From the NCBI GenBank assembly GCA_963719035.1, contig CAVRAO010000006.1, positions 128,001 through 192,000 of the forward strand: DNA of 64,000 bases, in the 5' to 3' direction. Made by a program: the position numbers and the translations under genes. Positions 1 through 64,000 of this stretch are shown piece by piece. This DNA is from Methanobacteriota archaeon. Its GTDB lineage: Archaea; Halobacteriota; Bog-38; Methanoflorentales; Methanoflorentaceae. Every line of letters starts with the position of its first letter. Positions within the stretch are counted from its first letter, which is position 1. Below the pieces are notes generated by a model. It saw nothing but the letters and a program-made list of their open reading frames with translations. It ran no database searches and was not told the origin of the DNA.

Positions 1-27
1 GTGCGATTTGACAGAAAGATGTTTTTT

Positions 28-372
28 TTATTTGCGGCTCCTAAGTTGGTAAATCGCCCCAGCGATAATCAATATCGCAATGAAAATCAACACTATTGGT
101 CCGATCAACTCTCCGTTAACGTTAATTGCGATGCCTAACACGTTCTGAAAGATTAATACTACTCCGGCGATTAGAAGAAGCAAACCGAAGAATATTCCGA
201 CGATAATACCGCCATGGGGGAGTCCAAAGCATTCCTCTTCCGGGCGTTCCTCCCCATAGCACCCATCTCGGCGAGCGCGCCTGCGACGCGTGTCATATAG
301 GGGCTGTTGACAATTGATGCAGATATCGGCTCCCTCGGCATTTTTAGTCCCGCAATTTTGGCAATATGGCAT
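28..372 (-). CDS. Zinc-ribbon domain membrane protein
   Basis: N-terminal CQNC...CINC zinc ribbon, Arg-rich linker, then two hydrophobic TM segments. Confidence 0.75.
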   Translation of the reverse strand: MPYCQNCGTKNAEGADICINCQQPLYDTRRRRARRDGCYGEERPEEECFGLPHGGIIVGIFFGLLLLIAGVVLIFQNVLGIAINVNGELIGPIVLIFIAILIIAGAIYQLRSRK

Positions 373-504
373 AAAACCACCATAATAGCGTAGTTGGCTA
401 TATTCATAACGCTTGTCATTTGCGGCAAATTAGATGTGTGATTTACTAATTGTATTTAATCCGAGTCGTGTGTAGTCTGCCAGCTTGGGAATCTCGACAC
501 ATAA

Positions 505-539
505 GTTTAAATCTGATTATATGAATAGATATTCATATA
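505..539 (+). promoter_or_regulatory. TATA-like box plus ArsR/SmtB-type operator (perfect 10-2-10 inverted repeat)
   Basis: TATATGAATA-GA-TATTCATATA at 518-539 resembles CadC/CzrA/SmtB operators. GTTTAAAT at 505-512 lies just upstream. Confidence 0.8.
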
Positions 540-898
540 TGAGTCATATCTGTGATGTCTTCTGCATAAACAAAGATGCCGTTAATCACGTGCGATCGCA
601 GATGCTTAATCATCAGCTTTTTGCTAATACTGCAGAAATCTTTAAGGTGCTCGGCGATCCGACGAGAATGCGACTTCTTTACGCCCTTGCACAACGCGAG
701 CTGTGCGTGTGCGATCTCTCTGCGGTGCTTGGCATGACGCAATCCGCGATTTCTCACCAGCTCCGGGTACTAAGAAGCGCACGGTTGGTCACATACCGTA
801 AAGCAGGCAAGGTCGTGTACTACACACTTGCTGACGCTCACGTTACGCAGTTCATCGATGTTGGAGTTGACCATGCCCGAGAATCACAGCCACGGTGA
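539..898 (+). CDS. ArsR/SmtB (CadC-like) metal-sensing repressor
   Basis: FKVLGDPTR, ELCVCDL, QSAISHQLRVLR helix-turn-helix; N-terminal CDVFC. Likely start is ATG 539 rather than the ORF-track start at 485. Confidence 0.92.
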   Translation: MSHICDVFCINKDAVNHVRSQMLNHQLFANTAEIFKVLGDPTRMRLLYALAQRELCVCDLSAVLGMTQSAISHQLRVLRSARLVTYRKAGKVVYYTLADAHVTQFIDVGVDHARESQPR

Positions 899-2810
899 AG
901 AGAGCTGCTCTACCTGCGCAACGGACATCTTTGAGGAAAAAAAGCCGTTGTGGAAGCAGAAAGAAGTTGTCATCATTAGTATAGCAGGTGCTCTCTTTCT
1001 CATCGGCGTATTTCTCGACGCTGGGCTCTCTCAACACGTCCTGGCCCAAATCGCATTCCTCGGTGCGACACTCATCGCAGGGTACTCCATCATCAAAAAG
1101 GGTCTATTGGGGGTTATCCGAAAGCATCGGCTTGATATGAATCTGCTGATGACGATCGCTGCCGCAGGGGCATTCTCGATCGGCCACGGCGAAGAGGGTG
1201 CAGCAGTGATGCTCTTATTCTTTATCGCAGAGTTCCTCGAAGACTACGCCGGCGATAGGGCACGACAAGAAGTCAGGTCACTGCTCAGGCTTGCGCCAGA
1301 GACGGCAGTCGTCGTGCGCGAAGGGCGTGAGATCATCGTTCACGCCCACGAGGTCGAGGTCGGAGAGGTGGTCATCGTAAAGCCCGGAGAAAAGGTACCA
1401 CTCGACGGCGTCATTATTAGCGGCATCTCATCACTAAATCAAGCCGCCCTCACAGGAGAGAGCGTTCCAGTGGTCAAGACGATCGACGACACGGCATTAG
1501 CTGGTACAATCAGCGAGGACGGATATCTCGAAGTACGCGTTACGAAGAGGTCTGATGAAACGATACTGTCGCGCATCGTGCAGCTGGTTGATGAGGCTCA
1601 GCGGAAGAAGACGCCGACCGAGGCGTTTATCGACCGGTTCTCGCACTATTACACCCCCATCGTCATAACACTCGCAGCGCTAGTAGTTATCCTTCCCGTC
1701 CTCCTATTTGGCCTACCATTTAGCGAGTGGTTTTACAGAGGCCTCGTACTTCTCGTCGTCTCTTGTCCGTGCGCTATGGCGATCTCTACGCCGGTTTCTA
1801 TGGTGTCAGGCCTCACCGCAGCGGCCAGGCGTGGCATCCTGATAAAAGGCGGTGACGTAATCGAGGAGCTGAAGGACGTTAAAGTAGTCATCTTTGACAA
1901 AACGGGGACGCTCACCGAAGGACGACTAGCCGTGACAGATGTGATCGGTCTCAATGGCGCGACAGAAGGCGAAGTAGTGAGGATAGCAGCGTCTTTGGGG
2001 ATAAAATCGACCCATCCTGCGTCGCAAGCGATCGCGAAGAAGGCAGACAACGACAAGGTCGTGTCAGCGCCGATCACCGATTTCAAATCGATTGCCGGAA
2101 AAGGCCTCACCGGGAGATTAAACGGCGCCGACTTCTACGTTGGCAGCCGAAGCTTCCTCAGTAGCGTCAACTCGCGCCTGCCTCATGACGTTATTGACCG
2201 ACTCGAGGCTGAGGGGAAGACGCTCATGCTGGTCGGCACCGATACCCACATCATAGGTGTCATCGGCCTCAAGGACCGGATTCGGGACTCATCGGCGGGG
2301 ATGCTGCGAGCCCTGAGCGCACGTGGCATCAAAACCGTCATGCTGACAGGTGATAATGAGCGCGCAGCGGCTGCGATTGCTAATGAACTTCAGCTGAGCG
2401 AGTGTTATGCTGGGCTGCTGCCTGAAGATAAGGTGCGACACGTTGAGGAGCTGGCAACGGTATACAAACACGTCGCAATGGTCGGAGACGGCGTCAACGA
2501 CGCTCCTGCGATGGCCCGGGCGAACGTCGGCATCGCAATGGGAGCTGCCGGCTCGGATGTTGCGATTGAAACTGCTGATATCGCGCTGATGCACGATGAT
2601 CTCTCGAAAGTGACGTATCTCATCGATCTTAGTAAGAAAACGATGTCTGTGGTCAGAGAGAACGTGATCGTATCGATCCTCGTCAAAGGGTCTTTTGCAG
2701 TGCTCGCCCTTCCGGGAATCATCACTCTCTGGCTTGCCGTCGGCGTCGGCGATATGGGCCTAAGCCTCGCTGTCATACTCAACGCCCTCCGCATAGGTAG
2801 AAAGCAGTAA
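873..2810 (+). CDS. cadA: P1B-type heavy-metal (Zn/Cd/Pb) translocating ATPase
   Basis: LTGES, CPC, DKTGTLT, HP, GDGVNDAP motifs; TM7 Lys and TM8 GDMG typical of P1B-2; short His/Cys N-terminus. Start ATG 873. Confidence 0.93.
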   Translation: MPENHSHGEESCSTCATDIFEEKKPLWKQKEVVIISIAGALFLIGVFLDAGLSQHVLAQIAFLGATLIAGYSIIKKGLLGVIRKHRLDMNLLMTIAAAGAFSIGHGEEGAAVMLLFFIAEFLEDYAGDRARQEVRSLLRLAPETAVVVREGREIIVHAHEVEVGEVVIVKPGEKVPLDGVIISGISSLNQAALTGESVPVVKTIDDTALAGTISEDGYLEVRVTKRSDETILSRIVQLVDEAQRKKTPTEAFIDRFSHYYTPIVITLAALVVILPVLLFGLPFSEWFYRGLVLLVVSCPCAMAISTPVSMVSGLTAAARRGILIKGGDVIEELKDVKVVIFDKTGTLTEGRLAVTDVIGLNGATEGEVVRIAASLGIKSTHPASQAIAKKADNDKVVSAPITDFKSIAGKGLTGRLNGADFYVGSRSFLSSVNSRLPHDVIDRLEAEGKTLMLVGTDTHIIGVIGLKDRIRDSSAGMLRALSARGIKTVMLTGDNERAAAAIANELQLSECYAGLLPEDKVRHVEELATVYKHVAMVGDGVNDAPAMARANVGIAMGAAGSDVAIETADIALMHDDLSKVTYLIDLSKKTMSVVRENVIVSILVKGSFAVLALPGIITLWLAVGVGDMGLSLAVILNALRIGRKQ

Positions 2811-2964
2811 ACATCTAAATCTCCTTACCGGGGTGTTGTCACTGACTTAGAACCTAGACATGGAGCCGCACTATAAAAAACTCCGACAGGAGCTAACACG
2901 TCAGAAGGTCACCGCAAGATTAAAATGACAGCACTTTAAAATTAATAGTGGATCATAGACAGAG

Positions 2965-3057
2965 GTTGCAGATCCGCGCTCTGTTTTTACCTTTGCAAGC
3001 AAAGCGCAGATCTGCAGCACAGTCCCCGAGCCGAACGCGGCTCGGGTTCTCTTTTTT
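2965..3057 (+). ncRNA. Candidate two-hairpin small RNA / structured terminator region
   Basis: About 22-bp imperfect stem (2965-2986/2997-3018), then perfect 9-bp GC hairpin CCCGAGCCG-AACG-CGGCTCGGG (3025-3046) and a T-tract. TTTAAAA at 2935-2941 upstream. Confidence 0.4.
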
Positions 3058-3260
3058 GGGTCTAAGAGCGTGTACGGTAATCGCGCGGTTTTACGTTTTA
3101 AACGTTTCGATTTATCCTGATTATCGAAGCCATAGGCATCTTAAAAAGTAAAGCTCTCGACTGACAACACCAGATGCTTTCACGAATCGAGGTTCCATAC
3201 TGTAAAAAAAGGAGAAAGTCTTATCGATAAGAATCCCTACTGAACTACAGGTGATATCTC

Positions 3261-3413
3261 GTGTGCTCTGGTGGCGGTCCGGTAGTCACGATGGAGACGA
3301 GTTGGTTCGAGAAATATAGCTGCAGCAGTTGCGGCATGAAATTCAAGGCAATGGGGAAAAAACCGGCTTGTCCGTCTTGTCGATCGGAAGACGTCACGAA
3401 GCTTTCTGACTAG
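3261..3413 (+). CDS. Zinc-finger microprotein (50 aa), not in ORF track
   Basis: GTG start 5 nt after AGGTGAT SD; MCSGGGPVVTMETSWFEKYSCSSCGMKFKAMGKKPACPSCRSEDVTKLSD with CSSC and CPSC pairs. Confidence 0.75.
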   Translation: MCSGGGPVVTMETSWFEKYSCSSCGMKFKAMGKKPACPSCRSEDVTKLSD

Positions 3414-3499
3414 ATATAAAGCACGGCTAAGAATTCGTGTCTCTGCCTATCTTGCCATCTTCTCCATCTGATGTTTTTGTAGCGTCGCGTGTATAGAGT

Positions 3500-4321
3500 T
3501 CATTGCCCCCAGAAGTCTAAAAGCGTGTACTTTAGACTGCCCACTCCGCAATCAGCCGCAAAGGCAAGATGTGCGACGTCCTTGACATTCTTGTGAGTAA
3601 GTGAACGATCCCGCCACTGCAGCAGGTCAAAGCCCGCACTGTCAAGCGCGACGGGATCAGTGCCGGCCAGCATGTATCCTAGAAAGGCTTTCTTACCCCC
3701 ATGCCGCACCTCTTCTGCTATGAGTAGCGTCTCAACGGCGTCGAGTATGTAAAGGTTGCAAGGCTCCACCGCTGCAATCGCGGCAAGCCCCTTATGTATA
3801 TTAGGGGTCCCGCGGTGCATCTCGCTTCGCGCGCTTAGGTCAAGCAGACCGAATTGATTCTTAACCGCTCCAGTCACCGTGCACGTGATGTGGCGCTTAA
3901 GAACCGGAAGGGAGAGTATCACATCAAACGAGCCCGGAACAACAGACAACGGGAGGGTCAACCCGTAAGGCGTCTCGCGCTTGACGTGCTCGCGCTGGTT
4001 AAGGTTAATCCACTCAACTCCATGGTCATCGCATACAGTGCGGAGCGGATGCTCGTGCGACACCGCTCCCGCTTTCCCACCCCATCTATAATCGTATGCC
4101 GGCCCGTCACCTACCACCACGCTATGGCTGGACAGGTGCGTAAGGACGGTATCGAGCACCTGTGGATCGGTCGTAGTCGGATACGGCTCGTCTGAGACGA
4201 TATTAGGCTTTACGAAAACTGTCTCAGCCTCCTCGAACATATCGGTATACTGTGTGAGCACACGGTCGACAAACCCACGCTTCGTCGCGGCTCTCTCAAA
4301 GGCGACTAAGACGTCCGACAT
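3500..4321 (-). CDS. DUF362 family protein
   Basis: VFVKPN, TTDP, LPVLKRH..TGAVKNQFG, DPVALD motifs. Confidence 0.85.
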   Translation of the reverse strand: MSDVLVAFERAATKRGFVDRVLTQYTDMFEEAETVFVKPNIVSDEPYPTTTDPQVLDTVLTHLSSHSVVVGDGPAYDYRWGGKAGAVSHEHPLRTVCDDHGVEWINLNQREHVKRETPYGLTLPLSVVPGSFDVILSLPVLKRHITCTVTGAVKNQFGLLDLSARSEMHRGTPNIHKGLAAIAAVEPCNLYILDAVETLLIAEEVRHGGKKAFLGYMLAGTDPVALDSAGFDLLQWRDRSLTHKNVKDVAHLAFAADCGVGSLKYTLLDFWGQ

Positions 4322-4616
4322 AATGTACAACCTATTAAGAGATGCGTCCTAAATACTTTGAGGTGCATTGCTCGTATCGAGTTTCAGACTCAAAGCTGGT
4401 GTCGCTGGCACAATCCCCTTTTCGGCTTAGAATTATATCTAAACCCTCGAGGAAACCTTTTTTCCGCTCTCGGTTTGGGGGGCTCAATGCGCCAAAAAGC
4501 AGTTCATGGAAATGCTATGTCAGCAAAAGAGAGCGGATCCGTCGTACACACGCTTTCTTGCGCACATTTGCGCGCTTATAGGTAATTTTTTTACGACGCA
4601 CGAGAACAGAGAAAAC

Positions 4617-5267
4617 ATGCCGCTAGATCTAAGGGAGTCTGATCGCAACACACGTTTCTGGCGCCTCGATACTTTCAGTGATGCTATCTTTGCCGTCGCT
4701 ATGACGCTCCTCGTTTTCAGCTTTCCTATTTCTGGTTTGCCCTCAAACCTCGGACAAGCTGAGGTTCAGGCACTTCTCGAAAGTTTATCGCCGCAGTTTG
4801 AAACGTTTGTCATTAGCTTCCTTGTGGTCGGCGCTTTTTGGGCCGGACATCACCGTATCTTTGACGCAATCGAACGCTATGATCACACGCTCGTGTGGCT
4901 TAACTTCTTCTTCTTGTTATTTATCGTCTTTATCCCGTTCCCCACTGCAGTGTTGGTCAGCGCCGGAAGCTTCTGGCTTCCCACCGCATTTTACGCCTCG
5001 ACCCTTGCTGGCGCCGGATTTGCTCTGACATTCGTGTGGCTGTACGCATCACACAACCATCGATTGATCAATATAAGCGTGCCTGTGCGCGAGATCCGAC
5101 TGCGCACGCTGACGTCAGTCGTGGTGCCGAGCGTCTTTCTGCTCTCGATACTCGTAGCGTTTTACAACCCGCATCTTGCCCAGTACTTCTGGCTTTTGAG
5201 CTTTGTAGCACAATGGTCGATAGCTAAACAATGGAGGAGGGACGAACGTCCTTTAGCCAAAATTTAG
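4617..5267 (+). CDS. TMEM175-family (DUF1211) potassium channel
   Basis: RxxxFSDAIFAVAMTLL signature, W..HH, multiple TM helices. Start ATG 4617. Confidence 0.88.
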   Translation: MPLDLRESDRNTRFWRLDTFSDAIFAVAMTLLVFSFPISGLPSNLGQAEVQALLESLSPQFETFVISFLVVGAFWAGHHRIFDAIERYDHTLVWLNFFFLLFIVFIPFPTAVLVSAGSFWLPTAFYASTLAGAGFALTFVWLYASHNHRLINISVPVREIRLRTLTSVVVPSVFLLSILVAFYNPHLAQYFWLLSFVAQWSIAKQWRRDERPLAKI

Positions 5268-5840
5268 AAGTTCAACTGCACAGTGCTAGCCTTATCGGAA
5301 GTGGTGGAGCTGATAGGCTCGCTTTTGGATAGAGCTAACTGCAAAAACGTTGGCGACGCCGTCGATTCAAGCTCATGACATTCAGCGCGACGCGAAGCGT
5401 CGCGCTAATAATGGTGTAGTGAACCCAACTCCGCGGCCATATAGAGTGTTTGAAGGGAACATCGGGTTTGTCGACGCATTAGCTACACCCCTGTGCCCTC
5501 TTGAATGCAGGCCTTTTATGAATCTTTCGAGTACATCGACTATTAGTAAATGCCGAGATGCGAAGGCGCTTAAGAGGGGTTTGACGAATATCTCTGATAA
5601 TAGAACAATTCATCACGAACTGCGATCTAGCTTTGCGGTCGAGTCAGAAGCGCTTACCTAAAGCAAACTAGTGGAAATTCGCTGAAATATCCAAGCATTG
5701 CGCGGCTGAGACGGCTTTCGTTGGCACAACACCTTTGTAGCAATGAAGAGGGACTTCAGTCGGAAATTAGATGAAGAACCATCGTAACATTTATCACAAG
5801 CACGTTTTCGGAGTCTCCAAGAGCAGATGGCATCACACAA

Positions 5841-6698
5841 ATGATTTCCATAATTTGCGTTTATAACAACGAGTGGATTTTGCGGAACTACTTACTAAAG
5901 AGTCTTTCACAGCAAAAAACTGATTTTGAGCTCATCACCATCGATAATACTGAGTATCGATTTGGGTCAGCAGCTGCAGCGCTTAATTGGGGGGGCAAGC
6001 AAGCAGCCGGGGACTGGTTGATGTTCGTGCATCAAGATGTCGATCTTTGTTCAGGTTCGTGGTTGGACAACTTAGAAGCGCTGCTGGGTTCCTTACCCAA
6101 TCTCGGCATTGCCGGAGTAGCGGGAATGCGTGAGAGGGGTGCTACTCTTAAAGAACGCTACAGAAATATCCCAAATCAAAGGCCGTTAGGGAGGGCCAGA
6201 AATGCGATTACTCACGGGCCGCAAAGACAGCAGTGGGGGGCCCCAATACTACAACCCGAACCAGTGCAAACCCTCGACGAGTGTCTCGTAATAATTCCAA
6301 AATCTGTATTCAAGGTCCTGCAATTTGATGAAGCTACCTGCAGCGACTGGCACCTCTACGCGGTAGACTACTGTTTGAGTGTTAAGACGCGCGGGTTTGG
6401 CGTCTATGTAATACCCAAGTACCTCCATCACCAGTCAATGGGCGTTGAAAAGAGCTCATTACAGGTCCTCACCTCCTTCAGCACGTACTCCGAAGAATAT
6501 TACCGCACTTTAAAAAGAATTATGAAGAAACACAAGAATCAGTTTAAGTGGATTCATACATCGTGCGGCTCATGGAACGTCGCTTATCCATTCACTTTAC
6601 AAAGAGTTAACATCGCGTTAGATTACGTCATAATAGCGCCTGTATTCAGGCACCTCTTGTCGCCTTTATTTAGAAAACTAACGTCGGTGGGAAGATAA
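5841..6698 (+). CDS. GT-A fold glycosyltransferase (family 2-like)
   Basis: MISIICVYN, FVHQDV, VQTLDEC, WHLYAVDYC motifs. Confidence 0.85.
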   Translation: MISIICVYNNEWILRNYLLKSLSQQKTDFELITIDNTEYRFGSAAAALNWGGKQAAGDWLMFVHQDVDLCSGSWLDNLEALLGSLPNLGIAGVAGMRERGATLKERYRNIPNQRPLGRARNAITHGPQRQQWGAPILQPEPVQTLDECLVIIPKSVFKVLQFDEATCSDWHLYAVDYCLSVKTRGFGVYVIPKYLHHQSMGVEKSSLQVLTSFSTYSEEYYRTLKRIMKKHKNQFKWIHTSCGSWNVAYPFTLQRVNIALDYVIIAPVFRHLLSPLFRKLTSVGR

Positions 6699-6801
6699 CA
6701 GCGAATGGCGCTTTCTTCTGCAAGTCTGAGCAATGATTCACATAGACGTGCGGCGTAAACTGTATCCACGATTGTCAATCAACTTTCTGATCGCTCGTGG
6801 T

Positions 6802-8247
6802 TCATTTTTGATCTCCTTCAAGGCGGAGGATTTGGGTAAGCAGCTTTGCATCTGTTTTTCCAACAACTCCTGTGGCTAACAACACCACGACGTATATACA
6901 AACTGCTGCACCTGTTAAAAGAACATGATTGAACATGTTGAATGCAAGAATCGTCACAACCATGAGCATGCCAGCGAAAGCGGTTTTGCCCACGGCTGGC
7001 AGGCTACGGCGGATGGTCCGTTGAGCTGTTGCTCCGCTTATATATAGGACCAACAAGAACGAAATGCATTCCGTAACTACCGTAACCACGCTGGCTGCTA
7101 TTAGTCCGAAGGGGGGGATAAGAACCAAGTTCAGCGCGATATTCTCAACCATGCAGATCAGTGCGACTTTGGTCAGCGCGACCTGTCTGTCAGCTGATAC
7201 TAAGAAGTTAGTGAAAGGACTTCCAAGAAAAATAAAAACCGATGCCCACACTAATATCTGAAGCGCTATGATTGAATTTGTATATCCAGCACCAAAGACT
7301 AACAAAATAATCTTGTCAGCCAAGAAAGTAATACCGATACCCATCGGCACACTTATAACCGCTATGTAGCGGAAATATGTATCGCGCAGCAACAAAAGCG
7401 AGTCTTTGGCCTCAACGAAAAACCGCGACATTACAGGAAGAACTGCTACGTTCATCACCGTCGGAATTACTAGTAATACGACCATTAGCCGGTAAGCGGC
7501 GCTATACCATCCAACGACCTCGACTCCTTTAATTACCGACAACAAGACTGAGTCAATCCAAAAAAAGATAGTTACAAAAATGCTGGTAACGGCAAACGGA
7601 ATAGCTGTGCTTATGGTTACTCTCCAGAATTCTGGGTCGATGTCCAGCTTTGGTGAGGTAAACTTCCAACGAAAAATAGCCCAGCTATACGTTAGTACCA
7701 TAGCGCCGGCAACTACGTAGATGGCGGCAAAGCTGACAACGTCGAAGCTTAGCTTTATCGCGATAAGAACGCCGCATAAGAAAATGGCGCTGTTTAGAAC
7801 TATCCCAATAGACTGATACTTCATCTTCTCGAATGCTTGGAATACCGAATTATACATCGCGGTAAGACTGGTGAAGACTATCGAAAATGCGAGAATGCTT
7901 ATGACGTATATCGTCTGTAGAGCATAGCCAAGAATTACCGCGGTTCCCACAATGAGGCCAAACGTTAAGACCGCGAGAAAAACCCGTATCACGGTGATGT
8001 TACCAACATACTTGCTTACAAGCGATTTGTTTCGCGCAACTTCGCGCGTCGTGAGTGTGCTTAACCCTAAATCGCTGACCACCCCAAAAATACCAGCAAA
8101 TGCCAATGCGAGGCTCAGCACGCCGAACAACTCAGCCCCCAGGTAACGGCCGGTGATGCTGAGGGAGATAAACCCTAACAGCATGGTCACAACATTTGCT
8201 ATGAACAAAACAGAAGCATTTCTAGCAATCCTTTCGACCGTATTCAT
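6802..8247 (-). CDS. Oligosaccharide flippase (Wzx/RfbX, MOP superfamily)
   Basis: RIARN start, RYLG..FG, DLGL..REVAR, VGWYSAAYRL, many TM helices. Start ATG 8247 after GAGGAG. Confidence 0.92.
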   Translation of the reverse strand: MNTVERIARNASVLFIANVVTMLLGFISLSITGRYLGAELFGVLSLALAFAGIFGVVSDLGLSTLTTREVARNKSLVSKYVGNITVIRVFLAVLTFGLIVGTAVILGYALQTIYVISILAFSIVFTSLTAMYNSVFQAFEKMKYQSIGIVLNSAIFLCGVLIAIKLSFDVVSFAAIYVVAGAMVLTYSWAIFRWKFTSPKLDIDPEFWRVTISTAIPFAVTSIFVTIFFWIDSVLLSVIKGVEVVGWYSAAYRLMVVLLVIPTVMNVAVLPVMSRFFVEAKDSLLLLRDTYFRYIAVISVPMGIGITFLADKIILLVFGAGYTNSIIALQILVWASVFIFLGSPFTNFLVSADRQVALTKVALICMVENIALNLVLIPPFGLIAASVVTVVTECISFLLVLYISGATAQRTIRRSLPAVGKTAFAGMLMVVTILAFNMFNHVLLTGAAVCIYVVVLLATGVVGKTDAKLLTQILRLEGDQK

Positions 8248-8595
8248 TTCGCTCCTCGTTTGATTTCGATTGATATAAAAGGTCTGATTGTCGCCTACTA
8301 GTGGTTTGTCGGGGGCAGCTAGCTGCTTCAAGCATTACTTGTGAGCGACAGGTAATACAATTCTTCTGTTTTGCTGGATGGCGGTGTCGGAGAGTTCCCA
8401 AGAAGTCCCAGTTAGGAGAGAGCCCCGCTTAATATGCTGCGTGCCTTTGGTAATGCGTTGCTTCAAAAGATAATCTCGCTAAGACCAATTAGATACTGCA
8501 CGGCTGGCTGCCCTCGACTGTCGATGGGAAGCTTAAGAATTAATAGCAAAACATGAGCATAGCATAACATCGAATTAAATCGTCATTGAACCTCC

Positions 8596-9561
8596 ATGTC
8601 AGCGCAAGATCGAGTGCCATTAGTTAGCGTATTTATGAAATCATACGAGCACGAGCAGTTTATCGCTGAAGCAATTGAAAGCGTCTTACAGCAAGATTTT
8701 ACGGATCTCGAGCTGATTATTGTAGATGATGCCTCTACAGACGCGTCAAAACAAATTATCGAACGCTATGCTGAGCAGGACCCCCGAATTCGGGTGATAT
8801 TTCACGAGATTAATCTAGGCATTACGAAAGTCGTAAACGACGGCATTGACGCGGCACGCGGAAAATTCATTGCCCAAATAGACTCTGATGATGTCTGGGT
8901 GAAAGACAAGCTGCGAAAGCAACTTGCCGTTCTTGAATGCAATGAGGATTTAATCGTCTGGTCAGAAGGAGCGCTCATTGATCAAAGTGGACGACTCGTA
9001 GGCAAGACCTTTAGTGAGATGTCCTCTAGCGTGCAAAGGAAGAAAGGCGGAGATATCTTTCAAGAACTTTTGATAGGGCCATACATTTTTGGCACGTCCT
9101 TGCTTTACAAAAGGCAGAACTTAGGCGACCTGCGATATGACGAATGCTTATCATATTTGAACGACTACAAATTCGAACTCGAATTGGCACGCAAATATCA
9201 GTTTTATTACGTAGCCGAACCGCTCGCAAAATATCGAATACATGGGCAAAACACGCTAGTAGGTTCAGGTCCACACGCCAAAGAAAGACGACGCAGAGGC
9301 GTTGCCGAAGAAATATCAGTTCGTCAAGAAGCGTTACGGCAGTATAATCATGAAGTACCGGATACCGTCATGGCCAAGATCTGCGCTAGCAGCGGGTTCT
9401 GTTACAGTAAGTTAGGCGCACATAGAACGGCACTACGCTCTTTTTTGCGTGCGATCCGACGTAATCCGTACAACTGGAAAAATCTTGTCTATTCAGCCAT
9501 AATTCTCGCGCTAGGACTCCAAACGCTGCTCGATGCTCGAATCCGCGAAGAGAAGAAATGA
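8596..9561 (+). CDS. Glycosyltransferase family 2
   Basis: VSVFM..Y, IIVDDASTD, ARGKFIAQIDSDD. Confidence 0.92.
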   Translation: MSAQDRVPLVSVFMKSYEHEQFIAEAIESVLQQDFTDLELIIVDDASTDASKQIIERYAEQDPRIRVIFHEINLGITKVVNDGIDAARGKFIAQIDSDDVWVKDKLRKQLAVLECNEDLIVWSEGALIDQSGRLVGKTFSEMSSSVQRKKGGDIFQELLIGPYIFGTSLLYKRQNLGDLRYDECLSYLNDYKFELELARKYQFYYVAEPLAKYRIHGQNTLVGSGPHAKERRRRGVAEEISVRQEALRQYNHEVPDTVMAKICASSGFCYSKLGAHRTALRSFLRAIRRNPYNWKNLVYSAIILALGLQTLLDARIREEKK

Positions 9562-9753
9562 GCCGCAAAGCTTGTCTCATCTAGCGGTTGCTTCGATGCC
9601 ACGACGCAAAAAAACGGTTTTCGACATCAAGCATCTGTGAAAAGTCTCAACTGACACTGGTCTTTATAGCATTCGTGACTGATAAGGAACAAAAGAACGT
9701 TACATGTTATCGAAGTCCACGTTAAACTCTCGCTGTTGTCATCCTATGAGAAT

Positions 9754-10830
9754 ATGAACCCAGAAGTGACCATTATCACGCTAAATTGGAACGGATGGCT
9801 TGATACCTTAGAGTGTTTAGAGTCTTTATTTCACATCGATTATGACAACTATCGTGTCATTCTTGTGGATAACGCTTCCACCGATGATTCGCTAGTCAAG
9901 ATAGATGCCCACTGCACGAACGAGCTTAAGTTCGCGTCTTATTTGTCTGAGCACTTGGTCAGAAATAAGCCAATAAAAGCCGTGTATTACACCAAAGTGG
10001 AAACAGAACTGGCAGATCGCAGCGAAGCAGCTGCACAACAAGTAGACCTTGCGCTCACCGTAATACAGAACGATAAAAACTACGGTTTTGCCGAGGGTAC
10101 TAACATTGGCGTTGCATATGCCTTGAATGCCTTTGATCCAGATTACATCTTGGTACTTAACAATGATACCATTGTTGACCAGCATTTTTTACGTGCTCTA
10201 GTTGACGCCGCTGAGAACGATGAGCAAATAGGACTGCTCCAACCTAAGATCCTACGCTATGCTGACGCACTGATCGATAACACCGGGAGCTTATGTGATC
10301 GCTTAGCGTATTGCAAGCCCCGAGGCCTTGGTGAGATTGATGCAGGCCAGTACGATCGCGACCTGAAAGATAATTTTTTTTACGTAACCGGCGCCTGTAT
10401 GCTTATTAGAAAAAGCGTGCTTTCAGCATTGTCAGGCGAGTGCTTCGATCCATATTTATTCGCGTACTATGAAGACGTAGATCTGTCGTGGATGGTGCGA
10501 CTGCTTGGATTTAAAGTCGGCTACTGTCCGGATTCCGTGTGCTACCACAAAGGGAGTGCGACTTTCGGCGACAACAGCCCCTTCATCGCATATTTAAGCG
10601 ACAGAAACAGGCTGAGGGTGTTGATCAAAAACTATGCGCTAATATCGCTTTTTTTTGTCTTGCCTTTAACCATCGTGTTGAAGTCCGCGGCGCTCGCCGC
10701 GGAATGCATAATCGGCATTGATCTCCGCTACATAGCGAGCTTCGTCAAGGCGCTCGCCTGGAACACTTTACAGCTTCGAAATACGCTTGCATTAAGAAGG
10801 AAGACTCCAATCGAAGCGCAAAGTGTCTGA
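9754..10830 (+). CDS. Glycosyltransferase family 2 (rhamnosyltransferase-like); probable +1 frameshift near 10807, true end about 10981
   Basis: LNWNG, VDNASTD, NYGFAEG.N, LNNDT, YYEDVD. The +1 frame continues QSKRKVSDNDM, a typical C-terminus for this family. Confidence 0.88.
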   Translation: MNPEVTIITLNWNGWLDTLECLESLFHIDYDNYRVILVDNASTDDSLVKIDAHCTNELKFASYLSEHLVRNKPIKAVYYTKVETELADRSEAAAQQVDLALTVIQNDKNYGFAEGTNIGVAYALNAFDPDYILVLNNDTIVDQHFLRALVDAAENDEQIGLLQPKILRYADALIDNTGSLCDRLAYCKPRGLGEIDAGQYDRDLKDNFFYVTGACMLIRKSVLSALSGECFDPYLFAYYEDVDLSWMVRLLGFKVGYCPDSVCYHKGSATFGDNSPFIAYLSDRNRLRVLIKNYALISLFFVLPLTIVLKSAALAAECIIGIDLRYIASFVKALAWNTLQLRNTLALRRKTPIEAQSV

Positions 10831-11060
10831 TAACGACATGGTGCAGCATATGAGTTCCATTCTCTTTCAATCCGCACGCAGAGCTTTTAGAACGGTGGCG
10901 GCATCAACGAGTTTAAGCTACCTTAACAAATGCTTGCCTCGTAGAAATCGGCTATTAGCTAGAAAAAAACATCGGGGCTAATCAAATGGTGCTCCAAGAA
11001 TTGTTGCTTTCCGCGTAACCAAGGGGGTAAGCACAATCTTCATCACAACGCGCAGTTCTG

Positions 11061-11921
11061 CTATACACAATCGATTCGATTCGATCCGACGCATTTTGCC
11101 AGCTGAATGAGGTCCTGCTTTGCTTCGCTCGATTTGAGGTGCCATAAGCTTTCGATAGCCTCATTGACTTTTGTTGCCGCGATTTCCCGAAGATATTCGT
11201 CTTGGGAACAATTGGTCTCGTCCAGATCGAGCATTATCGTTCGACTTTGTGCCCAATCAACAATGTCATCGCAAATTTGATATCCGACGCCGAGTGCGTG
11301 CCCATAAGTAGCGAGGGTTCTGACATCATCGGGAGTCCCTCCGCCTATTAGTGCCCCCACGGTCGCTGCGGCCTCAAAGAGGGATGCTGTCTTTTTTGAA
11401 ACCATCTTTTGGTACACGCGCGGGCGCACCTTTTTTGTACGATAAATGAACCGTTCAGTAAGCTCACCCTCGCACATAAGGGCAGTCGCTTTGGCCAGCG
11501 CGCTCGTGATCCGCGGATCCGCATAACGCGTAGTTATGCTTAAAATCATTGAGAGGATAAAATCAGCGCTTAAAAGCGCCATTTCTTGACCGTGGGCTGC
11601 GTGAAAAGCTTTGACATTGCGGCGTACGCCATCGCCGTCGATAATGTCATCGTGGATAAGCGACTCCATATGCGCAAGTTCTACCGCGACGGCAGCAGGA
11701 AGAGGGTCACCAGCTCGTCCTCCCACTCTATCATAAGCGATGAGGACGATGATCGGCCGCAGGCGCTTGCCTCCAGCGAACGCATCTACAAAAGCAGCAA
11801 AGAAAGGGGAACCCTCCCGCTGACGCAGCTCTTTGTGCAGTGCGAGGTCTACTTGGACACGGTAAAAATCAATTCTCGTTGAAAAGCTGTCTAAAGGAGT
11901 GTTCCGCGGACTTCTCTGCAT
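11061..11921 (-). CDS. Trans-isoprenyl diphosphate (polyprenyl) synthase
   Basis: GGKRLRP, first Asp-rich motif IHDDIIDGDGVRR, KTASLF, second motif YQICDDIVD. Confidence 0.92.
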   Translation of the reverse strand: MQRSPRNTPLDSFSTRIDFYRVQVDLALHKELRQREGSPFFAAFVDAFAGGKRLRPIIVLIAYDRVGGRAGDPLPAAVAVELAHMESLIHDDIIDGDGVRRNVKAFHAAHGQEMALLSADFILSMILSITTRYADPRITSALAKATALMCEGELTERFIYRTKKVRPRVYQKMVSKKTASLFEAAATVGALIGGGTPDDVRTLATYGHALGVGYQICDDIVDWAQSRTIMLDLDETNCSQDEYLREIAATKVNEAIESLWHLKSSEAKQDLIQLAKCVGSNRIDCV

Positions 11922-12066
11922 CTGTTTGCCTCATGTGATGTGTTAGATCGTAAATAACCTAGCATTATCGATGTACAACGCGAGCCGATTGCAAAAGACT
12001 GTCTGCGACTCTCTGGCACATCGAAACACAACGCTTTCATCGATGAGAGAAAAATAGGGAGGCTAT

Positions 12067-12480
12067 ATGGCGATTGACATACGGATGTTAGCGACAGCAA
12101 ACCTCGTTGTACAGCTCGCCCTTATCGGTTTTGTCTTTGGCGCGGTGTATCTTGCGCGCAGGGGGAGAGTCATTCGACATTGCACCATCGTACGAGGTGC
12201 CGTCATCGCCCAAATCATTGCGATATTAGCGATAATGCTGCCCTCGCTGCTCGGATACGTCGAAAACGTTCCGCTGATTCCCTTCCTGTACCCCGAGCTC
12301 CTCACGCATCACATTTTGGGGCTCGTGCTGATCGGAATCTTTGTGCATATTAACCTCGAAGTCGGGCGCGTAGTCCGCCCTGTTGTCAAACGCAAAAGCG
12401 TGATGCGCCTTGCTCTTGGTATATGGCTTGTCGCCCTCGCCCTAGGCATCAATATTTTTCTCACCATCTACTACGCCTAA
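12067..12480 (+). CDS. Four-TM membrane protein (DUF420-like)
   Basis: Four hydrophobic helices with His residues (RH, THH); GGGAGG SD upstream. Confidence 0.7.
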   Translation: MAIDIRMLATANLVVQLALIGFVFGAVYLARRGRVIRHCTIVRGAVIAQIIAILAIMLPSLLGYVENVPLIPFLYPELLTHHILGLVLIGIFVHINLEVGRVVRPVVKRKSVMRLALGIWLVALALGINIFLTIYYA

Positions 12481-12495
12481 CGCGTACGATCTCGA

Positions 12496-13049
12496 ATGCA
12501 GTTCGGCCCCAATTCTGAGCTGGAGCTTAAAAAGGACTCGATGCTAGACGAACTCATCCCTTCTTTGACGCGCACGCCGCTATCGCAGCGCTTATCACTT
12601 TCGATTGACGCGCTTGTTAGCAGTGGCCCTTATCCAACGAGCAAGATGCAGAAAGGACCAGTGCTTTTGTGCGGATCTACCGATTTGTCCAGAGAGGGCG
12701 TTGGGTTAGGAGTGCCCATAGCGAAGTTCGCGCATCGTGTCTTTTTCCCTGGGGAAGCGCGCATCATCGAGCGACTAACAGACGATCAACTACGCACTGA
12801 TGGTGGACTACGAGCTCAACCTCGAAGAGCGCCTGACGTTGAAAAGTGGCAAGAAGATACGGAGCGAGAACTTCTATGCACTTAAGGAGTGGTTTGCGGG
12901 CCTCCGATTTCTCAGAGACCAAGATGAAGTTCGCCATTGTAAAGGGCCAGATCACGTTCTTGCTGAAAAAAAAGCTCGGAAAACCCGCAGACGCAGTAGT
13001 CAGACCATTTGAGGCAGTAACAGACTTCATATTCCGATCCGTGAATTGA
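12496..13049 (+). pseudogene. Frameshifted/degraded conserved archaeal hypothetical protein
   Basis: QKG.VL...EGVGLGVPIAK segment continues in the +1 frame (MVDYELNLEERL) near 12795; remaining pieces are fragmentary. Confidence 0.5.
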
Positions 13050-13212
13050 CCTTAAATGCAGATAATACTGTCAACGCTAGAACGAACTGGGGGAAACAGC
13101 GGAAGCTCACTCGTGCAGTTTCCACGCTAGCAGAACGATCTTGATGAAGCTTACAATACCACTTGCAATGGATCCAAGTTTCTGTCTTTCAACACTGAAA
13201 AAAAAACGCGTA

Positions 13213-13758
13213 TCACCTGAATTTAAACGAAGAGATCATCTGTTGAACCGTCGCGTTCTGCTCGTTATATTGCGTTTCTCTTCCACTGTATTGAATCTTG
13301 TAAACATAGTCGCCTTTGATAGCGTAGATTGTCAACGCTTTAACAGTCTCGTTACCATATTTGAACTTAACAACAGTTGTGTAAGCCGGCAAGCCTCCGA
13401 GAGAAGCAGAATGGTTTTCGAGCAAACTAACGTTGCCTTTCACAATGGCGCTTATAAATTCTTGCGCAAGGCTCTGAGGCGTTTGTCCAGTTTTGTTGAG
13501 CGCCCCACGTTGGATTTGGAATAGAAGGGTTTCGTACTCGATTGTTGCAATGGTGCCAACTGCAGGGCCCCCTGTCAATTGCCAATCGCTAGGGTAGTTT
13601 ATTTCCACCCCTGCATTTTTATTTGTATATAACAAGAAATTGTCTGGAACCCCAGATTGTGTTGCTTGGTTGGACGTGCAACCGGCACTACTAACCGCTA
13701 TCACAGCTATCAAAATGATAATAATAGTCCAGTGCATTCGCGTATGGGCCCCCATCAT
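13213..13758 (-). CDS. PsbP/Mog1-like secreted lipoprotein
   Basis: Signal peptide with lipobox SSAGC, INYPSDW, C-terminal QQMISSFKF. Confidence 0.75.
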   Translation of the reverse strand: MMGAHTRMHWTIIIILIAVIAVSSAGCTSNQATQSGVPDNFLLYTNKNAGVEINYPSDWQLTGGPAVGTIATIEYETLLFQIQRGALNKTGQTPQSLAQEFISAIVKGNVSLLENHSASLGGLPAYTTVVKFKYGNETVKALTIYAIKGDYVYKIQYSGRETQYNEQNATVQQMISSFKFR

Positions 13759-13954
13759 CCCCTCCATCAGTGTGAAACGCTCCTCGGTCTTATATCTTGT
13801 TGTTCTCACCCGACAGTCGCTATGCATAGGAGATCGGCACAAAACAGTCGCGAGCAAAAATCGAGAGTTGCTCTCGAACTGGTTTGACCGATACAACAGC
13901 CTCTTATTCAATTCATAATTTCTTGAGTTGACAAAAAGGTATGATCAAAGCAGT

Positions 13955-14620
13955 CTACGGCTTTCTCATTGCTATCAACATGCTATGCCTTTTTTGAACT
14001 GCGCCGTTATATTGTTTTTTTATGACTTTTTCATCCACGTTAAGCATAAAAAATCCTGCTAAATGAAAAAGTTCGCGAAGCTCAGAGGAGGAGAAGTGAT
14101 GATTTGGGATTTTCCCCCGGACAAAAGTATCGGCAGCAATCCGCTTTCCGCAGTTATGGCGCATATCAAGCCTTCCTGTTACTTCGGCAAACGCCATACC
14201 TTGATGCTTCAAAACTCGAAATAGTTCAGCGACGGCCTTCTCCTGCCCAGTCCGTGCAAGATGTTGGAGCACTCCGTAGCACGTAACCGCATCGAAACTA
14301 CGATCTGGGAATGGAAGCTGCTGGATATCTGCAACAACCCGCACGTAATGAGAATCGAGCAATGTCAAAGCTTGCCGCGACAGGTCAGCCCCAACTACGC
14401 TAAATCCGTTCCTAGCAAGTGGCACAAGATACCTGCCAACGCCGCAGCCAACGTCGAGAACACAAGCTCCTGGCGCAACCCGTTGGGTTATCGGAGTGAG
14501 ATCATAGGGGCCTTTCCATAAAGCGGGCCTTAACGCGTACTCCTCATCCCAGATCCTCCGCACGGTTTCAAGGGGTAAGCTTATCTCGTCTTCAGACACT
14601 GATGCAACCGACCCCTTCAT
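13955..14620 (-). CDS. Class I SAM-dependent methyltransferase
   Basis: VLDVGCGVG, ADI..LPF..SFDAV, RVLK. True start uncertain. Confidence 0.9.
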   Translation of the reverse strand: MKGSVASVSEDEISLPLETVRRIWDEEYALRPALWKGPYDLTPITQRVAPGACVLDVGCGVGRYLVPLARNGFSVVGADLSRQALTLLDSHYVRVVADIQQLPFPDRSFDAVTCYGVLQHLARTGQEKAVAELFRVLKHQGMAFAEVTGRLDMRHNCGKRIAADTFVRGKIPNHHFSSSELRELFHLAGFFMLNVDEKVIKKQYNGAVQKRHSMLIAMRKP

Positions 14621-14740
14621 TTCCACTGGAAGTTGCTAACACACTTAGAAACGTTCTTCAGAGCGTTATTTTTGATTTTAATCGCGATAAATAAGGATTC
14701 GGATTACAAATATATAAGTGTTAATGCATTACCACTGTAG

Positions 14741-16051
14741 ATGCTCGCAGTTATGACGATCGCAGGATCGGACTCTGGCGGTGGCGCCGGAATCCAAGCC
14801 GATGTGCGCACCTTTGCTGCTCTCGGCGTGTATGGAACCTCAGTCATAACAGCGATTACCGCACAAAACACTCTCGGCGTCGTTAATGCATTCAATTTAC
14901 CTCCTGAAGTTGTCGTTGCGCAAATGAATGCGGTTTTGTCCGACATCGACATTCGATGCGTAAAAACGGGTATGCTCCCGACTGTCGAAACTGCAGAAGC
15001 CGTCGTTGATGTGCTTTCGCGGCGCGATATTCCGATCGTAGTTGATCCCGTCATAGAGGCCGAAGCTGGGGGGAAACTGATGGCAGGGGGGCCAAAAGAC
15101 ATCCTTGCGCAACTTTTGCCTAATGCAGCAGTCGTGACGCCGAACATTCGAGAGGCGGAGGCGATTTCAGGCATCGCCATACATAGCTTCGACGATATGA
15201 AGCGCGCCGCGTGTGAAATCTTTGCCCTCGGCCCGAAATCAGTTGTTGTTACCGGAGGCCATTTGAGTGGAACGGACGTTTTGTACGATGGCGATTTTAA
15301 ACTGCTCCGCGGCACGTTGATCAAGGCGGGAACCCACGGGGCAGGATGCACTTTCTCAGCGGCAGCAGCCGCCTTTCTCGCTAAAGGACATTCAGTAAGC
15401 CAAAGCGCATTGATGGCTAAGGCGTTTGTCATCGAAGCAATCAAAAACAGCGAAAGTGTTGGGTCAGGGTCCGGAGTGGTAAACCAAGTTGCAGCAACGT
15501 TAGATGCGGCCGAACGTTATCTCACGTTGCTCGATGTAGATGCGGGGCTCCGCACCATCAAGACTATAAACTCGAACCTTATACCTGAGGTCGGCAGCAA
15601 CTTAGCGATGGCAATTTCGCGCGCTAAGAGGGTAGCAGATGTTGCTGCAGTGAAGGGACGAATTGTGAAAATCAGAGGGACAATTAAACCTGTTGGGTGT
15701 GTGGCATTTGGAGCAAGCCGCAATATGGCACGAGTGGTCCTGACTGCTTTGCAGTACGACCCCGCTACAAAGAGCGCCATGAACGTGCGACGTTCAGACG
15801 AAGTTGTCGAAGCCTGCCAAGAACTCAACCTCGTAGCGGAAGACTTCGATAGAGCGGAAGAACCTAGGAGAGAAGTCGAAGGGCGGGGAACCGCACGCGC
15901 AATAGAACGTAGCATGAAACACGGCACGGGCGTCCCCGACGTCATATTCGGCCTTAGTAGTATAGCGAAGGAACCGACGGCGTATATACTGGGTCATTCA
16001 GCGCAGAACGTAGCCGAGAAAGTTGCTAAAATTTCATCGACGATAAGATAA
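14741..16051 (+). CDS. thiD: ThiD-ThiN fusion (HMP/HMP-P kinase plus ThiN domain)
   Basis: [36 protein letters not shown]; C-terminal [15 protein letters not shown] ThiN domain. TATATAAG at 14711 suggests a leaderless mRNA. Confidence 0.93.
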
Positions 16052-16103
16052 TTAGCTAAAACGTATCTCAGCTTAAACAAGAAAAAGAAACGGAGGTGGT
16101 TTC

Positions 16104-16304
16104 ACGGGAAGCATCAGACCAACTTACATTAAAAGCGTATCAGCAGAGCTGCTCCGCGGACACGGCGAGATATTCAGCTCTGATTATGAAAAGAACAAGC
16201 TGCTCGTGTCGAAGTACACGAACATCGAAAGCAAGAATATTCGAAATCGGGTTGCCGGATATATTACGCATAGAGTAGAAATCGGCAACAGGAAAAAATC
16301 ATGA
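16104..16304 (+). CDS. rps17e: 30S ribosomal protein S17e (eS17) with ACG start codon; not in ORF track
   Basis: Frame reads (ACG)GSIRPTYIKSVSAELLRGHGEIFSSDYEKNKLLVSKYTNIESKNIRNRVAGYITHRVEIGNRKKS. GGAGGTG SD at 16092-16098; stop overlaps dapA start (ATGA). Confidence 0.93.
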   Translation, partial: TGSIRPTYIKSVSAELLRGHGEIFSSDYEKNKLLVSKYTNIESKNIRNRVAGYITHRVEIGNRKKS

Positions 16305-17176
16305 AATTCGAGGGCGTATATTGTGCTATGGTTACGCCATTTACGAACAAAGACGAAATCGACGTCGAAGGGATGCGTTCCAACATCGCATATCTTCAGA
16401 AGGAAGGCGTTGCAGGTTTGGTGCCTTGTGGTAGCACAGGCGAATCTTCCACGTTGACGTTCGATGAGCACAAGAAGCTAATTGATGTGACAGTTGACGC
16501 GGCAAGCGTTCCTGTAGTTGCTGGGACAGGATCCAACAGCACTTCAGAGGCAATTGAGCTGACACGCCACGCGCAAGATGCAGGCGCAGAAGCATCTCTA
16601 CAGATAGTCCCTTATTACAACAAACCGATGAAAAGCGGATTAATCAAACACTTTGGCGCTATCGCAGAAGCGTGCGATATTCCGCTCGTTTTATACAACA
16701 TTCCTGGTCGTACCGGGATTAATATGGATCCTGAAACGATCAGCACGCTTGCCCACGAGCACAACAACATAGCGGCGGTGAAAGAGGCAAGCGCGAACTT
16801 CAGCCAGATTTCAGACATTATAAAGCTTACCCAAGATCTCGATTTTTGCGTCATTTCAGGGGATGATGGACTCACCCTTCCTATGATGGCGCTAGGGGCT
16901 ACAGGGGTGATCTCTGTTACTGGAGATATCTTTCCGAAGCTGATGGGGCAACTAACACAGTTCTGCCTTGAAGGCAACTTTGAAAAAGCACGCGAGGTGC
17001 ATTATCGACTAGCCCCGCTTTTTAAAGCGCTCTTTATCGAGACAAATCCTATTCCAATCAAAAAAGCATGTGATTTGCTCGGACTTGCAGGCGGACCGCT
17101 CCGATTGCCCCTTACTTCGATGGCAGAACCCAACGTCGCGAAGCTCAAAGCGACGCTCGCGGCCTACAAAGACTGA
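16301..17176 (+). CDS. dapA: 4-hydroxy-tetrahydrodipicolinate synthase
   Basis: GSTGES, PYYNKP, LYNIPGRTG, VKEAS, ETNPIPIK. Confidence 0.97.
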   Translation: MKFEGVYCAMVTPFTNKDEIDVEGMRSNIAYLQKEGVAGLVPCGSTGESSTLTFDEHKKLIDVTVDAASVPVVAGTGSNSTSEAIELTRHAQDAGAEASLQIVPYYNKPMKSGLIKHFGAIAEACDIPLVLYNIPGRTGINMDPETISTLAHEHNNIAAVKEASANFSQISDIIKLTQDLDFCVISGDDGLTLPMMALGATGVISVTGDIFPKLMGQLTQFCLEGNFEKAREVHYRLAPLFKALFIETNPIPIKKACDLLGLAGGPLRLPLTSMAEPNVAKLKATLAAYKD

Positions 17177-17205
17177 GGGAAAACCGATTAGGATATGGTA
17201 GCTGT

Positions 17206-17937
17206 ATGACACCAAACGACAAGATAGCAGTTGCTGTGACCGGCGCTTGTGGCCGGATGGGACGGATGATTATCGACAACGTAACACAAGCGCCTGATAT
17301 GACACTCGTGGCCGCTTTTGACAAGCAGAGCTGTAACTCTGAGGTCATAGAAGCGTCAAAACTTGCTGAGACACTAAGAAGCGTAAGCCCCGACGTCTTG
17401 GTCGATTTCACCGTCGCTTCTTCATCGGTCGAAATCATCAAAACAGCCGCAAGCGCTGGAGTACGCCTCGTCGTCGGAACAACTGGATTCACTCCCGAAC
17501 AACGTGCAGAAGCGAAAAAGGTGATCGAAGGCCAAGTAGCAGCGATAATCTCCCCGAACTTTTCGATCGGCGTTAACGTGTTCTTTCAATTGGTTAAAAG
17601 TGCGTCAGAGAGTCTTCCAAGCGCAGCATACGCCGCTGAGCTCATTGAGGCACATCATAAACACAAAATCGATGCTCCGAGCGGGACGGCAGTGAAAGCA
17701 ATCGATATCATCAAAGAGGTCGATCGTTCGCGGTCGATAGGATCCTATTCTATACGCGCAGGGGATATCGTAGGCGATCATTCAGTGTTGTTCATCGGAG
17801 ATGGCGAACGGCTTGAGATTAGCCATCAGGCTCACAGCAGACAGGCATTTGCCAGCGGCGCGATGCTAGCTACTAGATTTATAGTGAAGCAGCCGCCGGG
17901 ATTATATTTAATGGATGATCTAATGGCTTCGATCTAA
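17206..17937 (+). CDS. dapB: 4-hydroxy-tetrahydrodipicolinate reductase
   Basis: GACGRMG, VGTTG, EAHHKHKIDAPSGTA, RAGDIVGDH. Confidence 0.97.
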   Translation: MTPNDKIAVAVTGACGRMGRMIIDNVTQAPDMTLVAAFDKQSCNSEVIEASKLAETLRSVSPDVLVDFTVASSSVEIIKTAASAGVRLVVGTTGFTPEQRAEAKKVIEGQVAAIISPNFSIGVNVFFQLVKSASESLPSAAYAAELIEAHHKHKIDAPSGTAVKAIDIIKEVDRSRSIGSYSIRAGDIVGDHSVLFIGDGERLEISHQAHSRQAFASGAMLATRFIVKQPPGLYLMDDLMASI

Positions 17938-18141
17938 GATCAGGTAGAGCAGCGACCAGCACACGTTTTTTAAGACTCAGCGGTTGACATTGTTTTACCA
18001 CACAGAGCTAGGCGCTTAGAAATTGTTGTCGTCTTCCCCAACTAAACGTGCGAGGAATGCGCATAGACTTTCTTTGCTGCGAGTAATGATCGGGGGTTCA
18101 AAAAAACGGCTGCAAGCATATAACAGGAAACTGTTTATCGT

Positions 18142-19719
18142 CTAAGAGGATTCTTGACCGTTATTTTTTAAGAAGTCAATGAATGTCGTCTCCATCGACG
18201 CGAGATTGCAGACTGGCATAACCCCGGGTCTCGGATTAATGTTCAGTGACTTTTGATACTTCGTTTGGCCTTGCCATGTCCCTGAGTTCACGACAGTGAC
18301 GCCTCGATATTGCGAAGCACCAATAGTATGAACGTGGCCGCTATGAAGGATGTCAGGTATCGTTTCAATAATGAAGTGATCTGTGCTCTCTGGCGCTATA
18401 GAGACCCTATTTCCATATACCGGTGAAAGATGCCGTCTTTTTAGCATTTCCTTCATCGCACCGTCAGGGTTGCTATATGATGAGCCAGGAACTGCCGCGA
18501 TTATATCGTCCAGAGCCCTGCCGTGATAGATGAGTATTTTGACGCCGCACAGTTCAATCAGCGAAGGATTGCCCACGCACGTGACGTTGTTACTGAAGCT
18601 TTTTGCATACTCATTTGAGAGGGCAGGCTGCGGCTCTGCTTGTCGAACTGCATCGTGGTTTCCCGGAGAAACAATGATAGAGAGCTCTGATGGCAACATG
18701 TCAATAAGGGAGGCGGCTTCCGCATATTGATCGTTGACGTCGTCAATGGCTAATTCCTCTTCTTGATTTGGAAAAACCCCAATGCCATCCACCACGTCGC
18801 CGGCCACGATAACGTAAGCCGTTTTGCGTGCTCTTTCATCATCGCTCGACGATATCCAATCAGCAAAATCCTTCCACGCGTTTATTAAGAACGTGTTACT
18901 ACCAACGTGAATATCAGAGGTGAGGGCCACGTATACGTCCGTCGCCGAGTATGTGGGTTGATTTTGCGGAGGGATCTCAGGCCACGTAATGCTATCAATA
19001 AAGATCACTTTTCCATCAGATGAGAGAGACCCGGTTATACCGATCACCTCGTCGTGTACCACTTGAAGGGCTGCGGTGTATGCGCTTTTATCTTTCAACG
19101 CAATTCCGCTGAAGTATCCGGTAGGGTCCTCCAACTCAATTACCCTGTGACCATTTGGTGTGTCGCGCATCTCATTTACCATGCCGACGATAGAGATTTT
19201 TCCGACTGTGGTAAACTCATCATCGAACAAAACCTCGCGTCTACGGTTGAATAACGTCAAGCTCTCGATTGGTCGAGTAGCAAGCCGCCTCTTTATGATT
19301 TCGCTGAGCCGGTCGTACCGATTTCTGAAGTATTGCACGAATTCTTCGTATGTACCTACACAATTGGAACTCTCGGTAATGTCCGCCAGAATTGTTATGG
19401 GCAGTGGTTGTCGTTGACGTAGCTGTGTTCCAACAGTGTGCGTTTCACTGAGTGGGCTCTCAACTATGATGTCCGAAATGTCCTCTTCGTTGTGATCGAA
19501 CAGAAGCATAGGCTTCACATTTTTTTTCCGTGAGTTCAGCGATTCTTTCGCCGCGGTGACGTTAGGGGGGGCAACAACTAGCACAGATTCATCAACGTTT
19601 CTCAACACCTCGTCAACTACTGCCAATGGCAGCTCGCTTTCCTGAATCATCACCACGGCTTCTTGGGTAACTAGAAAGCCGCTGTCAGAAAATTTCTCAA
19701 TTATGTCGGTTCGAATCAT
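18142..19719 (-). CDS. polB: DNA polymerase D small (proofreading) subunit DP1
   Basis: OB fold plus calcineurin-like motifs SDIHVGS, GDVVDG, PGNHD, YHG, GHVH; RRHLSP. Confidence 0.95.
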   Translation of the reverse strand: MIRTDIIEKFSDSGFLVTQEAVVMIQESELPLAVVDEVLRNVDESVLVVAPPNVTAAKESLNSRKKNVKPMLLFDHNEEDISDIIVESPLSETHTVGTQLRQRQPLPITILADITESSNCVGTYEEFVQYFRNRYDRLSEIIKRRLATRPIESLTLFNRRREVLFDDEFTTVGKISIVGMVNEMRDTPNGHRVIELEDPTGYFSGIALKDKSAYTAALQVVHDEVIGITGSLSSDGKVIFIDSITWPEIPPQNQPTYSATDVYVALTSDIHVGSNTFLINAWKDFADWISSSDDERARKTAYVIVAGDVVDGIGVFPNQEEELAIDDVNDQYAEAASLIDMLPSELSIIVSPGNHDAVRQAEPQPALSNEYAKSFSNNVTCVGNPSLIELCGVKILIYHGRALDDIIAAVPGSSYSNPDGAMKEMLKRRHLSPVYGNRVSIAPESTDHFIIETIPDILHSGHVHTIGASQYRGVTVVNSGTWQGQTKYQKSLNINPRPGVMPVCNLASMETTFIDFLKNNGQESS

Positions 19720-19948
19720 AACAGGTCATGACGGGGAACGCTTTCGATAAGATATAAGCCAAAACTGACCCGGCGAAATCCTCCTTTTCTCTTACTCATT
19801 AGCGAGAACCTGCACGCTTGAGCAACGAAGCGCTCGACACGGCTGCCGTGGATTCCCACCAGCGCGTCGGCAGGTTATATAAAGCGTCAATTGCAACTAT
19901 CATCACACATCAGCCAGCTTGGCACCGTTTTTACGCTTCCTGAAATAC

Positions 19949-20617
19949 ATGCAAGATCAAACCAGAGAACGCACGAAGAAATTCTGGGAGACTGACAATT
20001 ATTGGTTAGCGCTTCTGCGTGATATAATAGTTGCATTTCTCGTTGTAGCTGTGATCTTGTCGATAGTATATGTGTACTCAGGGTCTGAGAGCCCGCTGGT
20101 GGCTGTGCAGTCGGGAAGTATGGTGCCCAACATAAACATTGGCGACGTCGTGTATAATCGAGGGCTAAACAGAGTGCCAGTAGTCACTAACAAAGAAGGG
20201 AAAGCAACTAATCACCTGAGGTTCGGCGACTACGGTGATGTCATTGTCTATAGGCCGAATGGCGAACGCGTGAGGCCGAATGGAGAACCCGTGACGCCAA
20301 TCATACACCGAGCTATATACTGGGTAAACGCGGGAGACCGTCTTCCAAACAATCAAACGGCTGCTCACGCAGGATATATCACTAAGGGGGACCACAACCA
20401 AGACTATGATCAGCCGTTGCTCTATGGCGGATCACCATTCGTCGAACCAGTTAAGCCCGAGTGGATAATCGGTGTTGCACAAGAGCCTGCTATACCGTGG
20501 ATCGGAAATTTACGGCTCGCTCTCCCTACCGTTATCAACCCATTAATTACGATATCCGATGAATACAGGAATATCTCGGTTCCAGCTTGCACAACAGCTT
20601 CACTCTTTCCAGTTTGA
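19949..20617 (+). CDS. Signal peptidase I (S26, Sec11-type)
   Basis: TM helix, VQSGSMVP, GDVIVY, PIIHRA, TKGDHN. Confidence 0.92.
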   Translation: MQDQTRERTKKFWETDNYWLALLRDIIVAFLVVAVILSIVYVYSGSESPLVAVQSGSMVPNINIGDVVYNRGLNRVPVVTNKEGKATNHLRFGDYGDVIVYRPNGERVRPNGEPVTPIIHRAIYWVNAGDRLPNNQTAAHAGYITKGDHNQDYDQPLLYGGSPFVEPVKPEWIIGVAQEPAIPWIGNLRLALPTVINPLITISDEYRNISVPACTTASLFPV

Positions 20618-20726
20618 ACGCTTTGAGAGTCTGTGGAGGCTTCGTAGCGGGTTCAAAACTCGTTTCAACGGCTTTTTACGACAATTAGATACGCTTATAT
20701 GTGACGTTTCGACATAAGCTTTGACT

Positions 20727-21938
20727 ATGCCGCCATTTCTCACGATGGACGATCTCGATACACACGGACGAGTGGTCCTAGTTCGCGTCGACTTGAATTC
20801 ACCCATAGGACCCAACGGAGAGATTCTTGATGACATTCGTTTTCGCGGCCATATTCCGACCATTGAAGCCTTGAAAGATGCAAAGACGGTGCTCCTTGCC
20901 CACCAGTCCCGGCCTGGGAAGCGAGATTTCACAACTATGGAGCAGCACGGCGAAAAGCTCTCCTCACTTCTCGGAAAAGACGTTACGTATGTCGATGACA
21001 TTTATGGACATAACGTACGGCAATCAATACAAGAGATGGAAACGGGAGATATTACTCTCCTCGAAAACGTGCGTTTTAGTTCGGAAGAGATGCTCAAGGC
21101 CCCCGTTGAAGATCTCACTAAAACGCATCTTGTTACGCAGCTGTCTCTACTATGTGATGTCTTTCTTAATGACGCGTTTGCAACTGCACACCGCGCACAA
21201 ACTTCGATCGTCGCTTTTCCGCGAGCATTGACTTCAGGAGCGGGGAAGTTGATGGAGCGAGAGGTCGAAATGCTCACAAAGGCGCTGACAACTTCCCAGC
21301 GGCCGCGACTGTTCATGCTTGGGGGGACAAAAGCAGACGATAGTGTCAAAGTCATTGAGCACGTTCTCGCTAAAGGAAGCGCTGACAAAGTGCTTGTTAC
21401 GGGCCTCGTAGCGAATATATTTTTGGCTGCTGCCGGAGTTGATATCGGACCTCCAAGCCTCGATTACATCAAATCTTCTGGATACGGCAATTATGTCGAG
21501 ATTTGTAAGAGATTGCTCGATAGCTACGACGGTAAAATAGTAACGCCCCTTGACGTGGCTTTAAACGACGGCGGAAAACGTTTAGAGGCACCAATTTCAG
21601 CGTTACCAAAGGCTTATCCAATATATGATATCGGCATAGAAACAATTGTCGCGTATTCGGCAGAACTCAAAGCGGCAGGTACCGTTGTGATGAACGGCCC
21701 TGCCGGAGTGTTCGAACAAAAGGCGTTTGCGCTCGGAACCGATGAAACGTTGAAGGCCGCAGCTCAATCCAAATTCTCTATACTAGGCGGGGGCCACATC
21801 GCCGCCGCAGCACGAAACATTGGTATTGCCAAGCACATCACTCACGTATCAACCGGAGGGGGGGCGTGCATAGATTTCTTGGCTGGAGAGACCTTGCCCG
21901 GGATTCAAGCGCTCATTGAGGCGAGCGATTTCGAATGA
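20727..21938 (+). CDS. pgk: Phosphoglycerate kinase
   Basis: RVDLNSP, AHQSRPG, LLENVRF, DAFATAHR, STGGGA. Confidence 0.97.
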   Translation: MPPFLTMDDLDTHGRVVLVRVDLNSPIGPNGEILDDIRFRGHIPTIEALKDAKTVLLAHQSRPGKRDFTTMEQHGEKLSSLLGKDVTYVDDIYGHNVRQSIQEMETGDITLLENVRFSSEEMLKAPVEDLTKTHLVTQLSLLCDVFLNDAFATAHRAQTSIVAFPRALTSGAGKLMEREVEMLTKALTTSQRPRLFMLGGTKADDSVKVIEHVLAKGSADKVLVTGLVANIFLAAAGVDIGPPSLDYIKSSGYGNYVEICKRLLDSYDGKIVTPLDVALNDGGKRLEAPISALPKAYPIYDIGIETIVAYSAELKAAGTVVMNGPAGVFEQKAFALGTDETLKAAAQSKFSILGGGHIAAAARNIGIAKHITHVSTGGGACIDFLAGETLPGIQALIEASDFE

Positions 21939-22033
21939 GTACGTTAGCCGTCCCGTTTGTGAATCCAACGCCTTGTAGCTATACATTAAAAACGTATAAG
22001 TAGCGGCGGGCCTAAATAAAATCGCCTCAAAGC

Positions 22034-22169
22034 GCCTCGGTGGCTCAGCCTGGAAGAGCGATTGACTTGTAACTGTATGCGCAAAACGTTGCGCATCCAA
22101 ACGCTACTGGTACTCAAGATTGCGGAGCAAGTTATCAATAGGTCGGGGGTTCAAATCCCTCCCGGGGCT
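22034..22169 (+). tRNA. tRNA-Thr(TGT) with 62-nt intron (22072-22133) at position 37/38
   Basis: Acceptor GCCTCGG/CCGGGGC, anticodon stem ATTGA/TCAAT, TGT at 22068-70, GTTCAAATC T-loop. BHB motif: CTTG/CAAG helix with TAA and TTA bulges. T-tract follows. Confidence 0.93.
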
Positions 22170-22263
22170 TTTTTCCTTCACACAGCGGGTCTGCAGAAGT
22201 GAGGCGGTTCAGAGCAGATCCGTGTGAGTGTGCTGGATATGCAGAAATTCAGGTGATGCCAAA

Positions 22264-22911
22264 ATGATGTCCATAACTACGCTGACAGTCCCAGAGGGCT
22301 GGTATAAAGCAGTCAGACACATCATGGAATTTGGCAATGTGGTGGACACTGAGTACGAAGTCAAAGCGCGCCAGATCCTAATGGGGATGATCCAAATCGA
22401 CAAGCCCACCTTGGGTTGGCATAAAGGTGATACTTTTTGTTCGAAAGCCCGGGTAGAGGAGTATAAGAAACAGTTCGATCGCGCCTACTTACACCAACAC
22501 CACTTCGAATATACTTATTTAGAGCGACTCGTAGAGGGGCACGGAATTGATCAGTTAGCGTGGATGAAAGACCAGCTATTAAAGAAACGAGTCGGATCGA
22601 AGCGTATTCAGGCAATTACGTGGATCCCACAAATTGACTCTCAAAAGGACGAAGACCAACCGTGCTTTCAGAGAATGTGGGTTTACCTACACAGCAATGA
22701 GAGGCTTGACGTCCACATCATGTACCGAAGTTGGGACGTTTTCCAAGCATATGAAGCCAATATTAACGCGTTTCTTTCCCTAGTCAAAAAGGAGCTTTTG
22801 GAGCCTACAGGACTGAAGATGGGGACGTTATGCACGGTTGGCAACTCGATGCATATCTATGATTACAACTGGGATGAGGCTCAAAACCTCCTTGAGAAAT
22901 ATAAGAAATAG
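22264..22911 (+). CDS. thyA: Archaeal-type thymidylate synthase (ThyA-like)
   Basis: FEYTY.ER, catalytic PC (QPCFQ), YRSWD, ANI, SMHIY. Confidence 0.85.
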   Translation: MMSITTLTVPEGWYKAVRHIMEFGNVVDTEYEVKARQILMGMIQIDKPTLGWHKGDTFCSKARVEEYKKQFDRAYLHQHHFEYTYLERLVEGHGIDQLAWMKDQLLKKRVGSKRIQAITWIPQIDSQKDEDQPCFQRMWVYLHSNERLDVHIMYRSWDVFQAYEANINAFLSLVKKELLEPTGLKMGTLCTVGNSMHIYDYNWDEAQNLLEKYKK

Positions 22912-23323
22912 CGCTTTGTTGGTGACTCACGGGACAAATAAGACTGATCTCGGCTCAAGCGGGCTCTAAAGGGCAGTGACGGACGGGGCAGACACTCACA
23001 AACGCTCGGAGTCCAACTTGTTAGCTTCGGGACGTCTGTCACTAACGCTGTGTGGCGAGCGAAATCATTAAAAATTGAAAAAGTTCAAATTTTGTTTATC
23101 TAAACCGCTATCCTGTTGCTAAACAAGATAATATTATTATTAAAATAAAGTATTCTTCCGTTAAATTTAAACTCAGTTGTATTTTATACATATTTATAGC
23201 GATTAACTAAAATCGGGATATAGAGACCAGTTCCTTTTAAGTTGAATGAATCTGTAAACGCCAGTTAACAGATTGGCCCTCGCTATAACACAATTATTGA
23301 ACTGTAAGAACACGGAGTGAATC

Positions 23324-24598
23324 ATGACCCTAATTGATCGCGCAAAGCAAGGAATTATCAGTGACGAAATGATGACCGTCGCCTCTGATGAGGGCGTGAC
23401 GCCTGAATTTATCTGCCGCGGGATTGCGAACGGACAGATCGTAATTCCGATAAGTCCATACCGGGAGACCAAACCGATTGGAATAGGCAAAGGGCTTAGG
23501 ACCAAGGTTAACGCTTCGGTTGGCACCTCTTCAGACATCTTGGATGTCGATCTCGAAGTCGAAAAAACAAAGGTGGCTGAGGCTGCGGGAGCTGACTCCA
23601 TAATGGAGCTGTCCGCCGCTGGTGACTTTTACGAAATCAGAAGGAGGGTAATCGAAGCAACTTCCCTGTCCGTTGGGAGCGTTCCACTCTATCAAGCGTT
23701 TATTGAAGCTGCACGGCAGTCAGGCTCAATCGTTGATATGCGAGAGGATGATCTCTTCAGAGTGACTGAAGAGCAAGCGAAACTCGGTACCAACTTCATG
23801 GCGATTCACACCGGAATAAACTGGGTGACGCTCGACAGGCTGAAGGCTCAGGGACGGCACGCTGGCCTCTGTTCGAGAGGCGGAGCTCTAATGTCAGCGT
23901 GGATGGCTCACAACGAGCGAGAGAACCCACTGTACAGTGAATTTGACTACCTTCTTGAAATCCTCAAGCGACACGAAGTCACCCTTAGCATGGGAAATGG
24001 CATGCGAGCAGGCGCTGTGCATGATTCTACTGATAGGGCCCAGATTCAAGAGCTGGTAATTAATGCCGAGCTCTCTGACAAAGCACACGAATTTGGGGTG
24101 CAAACGATCGTTGAAGGCCCGGGACACATACCTGTTGATGAGATTCAAGCCAACGTGGTTCTGGAAAAGCGACTGACCGGGGACAAGCCCTTCTATATGC
24201 TCGGGCCGCTCGTAACTGACATAGCACCTGGTTATGACAACATAGTGGCCGCGATCGGAGCAGCGCTATCGTCTTCTTATGGCGCTGATTTCATCTGCTA
24301 TGTTACGCCGGCAGAGCACCTTGCCTTGCCGTATCCAGAGGACGTGCGCCTTGGGGTCATCTCTGCGCGCATCGCTGCTCATATCGGGGACATGGTAAAG
24401 CTTGGCAACAGGGACGACGACCTTAAAATGGCGCAAGCGCGCAACGAAATCGATTGGGCGAAACAGTTTAAAGTCGCAATCGACCCACAAGCTGCAGCGA
24501 ACATTCGTAAGGAACGAATGCCTTCAGATTCTAACACGTGTACCATGTGCGGCGAGTTCTGCGCCTACAAAATCGTCAAAGAGTACTTCGAACTATGA
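23324..24598 (+). CDS. thiC: ThiC-family radical SAM enzyme; motifs suggest the BzaF-like (5-hydroxybenzimidazole synthase) branch
   Basis: SRGG, EGPGH, YVTPAEHL, CTMCGEFC; but MELS, NASVGTSSD and GNGMRAG replace canonical MDLS and GDGLRPG. Confidence 0.88.
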   Translation: MTLIDRAKQGIISDEMMTVASDEGVTPEFICRGIANGQIVIPISPYRETKPIGIGKGLRTKVNASVGTSSDILDVDLEVEKTKVAEAAGADSIMELSAAGDFYEIRRRVIEATSLSVGSVPLYQAFIEAARQSGSIVDMREDDLFRVTEEQAKLGTNFMAIHTGINWVTLDRLKAQGRHAGLCSRGGALMSAWMAHNERENPLYSEFDYLLEILKRHEVTLSMGNGMRAGAVHDSTDRAQIQELVINAELSDKAHEFGVQTIVEGPGHIPVDEIQANVVLEKRLTGDKPFYMLGPLVTDIAPGYDNIVAAIGAALSSSYGADFICYVTPAEHLALPYPEDVRLGVISARIAAHIGDMVKLGNRDDDLKMAQARNEIDWAKQFKVAIDPQAAANIRKERMPSDSNTCTMCGEFCAYKIVKEYFEL

Positions 24599-24802
24599 TG
24601 GCGCGGCACGCCTTGCGATGTGCTAATATCGTGCTTGTCTCGTAGGATGCGGTTTATGATTATGAGGTGAGAGTGCGACAGGAGTTTGCACGTCCCTGAA
24701 CCACAAGCTTAGGCAAACTCGATATATCTTTTCGGACTTGTTACACTATATGTCAGAAACGTCATCATCCGTTCATCGCGCTTTTCTTTTGCAGCCAAGC
24801 TA

Positions 24803-25483
24803 TCACAATAGCCGGAGGTATTTGAGCCCTTCAACGACACCAAGCCCGTACTGCTCTTCTGCGACATAGTGTGCAGCAGCTTGCGCTTTTGGATCTGCGT
24901 TGCCGACTGCGATCCCCCTCCCTGCTATCTCTAGCATTTCAACGTCATTTTCAGCGTCTCCAAACGCCGCAAATTCGTCGACGGAGATTCCAAGCAGGTG
25001 CGCGACTCCAATTAGGCCGACGCCCTTGTTGACGCGCGCGTCCTTTAAATGGAGAGCGAACCCCGAATCGACGATGGTAACGCCATCACAGCACTGAGCC
25101 ACCATCTTGCGAAGCGATTCGACGTCAGAGGTCGATAGGTTGTCTTTGCTGTAAGCAATCTCGGTAACACGCTCTTTGGCGTTGATCCGCTGAAGAGTAA
25201 ACTCACTGCTGCCCTCGATTTCTTGTGCCGCTCGACTGCAGGCAGCAATATCCCCAGTAACAAGCTTCGATTTACCGACAGTGACGATACCTCCGTTTTC
25301 GGCGATCACGCCTGAGCTTTTTCCGATACTGACCGCAAGCGCATCTGCAAAACACAAAACGTTACCGGTCGCTAAAACTACCGGAACTGTCAATTGTCGA
25401 ATGGCTCGAACAACGGTAAGATCCAATGACCGGTCAGGGAAGGTTAAAGTGCCGTCGATATCAAACGCTACAGCTTTAATCAA
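24803..25483 (-). CDS. Phosphoglycolate phosphatase (HAD subfamily IIB)
   Basis: DIDGTLT, LATGN, AENGG, NKG, FGDAEND. TTG start at 25483. Confidence 0.9.
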   Translation of the reverse strand: MIKAVAFDIDGTLTFPDRSLDLTVVRAIRQLTVPVVLATGNVLCFADALAVSIGKSSGVIAENGGIVTVGKSKLVTGDIAACSRAAQEIEGSSEFTLQRINAKERVTEIAYSKDNLSTSDVESLRKMVAQCCDGVTIVDSGFALHLKDARVNKGVGLIGVAHLLGISVDEFAAFGDAENDVEMLEIAGRGIAVGNADPKAQAAAHYVAEEQYGLGVVEGLKYLRLL

Positions 25484-25537
25484 AGTACCACTTTCATGGT
25501 GGCGGGACAACTCCGAAATACTTGAGCTTTCTCTCGT

Positions 25538-26512
25538 TTAGTCGCGTATTCCCTCTGACTCCACCGAAAATATCGCTTCGCCTTCAGGAAGGTTTGGCGA
25601 GTCTACAAGGCGTGCTATGCGTTTGCCTCCTTTCGATTTTCTCAAATACAACCTGAAAGTTGCGGTATGGCCTAATATATGACCACCGATCGGTCGCGTT
25701 GGATCGCCAAAGAAGGCATCAGGTTTTGCTTGAACTTGATTAGTAACGAGCACGACTGCATTGTTTAACGTTCCAAAGCGCATAAGGTCGTGCAGATGCT
25801 TGTTTAACTTTTGTTGTCTGTCTGCAAGCGTACCTCTGCCGACATACTCCGCCCTAAAATGGGCAGTAAGCGAGTCCACGATAAGGAGTTTCACAGGGCG
25901 CTCAGTCGCCTTAAGCTGTTCTGATAGCTCACTTGCCGCTTCGACTAGTAATATTTGGTGATTAGAATTGTGTGCCCGCGCGACGTGGATATTTCTTAAC
26001 ACGTCTTCAGGATCGAGATCGAGACCTCCTGCGATCTGACTGATGCGTTCCGGCCTAAAGGTGTTCTCGGTGTCAATTAATATGCACGATCCGTCAAGGC
26101 CTCCGCGTTCGTGCCCGAGCTGAACATTGACCGCAAGCTGATGCGCAACTTGGGTCTTTCCAGAGCCAAATTCTCCGTAGAGCTCGGTGATCGCTTGGGT
26201 TTCCACACCCCCCCCAAGCAGCCCATCAAAAGCCTCGCTTCCGGTCTTAAGTTTACCTACGTGTTTCCTTCTTTCAAGAATGACATCGCCGGTCTCAAAA
26301 CCGCCGATGTCTGCAGCTTGGCGCGCCGCTATTATGATCTTGGAGGCGGTTGCCTCACCGAGATCTGCTGCGTTTGATAACTCCGAAGGGGATGCTACGG
26401 CAACTGCTTCCACTGAGTTAAAACCAGCTTCCTTCAACTTCTCTGCGGTAGCAGGGCCTACACCTGGCAGGTCTTCGATACTAAAACCATCGATTTCTTC
26501 TACTTCTTCCAT
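25538..26512 (-). CDS. radA: DNA repair and recombination protein RadA
   Basis: Hh[38 protein letters not shown]. Confidence 0.97.
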
Positions 26513-26610
26513 ACACCCACCCTCCCTTTCTTGTCGCAACCCTTGGAGAGTCGTACACGCTAATCACTTGTGCACTATAAAGGCTTTTGAGGAGTGCAGA
26601 GCGAAAGTGT

Positions 26611-28053
26611 TTATCGCACGTCCGCCTTCTGGATCGCGGACTGAAGCTCATCGATTCTTCTCTTGATTGTCGCAAGTTTTCGAGAGGCCAAGTCCTGCGG
26701 CGTTTTTGACACGCTTTTAGCCGCAAACTTGTCATTCGTTCTAATACCAACAACCGTAACCTCATCCCCAACGTCAAAGGTCACATTGCTAAATGCTTTG
26801 TCAAAAGTCACGTAGTCGATCCCATTGTCGACGCACACCGACGCCGCCGATGAAATCACCGTACCGGTAACGCCTCCGTCAGTACTCTCTTGCGGCGCGG
26901 TATTTTGGCTTGGCGCCCTAACCTCCTTACCTGCTAAACCAAGACCACTTCTCCAGTCAACACTCAGTTCGAGTTGGTTGTCAAAGCCGTTTTTGGGGGT
27001 GCCATCGCGCAATATGACATTGCTGTGCGTATCTTCTTCGGTTACTGCGAGTGCTTTATCGCCCCAGAGGGCCACTCGTATGTCGCCAGTATCGTCCTTT
27101 AGCACGATGTTTCTCACTTGCCCGGCGCTACCATTATTTCTAGTGAATTCCCGGAGAGCCCCAACGTTCTCGATGACTCCCTTAACTGTACACGGGACGT
27201 CCGCTTTGACCTCACCAATGGGGGTGATTCGCTCAACGAATTCAATAGTTCGGGCCCCTTTCAGGAGCGATCCGCGACTGCCCACATTTACTTCGAGCCA
27301 TCCATAACGCTCTCGCGTATATCCATTGGTGATGTCAACCACATCCCCAGAGACAAAATCAACAGCCTTTTCAGCCAGATCGTCCCAAAGCGTTACGCGC
27401 ACCTTTCCCGTTTCATCGCCGATCGTTATGTTCGAGACTTTTCCTACCGAGCCATCGCGCTTTGAAAAAGTACGTACGGGTCCGACGTCGAGTATAACAC
27501 CACTTATTTCGACCGCATTGAGTCCTGCCATAAGGTCAACAATCTTCTCTTTATCCTTGGAGGAGGTTATCTCAGTTTTTGGCACTGATTCATCGACTTC
27601 AATTTCTCGTGCGTTCACTTCTAAGCCATATGGCCCTTCCTTGACGACTCCCGCAATCTTAAGGGTCTGTCCAATTTGAAGCTCTTCAACATGTTTTGCA
27701 AGATCGTTCCATAAGACTACGCGAATTGACCCCGTTTCGTCCGAAATGACGAGATTCGCTACATAACCAACATCACCATTACGGGTGAATTCTCTCGTCG
27801 GCGAGATTCGCGAGAGTTTCCCAACAAATGCGACGGCTCTCGTTTGTCCATCGATTTGTCCGATTTGCACGATCGTATCGATGCCAAGCTCGTGAGCTAC
27901 GAGCATGGCTGCAGTCTTATCATCACACAAACCAGACATGTCCTCCACTTTTTGAGCGACTCTTTCAACGAACTCCTCCCTCGAAATCGTATTGGCTAAG
28001 CGTTCGTAAATATTCGCAACATCATCAGAAAGGGGGTCTAAGTTTCCTTGCAC
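26611..28053 (-). CDS. rpa: Replication protein A (multi-OB ssDNA-binding protein)
   Basis: Repeated DETG.IRV.LW OB-fold motifs; upstream of radA. Confidence 0.92.
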   Translation of the reverse strand: MQGNLDPLSDDVANIYERLANTISREEFVERVAQKVEDMSGLCDDKTAAMLVAHELGIDTIVQIGQIDGQTRAVAFVGKLSRISPTREFTRNGDVGYVANLVISDETGSIRVVLWNDLAKHVEELQIGQTLKIAGVVKEGPYGLEVNAREIEVDESVPKTEITSSKDKEKIVDLMAGLNAVEISGVILDVGPVRTFSKRDGSVGKVSNITIGDETGKVRVTLWDDLAEKAVDFVSGDVVDITNGYTRERYGWLEVNVGSRGSLLKGARTIEFVERITPIGEVKADVPCTVKGVIENVGALREFTRNNGSAGQVRNIVLKDDTGDIRVALWGDKALAVTEEDTHSNVILRDGTPKNGFDNQLELSVDWRSGLGLAGKEVRAPSQNTAPQESTDGGVTGTVISSAASVCVDNGIDYVTFDKAFSNVTFDVGDEVTVVGIRTNDKFAAKSVSKTPQDLASRKLATIKRRIDELQSAIQKADVR

Positions 28054-28282
28054 CTTCAGTAGAATAACCCCTTATCTTAATAACTTTGTCAAAAAGGCAC
28101 AGCGAGTGTGAAACCGTGCGAGTTCCAGCTAGGGTCCCATACCCTTTGAGAGTTCAAAGGCTTCACTGCATCCACATTTGTCGCAAACGATTCTTTTCTT
28201 CGTCATGAAATATTTTTTATACTTCTGTCGCGTGTTATGACAGCGACCTACACACTGTTTTTGGTTGAGGGGCACGCCGAGG

Positions 28283-29527
28283 ATGGGACAAACAATTGCC
28301 GAGAAGATATTCTCAAATTCAGCTGGAAGAGTCGTAACGGCTGGGGAATTTGTCGACGCTGCGATAGACGTCGCCATGATTCACGATATTACGGGACCTC
28401 TGGCCGTGAAGACGCTCTACGAAATAACAGATCGGGTGTGGGATCGTACCAAAGTAATCATGCTTTTTGACCACCAGGTACCTGCTGACTCGATCGACGC
28501 CGCCGTTAACCACCTCGAACTTCGTAAGTTTGCGAAACGAGAGGGGATCCTAAACTACGATGTGCAAGAAGGTGTATGCCATCAAGTCATGGTCGAAAAG
28601 GGGCACGTGCTTCCGGGAGAGCTCGTCATAGGCGCCGATTCACACACGTGCACATACGGCGCTGTGGGGGCGTTTGCAACCGGCGTTGGATCGACAGATA
28701 TGGGGGTCGCCCTCGCGTCCGGAAAGCTGTGGTTTAAAGTTCCGGATACCATCGCATTTGATATTGAAGGAAAACTCTCACGACGCGTTTATGCTAAGGA
28801 TGTGATACTCACACTAATCGGCGACGTCGGCGTAAATGGCGCCACTTACAAGGCGTGTGAATTCGGTGGGGAAGCCGTTGTTCACATGGACATCCCCAAC
28901 CGGATGACCCTCTGCAATATGGCCGTCGAAATGGGAGGAAAAACGGGGATTGTAGCACCCGACAAAGCAACAGCCGCATTTCTAGAGGAGCGCTCCGTCG
29001 ACGGAGACTTCACGCTGGACTCAGACGAAGATGCAACGAAAGTCTTGCGTCGCTACAACGCGAGCGAAATGGTCCCCGTGGTTGCAAAACCCCATCAGGT
29101 CGATAACGTGGTGCCAGTCACGGACGTTGAAGGCTATCACATAGACCAGGTATTCATCGGTTCGTGTACAAACGGCCGGTACGAAGATCTAAAAGCAGCA
29201 GCTGAGCTACTAGAGGGAGAGACCGTGGCGCGGGGGGTGCGACTGATTGTGATTCCCGCTTCGAGAACCGAGTTTCAGAGGGCATTAAAAACAGGCCTTA
29301 TAGAGATCTTCACCGACAGCGGCGCTCTCGTTGAAGCCCCTTGTTGCGGTCCGTGTATGGGTGGGTCGTTTGGCATACTCGGTCCAGGTGAGGTTGGTCT
29401 CAGCACGTCAAACCGCAACTTCGTTGGCAGACAAGGAAGCCCGATGGCTGCCGTATATCTATGTTCCCCTGCGACCGCGGCGGCGTCTGCAGTCAATGGG
29501 GTAATAACTGATCCGAGAACGCATTAG
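28283..29527 (+). CDS. leuC: 3-isopropylmalate/citramalate dehydratase large subunit
   Basis: [30 protein letters not shown]; clustered with small subunit and dehydrogenase. Confidence 0.9.
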
Positions 29528-29536
29528 GGAGGGGAC

Positions 29537-30076
29537 ATGGCGAGATCAAAGGCTCATATCGAAGGCAGAGTGTGGAAGTTTGGAGATAACGTCGATACGG
29601 ATGCAATTATCCCAGGCAAGTATCTCGTGCTCAACTCATCAAAAGATCTCGCAAAGCACGCTTTCGAAAACGTACGACCTAACTTTGCGAGTCAAGTCAT
29701 CAAAGGTGATGTCGTCGTCGGCGGAGAAAATTTCGGTTGCGGCTCCTCAAGAGAGCACGCCCCGCTGGCTCTAAAGGATAACGTTGGCGTCGTGCTCGCA
29801 CGTTCGTTTGCGCGAATTTTTTTTCGAAATGCCATTGATATCGGACTGCCGGTTGTTGAATGCGACACGACAGAAATTGAGGATGGGGATATCGTACACG
29901 TTGATCTAGAGAAGGGCAACATCTACAACAAGACAAAGAACAAGGAGATTCCAATAACCCCTTTTCCGCCGTTTATTAAGAACATCATAGATGCTGGAGG
30001 CCTCGTTCAGTACATAAAAAACAGTGCGCAGCTTGAAAGCCGAGAGCCTCGCGAACTCGAGACAGAGAAGTATTAA
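29537..30076 (+). CDS. leuD: 3-isopropylmalate dehydratase small subunit
   Basis: [18 protein letters not shown]. The YLVL loop favours the IPM isomerase type over homoaconitase (YLRT). Confidence 0.88.
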
Positions 30077-30123
30077 TCGCGTTATGTCACATCGATTTGC
30101 TGAATACTGATGGTGAAGCGGAA

Positions 30124-31254
30124 ATGAAAACGTATAAAATCCCCGTAATCGCTGGCGACGGCGTCGGCCCTGAGGTCATTGCAGAAGGAAAAAAGGTTCT
30201 CGAAGCAGCTGGCGACAACTACGGATTCAACATTGAGTGGAAAGAGTACCCATATGGGGCAGAGCATTATCTCTCTACTGGAGAGCTTATCTCAGAAGAC
30301 GCGCTCAAAGAACTGAGCGGCTACAACGCAATATACCTTGGCTCAGTCGGAGACGTGCGTGTCCCATCGGGAGTGCTCGAGCGCGGCGTGCTATTCGCGC
30401 TGAGATTTTATCTCGATCAATACATAAATCTGCGACCTATTCGGTTGCTGGAGGGTGTAGAGACGCCAGTTCGAGACAAAGGTCCTGAAGATATTAATTT
30501 CATTGTGGTGCGCGAAAACTCTGAAGACCTTTATGTTGGTGTTGGCGGGCGCACTAAGAGCGGCAAAGTACATCACGATGACGAAGTAATCCGCAACCTG
30601 TATAGCGTCAAGTTTGGTCTCGATATTGACTCTGACAGCGACGAAATTGCATATCAAATCGGGCTTATCTCAGCTGAAGGGACAAAACGCGTGATGGAGT
30701 ACGCTTTTGACTTGGCTACAAAAAGGAAGAAACACGTATCGAGCGTCGACAAGATGAATGCTATGACGGACATTTACGGCTTCTGGCGTGAGATATTCAC
30801 CAAAATCGCCGCAGGCTATCCAGATGTAAAAACGGAGTTCAACCTCGTCGACGCTATGACTATGTGGATCGTTAAAAACCCGGAATGGTTTGACGTAGTT
30901 GTCGCGCCGAACTTATTCGGGGACATTATTACGGATCTCGGGGCTATGGTGCAAGGTGGGCTTGGGCTTGCCCCCGGGGGTAACATAAATCCAAAAGGAA
31001 CTTCAATGTTTGAACCGATTCACGGTTCGGCTCCAAAATATAAAGGCTTAAACAAGATCAACCCGATTGCGACAATTTGGGCTGGAGCAATGCTCCTCGA
31101 GAGTCTCGGGGAAACTCAAGCTGCAAGCGGCGTTATGCACGCAATCGAGTGCAATCTGCGCGCCCGCAAAGTGAGAACGTTTGACTTAGGAGGGAGCTCG
31201 ACCACATCAGAAGTCGGGATCGACATAACGAGATATGTCAGGCAGTCCCTATAG
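30124..31254 (+). CDS. leuB: 3-isopropylmalate dehydrogenase (isocitrate/IPM dehydrogenase family)
   Basis: [31 protein letters not shown]. Confidence 0.88.
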
Positions 31255-31307
31255 GTCAGCAAGGTTGAAAAACCGATTTATACCGCTATAAATATAGAGT
31301 TATGCGA

Positions 31308-31379
31308 GTCCTGGTGGGGTAGTGGATATCCTATGAGCCTGCGGAGCTCAAGACTCGGGTTCGAATCCCGGCCGGGACG
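31308..31379 (+). tRNA. tRNA-Arg(GCG)
   Basis: GTCCTGG/CCGGGAC acceptor, TGAGC-CT GCG GA-GCTCA anticodon arm, GGTTCGAATCC; TTTATA box upstream. Confidence 0.95.
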
Positions 31380-31792
31380 CTCCATTCATACCTAAAACAA
31401 CTCTACAAAGGGTTACGCGCGGGAACAACCGCTAAACTAGCATTAGAAGTTCACCTAGGAAAGCAAAGCTGTTACCTACTTTTTTGCGATTTTTTCCTAA
31501 AGCTTGCCGCAAGCGATAGGTTTGGCATTATTTGATAGCGGTGGTCCCGACGACATCTCCAGCCCATATGTAAGAGAGGGTGGGCTTAAAAAACCTAAAA
31601 CACTTCGTAAATCGTCTATAACCTCTTCTAGAATTGCCAGCATTTCCCATTGTGACTGTGATCAAGTGCCAAATCTGCATCCTTAAGCTAAGCCCTGCTT
31701 GAAATCGTAAAGGTGCACAATGCGTGTGTGTCGAAAGATATTAGCTCTCGAAAAATCAAAAAAAGACGTTTAGAGGGATTGCAGACCCTACG

Positions 31793-32548
31793 CTAGTTTT
31801 TGTGTGCGTCGTTAATAGCCTTTCTTATCACGTCTGTTTCTTTTGAACGAAACACCTGACATTCGTGGTCTTCATAGGTGATACCTCTAACGATGACTAT
31901 CGGGACACCGCCTGCCCCTTCTCCCATCATAAGGTTGGCGAGCCCCGCTATCTCATCGCCCACGCCTTCGTTTGTTATTTCCAGTACTTTCCCTACGAGG
32001 TCCCTCATCCCGCGCCAGTCCTTCATCGGGGCTATTCCGGCAAATCCTATCCCGACGCCAGTTTGTCCCTCTCTAAACGACCGGCCGCAAGTGTCGGTGA
32101 TTATCACCGCTACGGTCTTACCGTAGCGCTCGAAGATTCGAGTACGTATCTGCTTTGCACTCTGAGAGGGATCGTCAGGAAGGAATAAAATAAACCCTTC
32201 TTCGACGTTAGATCGATCCAACCCCGCGTTAACGCACACCTGACCAAACTTGCTTTCAACAAGTAAGAACGGTTTTTCAATCAGGATCTCAGTAGATTGC
32301 CCAAGCACGGCTTCAATGAAGCGTGGATCCTCGTTAAGTCCCGCGGCGATCCTGACGGCCTGCTCGCTTGGGGTTATGCTTTCCAAGCTACGGATCAATC
32401 CTTCAGCCTTTGAGACTATCGTAGAGGCAATGACCACGATATCTCCGTCATAAAGGTCGAGATCCTGCAAAAAATCTGTTATGTCGTCTCCCTCTTTTAC
32501 TAGAGGGATACGATTGACTGTAAATGCCTCAATTCTCAAGCGAATCAC
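31793..32548 (-). CDS. cofE: Coenzyme F420-0:L-glutamate ligase
   Basis: IVSKAEG, NAGLDRSN, ITDTCGRSFREG, DEIA..ANLMMGE. Confidence 0.95.
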   Translation of the reverse strand: MIRLRIEAFTVNRIPLVKEGDDITDFLQDLDLYDGDIVVIASTIVSKAEGLIRSLESITPSEQAVRIAAGLNEDPRFIEAVLGQSTEILIEKPFLLVESKFGQVCVNAGLDRSNVEEGFILFLPDDPSQSAKQIRTRIFERYGKTVAVIITDTCGRSFREGQTGVGIGFAGIAPMKDWRGMRDLVGKVLEITNEGVGDEIAGLANLMMGEGAGGVPIVIVRGITYEDHECQVFRSKETDVIRKAINDAHKN

Positions 32549-32614
32549 AATAGCGTGCGCGAGTACCTTTGAGATTGAAGGAATATTTATCGTCTAAATA
32601 GTCCATATTTCGTA

Positions 32615-32681
32615 TGACGGCGATGATGAGAGTTACCCCCACTGAGCACAAGATGAGGAGCGAACCTGACTGATGCCGTCA
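32615..32681 (+). ncRNA. C/D-box 2'-O-methylation guide sRNA
   Basis: Terminal stem TGACGGC/GCCGTCA, C box ATGATGA (32623-29), D' CTGA (32642-45), C' AAGATGA (32650-56), D CTGA (32670-73), 12-13 nt guides. Confidence 0.88.
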
Positions 32682-32703
32682 ATCTGCTTTCGCGAGAGGA
32701 AGG

Positions 32704-33118
32704 TTACTCAATAGAGATAAGCTTCTTGTCCGCGATGCCAATCTTCGGCAAGTGAACTTCGAGCACACCGTTAAAGAAGCTTGCGCGGGCGGCAGCATCG
32801 TCGATATTTGTAGGGAGTTTGATAGAGCGGTAATACTCGCGTGGCGCCCGTTCTCTTATGAGATGTTCGTCATTGTCGTATTGTTGAACTCCGTTCCGCT
32901 GTAATCTCTACCATGTCGCTGCTGCCTTCAAGCTTCACGTCGTCCTTGCTAACTCCTGGAAGATCTACGAGAACGACGATTTCCCCAGGGAGGTCTATGA
33001 GGTCAACTGGTGGCGTTGCGGTGATTGGCCCGGTATACTCGTCGCTGTCAATATCCTCCAACAGCCCATCCATCTTGCTACGAATATTGCTCAGCGGGCT
33101 TATTTCCTTCCAAGACAT
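32704..33118 (-). pseudogene. Hsp20/alpha-crystallin small heat-shock protein with a +1 frameshift near 32885 (pseudogene or assembly error)
   Basis: PVDLID..DLPGV.KDDV continues in the shifted frame as EHLIRERAPREYYRSIKLP..ASFFNGVLEVHLPK..ISIE*. Confidence 0.85.
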
Positions 33119-33516
33119 GTCAACTTCTCCGCTGTTCTTTTCTCGGTGCCGATATAAAACAATATGCTATTGTGATTGTCTGCCATTGACTGTGCGGATT
33201 TTTGATCCAAGCAAGAAAGCTCGAGTAATGGAGAGGCAACGAAAACAGGCCATCAATTCGTTATTTACAGGAAAGTGCGGGATAGCCTTTTTGCCCCGTC
33301 ACACGCTTTACCAAAAAGACTTTATTGCTTCAACTGCTTTATCAAATGACGTCCTCGCTCAAAAGACTTCTGAAGTTGTAGACTACCTACCGCTGATAAC
33401 GTGAGTTGACGCTACAGCGAGCCTTTTGAGGCTAAACGAGGCCGATTCGTAGAAACAAAAAGATTATTACATAAGCAATTACGTATAAGATGTAAAGTCT
33501 AAATTGGAGGTGAAAA

Positions 33517-34176
33517 ATGGTCAACAAAAAGTCCTTTTCTGCTGTATTAGCAACCTTAGTAATTCTAAGTGTTATAGCTGGAACTAGTATCACTTCAGCG
33601 CAAACTACAGTCGTAACTACTCAGAAAACGATCGTGCAGACTGCACAAGACACGCCCACATTGTCCGATCTGGTAAAATATGTTATCGCGGCGAACTTAA
33701 CAGCTGCGCTCAACGACACTACCAAAAACTATACAGTTTTCGCGCCGACAAACGATGCCTTTGAGAAGCTTGGCAACACAACTCTTGCCGCTTTAGCAAA
33801 TAATACAACACAGCTCGCAACGATCCTAAAGAGCCACGTCGTCGTGGGTTCAGTCAACCTCACGGTAAACGGAACTAAGGAAACGCTTGCAGGAAACACG
33901 ATTGCTTGGAATACGACAGGCAACGTCACGAAAGTGCAACTGCCTGGCGGCACTAACGCGACAGTAACACAAAAGAACATCGCAACAAGTAACGGACAGG
34001 TAAACGTTATCGATACTGTGCTCGTACCAGGAGCCGGACCAACGACGAGACAAGCGGTTGCATCAGCCGTTGCGTCAGCTGCTGGGGGATTCCTTGGCTT
34101 GCCTGGCTTTGAGGCGTTGTACGCGGTAGCCGGGCTATTAGCCGTTGCGTTCTTAGTACTACGACGTCGGAAATAA
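33517..34176 (+). CDS. Fasciclin (FAS1) surface glycoprotein with PGF-CTERM anchor
   Basis: Signal peptide, YTVFAPTNDAF (H1), NGQVNVIDTVL (H2), LPGF-TM-RRRK. Confidence 0.92.
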   Translation: MVNKKSFSAVLATLVILSVIAGTSITSAQTTVVTTQKTIVQTAQDTPTLSDLVKYVIAANLTAALNDTTKNYTVFAPTNDAFEKLGNTTLAALANNTTQLATILKSHVVVGSVNLTVNGTKETLAGNTIAWNTTGNVTKVQLPGGTNATVTQKNIATSNGQVNVIDTVLVPGAGPTTRQAVASAVASAAGGFLGLPGFEALYAVAGLLAVAFLVLRRRK

Positions 34177-34193
34177 CACTCTAAGTTCGCGAT

Positions 34194-34230
34194 GAGTCCG
34201 GCTTTGGCTGGGCTCCACCTTTATTTTTTT
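34194..34230 (+). terminator. Hairpin plus T-tract after fasciclin gene 1
   Basis: GAGTCCGGC/GCTGGGCTC stem, then T-rich run; homologous hairpins follow the other intact array genes. Confidence 0.7.
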
Positions 34231-34283
34231 ATAATCATCTTTTTAAACGCTCAACACGTGATAAGATACATTGAGGCGAATAA

Positions 34284-34583
34284 ATGCAAAAAAGAACGCT
34301 AGTTTTAGGTCTAATAGCACTATTGCTATGTACCCTCACTGCGGTACCAACGCTTGCACAGGTGAACTCATCCTCAGTTACGTCGCAGCCTTTTCACCCG
34401 GTAACAAATCAAGCAGAGCTGAGCAACTTGACCAAGATGCTTAACAATAAGTCAACAGTGGCAAACCGTACGGCGACGGCGTCAGCTGCTGGGGGATTCC
34501 TTGGCTTGCCTGGCTTTGAGGCGTTGTACGCGGTAACCGGGCTGTTGGTTGTTGCGTACTTGGTGATACGACGTCGGAAGTAA
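34284..34583 (+). CDS. Minimal secreted protein (99 aa) with PGF-CTERM anchor
   Basis: Signal peptide, short Ser/Thr/Asn-rich region, LPGF-TM-RRRK. Confidence 0.8.
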   Translation: MQKRTLVLGLIALLLCTLTAVPTLAQVNSSSVTSQPFHPVTNQAELSNLTKMLNNKSTVANRTATASAAGGFLGLPGFEALYAVTGLLVVAYLVIRRRK

Positions 34584-34601
34584 CGTTCTGAACCACGCAT
34601 A

Positions 34602-34641
34602 GTGAGTCCAGTCTCAGCTGGGCTCGCGCCTTTTTCTTTTT
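34602..34641 (+). terminator. Hairpin plus T-tract
   Basis: GTGAGTCCAGT-CTCA-GCTGGGCTCGC followed by TTTTTCTTTTT. Confidence 0.7.
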
Positions 34642-34674
34642 AAATCGTAAAAGCTACAACATACTTCGGTCGCT

Positions 34675-34771
34675 GTGGGCGGAGTTCCTTGGCTTGTCAG
34701 GCTTTGAGGCGTTGTACGCGGTAGCCGGGCTGTTGGTTGTTGCGTTCTTGGTGATACGACGTCGGAAGTAA
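34675..34771 (+). pseudogene. Orphan PGF-CTERM cassette (PGF changed to SGF, no in-frame canonical start)
   Basis: Reads FLGLSGFEALYAVAGLLVVAFLVIRRRK*; directly followed by BRE/TATA-like GAAAAGCAAAGTTTATAC. Confidence 0.8.
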
Positions 34772-34841
34772 CGAAAAGCAAAGTTTATACTATAAGATAC
34801 TTCATACGTCAATGAAGATAAGTTTATATTGGAGGTGAAAA

Positions 34842-35501
34842 ATGGTCAGTAAAAAGCTCTTTTCTGCTGTATTGGCAACCGCAGTAATTCTTTCAATAGT
34901 CGGAGGGTCAACTGTTGCTTTCGCACAAACACAGACAAGCACGGCAACGGCGAAACCTACACAGACAATTACACAAATTGCAGCGAACAACACGAACTTT
35001 TCCACACTAGTTAGCTTGCTTACGAAAGCTAACCTTACACAGACATTGAACGGCACCGGCAACTTCACAGTATTCGCGCCGACAAATGAGGCTTTCGACA
35101 AAGTTCCCGCCTCAACGCTTGCTGCATTGGAGAACAACACGACCGCTCTTACGAAAGTGCTGCTATACCACGTATTAGACAAGACGCTGTACGCGAGCGA
35201 CATCAAAGGCAATGGAACGCTCACAACGATTAACGGATTACCGTTATCATACGCAGTCAACGGTACCAAAGTGACAGTTGACAACGCGACAGTAACCAAA
35301 ACGGATATCAACGCGACTAACGGCGTGATTCACGTCATCGATAGCGTGATGATACCGCCAGCGAACGCGACTGCTAAACCGAGTGCATCAGCCGCTGCGT
35401 CAGCTGCTGGAGGATTCCTTGGCTTGCCAGGCTTTGAGGCATTGTACGCGGTAGCCGGGCTACTAGCCGTAGCGTATTTGGTAATACGACGTCGGAAGTA
35501 A
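34842..35501 (+). CDS. Fasciclin (FAS1) surface glycoprotein with PGF-CTERM anchor
   Basis: FTVFAPTNEAF, LLYHV, NGVIHVIDSV, many N-x-S/T sequons, LPGF-TM-RRRK. Confidence 0.94.
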   Translation: MVSKKLFSAVLATAVILSIVGGSTVAFAQTQTSTATAKPTQTITQIAANNTNFSTLVSLLTKANLTQTLNGTGNFTVFAPTNEAFDKVPASTLAALENNTTALTKVLLYHVLDKTLYASDIKGNGTLTTINGLPLSYAVNGTKVTVDNATVTKTDINATNGVIHVIDSVMIPPANATAKPSASAAASAAGGFLGLPGFEALYAVAGLLAVAYLVIRRRK

Positions 35502-35595
35502 CACTCTGAACCACGCGTGGTGAGTCCAGTCTTTGCTGGGCTCCACTTTCTTTTTTCTTTTCATATTCACGGTAACTGCCACAATGTAATCAACC

Positions 35596-35698
35596 ATGAC
35601 TACCGGAGGATTCCTTGGCTTGCCAGGCTTTGAGGCATTGTACGCGGTAGCCGGGCTGTTGGTTGTTGCGTTTTTTTGTGATACGACGTCAGAAGTAG
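35596..35698 (+). pseudogene. Orphan PGF-CTERM mini-ORF; one extra T in a T7 run shifts its end
   Basis: ATG 35596 gives MTTGGFLGLPGFEALYAVAGLLVVAFF; with T6 it would end VIRRQK* (33 aa). Followed by GAAAAGTAAAGTTTATAG. Confidence 0.75.
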
Positions 35699-35764
35699 GA
35701 AAAGTAAAGTTTATAGCATATGGAAATTCAAACCAACAAAAGCAAGAGATATTCGAGGTGAAAA

Positions 35765-36403
35765 ATGGTCAGCAAAAAGCTCTTTTCTGCTGTTTTGGCA
35801 ACATTAGTGATTCTTTCTATTGTTGGAGGGTCAAGTGTCGCTTTCGCACAAACGCAGACAAGCACGGCGACGGCGAAACCTACGCAGACTCTAGCACAGG
35901 TTGCAGCCAATAACACGAATCTTACGAACTTTACGAGCCTGTTGAAGAAAGCAAACCTCACAAACGTGTTGAACGGTCCAGGCAACTTTACCGTCTTAGC
36001 ACCAGACAACGCCGCTTTTTCCAAAGTTGACGCATCTACGTTTGCAAGTTGGCAAAACAACACTACAGCATTAAGAAATATGCTATGGTATCACGTCATC
36101 CCAAAGAAGCTGCTTTCAGCCGACTTCACGGGCAATGGAACGCTTACAACGGTGAACGGACTATCTGTGCCATACTCTGTAGACGGCACTAAAATCAAAG
36201 TCGGTAACGCAACAATTACTAAAGCGGATATCAACGCGACTAACGGCGTGATTCACGTTGTCGATAGTGTCAATATACCCCCAACGGCAACGGCGTCAGC
36301 AACGGCGGCCGGAGGATTCCTTGGCATGCCTGGCTTTGAGGCGTTGTACGCGGTAGCAGGACTTTTGGCTGTAGCGTACTTGGTGATACGACGTCGGAAG
36401 TAA
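35765..36403 (+). CDS. Fasciclin (FAS1) surface glycoprotein with PGF-CTERM anchor
   Basis: FTVLAPDNAAF, WYHV, NGVIHVVDSV, MPGF-TM-RRRK; close paralog of 34842-35501. Confidence 0.94.
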   Translation: MVSKKLFSAVLATLVILSIVGGSSVAFAQTQTSTATAKPTQTLAQVAANNTNLTNFTSLLKKANLTNVLNGPGNFTVLAPDNAAFSKVDASTFASWQNNTTALRNMLWYHVIPKKLLSADFTGNGTLTTVNGLSVPYSVDGTKIKVGNATITKADINATNGVIHVVDSVNIPPTATASATAAGGFLGMPGFEALYAVAGLLAVAYLVIRRRK

Positions 36404-36420
36404 CGCTTTAAACTAGTTGA

Positions 36421-36461
36421 GGTGAGCCTAGACTTAGCTGGGCTTACCCTTTTTTCTTTTT
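36421..36461 (+). terminator. Hairpin plus T-tract closing the array
   Basis: GGTGAGCCTAG/CTGGGCTTACC stem then TTTTTTCTTTTT. Confidence 0.7.
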
Positions 36462-36526
36462 GTTCGCTCGGGTCGCGAAACCACTATCCGCTTCGAATGC
36501 TGTTTAGGCCGGCCAAGTCGGACTAG

Positions 36527-37468
36527 TTAGCTTTGTATCCAGTCGTAGAGGTTATGCAAGCCCGTTTCTATATCGATAGTAGGCTTCCAACCGAACAAAG
36601 TAAAATGTGATATGTCAGCCTGCGTTGACTCAATGTCACCTTCCCATGACTTGCCCCCCGTCCGGCGGATATCCGGATGCAGGTCCATCATACGGCAGAT
36701 AGAACTGGCAATCTCATTGACAGTAATAGCCCTGCCGCTTCCAACGTTGTAAGCTTCGCCCGGTATTCCCTTGTCATAAGCAAGCAAGAACGCGTCTATG
36801 ACGTCGTCAATATAAACATAGTCTTTCTTTTGGAGTCCAGATCCCAATATTTCAAGGTGGCTCCCATCCGTCTGCAGCTTCTTTATAAGGTCGTACATGA
36901 CGCCTTTGGCATTGCCTGGCCCATAGACATTATAGAGACGGAGAGCGATCGTGGGTAATCCAAAAATGCTGTTAAATGCAGAGCAATAAAGCTCGCCCGC
37001 GGCTTTTGAAGCGCCGTAGAAGGATACTGGACGCATAGCGTGTTCTTCAGTCGTAGGGGTGGCAGCAGTTCCGTAAACCGTGCTTGTAGAAGCGTACACA
37101 AACGTTGCTTCAGAAGCACATGACAACACGTTGAATGTACCTCGTGCATTAACTAGGAAGTCGTAACTTGGATCTCGAGTTGAATCAGGCACCTTTGTTT
37201 GCGCTGCGAAGTGAAAGATGCCGTCAGGTTCGACCACACTCGCACGAAGTCTTTCCAAATCGAGGATGTCCCCTTGCACGAAATCGAAATTAACGTGAGT
37301 GTAAGTTGGCATGACTAGATCGTAGCCTGTCACCATGTGCCCCTCGTCTAGGAGACGCTTCACAAGATGCGTGCCGATAAAACCGCTGCATCCGGTCACA
37401 AAGAACTCTAAACTTGATTCGCGCACTTCGACCTCTGTACTGAGCACTAAGAGCTCCTCTAATGCCAT
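36527..37468 (-). CDS. NAD-dependent NDP-sugar epimerase/dehydratase (extended SDR)
   Basis: TGCSGFIG, YASTSTVYG, YGASK, RLYNVYGP. Confidence 0.92.
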   Translation of the reverse strand: MALEELLVLSTEVEVRESSLEFFVTGCSGFIGTHLVKRLLDEGHMVTGYDLVMPTYTHVNFDFVQGDILDLERLRASVVEPDGIFHFAAQTKVPDSTRDPSYDFLVNARGTFNVLSCASEATFVYASTSTVYGTAATPTTEEHAMRPVSFYGASKAAGELYCSAFNSIFGLPTIALRLYNVYGPGNAKGVMYDLIKKLQTDGSHLEILGSGLQKKDYVYIDDVIDAFLLAYDKGIPGEAYNVGSGRAITVNEIASSICRMMDLHPDIRRTGGKSWEGDIESTQADISHFTLFGWKPTIDIETGLHNLYDWIQS

Positions 37469-37511
37469 ATTCCACTTCCGAGTGAGTTAAATGCTTGAGA
37501 CGCCTTGGCCA

Positions 37512-38834
37512 TTAGCAACCTTTGGTCATGTTCATGCCTAGTTCGAGTAGTTCGTGGGCCCTCATCTCCGTTTCCGCCTCGACAAATATCCGAATGATTG
37601 GCTCTGTTCCAGAGGGGCGAATAAGCAGCCAACCGTCATCATACCATATTTTAACGCCGTCGGTCGTGTCGACGTTACCGTGAACCGATGACTGAATGTG
37701 TTGCATGGCTGCGTCTCTATCGCGACACGTGACCTTCGTTTTATCCATATATCGCTTCGGAATTTCGTTAACGAGCTCAGAAAGTTTTCTATCACGTTCG
37801 GTCATTATTTCAAGCACCTTGGCCACTGTCATCGCCCCGTCGCGGCAGTACTGGTGTTCTGGGAAGATAATGCCTCCGTTGCCCTCTCCACCTATGACAG
37901 CGTTCACTTGCATCATTACACGCGCTACGTGAATACTTCCGACTGGGGTCCAGATAACCTGGCTACCTGCTGCTTCAGCTACATCAGCGACACGCTGCGA
38001 CGAACTTACGGGTGTGACTACGGGCCCCGGGGTTTTTGAAAGCACGTGCTTCACGACGATCGCAAGCAAAACGTCTTCGTTAACGAAATCCCCATTTTCA
38101 TCGATGAAAACCGCCCTATCAGCGTCGCCGTCGTGAGCAACTCCCAAATCGGCGCCGTTAGAGACGACGATTTTTCCAAGATCGGTGAGTACATCCTCTG
38201 TCGGTTCTGGATTTCGACTCGGGAACGTGCCGTCTATCTGCGCATTGATCGTTGTCACCTTGCAGTTTAATTTGCTAAGCAAGAATGGCGTTACAACGCT
38301 GCCGGCGCCAGAACCTGTGTCGACGGCGACGATGAACCCACGTTTAGCAATGTCTGACGCGCTCACGTTCTGCATAACCCCCTCTATATAAGCAGGGATG
38401 ATGTCAACGTGTGAAAGTTCGCCTGTCTCGCGCCAATCCGCAAGCTTGGCCGCATCACGGTAGTATATGTCTTCGACGGCTAGTTCCCCTTCACTTCCAA
38501 ACTCTGTTCCATCGCCAGCGATGAGTTTTAGTCCATTGTATTCCCGCGGATTGTGCGACGCGGTGATAACAATTCCCGCATCGGCGTTATCGCGCACGAA
38601 GTATTGCACAGCGGGGGTCGGAGCTATACCGACGTTAATAACCTTACAACCTGTTGCGAGCAGTCCGGCAATTGCTGCATAGCTGAGCATGCTACCTGAC
38701 GTCCGCGTATCCTGTCCGACCGCAACTGTGCCCTTTGTTAGTGTCCCCAAGCTCATAGCGAGTCGTAGGGCAAGATCTGCAGTCACATCGCGGTTTACTA
38801 TCCCCCTCACACCATTTGTTCCAAAAAGCCTCAT
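37512..38834 (-). CDS. glmM: Phosphoglucosamine mutase / phosphohexomutase
   Basis: FGTNGVRG, ITASHNP, HDGDADR, RPSGTEP. Confidence 0.9.
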   Translation of the reverse strand: MRLFGTNGVRGIVNRDVTADLALRLAMSLGTLTKGTVAVGQDTRTSGSMLSYAAIAGLLATGCKVINVGIAPTPAVQYFVRDNADAGIVITASHNPREYNGLKLIAGDGTEFGSEGELAVEDIYYRDAAKLADWRETGELSHVDIIPAYIEGVMQNVSASDIAKRGFIVAVDTGSGAGSVVTPFLLSKLNCKVTTINAQIDGTFPSRNPEPTEDVLTDLGKIVVSNGADLGVAHDGDADRAVFIDENGDFVNEDVLLAIVVKHVLSKTPGPVVTPVSSSQRVADVAEAAGSQVIWTPVGSIHVARVMMQVNAVIGGEGNGGIIFPEHQYCRDGAMTVAKVLEIMTERDRKLSELVNEIPKRYMDKTKVTCRDRDAAMQHIQSSVHGNVDTTDGVKIWYDDGWLLIRPSGTEPIIRIFVEAETEMRAHELLELGMNMTKGC

Positions 38835-38925
38835 AAAAACTCCCTGTTTGCATTACCAATCCAGACTCTCGCCGATCGACAGATAGCCCCGCTTATCGTT
38901 TTTGACGTCGCGGCTTTCCCGTACT

Positions 38926-39696
38926 TCAAATACCGATCCATTTTTCACCGTCTTCGGTAAATTCCTTTTTCCAGATGGGGACTTCCTTCTTTATCCGCTC
39001 TATTGCATCCCTGAGTGCCTTAAACCCCTCTTGTCGATGTGCTGCCGCAACAACGATGTAGACGATGTCTTCGCCTCGCTTGACACGACCTGATTTATGG
39101 TATATCTTTGCCTCTATTATGCCCTCTGCAGTCTTCAGATCGCGAACGATTGACGAAAGTCGCTGCTGCGCCTCCCTTTCGTAAATGTCAAACTCAAGCG
39201 CAAAAGCTTCCTCGCGGACCGTTCCAGTGAACGTAAGTATCGCCCCAGCTTTGTTAATGTCGGGATGCGACCGTACGGTTCTTACGAGTGCACCAAGGGT
39301 CATCCATTCCGGAAAAGTCTTAAGCGCTTCAAAATGCTGTTCGAAGTTTGCTGAGCGCTCTAGCTGAACTTCGTAAACCTCACGAAAAGAGACAATCCGT
39401 GATGCAAGCACGCCCCCCACCACAACGGCAAAATCAACATCCTCTTGTTCTCCCAGACGATCTAGCTCTCGCGGGATTTCATTTGCGTTCTCGTGGATGT
39501 AGCGTGTTAAAGCGTATCTCGTCGGCGATTTGATGCAAAGGAGTGTATTTGAACCTTCCTTCTGAGCAAACCTCAGTGAATTCTCGTGCTGCTGACGCAG
39601 AATCGCCACCTTATAATGAAGCGTTAGCGCCTCTATGAAGTGCTCGCAGCGTTCTGCTTCACCGGTGAGTGCAATAACCCTCACATACCTAAACAA
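38926..39696 (-). CDS. moaE: Molybdopterin synthase catalytic subunit with degenerate MobB-like N-terminal domain
   Basis: AGAILTFTGTVR, AAAHRQEGF, KKEVPIWKKE. Confidence 0.85.
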   Translation of the reverse strand: MFRYVRVIALTGEAERCEHFIEALTLHYKVAILRQQHENSLRFAQKEGSNTLLCIKSPTRYALTRYIHENANEIPRELDRLGEQEDVDFAVVVGGVLASRIVSFREVYEVQLERSANFEQHFEALKTFPEWMTLGALVRTVRSHPDINKAGAILTFTGTVREEAFALEFDIYEREAQQRLSSIVRDLKTAEGIIEAKIYHKSGRVKRGEDIVYIVVAAAHRQEGFKALRDAIERIKKEVPIWKKEFTEDGEKWIGI

Positions 39697-40122
39697 TACA
39701 CAACGAAATAAATACGTGTTGATAAGGAAAACATAAGTGATGCGTCGATGCTTGGAGCCTAAGCACGCCCCTTACAGCGCTTTCCAGAGGTTGATTGCTT
39801 CGTCGTTGCTGTTCCTGCAAGTTGCGGCGAACCAAAGACAGCGATGTCCGCTCATATAGTCTCCACCCTCAGTCACGTTAGAAGCGAGTTCATTGGGCAA
39901 AAAAGGTAAACAGGTCGCGCGCTACAGTGCGACAATCCCAGAGACGAGATCACTCTTCAACTACACCAAGCTTATAAGCTGTGTGCTTCACCTAGAAACC
40001 GTCAATCGCGCCTAAATGAGTCTTTGAGGCTTGAAACAACTGCTCAATACTGCCAGATCTTGTTAAAGAGCGTGAATCACAGACCAGCTGCAAAATTGCG
40101 CTTTGAGCACTTAGATACGCTT

Positions 40123-40284
40123 TCAGCGGTCGGAGAATTTAATTCGAGTAGCACAATGAGAACAGACCCAAATAACGCTTTCTCCTTTTTTTTCGCGTCT
40201 TAAAATCTTAATTCGACCTACCTCTGACTTTTCAAAGTTGCGCTGGCAGAGTTTGCAGACTGTTATGTTGTCCGGTTGACCCAT
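40123..40284 (-). CDS. Zinc-finger microprotein (53 aa), not in ORF track
   Basis: ATG after GGGAG; MGQPDNITVCKLCQRNFEKSEVGRIKILRREKKGESVIWVCSHCATRIKFSDR with CKLC and CSHC. Confidence 0.7.
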   Translation of the reverse strand: MGQPDNITVCKLCQRNFEKSEVGRIKILRREKKGESVIWVCSHCATRIKFSDR

Positions 40285-40507
40285 TTCGTGCTCCCTGTAT
40301 ACCCAAATTCTACTGCGCTAAAGCCGATGCTCGCGTAGTAATAGAAATGCCAAGGTACTAAATAACACTTGCTTGCGGTTGAAAAGCATACTAATTCTAC
40401 GCATAAATTAACATTTGCGGCGACGAGCAACCGGTTCTAAAGTCATCAGCGATTTCAACTGTTGCGTGACACCGTAGTTTATTTTGAGTTCAGTGCACTT
40501 ACTATTA

Positions 40508-41599
40508 ATGATTGAGATTGATGGCAGCATCGGTGAAGGCGGAGGACAAGTGCTGCGTGTATGTCTAGCGCTCTCCGCATTAACACGAAAGCCCATTGCT
40601 ATCAAGAATATTAGGGTCAACCGGACAAATCCCGGGCTTCGCAGCCAACATTTGACTGCGATACGTGCGGTAGCTGAGGTCACCGCCGCGAAGGTGAGCG
40701 GACTTGCGATAGGCTCATCTAAGCTAGTTTTTTCCCCGGGACCGGTACACGGGGGAACTTTTCACTTTGACGCGAAGACGGCCGGCAGCACTACCCTCAT
40801 TTTGCAGGCACTTTTACCTGTCCTCACATTCGCCGATCAGCGTTCTTCTGTAACTCTCATCGGCGGCACTAATAATCCATTGGCACCGCAAGCCGATTAC
40901 GTGGTCAACGTCCTTAATCCCATCCTAGCTAACATGGGATTTCTTTACCGATTTCGTCTCATAAAAAGGGGGTTCTATCCTCGTGGAGGGGGGCTGGTGC
41001 ACGTCCTCGTAGAGCCCGTCGATGAGCTACGTCCTATTGATATCGTCGATAAGGGGGCTCTTCGAGAAATAATGGGTATATCGCATTCGCGCAATCTACC
41101 TACTCACGTTGTCGAGCGGCAAGCAAACGCGGCCAAACAAAGCTGCTCGCGAGCAGGCTTTAAAACCGCGAGCTTCGTGCATGACGTTGGTCAGGGGACT
41201 AAAAGTCCTTCCACAGGAAGTGGCGTTGTGCTTTGGGCAGAGACGTCAACCGGAGGAAGACTAGCAGGGGACTCACTCGGAGCTCCGGGCAAACCTGCTG
41301 AACGCGTTGGAGAGGAGGCCGCAGCTAAGCTCTTATCACAATTGTCCCTTGGGGCACCGATCGACACACACCTCAGCGATCAATTAATTGTCTGGCTAGC
41401 ACTCGCACAAGGACGCTCTAGAATTAAGACGACCACACTGACACTCCACGCGGTTACTGCGATAAAAGTAACAGAGATGTTGACTGATAGTCAATTCAAA
41501 ATCCGCGGAAAGGTCGGCACGTCAGGAACAATAGAGTGTCAAGCAGGCAAGGCGTTGGATAAGCAGCTATCCACTTCTTCTCCCCCCAGCGACCGCTGA
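40508..41599 (+). CDS. rtcA: RNA 3'-terminal phosphate cyclase
   Basis: IDGSIGEGGGQVLR, PGLRSQH, RGFYPRGGG, DTHLSDQL. Confidence 0.95.
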   Translation: MIEIDGSIGEGGGQVLRVCLALSALTRKPIAIKNIRVNRTNPGLRSQHLTAIRAVAEVTAAKVSGLAIGSSKLVFSPGPVHGGTFHFDAKTAGSTTLILQALLPVLTFADQRSSVTLIGGTNNPLAPQADYVVNVLNPILANMGFLYRFRLIKRGFYPRGGGLVHVLVEPVDELRPIDIVDKGALREIMGISHSRNLPTHVVERQANAAKQSCSRAGFKTASFVHDVGQGTKSPSTGSGVVLWAETSTGGRLAGDSLGAPGKPAERVGEEAAAKLLSQLSLGAPIDTHLSDQLIVWLALAQGRSRIKTTTLTLHAVTAIKVTEMLTDSQFKIRGKVGTSGTIECQAGKALDKQLSTSSPPSDR

Positions 41600-41624
41600 G
41601 AATGGTTGTTAGAGGATGCCAAAG

Positions 41625-42422
41625 TCATTCGAGCTTTCGGAGCACGGTACTTTGAGTTATCACGCCGACCATCGTGTCATTTAGATCGAGGATTGGCACG
41701 CCCTCAACGTCGTGTTTCAACATGAGGTCGACCACATCGACGCAAGGGGTATTAGTTCGCGCAAACACGACATCTGCGACCATTATATCACCCACAAGTA
41801 GTTTCCGCATGCGTGAATCTTGATATTGAGCTCGTACGAGGTCTCTGAACTGGCTCATGGCCTTCGCTATGTCGTTCTCTGTTATGATACCAACAAGCTT
41901 GTCATCCTCGACGACCACCATCCACCACGCATTTTCATCAATCATCCTTCGCCTAATGTGGGCTACTCGATCAACAGGGGAGCAAGTCAATGGAGGTTCC
42001 ATTATTTCTCCCGCCGATCCCCCCGGCCTGCTCACCTTCACGATCTCGTTGAAAGTTATCCACCTAACGGGCTTCCCATTAGCAACGACTAGGACCCCCA
42101 ACGATTCCAAAAGACGGTTGACCTCACCAAGGGGCAGGGCTCCTCTAATTACAGTGAACGTTTCATCCATTGCTTTTGTCACGTGTAGTGATGATGCGGG
42201 CTTAATGACGTCATCAATTGCGCCTAATGTGCGTGCAATACCTTGTTTCGTCAAAACCCCAACAACTTCTCCATCATTCATCACGAGCAATTGGTTCACC
42301 TTGTTTTTTTCCATAAGATCCAAGGCGTGTGAAATCCGATCGGATTTGTTTACAAAGCACGCAGCCGATGCCAGATCAGACGCTGAAGCAAACGTGTGAT
42401 TGTCGTAACGCATTTTTTGCAC
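41625..42422 (-). CDS. CBS-domain protein (4 CBS)
   Basis: Repeated CBS patterns (VVGVLT, LVGIITENDI, MVGVIT). Confidence 0.88.
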   Translation of the reverse strand: MQKMRYDNHTFASASDLASAACFVNKSDRISHALDLMEKNKVNQLLVMNDGEVVGVLTKQGIARTLGAIDDVIKPASSLHVTKAMDETFTVIRGALPLGEVNRLLESLGVLVVANGKPVRWITFNEIVKVSRPGGSAGEIMEPPLTCSPVDRVAHIRRRMIDENAWWMVVVEDDKLVGIITENDIAKAMSQFRDLVRAQYQDSRMRKLLVGDIMVADVVFARTNTPCVDVVDLMLKHDVEGVPILDLNDTMVGVITQSTVLRKLE

Positions 42423-42452
42423 CTTACTGATTAAGCCGAAACGTTGACGGTC

Positions 42453-43286
42453 CTATTCTGCCATCTTTCTCGCTATGTCGGTCTTGGAGATGATACCAAT
42501 AAGCGACTCGTCTTTTACGACCGGAATGGCGTCTATCCTGTTCTTAATCATCACGCGCGCAGCATCTACCGCCTTTGAATCACTGTGTATCGTAATAAGC
42601 GGCTCAGACATGATATCTTCTGCAACTTGTAGCACCTTTCGGACATACCTGTTCTTTTGCACGCCAGCACGATCGGCTTTTCTCACCATCACGATGCCCT
42701 TTGAATCAACGAGAGGCTCTTGGGCAAACGTCAGATTAGAGTGTGTGATTATGCCAACGGGTACACCGTTCCCCTCATGAACTATGGTACGAAAAACATG
42801 GTTCGTATTCATGTCACGCAAAACGTGGTTGATTGAATGGTGGCGGTGGCAAGTGAGAAAAGCATCAGCCATAATAGTTTTGACTTGAAGCTTGGAGCTT
42901 GTAGTTGCAAAATGCGCTGCTAAATCCGTCTCTGTGAAAATGCCAAGCAGCTCGCCATCTTCTACTACCGGAAGGCAGCCAATTCCGTTGGTGATCATCT
43001 CTCGGGCTGCCTCTGCAACTGAGGCATTAGGCGAGGTTGTGACTAGATTCTCTGACATTATCGTTTTAGCGAGCGTTCTGTCCTGCTGCCGCCTTCGCCA
43101 TCCTGCTTCAGATGATTCAAGCATCTTTACGAGGTCGTATTTGGCGATCACGCCAACAAGAGTCCCTTCATAAGCAACTGCTACTCTGCCAATCTTGTGC
43201 TTCAGCATCACATTTTTTACGTGACCAACCGTGTCTTCGGGTGAGACGGAATATACGGGGGCATTCATCAAATCGTCAACTTGCAT
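42453..43286 (-). CDS. CBS-domain protein (4 CBS)
   Basis: IGCLPVV..LLGIFTETD, AIPVV..IGIISKTD. Confidence 0.9.
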   Translation of the reverse strand: MQVDDLMNAPVYSVSPEDTVGHVKNVMLKHKIGRVAVAYEGTLVGVIAKYDLVKMLESSEAGWRRRQQDRTLAKTIMSENLVTTSPNASVAEAAREMITNGIGCLPVVEDGELLGIFTETDLAAHFATTSSKLQVKTIMADAFLTCHRHHSINHVLRDMNTNHVFRTIVHEGNGVPVGIITHSNLTFAQEPLVDSKGIVMVRKADRAGVQKNRYVRKVLQVAEDIMSEPLITIHSDSKAVDAARVMIKNRIDAIPVVKDESLIGIISKTDIARKMAE

Positions 43287-43471
43287 GTCTCTTCCTCGTT
43301 GCCACTCTTTCATGTCTCTATTTATAGTCAAAGCTCTATGTCGAAACACTCTGAGAACTTTGTAACAAGCTTATGCTCGCGAAACACAATAATACTGTTA
43401 CTTATCCGCCCTCTGCGCTAAAAGCTTTGGCCGCATCTATAGCGCGAATCAGGCGGCAAGATGGTTAGCGT

Positions 43472-43732
43472 TCACTGCGGCTGTTTAATCAGCTTGCGGT
43501 CAACCACAATGTAATCCTTTATTGCTCTCACAGCGTCAAATGGTAGAAATATGAAGTCGTTTTCTGTCCTAAACTCTTGCAGATTCAGGTCGGGATCGGG
43601 CTTCACTTTGAGATCAAGGATATCGCCGGTGTTTTCATCAATAATAAGATCATAGAGCGTGCCGATATCAGTGCCATCGCTCCCCATCACTTGCTTATTA
43701 GACAGATTCTTTGCGAAAATCTCCTTTTTCAT
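43472..43732 (-). CDS. PRC-barrel protein (CdpB2-like)
   Basis: NLSNKQVMGSDGT.IG.L...TG, C-terminal AIKDYIVV. Confidence 0.85.
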   Translation of the reverse strand: MKKEIFAKNLSNKQVMGSDGTDIGTLYDLIIDENTGDILDLKVKPDPDLNLQEFRTENDFIFLPFDAVRAIKDYIVVDRKLIKQPQ

Positions 43733-43780
43733 CCCTGCTTGCTACGTACTTATAATATAAAGGGTTTCGTATACCCCCGC

Positions 43781-45997
43781 TTATTGATAGCTCACGTGCG
43801 TCGTCGGCTCAGCAGGGCGACCTCCGGCAAATCTCTGTTTTATCTGCTCGTAATACTGCATAGTGCGTTCGTCAATCGCAGGTCGAACTTTCTTAAGTGC
43901 TTCTCTGAAATGACGCATTTCTATGGAACGAATGTCCTTCGCTTCTCGCAAAGCGAGCATCGCGGCTTCTTTACAAAGTGTTTCTAAATCGCTGCCGACA
44001 TACCATTCGGTGAGGTCCGCAAGCTCTTCGATGTCTACATCGTCTGAAAGCGGCATAGTCCGCGTGTGGATATTCAATATCGATACCCTTGCACTCTTCT
44101 GCGGCGCACCAAGCAGTATCATCCTGTCAAATCGTCCTGATCGCAGGAGGGCCGGATCGACTATGTCAGGGCGATTCGTGGCAGCGATCACGACAATGTC
44201 CTTTAGGTCTTGTAAACCGTCAAGCTCTGTTAGAAGGGTGTTCACGACCCTTTCGGAGACTCGCGAGGTATCCTCTATACCCCGCATTGGAGCGAGCGCA
44301 TCAAGCTCATCAAGGAAGACGACGACGGGCGCAACTTGCCGAGCTTTCTTGAAAACGCTCCTTACCGCACGCTCAGATTCACCTACCCATTTGCTCATAA
44401 GCTCCGGACCACGCACGCTTATGAAATTCGCTTCAGTTTCATTCGCGACTGCTCTAACGATGAGCGTCTTACCCGTTCCCGGCGGTCCGAAGAGCAAAAT
44501 ACCACGAGGCGGCGTGATACCCATTCTTCTAAACGATTGAGGTTCTTTGAGGGGCCATTCTATTGTTTCGATTAACTCCTGCCGCGCTTCTTCAAGCCCG
44601 CCAACGTCGTTCCAGGTGGTATTGGGAATTTCGACCAGGATTTCGCGAAGCGCACTTGGTTGAATCTCTCGAAATGCTTCGCTGAAATCATCGTTAGTGA
44701 TCCTCATATTAGCAAGGGTCTCGGCGGGAATCTCCTTGTCGAGGTCGATGTCGGGCATGTATCTATTCAAAGCGCGCATTGCCGCCTCTTTCGTAATAGA
44801 GAGAAGATCGGCTCCGACGAAGCCGTGAGTGATGCTGGCGAGCTCTTCAAGGTTAACGTCGTTGGCGAGCGGCATATCGCGTGTATGAATTTGGAGGATC
44901 TCCTTTCTACCGTTATAGTCAGGTACAGATATCTCAATCTCTCTGTCAAACCTTCCTGGACGTCTCAAAGCAGGGTCGATTGCTTCTACCCTGTTTGTAG
45001 CGCCTACGATTATTATCTCACCCCTTTCCTCAAGCCCATCCATTATGGTAAGCAATTGGGCAACAACGCGACGCTCGACTTCTCCGGTTACGTCCCCCCG
45101 TCGTGGCGCGATTGAGTCGAGCTCATCGATAAATACGATCGAGGGAGTTCGGTCGCGTGCTTCTTCGAAGATTTCACGCAGTCGTTGCTCGCTTTCACCG
45201 TAATACTTGCTCATAATCTCGGGCCCCGCTATAGAATAGAACGATGCGCCCGACTCATTTGCCACTGCTTTTGCGATGAGCGTCTTTCCGGTACCAGGAG
45301 GTCCGTGAAGCAAAACACCACTCGGCGGCGAGATGCCAAGCGTTTGAAAAACCTCTGGATGCTTCATCGGGAGCTCAATCATCTCCCTAATGCGTTGTAT
45401 CTCATCTCTCAAACCACCTATGTCCTCATATGAGATGCCTGTGGCGCGCACTGATTCAAACCCTTTGACGGGCTTATCTCTTAGGTCAAGCTGCGTTTTC
45501 TCAGTAATGAATACTACGCCAAGTGGACTTGTGCTTACTACGATGAGCGGCACTGCTTGACCAGGCACTCGCAGAAGAGGGTGCGACGCAACGCTCAAAA
45601 CGGGCACGACGTCTCCTTGAACCATAGGACGTTTGAGCAGCTGACGGTGTACGCTGTCCTTCATCTCTGCGAGTGGCTGTGTGACCGTCCCCTCAGGAGG
45701 GGCTAGCACAACCTTTTGCGCCTCATTCACCTTTGGCTTGCGAACAAGCACGCGCTCACCCATACCGACACCGGCGTTTTGGCGAATGAATCCATCGATG
45801 CGAATGATGCCTTCGTGCCAGTCTTGGCGATCCGCGCGCCAGACTTTAGCAGCCGTACTGGTCTTGCCTACGATTTCTATGATTTCTCCGGGAGAGAGCT
45901 GAAGCTTAAGAAGCGTATCTGGATCGAGCCGTGCAATACCTCTTCCTGAATCGTTCGGGTATGCTTTGGCAACTTTTAACTGAATCTCTAGAGGCAT
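43781..45997 (-). CDS. cdc48: Cdc48/VCP-family AAA+ ATPase
   Basis: N-domain [10 protein letters not shown]; two AAA modules with [16 protein letters not shown] and RSGRFDR. Confidence 0.97.
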
Positions 45998-46072
45998 ACG
46001 ATCAAAACCTAAGCTTATATGATAACATGGGTGATATATAAGGGTGGCTAAAGAGCTCCGTTTGCATACGTT

Positions 46073-47263
46073 ATGACAATACTTGCATTTCAGCCTTTTT
46101 CTGGCGCTTCAGGGGATATGCTCGTCGGAAGTCTCATCGATCTTGGCGCCGACGCATCCGCCGTTCGAGAGAGCATGGAAGCTGCTGCCAACGTCGACGT
46201 TGAGATCTACGAGGTGAGCAAATCGGGCATACGTGCAACGCAAGTCACCATCGTCGCCGAGGCGGGGCCGCTTGCTTATCGAGAGCTTATGAACGTGCTT
46301 AAATCTTGCGAGCTCAGTCCACATATAGTCGCTGACGCGAGTGCGATATTTGAGATTATTGCGAACGCAGAAGCAGCCGTACATGGTGTTCAAAAAGAAG
46401 AGCTCGAGTTCCACAAAATAGGTGCTCGGGATGCCATTGCAGACGTAGTCGGTGCTTGCACGGCCATGTCACTTCTCAACGTTGACTCAATATTCACAAC
46501 CCCCATATTCGTTGGCGGTGGGTCGTTAGAGACCGATCACGGGCTTCTCCCGATCCCGGCTCCTGCAACTGCCGCAATACTAGCCAAATACCACTTGATA
46601 ACTCGTGGAGGGCCTGTGGAAGGAGAGCTGCTGACCCCAACGGGTGCAGCTATTCTCGCCTTTTTTACGGGAATTTCAGACGTTTTTTTGCCCCAAATGA
46701 CCATTGAACGCGTGGGTTATGGCGCAGGATTTCACGACTTTTCTCACCCAAACGTTCTGCGTGCTACGCTTGGTCAGAGCGATGAGGGTCTGCTTGAAGA
46801 TGATGTCCAAGTGCTCGAAACTAACGTGGACGACGTGACAGGAGAGGTGCTTGGAAATCTGGTCGAGGGGCTCCTCGAAATAGGCGCTCTGGACGTTGCA
46901 ATAGTGCCCACGACCGGGAAAAAAAGCAGAACCGGGCATCTTATCCAAGTGATAGCCCGCCCCGCCGACTCCAATAGATTGACAAAAAAGATAATCGAAG
47001 AAACGGGCAGTTTGGGCGTGCGGATCATGCCGACGCGTCACAGACTCATAGCTTTACGGCGCAGTGAAGCCGTAACGGTTCGTATCGGTAGCGAGTCCCA
47101 CACAATCAGCGTAAAAGTTGCCACAGATCAACACGGCACTGTACTAAACGTCGCTGCTGAGTTTGACGACGCTGCGAAACTTGCCAAAAGACTCGGCATC
47201 CCAGTCAAACACGTTATCAGGGTAGCTGAACAAGAGGCTTGGGCTCGACTTAACAGCAGTTAG
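46073..47263 (+). CDS. larC: Nickel-pincer cofactor biosynthesis protein LarC family (TIGR00299)
   Basis: [40 protein letters not shown]. Confidence 0.92.
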
Positions 47264-48021
47264 CACGTTTGATTCTGTTTTGTACGTTTATGCTCAGTTA
47301 ACGCCTCTGTAATCGTTATTTCACCTATCGCAACTCTTTTCGCAAGCTGTCTCGAGATCGTTGTTCGCCCTTCTGAGAGTTCCCTACTCCTCTCTTGAAT
47401 CCACCTTATCTCGCCCTTCGAAGGGAGGATCTCTTGGTGCCCCACGCGTACTCCTTGCGTGTACGCGATGTTTATAGCGGCGACTATGTCGGAGATCGCG
47501 GCCCCGCCCGTGCCCTTTCCGAGGTACGGAGAAGTCCCGCTTTCATCGACGAGTTCGACTGGTATCCCCTGGGCCACTAACGAGTTTGCTAAACGCATGC
47601 TCGCGAGGCGAGCCCCATGTCCAATTCGTACAAGTATGTCAGAATATGTCTGCTTGATTCTCTCTATTACGCCAACGGCCTGCCCCACGGGAACACGATA
47701 AACCGCTTCGACGATACCATTAGAGAGAACAGCAATACCAGGCTCTTCCCCCGGATCAATGCCGATAACGGCGCACCCACGAAAAGCGCCATTCCTAAGA
47801 AGTCTGATTGCTTCATTCACCGTCGTCTCAGGATCAGACGCCACTACAACGTTGGGAAAGGTGATCGCGCTCGCCTCCTCTTTAGAAGTTATCACGACGC
47901 CGATTTCACGCCCTATCGCGTCGCTTGGCGCAATAGTTACAAATTTAAGCCCCTTTTCGCGAAGCGTTTTGGTTATGTCCTGGAAAAGCGCGAAGTCCGT
48001 AGTTGCTAGGGCGATGTGAAT
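47260..48021 (-). CDS. Conserved euryarchaeal hypothetical protein (RNase H-like GIDPG motif); probable ATT start
   Basis: IGIDPGEEPGIAV, RIGHGA, VDESGTSP. Frame stays open 42 codons upstream of GTG 47895 to ATT 48019-48021, which follows a GGAGGGG SD. Confidence 0.75.
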   Translation of the reverse strand: MHIALATTDFALFQDITKTLREKGLKFVTIAPSDAIGREIGVVITSKEEASAITFPNVVVASDPETTVNEAIRLLRNGAFRGCAVIGIDPGEEPGIAVLSNGIVEAVYRVPVGQAVGVIERIKQTYSDILVRIGHGARLASMRLANSLVAQGIPVELVDESGTSPYLGKGTGGAAISDIVAAINIAYTQGVRVGHQEILPSKGEIRWIQERSRELSEGRTTISRQLAKRVAIGEITITEALTEHKRTKQNQTC

Positions 48022-48144
48022 TCTTGCCCCTCCACTCTGTAGTTGAGGGACGAACCTTTATAACCCTAACTCTCCATTAGGCTGTAGTTAACGACAATCG
48101 CGTCGTTTCTCTCTATCGGATTTGCTTTGAGGTTCTAAACACTG

Positions 48145-48810
48145 ATGCTTTATCCTAGCACCTGCCACAATCTAGATGCCCTGATTGGTGGTGGATTTCC
48201 GACTAGAGCTATTTCACACATTTTCGGAGAGCCGGGAAGCGGAAAAACTACGTTAGGTATACAGCTTGCTATAAACGTCATTAGACGCGAAAAGCGCGTC
48301 ATTTTTGTTGCTGCCGACAAGTTTCCAGGAGAACGATTCGCCCAAATCGCCGGAACTGACGTGGGATCCATCGGTCAGAGACTGCTCGTCTTCGAGGTGA
48401 AAAGCTTCGACCAGCAGCGTGCGACGCTTCGCAACATTAAGAGAATAGCAAAGGAGAATGTGGGGCTTGTCGTTCTCGATGCGGCAACGACGCACTATCG
48501 ACTGGAGCAGTCAAAGAACACTGAAAGTGCGTTGCAGCACGCCCTCGTTAATCAACTGCTTTTGCTACTCGGATTAGCGAAGAAATTCGATCTGGGCGTG
48601 GTTGTAACCAACCAAGTCTACGCCGACATCGATACCAAGGAAGTGTTGCCCGTTGCAGGGTATCTAATTGACAACCTGTCGAAAGTCGTTGTGCAATTTG
48701 CAAAAACCGATGGCGGGCGGCGGTGTGCGATCGTGAAAAAACACCCGACGCAGCCGCGCGATGCACACACGTGTTTCAAAATTACTGGCGATGGGCTCTC
48801 AGATGCCTAA
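48145..48810 (+). CDS. radB: DNA repair protein RadB
   Basis: LDALIGGG, GEPGSGKT, VVTNQVY, KKHP basic patch; no N-terminal HhH domain. Confidence 0.92.
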   Translation: MLYPSTCHNLDALIGGGFPTRAISHIFGEPGSGKTTLGIQLAINVIRREKRVIFVAADKFPGERFAQIAGTDVGSIGQRLLVFEVKSFDQQRATLRNIKRIAKENVGLVVLDAATTHYRLEQSKNTESALQHALVNQLLLLLGLAKKFDLGVVVTNQVYADIDTKEVLPVAGYLIDNLSKVVVQFAKTDGGRRCAIVKKHPTQPRDAHTCFKITGDGLSDA

Positions 48811-49622
48811 CCTCTCTTAAGGAGATAAGTACCTGTATAGACCAGTTCTGCAGGCCCCTCCATAAACGCACCATCTTTTTTCAACGAAATTTTTAAAGAG
48901 CCGCCTAACGTGTTCACAGTCACCCTCGTGCCGATCAGACCCATCTGGTTCGCAACGGCAGCGGCGGCGACGGCACCCGTTCCGCAGCTGAGCGTCTCGT
49001 GTTCGACGCCGCGCTCGTATGTGCGAACAAAGAGCGTGTTGCCGTTTATCTTAACAAAATCGACGTTAGCACCATGCGGAAATATGGGATCAAAGCGAAT
49101 CTTTGCTGCCAAATCGGCAATATCGTCGTCAGCTACGTCGTCAAAGACTATCGCGTGAGGAACACCAGTGTTGACGGCAGAGACTACAACGCCGTGCATA
49201 TTTTCGACGAATACATCGCCGGTTCCCCGGGCCGGTATTGCTGAGCGCGCAAACTGAGGCTTGCCCATGTCGACGATCACTGAGGTTTTCTTAGCCGTGA
49301 CTTTCCGAATTCCTGCCTTAGTCTTCACTGTGACCGTGCCGCGCTTGACGTAACCAGCGTCAACTGCGTATAAGGCCAGGCACCTGATGCCGTTGCCGCA
49401 CATCTCCGCTTCGGAGCCGTCAGGTTGAAACAACCGCATGCCAAGATCGGTAGTGCTTGGTCGCGATAGAAAAAGAACCCCGTCAGCACCTATCCCAAAT
49501 CTACGATCACATGCCTTTACAGCGAAACTTGACTTGCTTTTGACTGAGCCGTCCTTGCTTTCGTCAACGATGATGAAGTCGTTGCCATTGCCGTGCATCT
49601 TGACAAATGGTATCGTTTTCAT
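48807..49622 (-). CDS. dapF: Diaminopimelate epimerase
   Basis: KMHGNGNDF, EMCGNG, GVPH, YERGV..TLSCGTG. Confidence 0.97.
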   Translation of the reverse strand: MKTIPFVKMHGNGNDFIIVDESKDGSVKSKSSFAVKACDRRFGIGADGVLFLSRPSTTDLGMRLFQPDGSEAEMCGNGIRCLALYAVDAGYVKRGTVTVKTKAGIRKVTAKKTSVIVDMGKPQFARSAIPARGTGDVFVENMHGVVVSAVNTGVPHAIVFDDVADDDIADLAAKIRFDPIFPHGANVDFVKINGNTLFVRTYERGVEHETLSCGTGAVAAAAVANQMGLIGTRVTVNTLGGSLKISLKKDGAFMEGPAELVYTGTYLLKRG

Positions 49623-49631
49623 GTTAGATCC

Positions 49632-50912
49632 TTAGAGCAAGTGGGGGGGGATATCTTGACCGACCAGCAGACCCCCATAAGATTCTCTCGCTCGTATAAT
49701 TTCCGCCTCGCCCTTGTTAACAAGAACTTCGCTTGCACGTGTCCGACCATTGTACTGAGAGCTCATGGCAAACCCGTAAGCCCCAGTGTCGAGTACCGCG
49801 ATGAGATCTCCCTTTTCAACGCGGGGAAGGCGCCGATCTCTCGCTAGGATGTCACCGCTTTCGCAGATCGGACCGACGATTGTGTACGTGTGATCGGACG
49901 TTTGTGCGAGCTTGTTTGCTACGATCACCTCGTGGTACGAGCCATACAAGGTCGGGCGGAGTAGCAAGTTGAACCCTGCGTCAACACCTACAAAAGTACT
50001 GTAAGCCTCTTTGACGGTATTTACCGCACAGAGCAGAATGGAGGCATCTCCAACGACGTATCTTCCCGGTTCAAGCACGAGCTTGGGACGGATGCCAAGG
50101 GCGCTAGAGCGCGTGAAAAAGATCGGGAGCACTGTGTTAGCGAGGTCGAACGGGGTCGGAGCCGTGCCCGTGTATGGTATACCGAGCCCACTGCCAATAT
50201 CGACAAAATCAAGTTCAAGATGAAGCTCTTTTTTAAGCCCCTCAACGAGATCCATCATTCGCATCATCATTTCTGCGAATGGACTAAGCTCGAGTATCTG
50301 TGAACCGATGTGGCAATGAATACCTACGGGTCGGACGCCCTCAAGAGATAGCGCTTCGACGTAGCACGCTAGTACCTTATCATGCGGGATTCCAAACTTC
50401 GATTGCGCCAAGCCGGTGGCAACTTTTGGGTGTGTGGCTGGCGATACGTCTGGGTTGACCCTAAAGGCAATTTCTACCTCTTTGTTAGCTTCTGTGGCGA
50501 TTCGGGCGAGAGCTTTCAGTTCATCAAGTGAATCGACAGAGACTCGAACGCCGGTTTCGCACGCCATGCGAAGTTCAGCATCAGTTTTTGAGTTGCCATT
50601 AAAGAGGATACGTTCAGGGGGGATCCCTGCAAGAAGGGCGGCGTACAGCTCACCGTCGGAGAAGACATCGGCGCCAGCACCCTCTTGCGCGAGCACGCGC
50701 AGCACGGCGAGGTTGCCGTTGGCCTTTGCGGCATAGTAGACGTCCGCGTCAGGGAACGCGGCTGCAAAGCGTCTGTAGTTGCTTCGAATGCGCCTCTCAT
50801 CGACGACGTATAGCGGCGTGCCGTGCTCTCGCGCGAGATCGACAACGTCGGCGCCACCAATCGTAAGGTGCCCCTCCTTCTCGCCAAGGTGATCGCGCGT
50901 ACCGAAATTCAT
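49632..50912 (-). CDS. lysA: Diaminopimelate decarboxylase
   Basis: YAAKAN, HCHIGSQ, EPGR, GPICESGD, YNGR. Confidence 0.97.
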   Translation of the reverse strand: MNFGTRDHLGEKEGHLTIGGADVVDLAREHGTPLYVVDERRIRSNYRRFAAAFPDADVYYAAKANGNLAVLRVLAQEGAGADVFSDGELYAALLAGIPPERILFNGNSKTDAELRMACETGVRVSVDSLDELKALARIATEANKEVEIAFRVNPDVSPATHPKVATGLAQSKFGIPHDKVLACYVEALSLEGVRPVGIHCHIGSQILELSPFAEMMMRMMDLVEGLKKELHLELDFVDIGSGLGIPYTGTAPTPFDLANTVLPIFFTRSSALGIRPKLVLEPGRYVVGDASILLCAVNTVKEAYSTFVGVDAGFNLLLRPTLYGSYHEVIVANKLAQTSDHTYTIVGPICESGDILARDRRLPRVEKGDLIAVLDTGAYGFAMSSQYNGRTRASEVLVNKGEAEIIRARESYGGLLVGQDIPPHLL

Positions 50913-50913
50913 C

Positions 50914-52068
50914 TCAGACAACCTCCTCAAGCCGTCTTACTGCTTCTTTAATCGTATTAACAGGCACTGTTAATGCAAATCTAATGTAGCCCTCGCCATA
51001 TTCTCCAAAGCCAATGCCCGGCGTAGCAACAATTCCTGCGTCTAGCAGCTTCAGAGAGAAGTCCAGTGACGGACTTCCATCTGGGACTAAAGCCCAGACA
51101 TAAAACGTCGCCTTTGGCTTCTCGACGGACCAGCCGATGTTCCTCAGACCGTCAACTAGCGCATCCCTCCGTTCGACGTAGAGTTTTCTAAGGGCGTTGA
51201 CCGTGTCCTGTGGTCCCGTCAAGGCCATAATCCCGGCTTCCTGTACCGCTTGGAACGCGCCGGAGTCGAGGTTCGACTTGACCTTTTTGAGGCCCGCGAT
51301 GACATCAGCGTTCCCCACTGCAAAGCCCATTCGCCAGCCTGTCATGTTGAACGCTTTAGAGAGGCTGTTGATTTCAATTCCTACTTCCATCGCACCGGGG
51401 ACTGAAAGAAACGACGGCGCTGCATACCCATCAAACGTCAGCTCCATATAGGCGGCATCGTGACACACGATAACGTCGTTGTCTTGAGCATAGTCGACGA
51501 CCGTTCTAAAAAAGGCTTCGTCAGCAACAGCTGCAGTGGGGTTATTCGGATAGTTTATAAAGAGCAACTTAGCATCTGGTGCCGCTTTCTCTATGTCAGG
51601 CAAGAAACCATTGTCGGCAGTTAGCGGCATCGTTATCGGTTTACCGTCAGCTAAGATAGTTGCGATTTTGTAAACAGGATATGCAGGATCCGGAACGAGC
51701 ACTTTGTCCCCTTGATTGACGAAAGCTAAAGGCAGATGTGCGAGGCCTTCCTTTGACCCAATTAGCGCCAATACCTCGTTTGCCGGATCGAGGTCGATGC
51801 GTTTCTTCGCGTACCACTCGCCTACCGCTTCTCGATATGTCAGCATGCCCTCCGAGGAGGGGTACCGATGATTCGCTCCTTTATGCGCAGCGTGCACGAG
51901 TGAGTCGACGATATGAGCGGGCGTCGGCTGATCGGGATCGCCCACGCCTAGATCAATGATATCGATTCCCTGTGCCTCCTTTTCTGCCTTTCGCGCATCG
52001 ATTTGTGCGAAAAGGTACGGAGGCAGCACGTCGAGTCTCGTTGAATATTTACTGGTCGAGTTCGCCAT
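50914..52068 (-). CDS. dapL: LL-diaminopimelate aminotransferase
   Basis: PPYLF, GSKEG, NYPNNPT, SLSKAFNMTGWR; operon with lysA and dapF. Confidence 0.88.
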   Translation of the reverse strand: MANSTSKYSTRLDVLPPYLFAQIDARKAEKEAQGIDIIDLGVGDPDQPTPAHIVDSLVHAAHKGANHRYPSSEGMLTYREAVGEWYAKKRIDLDPANEVLALIGSKEGLAHLPLAFVNQGDKVLVPDPAYPVYKIATILADGKPITMPLTADNGFLPDIEKAAPDAKLLFINYPNNPTAAVADEAFFRTVVDYAQDNDVIVCHDAAYMELTFDGYAAPSFLSVPGAMEVGIEINSLSKAFNMTGWRMGFAVGNADVIAGLKKVKSNLDSGAFQAVQEAGIMALTGPQDTVNALRKLYVERRDALVDGLRNIGWSVEKPKATFYVWALVPDGSPSLDFSLKLLDAGIVATPGIGFGEYGEGYIRFALTVPVNTIKEAVRRLEEVV

Positions 52069-52312
52069 GTGTCTACCTTGTTGACAGCTGCAAGCCTGGT
52101 ACGCTCAAGCGCAGCTTTTTAAAACGCTGAAACATCTAAACAGCCTGCGAGAACTTATATTCGCTCATCTTTATTGAGGTTGCTTTTCGAATAAAGATTT
52201 ATTGGGGGCACTTATGTGCGAACCAAGATGTGCTCCCGTTCACTATGAGCTGCAAGCTAGTATGCAAACCTTTATTTTCTAGAAGATTTCCATATAGGCG
52301 AGAGCTGATATA

Positions 52313-52930
52313 ATGAATAATCGCAATCTAATTGTCACGCTAGCGGTTGTGGCGCTGTTAACAGTAGCAGCGACGACAGCGGGCTGCGCGACTAATACCA
52401 CTCCTTCGCCAACTCCGATCCCTGCGACGCAGACGACGGTTGGGAACAATACGACGTTTTCGAGCGGTGCGGGTTTCAACATCACGTATCCAAAAACTCT
52501 TAAGACAGACCAGTCTACGGATACAAAAACTCCCGTTAGAATCTACATCTATCTGGATCCAAAAGAGGTAATTGACGGTGTTCTAGTAGGGACAGAAGGC
52601 CTTACTGCCGGTCAAACGCTAAACGACTTCGCAAATGCCAAGGTATTTAATCTTAAGAATAGCAGCAACGCAGGGCTCTACAAGAATTTTACGCTCAACG
52701 AGACCAATTCAACATTTGCTGGAAAACCTGCGCGCACTGTCGTTTTTTCGGGAATTCTTCCCATCCAGTACAACAAGACAACGGCGAAAAACGTATCAGT
52801 TAAAGAGATGCAAACGTTCGTCGTCAATAATAATATAGGGTATGTTATAACGTACAAAACTGTTTCCAGCGACTACGACAAGTATCTAGCGCAAGCACAA
52901 CGAATAATGAACTCATTTGTGCTGACGTAG
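52313..52930 (+). CDS. PsbP/Mog1-like secreted lipoprotein
   Basis: Lipobox TTAGC, Thr/Pro linker, FNITYP, C-terminal QRIMNSFVL. Confidence 0.75.
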   Translation: MNNRNLIVTLAVVALLTVAATTAGCATNTTPSPTPIPATQTTVGNNTTFSSGAGFNITYPKTLKTDQSTDTKTPVRIYIYLDPKEVIDGVLVGTEGLTAGQTLNDFANAKVFNLKNSSNAGLYKNFTLNETNSTFAGKPARTVVFSGILPIQYNKTTAKNVSVKEMQTFVVNNNIGYVITYKTVSSDYDKYLAQAQRIMNSFVLT

Positions 52931-53433
52931 GCCCAATATTTTGCAGGGTAGCGAGCAATATTCTCTCTACCCTAACTTTTTCTCGCCCGGAGCACTTTCT
53001 TTGTCTAGCTAATACCAGGTTTCCAAAACTTAGCGCACGCGAAAACTTGTGAAATAAAACCCAGTTCTGGCTTTTTAAAAAAAAGCGATTGTAAGAAGCG
53101 CTGGCCGTCCAAACTGAACAGCCAGCTGACTTACTTGGTCGTATAGACCAATACTTACGTTATAAAACAGTTCCGATGTTATGCTGTGTTGTTTGATTTG
53201 GCCGGTCACCTCACAAGGTTTAGTTGATAATTCGTGCGCTTCAATCCTATTTGTATTTTTTCATTATTAATCGTGAATGATAGCGAACATCGACAAGACT
53301 TGAGCGGTTTAACGCGGGTATCGTTCTATATACTCATCAACCACTGCCAGTGGCAAAACCATTATCACACCAGGCATTTATCCTGCTTTCGAGGGAGTCG
53401 CCATTGAACTAACACATCAAACCTTACGTGCAC

Positions 53434-54045
53434 TCACAGCGTATCATCGAGATAATCATACGATAAGTGAGAATCCACTATCTGGGTCTTGCCACTAGCG
53501 AGGGCTTCTTTAGTCTTGCTAAAACCAGCGTCACGTATAAGCGTCGTACCATTTCCTATCTCAAAGGCTTGGTGCGCATCACTTGCCCCTATGATGGGCT
53601 TGCCATATTCACGAGCGAGTTGTTGCGCGAGAGCGTTGCTTGAGGCGCTCGTTTTTGAATTGAAACCCTCAATGAGATCAACTTGTGGAATCACGTCGCC
53701 GCTCAACAAGTTCTTGCCGAATCGGAACGGATGTGCCCACAAAACTAACCCTCCCTGCACCTTGATCTCCGTGATTACATCCGCCGTTTTTGTCGACTCA
53801 ATTTCTTCCTCTAAAAACAACCCTATTAGATCCGCTTTATCATCCGTTTCAACCTCGGAGCCGACGATTACCAAAAAATCAGGATCGTTATTTAGCTTGC
53901 GCGTTTCAATTCCGCCTTTGATTGTCAGGTGATCGCTAACTGCGATCCCGTCCAATCCCTTTTTCTTCGCGACTTTGAGAATAATTGCCGGTTCCATTGT
54001 ACAGTCACCGGAATATTTTGAGTGAATATGGAGGTCAAAAATCAA
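53434..54045 (-). CDS. PHP-domain metal-dependent phosphoesterase
   Basis: DLHIHS, VSDH, GSEV, AHP, ASDAH. Confidence 0.93.
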   Translation of the reverse strand: MIFDLHIHSKYSGDCTMEPAIILKVAKKKGLDGIAVSDHLTIKGGIETRKLNNDPDFLVIVGSEVETDDKADLIGLFLEEEIESTKTADVITEIKVQGGLVLWAHPFRFGKNLLSGDVIPQVDLIEGFNSKTSASSNALAQQLAREYGKPIIGASDAHQAFEIGNGTTLIRDAGFSKTKEALASGKTQIVDSHLSYDYLDDTL

Positions 54046-54532
54046 TTTTGTATTCTCCCAGACGGATTTTTTTGCACATTTTAGTCAAAGTAATTATACA
54101 ACTGACACATTTAAGCTGCAAACAAAAGGCGCTCAATGAGGAATTTGTAACTTTCGCCACCTCAGGTTACTACAACGGAAGGCCCATCTCAGGGAAATGC
54201 GGTTAAGACGAGGCCTCTTATATTTACAGAACGAAAATGTAAGTCGCATTTTGATGTCTGTCAATCCTCGGCGCCCGAATTCACCTCGCACTTTGATAGT
54301 CATCTTAACAAAGTTAAGTGGACATTTGTAAGCAGAGGATCAATTTAACTACCTTAGTTTTCTCTTTAATCGAAGTACTTTTAGCGCTGAGATGTCCTGA
54401 TTCCAACAACGCACAGCCGAAATTAGATAGAGTACGTGAAAAGTCGCTGCTATACTGACAAGATTCCCCTCGAATAATAAAGACGTGCGGAGTACCGATT
54501 AATATCGGACTACGCCTATAAGCGTGTAGCAC

Positions 54533-56713
54533 ATGGATTTAAAGGACTTGCCCGAAACAATTACCCATTTTTATCCTCATCCCGGCTTCACGGAACTCTA
54601 TCCACCTCAAGCTGAAGCGATAGCATGTGGACTGCTCGACGGTGCAAGCTTAGTTGTCGCTACGCCTACTGCCTCTGGAAAGACGCTATTGGCAGAGTTT
54701 GCCATGCTCAATTCGATTTATCAAGGCGGCAAGTGCCTCTACATCGTGCCGCTAAAGGCGCTAGCTTCAGAAAAGTTCGACAGGTTTTCGCTATTTGCCG
54801 CGTTTGGCGTCAAAATAGGCATCTCAACTGGAGACTATGACGTTCGTGACGACAAACTTGGGCATAATGATATTATCGTGACGACTTCAGAAAAGGCGGA
54901 TTCACTGCTACGAAATGGCGTGGAGTGGATGCGTACGTTGGGCGTTATCGTGGCTGACGAAATCCATCTGCTGGACTCTATGGATCGGGGTCCAACGCTT
55001 GAAGTAACGCTCACTAAGCTCAAAAAACTGAACCCCCTTGCCCAGATACTCGCCCTCAGCGCTACCGTTTCTAACGCAGATGACATCGCGCATTGGCTTA
55101 GCGCGCAACTCGTCCGAAGCGACTGGCGACCTGTGGCGCTGCACGAAGGTCTCTACCTTGTAGAAAGTGCTACCATCACGTTTGTGCAAGATACGCTTCA
55201 ACGAAGTACCTCGAAAAAAGCCATTTCCGATGGTTCGGCCGACCCCCCTATTGCACTAGCGATCGACACCATTGCTGACGGTGGGCAATGTCTGGTCTTC
55301 GTTAACACGCGGAGAAACGCCGAAAGCCTCGCAAAGAAAATGGCGTCCGCGATGAAATCGCTACGGCATGATTGCGCGGAGTTAGCAGCAAAGATCCACG
55401 GAGATACCGCAATAGAGGAAAAACTCAAGTATTGCGTGCAGAACTCGGTCGCATTCCATCACGCGGGGCTTTCAAGCGATGATCGTAAACTCGTCGAGGC
55501 AGGGTTCCGAGAGAACTGCATAAAGGTCATTGTCGCTACCCCCACGCTGGCATCAGGACTAAACCTTCCCGCCCGAAGAGTGATTATTAGAGACTACAAA
55601 CGTTATGATGCAAACTATGGCATGACGAATATCCCTGTGCTCGAATATAAGCAGATGGCAGGACGCGCAGGAAGGCCTGGATTCGATTCTTACGGGGAGG
55701 CAATACTCATAGCAAAATCACCAAACGAGTGTGAGGCGCTTGCAGAGCACTATATTCTGAACGAGGCAGAAGACGTCATATCTAAGCTCGGCACAGAGAC
55801 CGCCTTACGCGTGCACGTGCTCTCGACCATTTCTAATGGTTTCGCACGCACAAGAGATGAGCTCGAACGATTTTTTGGTGCAACGTTCTTTGGATTTCAG
55901 CAGCAGAGTTCACTGAACCTCACTTCATACGTCATCGACAGCGTATTAGCGTTTTTAGCGCATGAGGAGATGATAGTCGACTTCGGAGGACATATCAAAG
56001 CCACCTCATTTGGACACCTCGTATCCAAGCTATATATTGACCCACTGTCCGCCGTGAAGATCAGACGAGGACTTGAAAATGCTGAGAGCGCCTCTGACGT
56101 TGCGCTTCTTCAGCTCATTTGCTCAACCCCGGACGTTAAGCGTCTGTATATGCGTAACAGAGACTATCATTCGGTGACTGAATTTGTCAATAAGCACATT
56201 GACGAGTTCTTGGTCGAAATTCCTGATCGGTTTAGAGACGTCGATTATGAGTGGTTCCTTTCTGAGGTTAAAACAGCCATGCTCGTTCACGATTGGATCA
56301 ATGAGGTAAGTGAAAAAGAGATTACTGAGAACTACAACGTCGGGCCGGGAGACATTAGAAATCTCGTAGACACCGTGCAGTGGATAAGTCACGCGCTCGC
56401 GGAACTCGCCGCCTACCTCAAAGTGCCTTCAAAGAGACAGGCACGGGAGCTTACCGAACGCGTCCAGTTTGGTATAAATCGCGAGCTCCTTGATCTCGTA
56501 CAGTTGAAAAACATCGGCCGCGTGCGTGGCCGAAAGCTCTTCGATGCCGGTTTCTCAAGCCGTAAAGATGTCAAAAATGCTGCGTTTGAGGCGATCGCAA
56601 CACTTCTTGGTCCAGCAATAGCCGCAGATGTCTTTGAACAACTTGGATCCGCTCAAAAATTGGCAAAAGGAAAAGATCAACCCGCAGAACAACGATTTTT
56701 CAAGAGCGACTGA
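54533..56713 (+). CDS. hel308: Ski2-like SF2 DNA helicase Hel308/Hjm
   Basis: PTASGKT, DEIH, LSAT, FHHAGL, QMAGRAGRP, GRVRGRKL. Confidence 0.96.
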   Translation: MDLKDLPETITHFYPHPGFTELYPPQAEAIACGLLDGASLVVATPTASGKTLLAEFAMLNSIYQGGKCLYIVPLKALASEKFDRFSLFAAFGVKIGISTGDYDVRDDKLGHNDIIVTTSEKADSLLRNGVEWMRTLGVIVADEIHLLDSMDRGPTLEVTLTKLKKLNPLAQILALSATVSNADDIAHWLSAQLVRSDWRPVALHEGLYLVESATITFVQDTLQRSTSKKAISDGSADPPIALAIDTIADGGQCLVFVNTRRNAESLAKKMASAMKSLRHDCAELAAKIHGDTAIEEKLKYCVQNSVAFHHAGLSSDDRKLVEAGFRENCIKVIVATPTLASGLNLPARRVIIRDYKRYDANYGMTNIPVLEYKQMAGRAGRPGFDSYGEAILIAKSPNECEALAEHYILNEAEDVISKLGTETALRVHVLSTISNGFARTRDELERFFGATFFGFQQQSSLNLTSYVIDSVLAFLAHEEMIVDFGGHIKATSFGHLVSKLYIDPLSAVKIRRGLENAESASDVALLQLICSTPDVKRLYMRNRDYHSVTEFVNKHIDEFLVEIPDRFRDVDYEWFLSEVKTAMLVHDWINEVSEKEITENYNVGPGDIRNLVDTVQWISHALAELAAYLKVPSKRQARELTERVQFGINRELLDLVQLKNIGRVRGRKLFDAGFSSRKDVKNAAFEAIATLLGPAIAADVFEQLGSAQKLAKGKDQPAEQRFFKSD

Positions 56714-56721
56714 AGCAAACC

Positions 56722-57237
56722 ATGCGTTATGAAATTCTTGCCGGAAAAGCAACAATTGAAAGCGTTGAGGCGTTTTTACACGATATTGATGCAATTGCAC
56801 GGTCAAGCAACGCGGCGATTCAAGCTGTTGACGCCTCAAAAGTTGCAGATAGGCAGCATGTTGAAGATGCTGTGCGTCAGTCACTCAGGTCTTTTGCAGA
56901 TGGGCGCAACATCGCTACGAACCTCGGTGTTGAGATCCTCCTTCACCTAAGTGCTTGCCGACAAATTCAAAAAGCGCTCAATTTCGGCCTTCAAAAAGGA
57001 GAGAGAGACGTTTTGTTCATTATCGTAGGCACGAAGACGGCAATTGAAAGAAGTGCTCAGAAACTTAACCAATTGATAGTCGTCGATCCTCGCGTGATCG
57101 ATTATCGTGAGGCAAAACGCGAGGCATTGATGCAGACGTTCAACATCACGGAAGAAGAAGTCAGAGCCGTTGGGGGGTTCCACAGAATTCCGGAATTGGT
57201 GCGTGAGCGACTCGCGCTATTTGACGCGTTCAAATAA
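56722..57237 (+). CDS. cgi121: KEOPS complex subunit Cgi121
   Basis: EILL.LS..RQI.KAL.FG and LVRERLAL; adjacent to hel308. Confidence 0.9.
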   Translation: MRYEILAGKATIESVEAFLHDIDAIARSSNAAIQAVDASKVADRQHVEDAVRQSLRSFADGRNIATNLGVEILLHLSACRQIQKALNFGLQKGERDVLFIIVGTKTAIERSAQKLNQLIVVDPRVIDYREAKREALMQTFNITEEEVRAVGGFHRIPELVRERLALFDAFK

Positions 57238-57435
57238 CTAATAACCTTTTCGAGAGAACCAATGCTATTTTACGACAATGTGAAGCAATACACATAATTA
57301 GTCTTTGATGAGAAAAAGCGGCGCGCTGCTGAGCCACGATATTTGCGCAAACAATCATAACACAAAACTTAAGATTGAAAAGCAAAGCCTCACTCGTATG
57401 CGGCTTTACTCTGCAAACGCGAATCGTGGATTCTG

Positions 57436-58137
57436 ATGAAAACGGTAGTTGCTGTACTCATTCCGACGCTCAATGAAGAGGCCACCATCAGCCGTGTAAT
57501 TGATAGAGTTCCTGTTCACGCGCTCTCGAACGACGGATACGACACCGCCATCTACGTTATCGATGGAAGATCAGAAGATAGGACACAGCAGAAGGCACTC
57601 GAAAAAGGCGCAGAGGTGTTGCTCGTTACGCAGCCAGGAAAAGGTGCGGCAGTGCAACATGCATTTTCATCAATTAGCGCAGATTTCTTCATTATGATCG
57701 ACGGAGATGATACCTATCCCCCCGAGCGAATTACGGATTTCGTGCACCTTCTGCGTACGTATGACGTTGTAATCGGCTCCCGTCTAATCGGCCGTATCGA
57801 GGACGGAGCTATGACGCGAACAAACCTGTTTGGCAATCGTATACTCACGGTCTTAGCACGCGCGCTTTTCAAAAAAGAGATAACTGACGTGTGTTCCGGA
57901 TTCTGGGGCTATCGCAAACACGTCATTGATCGCATGGATCTTAATGCACGCGGATTTGAGATCGAAGCAGATATGTTTGTCGAATGCGCGCGTCTTCGCT
58001 TTAGCATAGGAGAGGTCGCGATTGATTATAAAAAACGGGTCGATCGACCAAAGTTGAGTTCGATCAGCGATGGACTTAAGATAAGTTTTTTTTTGATAAC
58101 GCGATGGGTGACTCTTGATCGGGGGGGAGGGCCGTAA
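57436..58137 (+). CDS. GT2 dolichol-phosphate glycosyltransferase-like protein
   Basis: IPTLNE, IDGRSED.T, GKG, IDGDDTY, GFEIEA. Confidence 0.92.
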   Translation: MKTVVAVLIPTLNEEATISRVIDRVPVHALSNDGYDTAIYVIDGRSEDRTQQKALEKGAEVLLVTQPGKGAAVQHAFSSISADFFIMIDGDDTYPPERITDFVHLLRTYDVVIGSRLIGRIEDGAMTRTNLFGNRILTVLARALFKKEITDVCSGFWGYRKHVIDRMDLNARGFEIEADMFVECARLRFSIGEVAIDYKKRVDRPKLSSISDGLKISFFLITRWVTLDRGGGP

Positions 58138-59285
58138 GAATCGCTTACGTGATGGATGCAATTTACCCATACAACGTGGGGGGGGCGGACAAACGTCTGT
58201 GGGAACTGGCACGTAAGCTTGCTGAAAACAGTGAGCACGAAGTGCATATTTACGGTATGAAATGGTGGCAAGGGCCTGATACGATCGTGACTGACAACGT
58301 GCACCTGCACGGCGTTTGCAAGGTTCGTGAACTGTACAACGAAGACGGCGTTCGCTCGATAAAGGAGGCGTTGATATACTCGTTGAAAGTCTTGCCGCCC
58401 CTCCTAAAGGCCGATTATGACGTGATAGACTGCAACCAATTCCCTTATCTCCCGTGTTTCTCTGGCAAAATCGCCTCCATAATTAAAAGAAAACCGTTAG
58501 TGATCACGTGGTTAGAAGTGTGGGACACCTATTGGCGTTCATACCTCGGTACTATCGGGGGCAGCGTTGGCAGAATGATAGAACGACTGACGATGCGTCT
58601 TCCTGACGGCATTGTCGCGATATCTCAAAAGACAAGAATGGATCTTATAAGACGCGGCAAAGTCAAACCAGAGCGCATTGATGTCATACCGGTCGGTATT
58701 GATCTCGAGCGCATCGTCAAGATCACACCCGCCCCGAAAAGTACTGACGTGCTGTTTGCCGGGCGTCTTATTTACGAGAAACGGGTCGATTTATTGCTGA
58801 ACGCGGTAGCCATTGCAAAAAAGGAAATTCCAACGATTACTTGCGCGATTGTTGGGGATGGTCCCGAACGAGGCTTGCTCGAAGACCTTGCTATTAAGCT
58901 CGGGATAGTAGAGAATGTATTCTTTACCGGCTTCGTCGATCAAGATGGGCTTACCGCGTACATGAAGGCATCAAAGGTATTCGTCCTTCCATCGATTCGT
59001 GAGGGGTTCGGACTTGTTATCATCGAAGCCAACGCTTGCAGGTTGCCTGTGATCAGCATGAGCCACGATATGAGTGCTGCCCGAGAGCTCGTTAAAGATG
59101 GCGTCAACGGTTTCCTCGTCAGCGACATCTCGTCTCGTGAAATCGCAGAGGCTATTGTTAAGCTCGTCATGGACGACGCACTACGAGAACGACTTGCCGA
59201 AAACGGGTTTGCTATGGCGAAGAAATACGCGTGGTCGGACATCTCAAAAAAGATTATAGATACATATAAGAAATTAAGCAGCTGA
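58134..59285 (+). CDS. Glycosyltransferase family 4; probable GTA start (first canonical GTG at 58149)
   Basis: (V)RIAYVMDAIYPY.VGGA N-terminus, FAGRL..EK, EGFGLVIIEA. Confidence 0.88.
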   Translation, partial: VRIAYVMDAIYPYNVGGADKRLWELARKLAENSEHEVHIYGMKWWQGPDTIVTDNVHLHGVCKVRELYNEDGVRSIKEALIYSLKVLPPLLKADYDVIDCNQFPYLPCFSGKIASIIKRKPLVITWLEVWDTYWRSYLGTIGGSVGRMIERLTMRLPDGIVAISQKTRMDLIRRGKVKPERIDVIPVGIDLERIVKITPAPKSTDVLFAGRLIYEKRVDLLLNAVAIAKKEIPTITCAIVGDGPERGLLEDLAIKLGIVENVFFTGFVDQDGLTAYMKASKVFVLPSIREGFGLVIIEANACRLPVISMSHDMSAARELVKDGVNGFLVSDISSREIAEAIVKLVMDDALRERLAENGFAMAKKYAWSDISKKIIDTYKKLSS

Positions 59286-59371
59286 CAGAGTGTCACGTAA
59301 AAACTGATCGACCTGTGCTAGCTAACTCTCTTCTGACACTAGTTCGTAAACGTATGCAAGAATAACCCTTC

Positions 59372-60500
59372 ATGAAAGCCCTGATCGTTTCACCGTATTA
59401 TTCCGGCGTTGGTGGATTACAGCAGTACCTGGTACAGAATTGCGGTTGGATTGCACGATGCGGGAGTTGACACGACCGTGGTAACAAGTTCTCGCGTTCT
59501 ACAGAGACCGGGCCCTTCGGTCATCACACTTCCGCAACTTACTACAGTTTCTAACACACCGTTTAGCTTGCGCTGGTTTGGATCTATCAAGAGGATTATC
59601 AAAGATCTTGACCCTGACATAGTAAATGGACACCTCCCGGTACCTTACATGGCCGATGTCGCTGCGAGGGAATGCGGCGGTCACCCGTTTGTCCTGACGT
59701 ACCACAACGACGCCGTAGGCATCACTCCCTTTACCAAGCTTCTAGTGCGCAGTTACTACGATATCTTAGGGAGAGGGACCATCAGGCGTGCGAGTCGCAT
59801 TATTGCCACTTCTCAACGCTACGCCGAACGGTCTCCGTACCTTAAGGGGTTCGGTCAAAAAACTGCTATCGTCCCCCCCGGCGTCGATCTAGCGACATTC
59901 AATCCAGACGTACATTCCGGCTTTCTAAGAGACACTTACGGCCTCGAAGGGTCTATCATCCTCTTTGTCGGGCAGCTAAGCAAAACGCATCGGTTTAAGG
60001 GGCTCTCCATTCTCATTCGCGCGCTACGACAGCTCGATCCAAGCACGACGCTTGTGGTCGTCGGCGGGGGGAACTGGTTCTCACACTACAAAGCGGACGC
60101 AGAAAACGCCGGGGTTGCTGATCGGGTCGTTTTCGCTGGAATCATATCAGAAGAAGAGCTGCCTCTTTACTATCGGGGCGCAGACCTCACTGTGCTTCCC
60201 ACTTACACTGATGCAGAAGGTTTTGGTATGGTCTTAGCCGAAGCGAATGCGTGTGGCAGGCCCGTTGTTGGGACGAACGTCGGGGGTATTCCATCGGTAA
60301 TTCAAGACCAACATAACGGGTTGCTCGTAGAACCGGGAGATCTGCATGGGCTCGTACAAGCGATCAGAGCTGTATTAAGTGACGGTAAGCTCGCTGAGAT
60401 GCTCGGCCACAATGGTTTCGAGAAGATCCGCAGCGAGTTCACGTGGGATCACGCAGTTTCTCGCACGATGAAAGTCTACGATGGCTTAATATACGCTTAG
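59372..60500 (+). CDS. Glycosyltransferase family 4 with a +1 frameshift near 59430
   Basis: ATG 59372 gives MKALIVSPYYSGVGGLQQY, continuing in the +1 frame as YRIAVGL...; EGFGMVLAEA. Confidence 0.82.
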
Positions 60501-60566
60501 CTCAAAAATTTAGACGGAAAACAGACTGAGATACATTTTAAAGCGTTGACCTCGAGGTAATGTTTT

Positions 60567-61784
60567 ATGAGAATTTGTATGGTGTCCAATCTTTACCCGC
60601 CATACGTTCTCGGTGGCGCTGAATTATACGTCCAGCATATTACAAAAAAGCTAAGCGCTCAGCATGATATCTCTATAATAACTACAGCTCCGTTCGGCAC
60701 AGACAACGCCTCAGTTTCAAATCTAGAAGGCGAAGAAAAAGAATCGATCTACCGGTTTTACCCGCTGAACCTCTACTCGACTTATAATTATGCGCTTAAG
60801 TCCATATTTATCAAGCCAATCTGGCACCTCATCGACGTGTGGAACCCCCACGTCTATATTTTCGTAAAGGAGGTGTTAAAGCGGGAGATGCCAGAAGTCG
60901 TACATGTGCACAATTTTAAGGGGATGTCGGCATCGGTGTTCAGTGCCGCCAACGATTTGGGTATTCCCGTCATTCACACCGTACACGACTACGACCTTAT
61001 CTGCCCTAAGACGACAATGCTGACAAGAACAAATGCCTCTTGCGTGACCCCCCACAGCTTGTGTCGCATCTATCGGTGGCTTTCCAAGCGCATTGCTCTG
61101 ACAACTGTTATCGCTCCGTCTGATTTTATGCTTAAAACCCTTTCTAGCTATGGACTCTTCCCCGATGTGCCAAAGATAATGCTCCCGCTTGGCATCGAGG
61201 AGGGCGAACCGGTACCAAGAGTGAGCACTGGCACGTTTGATGTACTCTATGTCGGACGTCTGGGAAAACACAAAGGAGTCGACACCCTCATCGAAGCAAT
61301 GAAAGGCTTAGATCTCAGGAATGCTCGACTGCACATAGTCGGGCAAGGCAGCGACAGGACACGTCTCGAGCGTGTTGCACACGACGATTCACGAGTTATC
61401 ATCTATGGCTTTTTAGCCCCCGATAAGCTCCGAAAGCTCTACAGCATAGCTGATGTCGCTGCGGTTCCATCGATCTACAATGAGCCCTTCGGACTCGTTA
61501 TCCCTGAATACTATCAACATGGCATCCCTGTCTTAGGCAGCCGCGCAGGAGCGCTTCCTGAGCTCATCACCGATGGATATAACGGCTACCTCTTTGAGCC
61601 TAGCGACGTTGCAGCACTCACTGCTTTTCTGAGAATATTATCGAGTGATTCGAGACTCCTTAGTGAACTCAGCACGAACGCACGCAGGTCTTCAAAGGCT
61701 TTTGACCTGCGAGGTCACGTGCATAAGCTCGAAGCGATATATGCAGATGTCGCCTTACGCCAAAGTTCTCCAATTGCGTGCTGA
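60567..61784 (+). CDS. Glycosyltransferase family 4
   Basis: MRICMVSNLYPP..GGAE, YVGRL.KHKG, EPFGLVIPE. Confidence 0.93.
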   Translation: MRICMVSNLYPPYVLGGAELYVQHITKKLSAQHDISIITTAPFGTDNASVSNLEGEEKESIYRFYPLNLYSTYNYALKSIFIKPIWHLIDVWNPHVYIFVKEVLKREMPEVVHVHNFKGMSASVFSAANDLGIPVIHTVHDYDLICPKTTMLTRTNASCVTPHSLCRIYRWLSKRIALTTVIAPSDFMLKTLSSYGLFPDVPKIMLPLGIEEGEPVPRVSTGTFDVLYVGRLGKHKGVDTLIEAMKGLDLRNARLHIVGQGSDRTRLERVAHDDSRVIIYGFLAPDKLRKLYSIADVAAVPSIYNEPFGLVIPEYYQHGIPVLGSRAGALPELITDGYNGYLFEPSDVAALTAFLRILSSDSRLLSELSTNARRSSKAFDLRGHVHKLEAIYADVALRQSSPIAC

Positions 61785-61817
61785 GCAACGAGTAAAAAAC
61801 TAACTATCGAGGTTCGC

Positions 61818-63008
61818 GTGGATATTCTTTCAATAACCGTTCATTACGGCTTGTCTAAGCCTTCAAGCGGCGGGCAGAACAGGTACTCTCACATCATTCA
61901 AGAGCTTAGCAGGCGCGGAAACAACGTGATAGTGCTCGAGCCTCAAATCTTTTTTGATGCCAGCGACGTGGAATGCGCCAAGATCTATACATATCCAAAA
62001 TACTCAATATTCGGAAGAAGTTTGAACCTCCTTAAGGACTTAGATATCTGGTTCCTTATCAAACTAATAAAGATTTTTCGACGCGAGCACATCGACTTGA
62101 TTACTATTGACAGTCCTTACGGCGCTTTGGCAGTTAGACTCGCAGGTAAACTAACCAAGAATGAAGCGCCAATCATCTACAGTTCTCACAACGTCGAATC
62201 TAGATTCACGAGCGAAGTTACGCCGCAATTTACGCAATTATCGCATCTAGAACGAAAAATAATACCTCAGTATGTAACCGCAGTAGAGAGACTGACTACG
62301 AGACACTTAGTGAACCACCTAACTGCAGTGAGTGATGCAGACGCAAGACTGTTTCGCAGAAAATATGGCCTCAGCAAAGACAAGATAACCGTGATTCCCA
62401 GCGGTTGTCAAATTAAGCCCCAACTTGAGAAGCAAGCAAAAAAGCGCCTGAGGGCGGAAATGGGCTTGGATCCTGATTCTGTAATCGTTGTGTTTCACGG
62501 CACCTATTCTTTCCCACCAAACAAAGAGGCGATCGAAACGATCATCGACGGCGTAGCGCCTGAGTTTGAAAATGACGAATCAGTCTTATTTGTGCTATAT
62601 GGAAGTGACGTTCCCAAATTTGAGCGAGCTAACGTGAGGTCTTTCGGTTTTGTTGAAGACTTACACCAAGCCGTTTCTATAGCGGATATCGCATTGGTGC
62701 CCTTGAGAAGTGGGAGTGGCACAAAGCTAAAACTGTTCGATTACATGAATGCGGGCTTACCTATAATCACGACATGGAAAGGTATTGAAGGGGTACGAGT
62801 TAACGAAAATGAACACGTTATTATCGTCGACACTATAGACAGAGAGATGGTAGAGTCCATCAAGTACCTCGTGCAAAACCCTCAAGAACGCGAGAGGCTT
62901 GGGTTGAACGCTCGGAGACTTGCTGAGGACGAATATAGCTGGGGTGTTATCGGAGATAAATTGGATAGCACCTATCGAGGGGTCGAAAAACAAAGAGCTC
63001 GTAGATAG
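61818..63008 (+). CDS. Glycosyltransferase family 4
   Basis: SGGQNR, HNVE, PN.EA, GSGTKLKLFDYM. Confidence 0.92.
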   Translation: MDILSITVHYGLSKPSSGGQNRYSHIIQELSRRGNNVIVLEPQIFFDASDVECAKIYTYPKYSIFGRSLNLLKDLDIWFLIKLIKIFRREHIDLITIDSPYGALAVRLAGKLTKNEAPIIYSSHNVESRFTSEVTPQFTQLSHLERKIIPQYVTAVERLTTRHLVNHLTAVSDADARLFRRKYGLSKDKITVIPSGCQIKPQLEKQAKKRLRAEMGLDPDSVIVVFHGTYSFPPNKEAIETIIDGVAPEFENDESVLFVLYGSDVPKFERANVRSFGFVEDLHQAVSIADIALVPLRSGSGTKLKLFDYMNAGLPIITTWKGIEGVRVNENEHVIIVDTIDREMVESIKYLVQNPQERERLGLNARRLAEDEYSWGVIGDKLDSTYRGVEKQRARR

Positions 63009-63085
63009 AGGAATAGTTAATGAAAAAGCCAGCTCGCGGTCGCTTTTCACCGTGGCTGTCAGTTTTTGTTTCTATAATTACAACG

Positions 63086-64000
63086 TCACGTTCTGCCGAT
63101 TATGCTCTTAATGACGTCAACGTCTTGCTTCGTGAAGGTTCTAAGTGCGATTAGAGTGGCGAAGTACACCCACACAACGACGCCGAATATGATGAAGATG
63201 TTGATTGGCCTGAGATAATACGCTACGACTGCTACCACCAATGACCCGACCAGCGGTTTGAGCACGACCCGCTGCACCTGAATGAAGCACAGACTCTTCG
63301 AAGCGTAGTAGAAGCAGATAGAAAACGTGGTGAGCTCAGTTGCTACCATGACGTAGCTTGCGCCAATGTAGCTGAACGCGGGGATGACAAGAAGATTGAG
63401 AACGATATTCACCACCACACCTAATCCGGTGGCATACATCACTACACGCTGCAAATTTATCGACGTCAGCGTTGTTGTAAGCACGAAATTAAGAAACAGA
63501 ATAGAGACTGACCAGATGACGACTTGCAGCACGACGGCCGAGTTATAGAACTGGCCGCCATAAACGATGTCGATGACCTTGTCTGCGAGCACCGTCGTGC
63601 CGAATGCGAGCGGAAGCCCGAGGATGAGCATGTAACGGAACGACTCGTTGTACACGATCTTTGTGAGGTCCCGCGAAGAGACGTGGAGCGTAGACATGAC
63701 AGGGAAGAGCGCTCCCATGAACGCCGCTGGCACAAACGTCAATGAAAACGCCATGGTATACGCGGCGTTGAACCATCCAGTCGCAGCATCTCCCTGAATA
63801 AACGACAGAAGCAGCGTACTTATCTTATAATAGATAAGTGTGAAGAACACAATCAGTCCAAAGGAAGGGGCCTCACTAAGCAAATACGTCAAGAAACGCC
63901 GCTTGAGCCTAAACTTCGGACGCGCAAACCGTACTGAGGCGAGCGCGAGACTTGCCGTTAAGTTGATCAGGCTCCCGACGACGAACGCGAGGGCAAGTGC
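63086..64000 (-). CDS. Oligosaccharide flippase (Wzx-like), 5' end outside the window
   Basis: GWFNAAY, ALFPVMS, LADKVI..VYG, multiple TM helices; paralog of 6802-8247. Confidence 0.88.
   Translation of the reverse strand, partial: ALALAFVVGSLINLTASLALASVRFARPKFRLKRRFLTYLLSEAPSFGLIVFFTLIYYKISTLLLSFIQGDAATGWFNAAYTMAFSLTFVPAAFMGALFPVMSTLHVSSRDLTKIVYNESFRYMLILGLPLAFGTTVLADKVIDIVYGGQFYNSAVVLQVVIWSVSILFLNFVLTTTLTSINLQRVVMYATGLGVVVNIVLNLLVIPAFSYIGASYVMVATELTTFSICFYYASKSLCFIQVQRVVLKPLVGSLVVAVVAYYLRPINIFIIFGVVVWVYFATLIALRTFTKQDVDVIKSIIGRT

What the first reader, a model, noticed from the sequence alone, without database searches (positions are those of the whole stretch)
16092..16304. Ribosomal protein eS17 starts at ACG and is coupled to dapA
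Seen: an intact eS17 frame with ACG exactly where Met1 of the MG.IRP N-terminus belongs, 5 nt after GGAGGTG. An in-frame TAA at 16074-16076 and no ATG/GTG/TTG in between exclude an upstream start. Its stop overlaps the dapA ATG. Inferred: near-cognate initiation, possibly sensing initiation stringency (as AUU does for bacterial infC) and tuning dapAB. C-to-U editing or a base-call error are alternatives.
Basis: partly seen in the sequence, partly recalled or inferred. Interest (0 to 1): 0.7.

Follow-up and report, generated by a model that had tools for sequence, protein, structure and literature searches.

The report
Ribosomal protein gene starting at ACG
In a whole class of uncultured peat and sediment archaea the gene for ribosomal protein eS17 has no normal start codon and begins at ACG, AUA, AUC or CUG, and at least five other genes there also keep such weak start codons, which hints at translation control not yet described in archaea.

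Summary
GGAGGTG lies at 16092-16098, ACG at 16104-16106 and an in-frame TAA at 16074-16076, with no ATG/GTG/TTG between. The TGA at 16302-16304 overlaps the dapA ATG.

It is not an error. DNA contigs from two independent studies read C at 16105. The gene is single-copy and under strong purifying selection (median dN/dS 0.059).

In all 21 of the 24 genomes of the class that hold rps17e, the Met1 position is non-canonical: ACG 12, ATA 7, ATC 1, CTG 1. All 49 outgroup genomes, from 25 families of the same phylum, have ATG, GTG or TTG there. On a species tree the codon changed at least 4 times. Three of these changes need two substitutions, and ATG is one of the two possible intermediates each time, yet no sampled sequence has ATG.

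eS17 is not alone. Five more genes keep AUU/AUC/AUA starts behind strong Shine-Dalgarno sites across the class: grpE, a TrkA_N-DHH gene, DUF460, an MptD-like aldolase, and a 253-aa protein at window 47260-48021.

Best reading: Shine-Dalgarno-driven near-cognate initiation by Met-tRNAi, kept by selection. The dapA coupling is ancestral to the phylum. A "stringency sensor" role is untested, and C-to-U editing is unlikely.

The parts
16074..16076 (+). In-frame TAA that closes the eS17 frame upstream
   Evidence: It lies 30 nt before the ACG, with no ATG/GTG/TTG between.
16092..16100 (+). Shine-Dalgarno site GGAGGTG, extendable to GGAGGTGGT
   Evidence: The genome's own 16S rRNA ends ...GGATCACCTCCT, so 7 Watson-Crick pairs plus a G.U and an A-U pair are possible. 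GGAGG(T/G)G is conserved before the start position in the class.
16104..16106 (+). ACG at the Met1 position of eS17; proposed start codon
   Evidence: It is 5 nt after GGAGGTG, within the 4-8 nt commonest for canonical starts after this heptamer in the genome. ACG is invariant in 16 of 16 distinct ACG-type sequences. DNA of 2 independent runs reads C at 16105.
16104..16304 (+). rps17e (ribosomal protein eS17), 66 codons plus TGA
   Evidence: PF00833 37.9 bits. Single copy. Median dN/dS 0.059 over 151 pairs.
16113..16115 (+). ATC (Ile4), the rival start that table 11 would pick
   Evidence: One search gives a 63-aa ORF with table-11 starts. An NCBI record of an ACG-type relative is annotated this way (P0008). 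It lies 14 nt after GGAGGTG.
16301..17176 (+). dapA, whose ATG overlaps the eS17 TGA (ATGA)
   Evidence: The overlap is ATGA in 18, GTGA in 2 and TAATG in 1 of 21 class loci.
17206..17937 (+). dapB, third gene of the conserved rps17e-dapA-dapB row
14741..16051 (+). Upstream gene (436-aa ORF; I read it from recall as a thiamine-synthesis ThiD/ThiN fusion, not scanned against any family library), ending 52 nt before the ACG
   Evidence: It is conserved upstream in the class loci.
47260..48021 (-). Second gene of the window with a near-cognate start: a 253-aa protein with no Pfam or NCBIfam family, ATT at 48021-48019
   Evidence: Across 23 class loci the position is ATT 10, ATC 12, ATA 1. The first canonical codon is 42 codons downstream.
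48027..48033 (-). Shine-Dalgarno site GGAGGGG, 5 nt before that ATT

Best explanation
rps17e of this archaeon is translated from the near-cognate codon ACG. A long Shine-Dalgarno site pairs with the 3' end of 16S rRNA and places ACG in the P site. The ordinary initiator Met-tRNA (anticodon CAU) pairs with it with one mismatch, giving the usual Met-Gly-Ser-Ile-Arg-Pro N-terminus. The weak start is a conserved trait of the whole class, not an accident of this genome. It is most likely kept by selection for a low or conditional initiation rate. It is one of a small set of genes in the lineage that use AUU, AUC, AUA, ACG or CUG in this way. Ribosomes that finish eS17 can reinitiate at the overlapping dapA ATG, an arrangement inherited from the phylum's ancestor. 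Shown here: the sequence anatomy, its conservation, the absence of canonical alternatives, purifying selection, and the repeated codon switches. Inferred: that Met-tRNAi initiates at ACG, that selection disfavours AUG, and any regulatory purpose.
For: (1) There is no canonical start. A stop lies 30 nt upstream and the next GTG is at codon 35.
(2) All 21 class genomes with the gene carry a one-mismatch codon at the Met1 position: ACG 12, ATA 7, ATC 1, CTG 1. Nineteen of the 21 have no in-frame canonical codon between the upstream stop and it.
(3) All 49 outgroup genomes from 25 families have ATG 41, GTG 6 or TTG 2 at the aligned position.
(4) Thirteen further class-like metagenome loci have ACG 10 and ATA 3, none ATG.
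(5) On the tree the codon changed at least 4 times. Three changes need two substitutions, whose single-step intermediates are ATG or a two-mismatch codon.
(6) Median dN/dS is 0.059 at median dS 0.72. Codons 2-3 vary only synonymously (AGT 7, AGC 9). ACG is 16 of 16, whereas Thr7 and Pro6 vary at the third position.
(7) The spacing to the Shine-Dalgarno site fits the genome's canonical starts.
(8) The same anatomy recurs class-wide in five other genes.
(9) The initiator tRNA is ordinary and aIF1 is present.
(10) DNA of two studies confirms C at 16105. An RNA-library contig of an ATA-type relative reads ATA.
Against: There is no protein or ribosome-footprint evidence, and the organism is uncultured. 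No RNA covers the ACG of this organism, so editing is not excluded directly. ACG is not among the start codons of NCBI table 11. In S. solfataricus aIF1 rejects AUU in vitro, according to a review passage. Two class members have an in-frame GTG shortly upstream (L019 at -24, L022 at -9). One metagenome variant has TTG directly before ACG (L239). Genome-wide scans did not show a statistical excess of near-cognate codons behind Shine-Dalgarno sites: 11 of 53 against about 6 expected, and no clear enrichment. The set of such genes is therefore small. The related genomes are not independent samples.
Confidence: 0.75

Rival explanations
1. Initiation is at the AUC of Ile4 (16113-16115), another near-cognate codon, giving a 63-aa eS17 without the first three residues. 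ACG-GGA-AGC would then be untranslated leader.
For: ATC is a table-11 start and gives a 63-aa ORF. An NCBI record of an ACG-type relative is annotated so (P0008 'MRPTYIK...').
Against: ATC lies 14 nt after GGAGGTG, outside the 2-9 nt range in which canonical starts were found after this heptamer (longer spacings were not examined). Codons 2-3 are conserved with only synonymous change. The Met-Gly N-terminus is conserved in the outgroups that have this N-terminal form. The position of ACG holds only one-mismatch codons in all 21 genomes, which an untranslated position would not need.
Confidence: 0.1
2. The mRNA is edited C-to-U at 16105, so the ribosome sees AUG, as at ACG start codons of plant organelle genes.
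For: ACG differs from ATG by exactly one C-to-U change. No RNA of this organism covers the site.
Against: Relatives carry ATA, ATC and CTG at the same site, and C-to-U editing cannot make these AUG. None of the 34 class sequences has genomic ATG, unlike the usual mix of edited ACG and genomic ATG among plant species (that pattern is recalled). An RNA-library contig of an ATA-type relative reads ATA, not ATG. mRNA editing of this kind is not known to me in archaea (recalled).
Confidence: 0.05
3. The near-cognate starts are tolerated, not selected. In this lineage a strong Shine-Dalgarno site makes any one-mismatch codon work well enough, and the codons drift.
For: The six genes share no function. 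The codon varies freely among ATT, ATC and ATA in the 253-aa gene. Some outgroups also have ATA or ATC starts in two of the genes. The leader has no conserved RNA structure.
Against: Under drift ATG, GTG or TTG should appear and then stay, since each is one step away. None is seen at any of the six positions in any class member examined. grpE keeps ATT in all 21 loci where the codon could be read, although the protein is only about 55% identical between the two genera.
Confidence: 0.2
4. Sequencing or assembly error, or a dying gene.
For: The genome is a 13-contig assembly, and at least one other gene in it (ftsY) looks broken.
Against: Eleven other species genomes, ten metagenome contigs and DNA contigs of two separate studies all show ACG. 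The frame is intact, single-copy and under strong purifying selection.
Confidence: 0.01

Closest known systems
AUU start codon of bacterial infC (IF3), and pcnB
   Same: A conserved one-mismatch start codon behind a Shine-Dalgarno site in a housekeeping gene, never replaced by AUG across a clade. The review passage describes infC.
   Different: In infC the gene product is the fidelity factor itself, which makes a feedback loop. Here the product is a ribosomal protein, and aIF1, the archaeal fidelity factor, has an ATG start. The domain is Archaea, the codon is ACG (not a table-11 start), and it switches among four near-cognate codons.
Near-cognate (CUG, ACG, GUG, AUU) initiation in eukaryotes
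   Same: The initiator tRNA pairs with one mismatch and the product starts with Met. The initiation factors involved (e/aIF1, e/aIF1A, e/aIF2) are homologous (passages).
   Different: Eukaryotic sites are found by scanning and depend on Kozak context. Here the site is fixed by Shine-Dalgarno pairing, and it is the only start of an essential gene rather than an alternative isoform or uORF.
ACG-to-AUG start-codon editing in plant organelles
   Same: Genomic ACG stands where Met1 belongs in a conserved gene.
   Different: The alternation with ATA, ATC and CTG, the lack of any genomic ATG in relatives, and an unedited ATA in an RNA-library contig of a relative do not fit editing.
Putative near-cognate initiation sites in Haloferax volcanii ribosome profiling (PMC7261190)
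   Same: This is the only hint I found in print for non-AUG/GUG/UUG initiation in archaea. About 30% of putative alternative start sites were at near-cognate codons (passage).
   Different: Those sites were set aside as possible false positives and are mostly alternative or internal. Here the evidence is evolutionary, for primary starts of conserved genes. The supplementary figure and table of that paper could not be seen.
Translational coupling at ATGA overlaps in archaea (PMC6728339)
   Same: The rps17e stop and dapA start overlap as ATGA, the pattern named in that abstract (listing).
   Different: Nothing differs in the overlap itself. It is ancestral and independent of the odd start codon.

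Membership tests
Ribosomal protein eS17 (Pfam PF00833) | Profile match above the curated cut-off | tested here: met
   37.9 bits against a cut-off of 22.8 for the 66-aa product; 35.1 bits in the genome search.
Ribosomal protein eS17 (Pfam PF00833) | N-terminus aligned with Met-Gly-x-(I/V)-(R/K)-P of archaeal homologues, starting at a start codon | tested here: inconclusive
   Residues 2-11 align exactly. The codon at residue 1 is ACG, not a recognised start.
Ribosomal protein eS17 (Pfam PF00833) | Single functional copy under purifying selection | tested here: met
   One match in the genome; median dN/dS 0.059.
Conserved near-cognate start codon (infC-type) | Non-AUG/GUG/UUG codon at the start position, conserved across species | tested here: met
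   21 of 21 class genomes and 13 of 13 class-like metagenome loci.
Conserved near-cognate start codon (infC-type) | No usable canonical start in frame | tested here: met
   19 of 21 have none between the upstream stop and the position. The exceptions are L019 and L022.
Conserved near-cognate start codon (infC-type) | Protein shown to begin with Met at that codon | not testable with these tools
   No proteomic or footprint data were available for this uncultured lineage.
Conserved near-cognate start codon (infC-type) | Feedback through the initiation-fidelity factor encoded by the same gene | tested here: not met
   The gene encodes eS17, not aIF1. aIF1 is a separate gene with an ATG start.
Start-codon creation by C-to-U RNA editing | cDNA reads U where DNA reads C | not testable with these tools
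   The RNA runs laid do not cover 16105 for this organism.
Start-codon creation by C-to-U RNA editing | Relatives carry either ACG or genomic ATG at the site | tested here: not met
   Relatives carry ACG, ATA, ATC or CTG, never ATG.
Translational coupling by stop/start overlap | Co-directional overlap of stop and start, conserved | tested here: met
   ATGA 18, GTGA 2 and TAATG 1 of 21. dapA is downstream in 9 of 9 outgroup loci.
Translational coupling by stop/start overlap | Downstream translation depends on upstream translation | not testable with these tools
   This needs reporter experiments.

The most novel reading that the evidence does not exclude
This archaeal class maintains, by selection, a small 'weak-start regulon'. 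It includes eS17, GrpE, a TrkA_N-DHH protein, DUF460, an MptD-like aldolase and a 253-aa protein. Their AUU, AUC, AUA, ACG or CUG start codons would make translation depend on initiation fidelity, for example on aIF1 level or state, temperature or stress. AUG arises repeatedly as a mutational intermediate and is purged. This would be an archaeal counterpart of IF3/infC-type stringency control, acting on a set of genes rather than on the fidelity factor itself.
Probability: 0.2. Interest if true: 0.85.

Novelty: new variant of a known kind. Interest (0 to 1): 0.66.

Why it matters
The reviews I read in passages describe archaeal start codons as AUG, GUG and UUG. Here an essential ribosomal protein gene has kept a one-mismatch start, including ACG, which no prokaryotic code table lists, through the radiation of a whole class. 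At least five other genes do the same. This has three consequences:

- **A testable system.** It offers a natural, conserved case for asking how archaeal initiation factors set start-codon stringency, and whether that stringency is used for regulation.
- **Annotation.** Public protein records of this eS17 are extended, truncated or started at Ile4. Genes of this kind may be missed or mis-started in genomes of an abundant peatland lineage.
- **Evolution.** The repeated switches among near-cognate codons without retention of ATG are an unusually clear sign of selection on start-codon weakness.

Tried and rejected
- **Frameshift from the GTG inside the Shine-Dalgarno site (16096).** Rejected. Relatives with GGAGGGG lack that GTG, and there is no slippery site.
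- **Second rps17e copy.** None found in the genome.
- **Genome-wide excess of near-cognate codons behind Shine-Dalgarno sites.** Two crude scans gave no clear enrichment: 11 of 53 against about 6 expected, and a codon table with no clear excess. The set is small and was found gene by gene.
- **ftsY (G000 C2:116099-116995).** It has no canonical start for 118 codons, but relatives have ATG about 75 codons further upstream. This copy is interrupted, so it is not a near-cognate case.
- **A GT2 glycosyltransferase (C10:27220-28152, ATT).** The Pfam domain begins at residue 1, but no conserved orthologue was found in 5 relatives. Left open.
- **ARPP-1 gene (C1:625-1632, ATA), C6:114755-115546 (ATA) and C11:29127-30179 (CTG).** Candidates, not checked in relatives.
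- **C12:118025-119182.** An ATG lies out of frame just before a run of six G. This is more likely an indel.
- **Window 31326-31535.** An open frame without a start that is in fact tRNA-Arg(gcg).
- **Regulatory RNA structure in the leader.** The alignment fold of 19 sequences predicted 0 pairs. The single fold gave z = -0.31.
- **Loss of aIF1.** Not the case: present in 21 of 24 genomes, the three misses being 59-67% complete.
- **Odd initiator tRNA.** Not the case: anticodon CAT, A1:U72 and three G-C pairs in the anticodon stem.
- **RNA evidence for this organism's ACG.** Of the two RNA runs laid, X17 has a contig only over 16213-16370, and X19 covers the site only with a contig about 90% alike, which is a relative. 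This gives no statement on expression or editing of the ACG form.
- **Literature.** Searches found no paper describing a conserved ACG, AUA or AUU primary start in an archaeal housekeeping gene. This covers only the held library. Supplements were closed, and Supplementary Figure S8 and Table S1 of PMC7261190 may list near-cognate sites. Papers were seen only as search listings and 'find' passages; none was read whole.
- **Taxon name.** One same-genus record is titled 'isolate bog_38'. A preprint equates family Bog-38 with Ca. Methanoflorentaceae / Rice Cluster II (passages). That the window's class is this group is my inference.
- **Note corrected.** The correct count is 12, including the window.

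Full report
**What is in the window.**
- One search shows GGAGGTG at 16092-16098, five bases, then ACG at 16104-16106.
- From ACG an open frame of 66 codons runs to TGA at 16302-16304.
- That TGA shares its TGA/ATG bases with the ATG of the next gene at 16301-16303.
- An in-frame TAA lies at 16074-16076, and none of the nine codons between it and ACG is ATG, GTG or TTG.
- The next canonical codon in frame is GTG at codon 35, so the frame is absent from an ORF list with common starts.
- The product is ribosomal protein eS17 (PF00833, 37.9 bits, cut-off 22.8).
- It is the only match to that family in the 2.19-Mb, 13-contig genome.
- A hexamer coding score trained on the genome's long ORFs is +20.0 in this frame and negative in the other five.

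**Not an error.**
- Logan contigs of two DNA runs from different studies (X2, X4) cover position 16105 and show no other letter.
- Eleven other species genomes of the same genus, and ten metagenome contigs, carry the same ACG.

**The comparative picture for eS17.**
- The genome belongs to a class that, in the collection searched, holds 24 species genomes in one family and two genera.
- Record titles are of metagenome-assembled genomes from bogs, fens, peat and sediments.
- Twenty-one of the 24 have rps17e. The three without a match are 61-86% complete.
- At the codon aligned with Met1 the 21 carry ACG (12, including the window), ATA (7), ATC (1) and CTG (1). Each is one mismatch from AUG.
- Nineteen of the 21 have no in-frame ATG, GTG or TTG between the upstream stop and this codon.
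- The exceptions are L019, with GTG 24 nt upstream of the codon and 5' of the Shine-Dalgarno site, and L022, where the GTG of the Shine-Dalgarno site falls in frame.
- In contrast, 9 outgroup genomes and 40 more that I fetched have ATG (41), GTG (6) or TTG (2) at the aligned position. Together they come from 25 families of the same phylum.
- A scan of metagenome contigs returned 80 loci.
- The 13 loci that are 81-100% identical to the query have ACG (10) or ATA (3). One ACG variant (L239) has TTG directly 5' of the ACG.
- The other 67 have ATG 53, GTG 8, TTG 4 and ATA 2. Both ATA cases have an in-frame GTG 9 nt upstream.

**The gene is functional and the first codons are translated.**
- Median pairwise dN/dS over codons 2-64 is 0.059 at median dS 0.72 (151 pairs).
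- Among 16 distinct ACG-type sequences codon 1 is ACG in all.
- Codon 3 alternates AGT and AGC, Pro6 uses four codons, and Thr7 uses ACG, ACA and ACT.
- Synonymous-only change in codons 2-3 argues that they are read.
- The fixed third base of codon 1 fits a start-codon constraint.

**Codon history.**
- I built a tree of 23 class genomes from three concatenated proteins (1,027 columns, quick search).
- It puts ATA in one genus and ATC on the basal branch of the other. ACG is found in most of the rest and CTG in one genome.
- ATA appears again in the three nearest relatives of the window's genome. That clade of four has support 100.
- The fewest state changes is 4.
- Three of them (ATA/ATC to ACG, ACG to CTG, ACG to ATA) need two substitutions.
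- The single-step intermediates are either ATG or a codon with two mismatches to AUG (ACA, ACC or CCG).
- If the gene stayed functional, ATG was probably passed through several times without being kept. This is an inference.
- The genomes are related, and exchange of alleles between populations cannot be excluded.

**eS17 is not the only such gene.**
A coding-potential scan of the genome pointed to other genes whose conserved domain begins before any canonical start (Pfam). Five were confirmed in relatives:

| Gene | Codon at the start position across the class |
|---|---|
| 253-aa protein of no known family (window 47260-48021, minus strand; GGAGGGG, 5 nt, ATT) | ATT 10, ATC 12, ATA 1 in 23 loci |
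| grpE | ATT in 16 loci of the window's genus and visibly in 5 of the other genus; in the other genus an in-frame TAG stands one codon before the ATT and after the Shine-Dalgarno site |
| TrkA_N-DHH-DHHA1 gene | ATT 14, ATC 3; in 6 loci an in-frame stop stands one codon before the ATT |
| MptD-like dihydroneopterin aldolase (PF04038, full-length only if it starts at ATA) | ATA in 5 of 5 genomes sampled |
| DUF460 gene | ATT or ATC after GGAGGT(G) in 6 of 6 |

No class member examined has a canonical codon at any of these positions.

**Outgroups for the other genes.**
- For grpE all five outgroups have an in-frame ATG upstream of the conserved region.
- For the aldolase the one outgroup has ATG or GTG.
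- For the 253-aa gene all ten genomes of one other family also start at ATA or ATC behind GGAGG(T/G).
- For the TrkA_N-DHH gene two of four outgroups have no canonical start.
- The capacity for such starts is therefore older and wider than the class. The eS17, grpE and aldolase cases look class-specific.

**Machinery.**
- The 16S rRNA ends ...GGATCACCTCCT, so the eS17 site can form about nine pairs.
- The initiator tRNA looks ordinary.
- aIF1 is present in 21 of 24 genomes and starts at ATG in this genome.
- The eS17 leader has no conserved secondary structure.

**RNA.**
- A contig from a soil metatranscriptome run (X19, 319 nt, about 90% alike) covers the start region of an ATA-type relative and reads ATA with a GGAGGGG site.
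- If it is RNA-derived, the near-cognate codon is present unedited in the transcript.
- DNA carry-over cannot be excluded, and contigs drop rare variants.

**Interpretation.**
- The best-supported mechanism is Shine-Dalgarno-positioned initiation by Met-tRNAi at ACG, giving the normal Met-Gly-Ser N-terminus.
- The main rival is initiation at the AUC of Ile4, which table 11 would choose and which one NCBI record of an ACG-type relative uses. It fits the spacing and conservation data less well.
- Editing fits the alternation of four different codons poorly.
- Whether the weak starts are selected or merely tolerated is open.
- The complete absence of canonical codons at six positions across the class, and the invariance of ATT in grpE, favour selection.
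- The rps17e-dapA-dapB row and the overlap are ancestral: 9 of 9 outgroup loci, and 19 of the 21 class loci, the other two ending before dapA.
- eS17 is one of several unrelated genes with the trait.

**What is known.**
- Passages of two reviews state AUG, GUG and UUG as archaeal start codons. One adds that aIF1 discriminates against AUU in vitro.
- A ribosome-profiling paper on Haloferax volcanii notes that about 30% of putative alternative start sites were at near-cognate codons and sets them aside.
- A Methanosarcina mazei study reports CTG for 5% of new small ORFs.
- I found no description of a conserved ACG, AUA or AUU primary start in an archaeal housekeeping gene in six searches. This covers the held library only, without supplements.
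- Public protein records show the annotation consequence. ATA and ATC forms are annotated as 65-66-aa 'MGSIRP...' proteins by NCBI. ACG forms appear truncated or extended.

**Verdict.**
It is a real, conserved, class-wide near-cognate start, part of a small family of such starts in this lineage. It is a new variant of a known kind of mechanism. Its purpose is unproven.

Noticed in passing
window 47260-48033 (-): A second gene in the same window has a near-cognate start: ATT 5 nt after GGAGGGG. It encodes a 253-aa protein with no Pfam or NCBIfam family. ATT, ATC or ATA is conserved across 23 class loci, and ATA or ATC in ten genomes of another family of the phylum.
   Followed up: yes
G000 C2:116099-116995 (-) (locus L094): The ftsY copy of this genome lacks the first ~75 codons found in relatives, which start MFESL... 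at ATG. It is interrupted by a stop or frameshift, which may be an assembly error or a real lesion.
   Followed up: partly
G000 C8:302617-302700 (-) and loci L121-L142, L216, L217: The grpE leader carries a conserved TATA-like box followed by AAGTGCAAACAT. It is shared between the class and two genomes of another family, and may be a conserved heat-shock promoter or operator element.
   Followed up: no
window 22034-22169 (+) (G000 C6:150034-150169): With the intron option on, ARAGORN calls a tRNA-Thr(tgt) that spans 136 bases and so would carry an intron. Many tRNAs of the genome are only found with that option.
   Followed up: no
window 31308-31380 (+): tRNA-Arg(gcg). Its sequence gives a 69-codon open frame without a start codon that looked like a coding candidate in my scan.
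   Followed up: yes
L276 and L288 (metagenome contigs): Two eS17 genes of a different lineage (about 60% identical) have ATA at the Met1 position, where their relatives have GTG. Both have an in-frame GTG 9 nt upstream, so the start is ambiguous.
   Followed up: partly
L239 (metagenome contig) and protein P0006: An ACG-type variant has TTG directly 5' of the ACG, and the public protein reads 'MTGSIRP...'. This could be a lineage that regained a canonical start one codon upstream.
   Followed up: no
G010, G017, G022 (closed genomes of the class): Single-contig genomes are scored only 90-91% complete. Marker genes missed by gene callers because of near-cognate starts, such as eS17, might contribute. 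Not tested.
   Followed up: no
G000 C12:118025-119203 (-): A 392-codon open frame has no canonical start for 62 codons, and an out-of-frame ATG sits just before a run of six G. This is probably an indel in a homopolymer.
   Followed up: no
G000 C2:770083-770724 and C4:15525-16166; C12:65263-65502 and C5:22804-23043: Identical open frames occur on different contigs, which points to repeated or redundantly assembled segments.
   Followed up: no

Follow-up and report, generated by a model that had tools for sequence, protein, structure and literature searches.

Initiation at a near-cognate codon is known from bacterial infC, which encodes IF3, starts on AUU and is autoregulated by its own product; a handful of genes with near-cognate starts are known in E. 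coli, where the efficiency of initiation at ACG is very low. A comparable feedback is found in eukaryotes, where eIF1 and eIF5 are autoregulated through a poor start-site context, giving negative feedback on stringency. ATT, ATC, ATA and CTG are listed by NCBI translation table 11 as alternative initiation codons and are sparingly used in prokaryote annotation, with ACG and GTA absent from the start list of that table. A fidelity role for IF3 is described in the accessible text of PMC4705826, where aIF1, not aIF1A, is the archaeal factor shown to discriminate against AUU. For Sulfolobus solfataricus, aIF1-dependent discrimination of AUG from AUU has been reported on mRNA led by a Shine–Dalgarno (SD) sequence (Hasenöhrl et al. 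2009, as cited in the accessible text of PMC4705826 and PMC8211752), showing that archaeal 30S complexes can bind AUU mRNAs via the SD and that aIF1 sets the stringency, the mechanism assumed here; that work, as far as its citing papers describe it, was performed in vitro with model mRNAs, whereas the near-cognates considered here are evolutionarily retained starts of native genes, read from sequence. Ribo-seq of Methanosarcina mazei, a member of the same phylum, predicted CTG starts for ∼5% of unannotated small ORFs, treating CTG as a usable start, although these are software-called small novel ORFs and not conserved housekeeping genes, and ACG and ATH starts are unreported in the accessible text (PMC11456600).

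The window analysed here, a 64,000-nucleotide stretch from an archaeon of the family Methanoflorentaceae, carries three genes for which a preliminary description had proposed near-cognate starts, each behind an SD and downstream of an in-frame stop; this was confirmed at all three sites, without any ATG, GTG or TTG before the conserved N-termini. The gene for ribosomal protein S17e, rps17e (16104..16304, + strand; 66 codons plus TGA; Pfam Ribosomal_S17e), begins with ACG at 16104–16106, preceded by the SD GGAGGTGGT (16092..16100, + strand), with GGAGG 7 nt before the ACG. Protein residues 2–58 align with profile positions 2–58, placing the ACG at profile position 1; the nearest in-frame stop on the 5′ side is a TAA at −10 codons, zero ATG, GTG or TTG codons intervene, and the first canonical codon after the ACG is a GTG at +34. 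In the N-terminal stretch before this GTG, substitutions are distributed 5/3/12 by codon position. The aligned start is non-canonical in 21/21 family genomes (ACG in 12, ATA in 7, CTG and ATC in one each), whereas ATG or GTG is found in all nine genomes examined from other families, and the SD is kept in relatives. Among 53 metagenome contigs representing 27 distinct contexts, the start is non-canonical in 52 (ACG 31, ATA 16, ATC 3, CTG 2) and ATG in one. A TTG stands immediately 5′ of the ACG in one rps17e variant (L312; P0005).

A conserved 253-aa protein, with zero matches in Pfam and NCBIfam searches, is encoded on the opposite strand (47260..48021, − strand) from an ATT at 48021–48019, the start being aligned across the family. 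Its SD, GGAGGGG (48027..48033, − strand), is spaced 7 nt from the ATT, as is the GGAGG of rps17e, with a duplex of −9.8 kcal/mol here and GGAGG-type sequences in most relatives. A TTATAAA box some 35 nt upstream of the ATT (48057..48063, − strand), which reads TTATAAA or TTATTAA at the corresponding loci across the family, is a likely candidate for the promoter TATA box. An in-frame TAA lies 13 codons upstream of the ATT, with zero canonical codons between, and the next canonical codon is a GTG at +42. The start is near-cognate in all 22 family genomes (ATT 10, ATC 11, ATA 1), and substitutions in the first 45 aligned codons number 4/4/16 by codon position.

The third site belongs to a GT4 glycosyltransferase of 383 codons (58134..59285, + strand; Pfam Glycos_transf_1 and Glyco_transf_4), with a GTA start at 58134–58136 that overlaps, as GTAA, the TAA stop (58135–58137) of an upstream GT2 gene (57436..58137, + strand; Pfam Glycos_transf_2), an overlap that the preliminary description had not noted; a 4-nt GT2/GT4 overlap, NTAA or ATGA, recurs in 17 of 19 family loci. 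A TGA lies 6 codons upstream of the GTA with zero canonical codons between, while GTG and ATG codons occur 5–6 codons downstream. The start is near-cognate in 17 of the 19 readable family members (ATA 15, ATC 1, GTA 1), the remaining two having ATG, and the N-terminal residues I-K/R-I-A-Y-V are retained through synonymous changes across relatives. GTA at this position is confined to the present genome, relatives having mostly ATA, and it departs from AUG by two mismatches. The G-rich SD GGGGGGGAGGG (58121..58131, + strand) forms a duplex of −10.6 kcal/mol, its GGAGG being only 3 nt from the GTA; in relatives a GGGAGG or GGGGG precedes the ATA at a spacing of 8 nt. The GTA may represent a recent, poorly working mutation, in which case GT4 may start at the GTG or ATG 5–6 codons downstream.

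The involvement of the SD, also proposed in the preliminary description, is supported by duplex energies with the 16S 3′ end, which reads GGATCACCTCCT. All 13 near-cognate starts recognised in the genome have duplexes of −9.0 kcal/mol or stronger, rps17e being the strongest of the set at −17.1 kcal/mol, whereas only some one-quarter to one-third of canonical genes have SDs this strong (32% of 1334 at −8 kcal/mol or stronger, by a criterion that favours the canonical genes). Seven of these starts were identified without an SD criterion, and all seven have duplexes of −9.8 kcal/mol or stronger.

A genome-wide comparison against a complete relative, covering 1693 gene pairs, yielded the approximately 13 well-supported near-cognate starts (∼0.8%), a lower bound drawn from two genomes. 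Affected genes include those for the initiation factor aIF1A (CTG), the replication factor C small subunit RFC-S (ATA/ATC), a leuA/cimA-like synthase (ATC) and an MptD-like aldolase (ATA), the latter two with substitutions before the first canonical start of 0/0/7 each by codon position, the gene bodies of the pair showing 21/13/66%. Elsewhere, conserved stretches 5′ of first canonical starts are mostly non-coding, with a uniform substitution pattern. At orphan conserved-SD sites the near-cognate share at 5′ ends (13/52) equals that of the interior control (325/1235), so the list for the whole genome was built by inspecting each case individually, without a statistical excess.

Several of these starts extend beyond the family. 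The aIF1A start is CTG in 19/19 family orthologues and three paralogues, and in eight genomes of other families it is CTG in four to five, TTG in two and ATG in one; the RFC-S start is near-cognate in 19/19 family genomes and that of the leuA/cimA-like gene in 15/15, and outside the family, within the same phylum, aIF1A is found on CTG, RFC-S on ATA or ATT, and the leuA/cimA-like gene on ATY. The suggestion that the trait is special to this lineage thus does not hold, and a lineage-special change is unneeded to account for these genes.

The preferred reading, to which we assign a probability of about 0.7, is that the three sites in the window are genuine, gene-specific, SD-driven and evolutionarily maintained near-cognate starts. 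Sequencing or assembly errors falling on start codons, to which the confinement of the GT4 GTA to the present genome might point, are extremely unlikely, as the preliminary description had already argued: at the aligned position the start departs from ATG, GTG and TTG in 21/21, 22/22 and 17/19 family genomes for rps17e, the 253-aa gene and GT4, respectively, these being 19–22 separately assembled genomes per gene, to which the metagenome contigs are added for rps17e. For S17e and the 253-aa gene the error reading is refuted by this repetition in independent assemblies, and a contig from DNA run X2 is identical to 16022–16324, spanning the rps17e start, with 0 differences. The check in sister genomes accordingly establishes near-cognate starts as a lineage-wide feature of these three genes. 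Very unlikely, too, is translation from the next canonical codon downstream, with the upstream conservation reflecting a leader or regulatory RNA; most conserved stretches before canonical starts in the genome pair are indeed non-coding, and GT4 has its nearby GTG and ATG, GTA being a very poor start codon, but S17e would lose 34 of its 66 residues, including Pfam positions 2–34, and the 253-aa protein would lose 42, while the substitutions in these stretches are biased to third positions, amino acids are retained via synonymous changes across genera, and the SD spacing suits the near-cognate codon rather than the downstream one. Recoding, either by RNA editing of ACG or ATA to AUG or by out-of-frame canonical initiation followed by a frameshift, is highly improbable, although the frameshift model does compete for the leuA/cimA-like gene, where a GTG or ATG that overlaps the in-frame TGA (RTGAGGGATY) is shared between families, and the distance of the SD-like GGAAGTGA suits this out-of-frame RTG. 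Its second codon, however, varies conservatively in the main frame (A/V/I/F) and not in the other (R/C/Y/L), which indicates main-frame reading already from ATY; an out-of-frame canonical start at SD distance is absent from S17e, the 253-aa gene and aIF1A, a single editing activity would be unable to make AUG from ACG, ATA, ATC, ATT and CTG, and RNA-library contigs of a ∼90%-identical relative have ATA, not ATG, at the S17e start, DNA in the library being a possible source.

A broader alternative, advanced in the preliminary description, is a lineage-wide relaxation of codon discrimination through altered aIF1, aIF2 or initiator tRNA, with near-cognate codons drifting in freely. Consistent with this, essential S17e starts on ACG, ATA, CTG or ATC throughout the family while the nine other-family genomes have ATG or GTG; two congeneric species differ by three recent switches from canonical to near-cognate codons; the 13 or more affected genes exceed the handful known in E. 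coli; and aIF1A, a start-site factor, is itself made from CTG. Yet only ∼0.8% of the compared genes are involved, sequence before the first canonical start evolves as non-coding, and the near-cognate state is conserved at the affected genes without drift to ATG. Of the conserved-SD starts, 175 are canonical in both genomes (146 unchanged and 29 with swaps among ATG, GTG and TTG), against three real switches between canonical and near-cognate codons (ATG/ATT, GTG/ACG and ATG/ACG). The initiator tRNA looks ordinary, with a CAU anticodon, A1:U72 and three G:C pairs (GGG/CCC), and the genome encodes aIF1 from an ATG, its SUI1 domain scoring 81.5 bits. The interpretation in the preliminary description is partly supported: near-cognate starts are real and lineage-wide in particular genes, while a general loosening of discrimination is not borne out by the two-genome comparison and, as an explanation for the three sites, is unlikely. 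A hint in its favour comes from S17e, as production of an essential ribosomal protein from ACG, set against the low efficiency of ACG in E. coli, would fit a weaker discrimination in this lineage than in model organisms.

Under the preferred reading of gene-specific, SD-driven starts, a strong SD with GGAGG ∼7–8 nt upstream would dock the 30S subunit, the ordinary CAU initiator tRNA would pair with two of the three bases in ACG, ATH or CTG, and initiation by Met-tRNAi would take place exactly at the near-cognate codon. At GT4, ribosomes terminating on GT2 probably re-initiate at the overlapping ATAA or GTAA. Across the family the start codon shifts among near-cognates, almost never settling on ATG. 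By analogy with infC, the weak codon may be selected to tune expression, although with few independent changes such selection is indistinguishable from neutral drift among working codons. ATG does occur at these positions, in the single rps17e contig and the two GT4 loci noted above.

The resemblance to infC lies in a near-cognate codon behind an SD in a particular gene, long conserved and varying among near-cognates without reverting to AUG, and in the presence of an initiation factor gene, aIF1A, with a conserved near-cognate start among those affected. The systems differ in that archaeal aIF1, aIF1A and aIF2 replace IF3, aIF1A being a homologue of bacterial IF1 and not of IF3, and in that the genes here are those for S17e, RFC-S, GT4 and a 253-aa protein without an assigned function. 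New here are the genes and the lineage in which infC-resembling starts occur; family-wide conserved near-cognates with ATG nearly absent were not found described in a literature search. The production of a fidelity factor from a weak start likewise offers a possible analogy between aIF1A-CTG and eIF1/eIF5, although the eukaryotic case involves scanning and a weak Kozak context of AUG, and the archaeal one an SD followed by CUG or UUG. From these analogies a phylum-wide circuit for start-codon stringency might be envisaged, a tentative and rather doubtful proposal, in which aIF1A, made from CUG or UUG in many families, would by its abundance act jointly with aIF1 to determine the acceptance of near-cognates by SD-bound ribosomes, as an analogue of infC-AUU and eukaryotic eIF1 feedback; a small regulon would co-vary with stringency, and in this family the circuit would have come to take in a ribosomal protein. 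Such a regulon may include S17e (ACG/AUA), the RFC small subunit (AUA/AUC), the leuA/cimA-like synthase (AUY), the MptD-like aldolase and cell-surface glycosyltransferases. A start-codon-stringency circuit was not found described for archaea within the searchable papers; non-AUG starts retained through the history of the family by a ribosomal protein, a subunit of the clamp loader and an initiation factor suggest that start-codon strength is regulated in archaea.

The expectation that gene callers would err in this lineage proved correct, since callers limited to ATG, GTG and TTG either cut near-cognate genes short or lengthen them past the SD. The true length of S17e is 66 aa, but in public annotation of the family it spans 44–105 aa, the calls being run through the SD, cut to 44–63 aa, or set on the near-cognate codon; NCBI entries of ATA-type relatives begin MGSIRP at the ATA position, and the call for an ACG-type relative begins three residues late (MRPTYIK). 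S17e may be one of the markers behind completeness estimates, and mis-called markers could lower such scores. Closed genomes of the family score only 87–91% complete.

All three sites in the window carry, as the preliminary description had it, a near-cognate codon (ACG, ATT or GTA) with an in-frame stop upstream; canonical codons (ATG, GTG or TTG) follow only downstream, and the observation is real and robust. The rps17e gene opens with ACG at 16104-16106 on the plus strand (...CGGAGGTGGTTTC ACG GGA AGC ATC...), 10 codons 3' of an in-frame TAA with no intervening ATG, GTG or TTG, and its first downstream canonical codon is a GTG 34 codons into a gene of 66 codons; since S17e residues 2-58 align with Pfam profile positions 2-58, the ACG occupies the Met1 position. 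On the minus strand, the gene for a 253-aa protein (47260-48021) begins with ATT at 48021-48019 (...TGGAGGGGCAAGA ATT CAC ATC GCC...), 13 codons from the upstream in-frame stop, with the next canonical codon at +42. The plus-strand GT4 gene starts with GTA at 58134-58136 (...GGGGGGGAGGGCC GTA AGA ATC GCT TAC GTG ATG...), 6 codons from its upstream stop, with GTG/ATG 5-6 codons further downstream; the GTA and the TAA that ends the preceding GT2 gene (57436-58137) overlap, a feature absent from the preliminary description.

Orthologs were found within the family (up to 23 further genomes, from two genera) as well as in 12 other families of the phylum (17 genomes), and the codon aligned to position 1 was read at every locus. 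For S17e, 21/21 family loci are non-canonical (ACG 12, ATA 7, CTG 1, ATC 1) and 9/9 loci in other families are canonical (ATG 8, GTG 1). The 253-aa protein has a non-canonical start at 22/22 family loci (ATT 10, ATC 11, ATA 1), a count that omits one further genome with a frameshifted copy and leaves the ambiguous loci of other families uncounted. For GT4, 17 of the 19 readable family loci are non-canonical (ATA 15, ATC 1, and a GTA confined to the genome under study), the other two having ATG, which is also the start in paralogs and outgroups. With non-canonical starts kept across sister genomes for all three genes, sequencing errors, which the preliminary description had already judged unlikely, are excluded as their origin. 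A pattern scan of public metagenome contigs for the S17e N-terminal coding sequence recovered 53 contigs in 27 distinct sequence contexts (ACG 31, ATA 16, ATC 3, CTG 2, ATG 1), one variant having TTG immediately 5' of ACG. Contigs from sequencing runs were checked for the S17e region: one from DNA run X2 matches window 16022-16324 with 0 differences, the run's independence from the assembly being uncertain, and contigs of a ~90%-identical relative in two RNA libraries, which can contain DNA, show ATA, not ATG, at the start. The 253-aa protein, assigned to no Pfam or NCBIfam family, has homologs of 42-48% identity among distantly related archaea of the phylum, Haloferax records included, and is a widespread uncharacterised archaeal protein.

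Substitutions between the genome under study (G000) and G017, a complete genome from its genus, fall at codon positions 1/2/3 as 21/13/66% in gene bodies; 5' of the first canonical start, the corresponding counts are 5/3/12 for S17e, 4/4/16 for the 253-aa gene, 0/0/7 for both an MptD-like gene (PF04038) and a leuA/cimA-like gene, 1/2/6 for the RFC small subunit and 2/1/5 for aIF1A. In GT4, the residues I-K/R-I-A-Y-V persist from genus to genus, each of their codons having changed synonymously. To judge from these comparisons, the N-termini beginning at near-cognate codons are translated.

The genome-wide frequency of such starts was estimated from the 1693 best-conserved ORF pairs of G000 and G017. 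Protein alignment extending 5' of the first canonical start proved a poor measure, flagging 571 of 1917 pairs, which inspection and substitution patterns traced largely to shadow ORFs or to leader sequence conserved at 5' ends; summed substitutions in the upstream-extending stretches were 167/160/177 by codon position at 6-9 codons and 237/185/181 at 10-19 codons, and this uniformity marks the alignment signal as spurious and the stretches as conserved leaders. A crude count of codons behind Shine-Dalgarno (SD) motifs in G000 alone, noisy from codons adjoining true starts, revealed no obvious surplus of near-cognates. Conserved SDs (at least 5 matched bases, both genomes) were present at 162 5' ends with a canonical start and 52 without, and near-cognate codons were not enriched at these orphan sites (13/52, vs 325/1235 in gene interiors), so candidates were judged individually; many were dropped for a canonical start at longer spacing, a conserved promoter, a tRNA gene or a shadow ORF. 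Case-by-case reading left ~13 well-supported near-cognate starts in G000 (~0.8% of pairs, a lower bound), and the total is estimated at a few dozen at most from a small third-position excess in short extensions. Besides S17e, the 253-aa protein and GT4, these comprise aIF1A (CTG), the RFC small subunit (ATA) and the leuA/cimA-like gene (ATC), together with seven candidates whose start codons were compared in G000 and G017 only: the MptD-like protein (ATA), a 488-aa TrkA-N/DHH protein (ATT), a 387-aa ATP-grasp protein (CTG), a second GT4-like protein of 262 aa (ATA), and proteins of 352 (ATA), 357 (CTG) and 101 aa (ACG).

A strong SD accompanies every one of them. Against the 16S rRNA 3' end (...GGATCACCTCCT), the predicted SD/anti-SD duplex is -9.0 kcal/mol or stronger for 13/13 near-cognate starts, reaching -17.1 for S17e, and -9.8 kcal/mol or stronger for all seven found independently of the SD criterion; of 1334 canonical genes, each granted its best candidate start, 32% reach -8 and 19% reach -10 kcal/mol. 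Start-codon turnover at conserved-SD starts between G000 and G017 is dominated by unchanged codons (ATG/ATG 112, GTG/GTG 22, TTG/TTG 12) and canonical swaps (ATG-GTG 16, GTG-TTG 12, ATG-TTG 1), with 3 real switches involving near-cognates (ATG/ATT, GTG/ACG, ATG/ACG). The three switch genes (ORFs C8|-|51921, C8|+|202949 and C12|+|302123) are canonical in G000 and near-cognate in G017 at the same SD-led position, which indicates that near-cognate starts still arise, or revert, inside the genus.

Three of the genes outside the window extend the pattern to other families. The aIF1A gene (G000 contig C12:180370-180651, plus) has CTG in 19/19 family orthologs and in 3 paralogs, 7 nt after GAGGTG and, in most, just 4 codons downstream of a stop; eight genomes of other families have CTG (4-5), TTG (2) or ATG (1), the CTG occurring in at least three other families and TTG in two more. 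The RFC small subunit (C2:378638-379603, minus) has ATA (8) or ATC (11) at 19/19 readable family loci; among nine genomes of other families, two, from two families, clearly have ATA or ATT, one is ambiguous and six have ATG, and two genera within one such family differ (ATA vs ATG). In the leuA/cimA-like synthase gene (C6:17186-18199, plus), which lacks a canonical start for 23 codons, RTGAGGG-ATY is present at 15/15 family loci (ATC 13, ATT 2) and six loci of other families, the longer motif RTGAGGG-ATY-nnn-TTA being common to at least six families. Two codons before ATY stands an in-frame TGA, overlapped by an out-of-frame GTG/ATG for which the SD is spaced, and this arrangement would fit either ATY initiation or an early +1 shift. 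In G000 the gene is open for 339 aa, vs 494 in relatives, suggesting a frameshift or assembly error near the 3' end. Near-cognate starts of these three genes in other families show that the capacity extends beyond this lineage; what is peculiar to it is their use in S17e, the 253-aa gene and GT4.

The favoured mechanism would have the SD dock the ribosome while ordinary Met-tRNAi pairs imperfectly with the near-cognate codon, probably helped in GT4 by termination-reinitiation at the 4-nt GT2/GT4 overlap, which is found at 17/19 loci (ATAA 14, ATGA 2, and GTAA in G000). The S17e start has shifted among ACG, ATA, ATC and CTG with ATG nearly absent, and, as the shortest route from ATA to ACG runs via ATG or ACA, this suggests that a weak codon is tolerated or preferred, selection and drift being inseparable at so few independent changes. 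It had been proposed that codon discrimination is relaxed lineage-wide through altered aIF1, aIF2 or initiator tRNA. SD-driven initiation, lineage-wide for these genes, is borne out; general relaxation is opposed by the ~0.8% frequency among 1693 pairs and by 3 near-cognate switches vs 29 swaps among ATG, GTG and TTG. Of the machinery, the initiator tRNA and aIF1 were covered: a CAT anticodon, A1:U72 and three G:C pairs adjoining the anticodon loop are marks of initiator tRNAs, the single initiator-type tRNA detected by Aragorn has all three, and aIF1 is present (SUI1 domain, 81.5 bits) with an ATG start. How an essential ribosomal protein manages on ACG is hard to explain, so a modest probability is kept for reduced discrimination alongside the preferred SD-driven initiation.

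The bacterial infC start codon is AUU, and the near-cognate starts described here parallel both this case and the alternative start codons of table 11; they are further cases of a known feature type, in new genes. The conserved aIF1A CTG, the most interesting lead, is by analogy a possible archaeal counterpart of infC-AUU feedback. In the parts of the literature consulted, aIF1-dependent AUG/AUU discrimination is reported in Sulfolobus (PMC4705826, PMC8211752) and small ORFs with predicted CTG starts in Methanosarcina mazei (PMC11456600); in searches of openly available papers, conserved near-cognate starts of archaeal S17e, aIF1A or RFC-S were not found.

That gene callers would stumble over such genes was correctly anticipated, as public S17e entries show: for ATA-type relatives NCBI gives proteins of 65-66 aa starting MGSIRP, and for an ACG-type relative one of 63 aa starting MRPTYIK. 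Other calls extend across the SD, giving 67-105 aa, or are truncated, with 44-51 aa left. The single-contig family genomes G010, G017, G018 and G022 are rated 87-91% complete, ratings to which mis-called markers such as S17e could contribute. A plus-strand Rfam tRNA match spanning 136 bases (window 22034-22169), absent from ARAGORN output, is probably an intron-containing tRNA gene. In a minus-strand ORF of G000 contig C2 (strand coordinates 576355-576901), an in-frame TAA immediately precedes a DUF72-like N-terminal region, KNWYNSTPDDFVF; the upstream sequence shows nucleotide-level conservation and a one-base shift in G017, and the gene may be interrupted or carry a frameshift. Two GT4 homolog matches on contig C4 (18746-21181) score the same as two on C2 (773304-775655), and C4 may duplicate part of C2, as a repeat or assembly redundancy.
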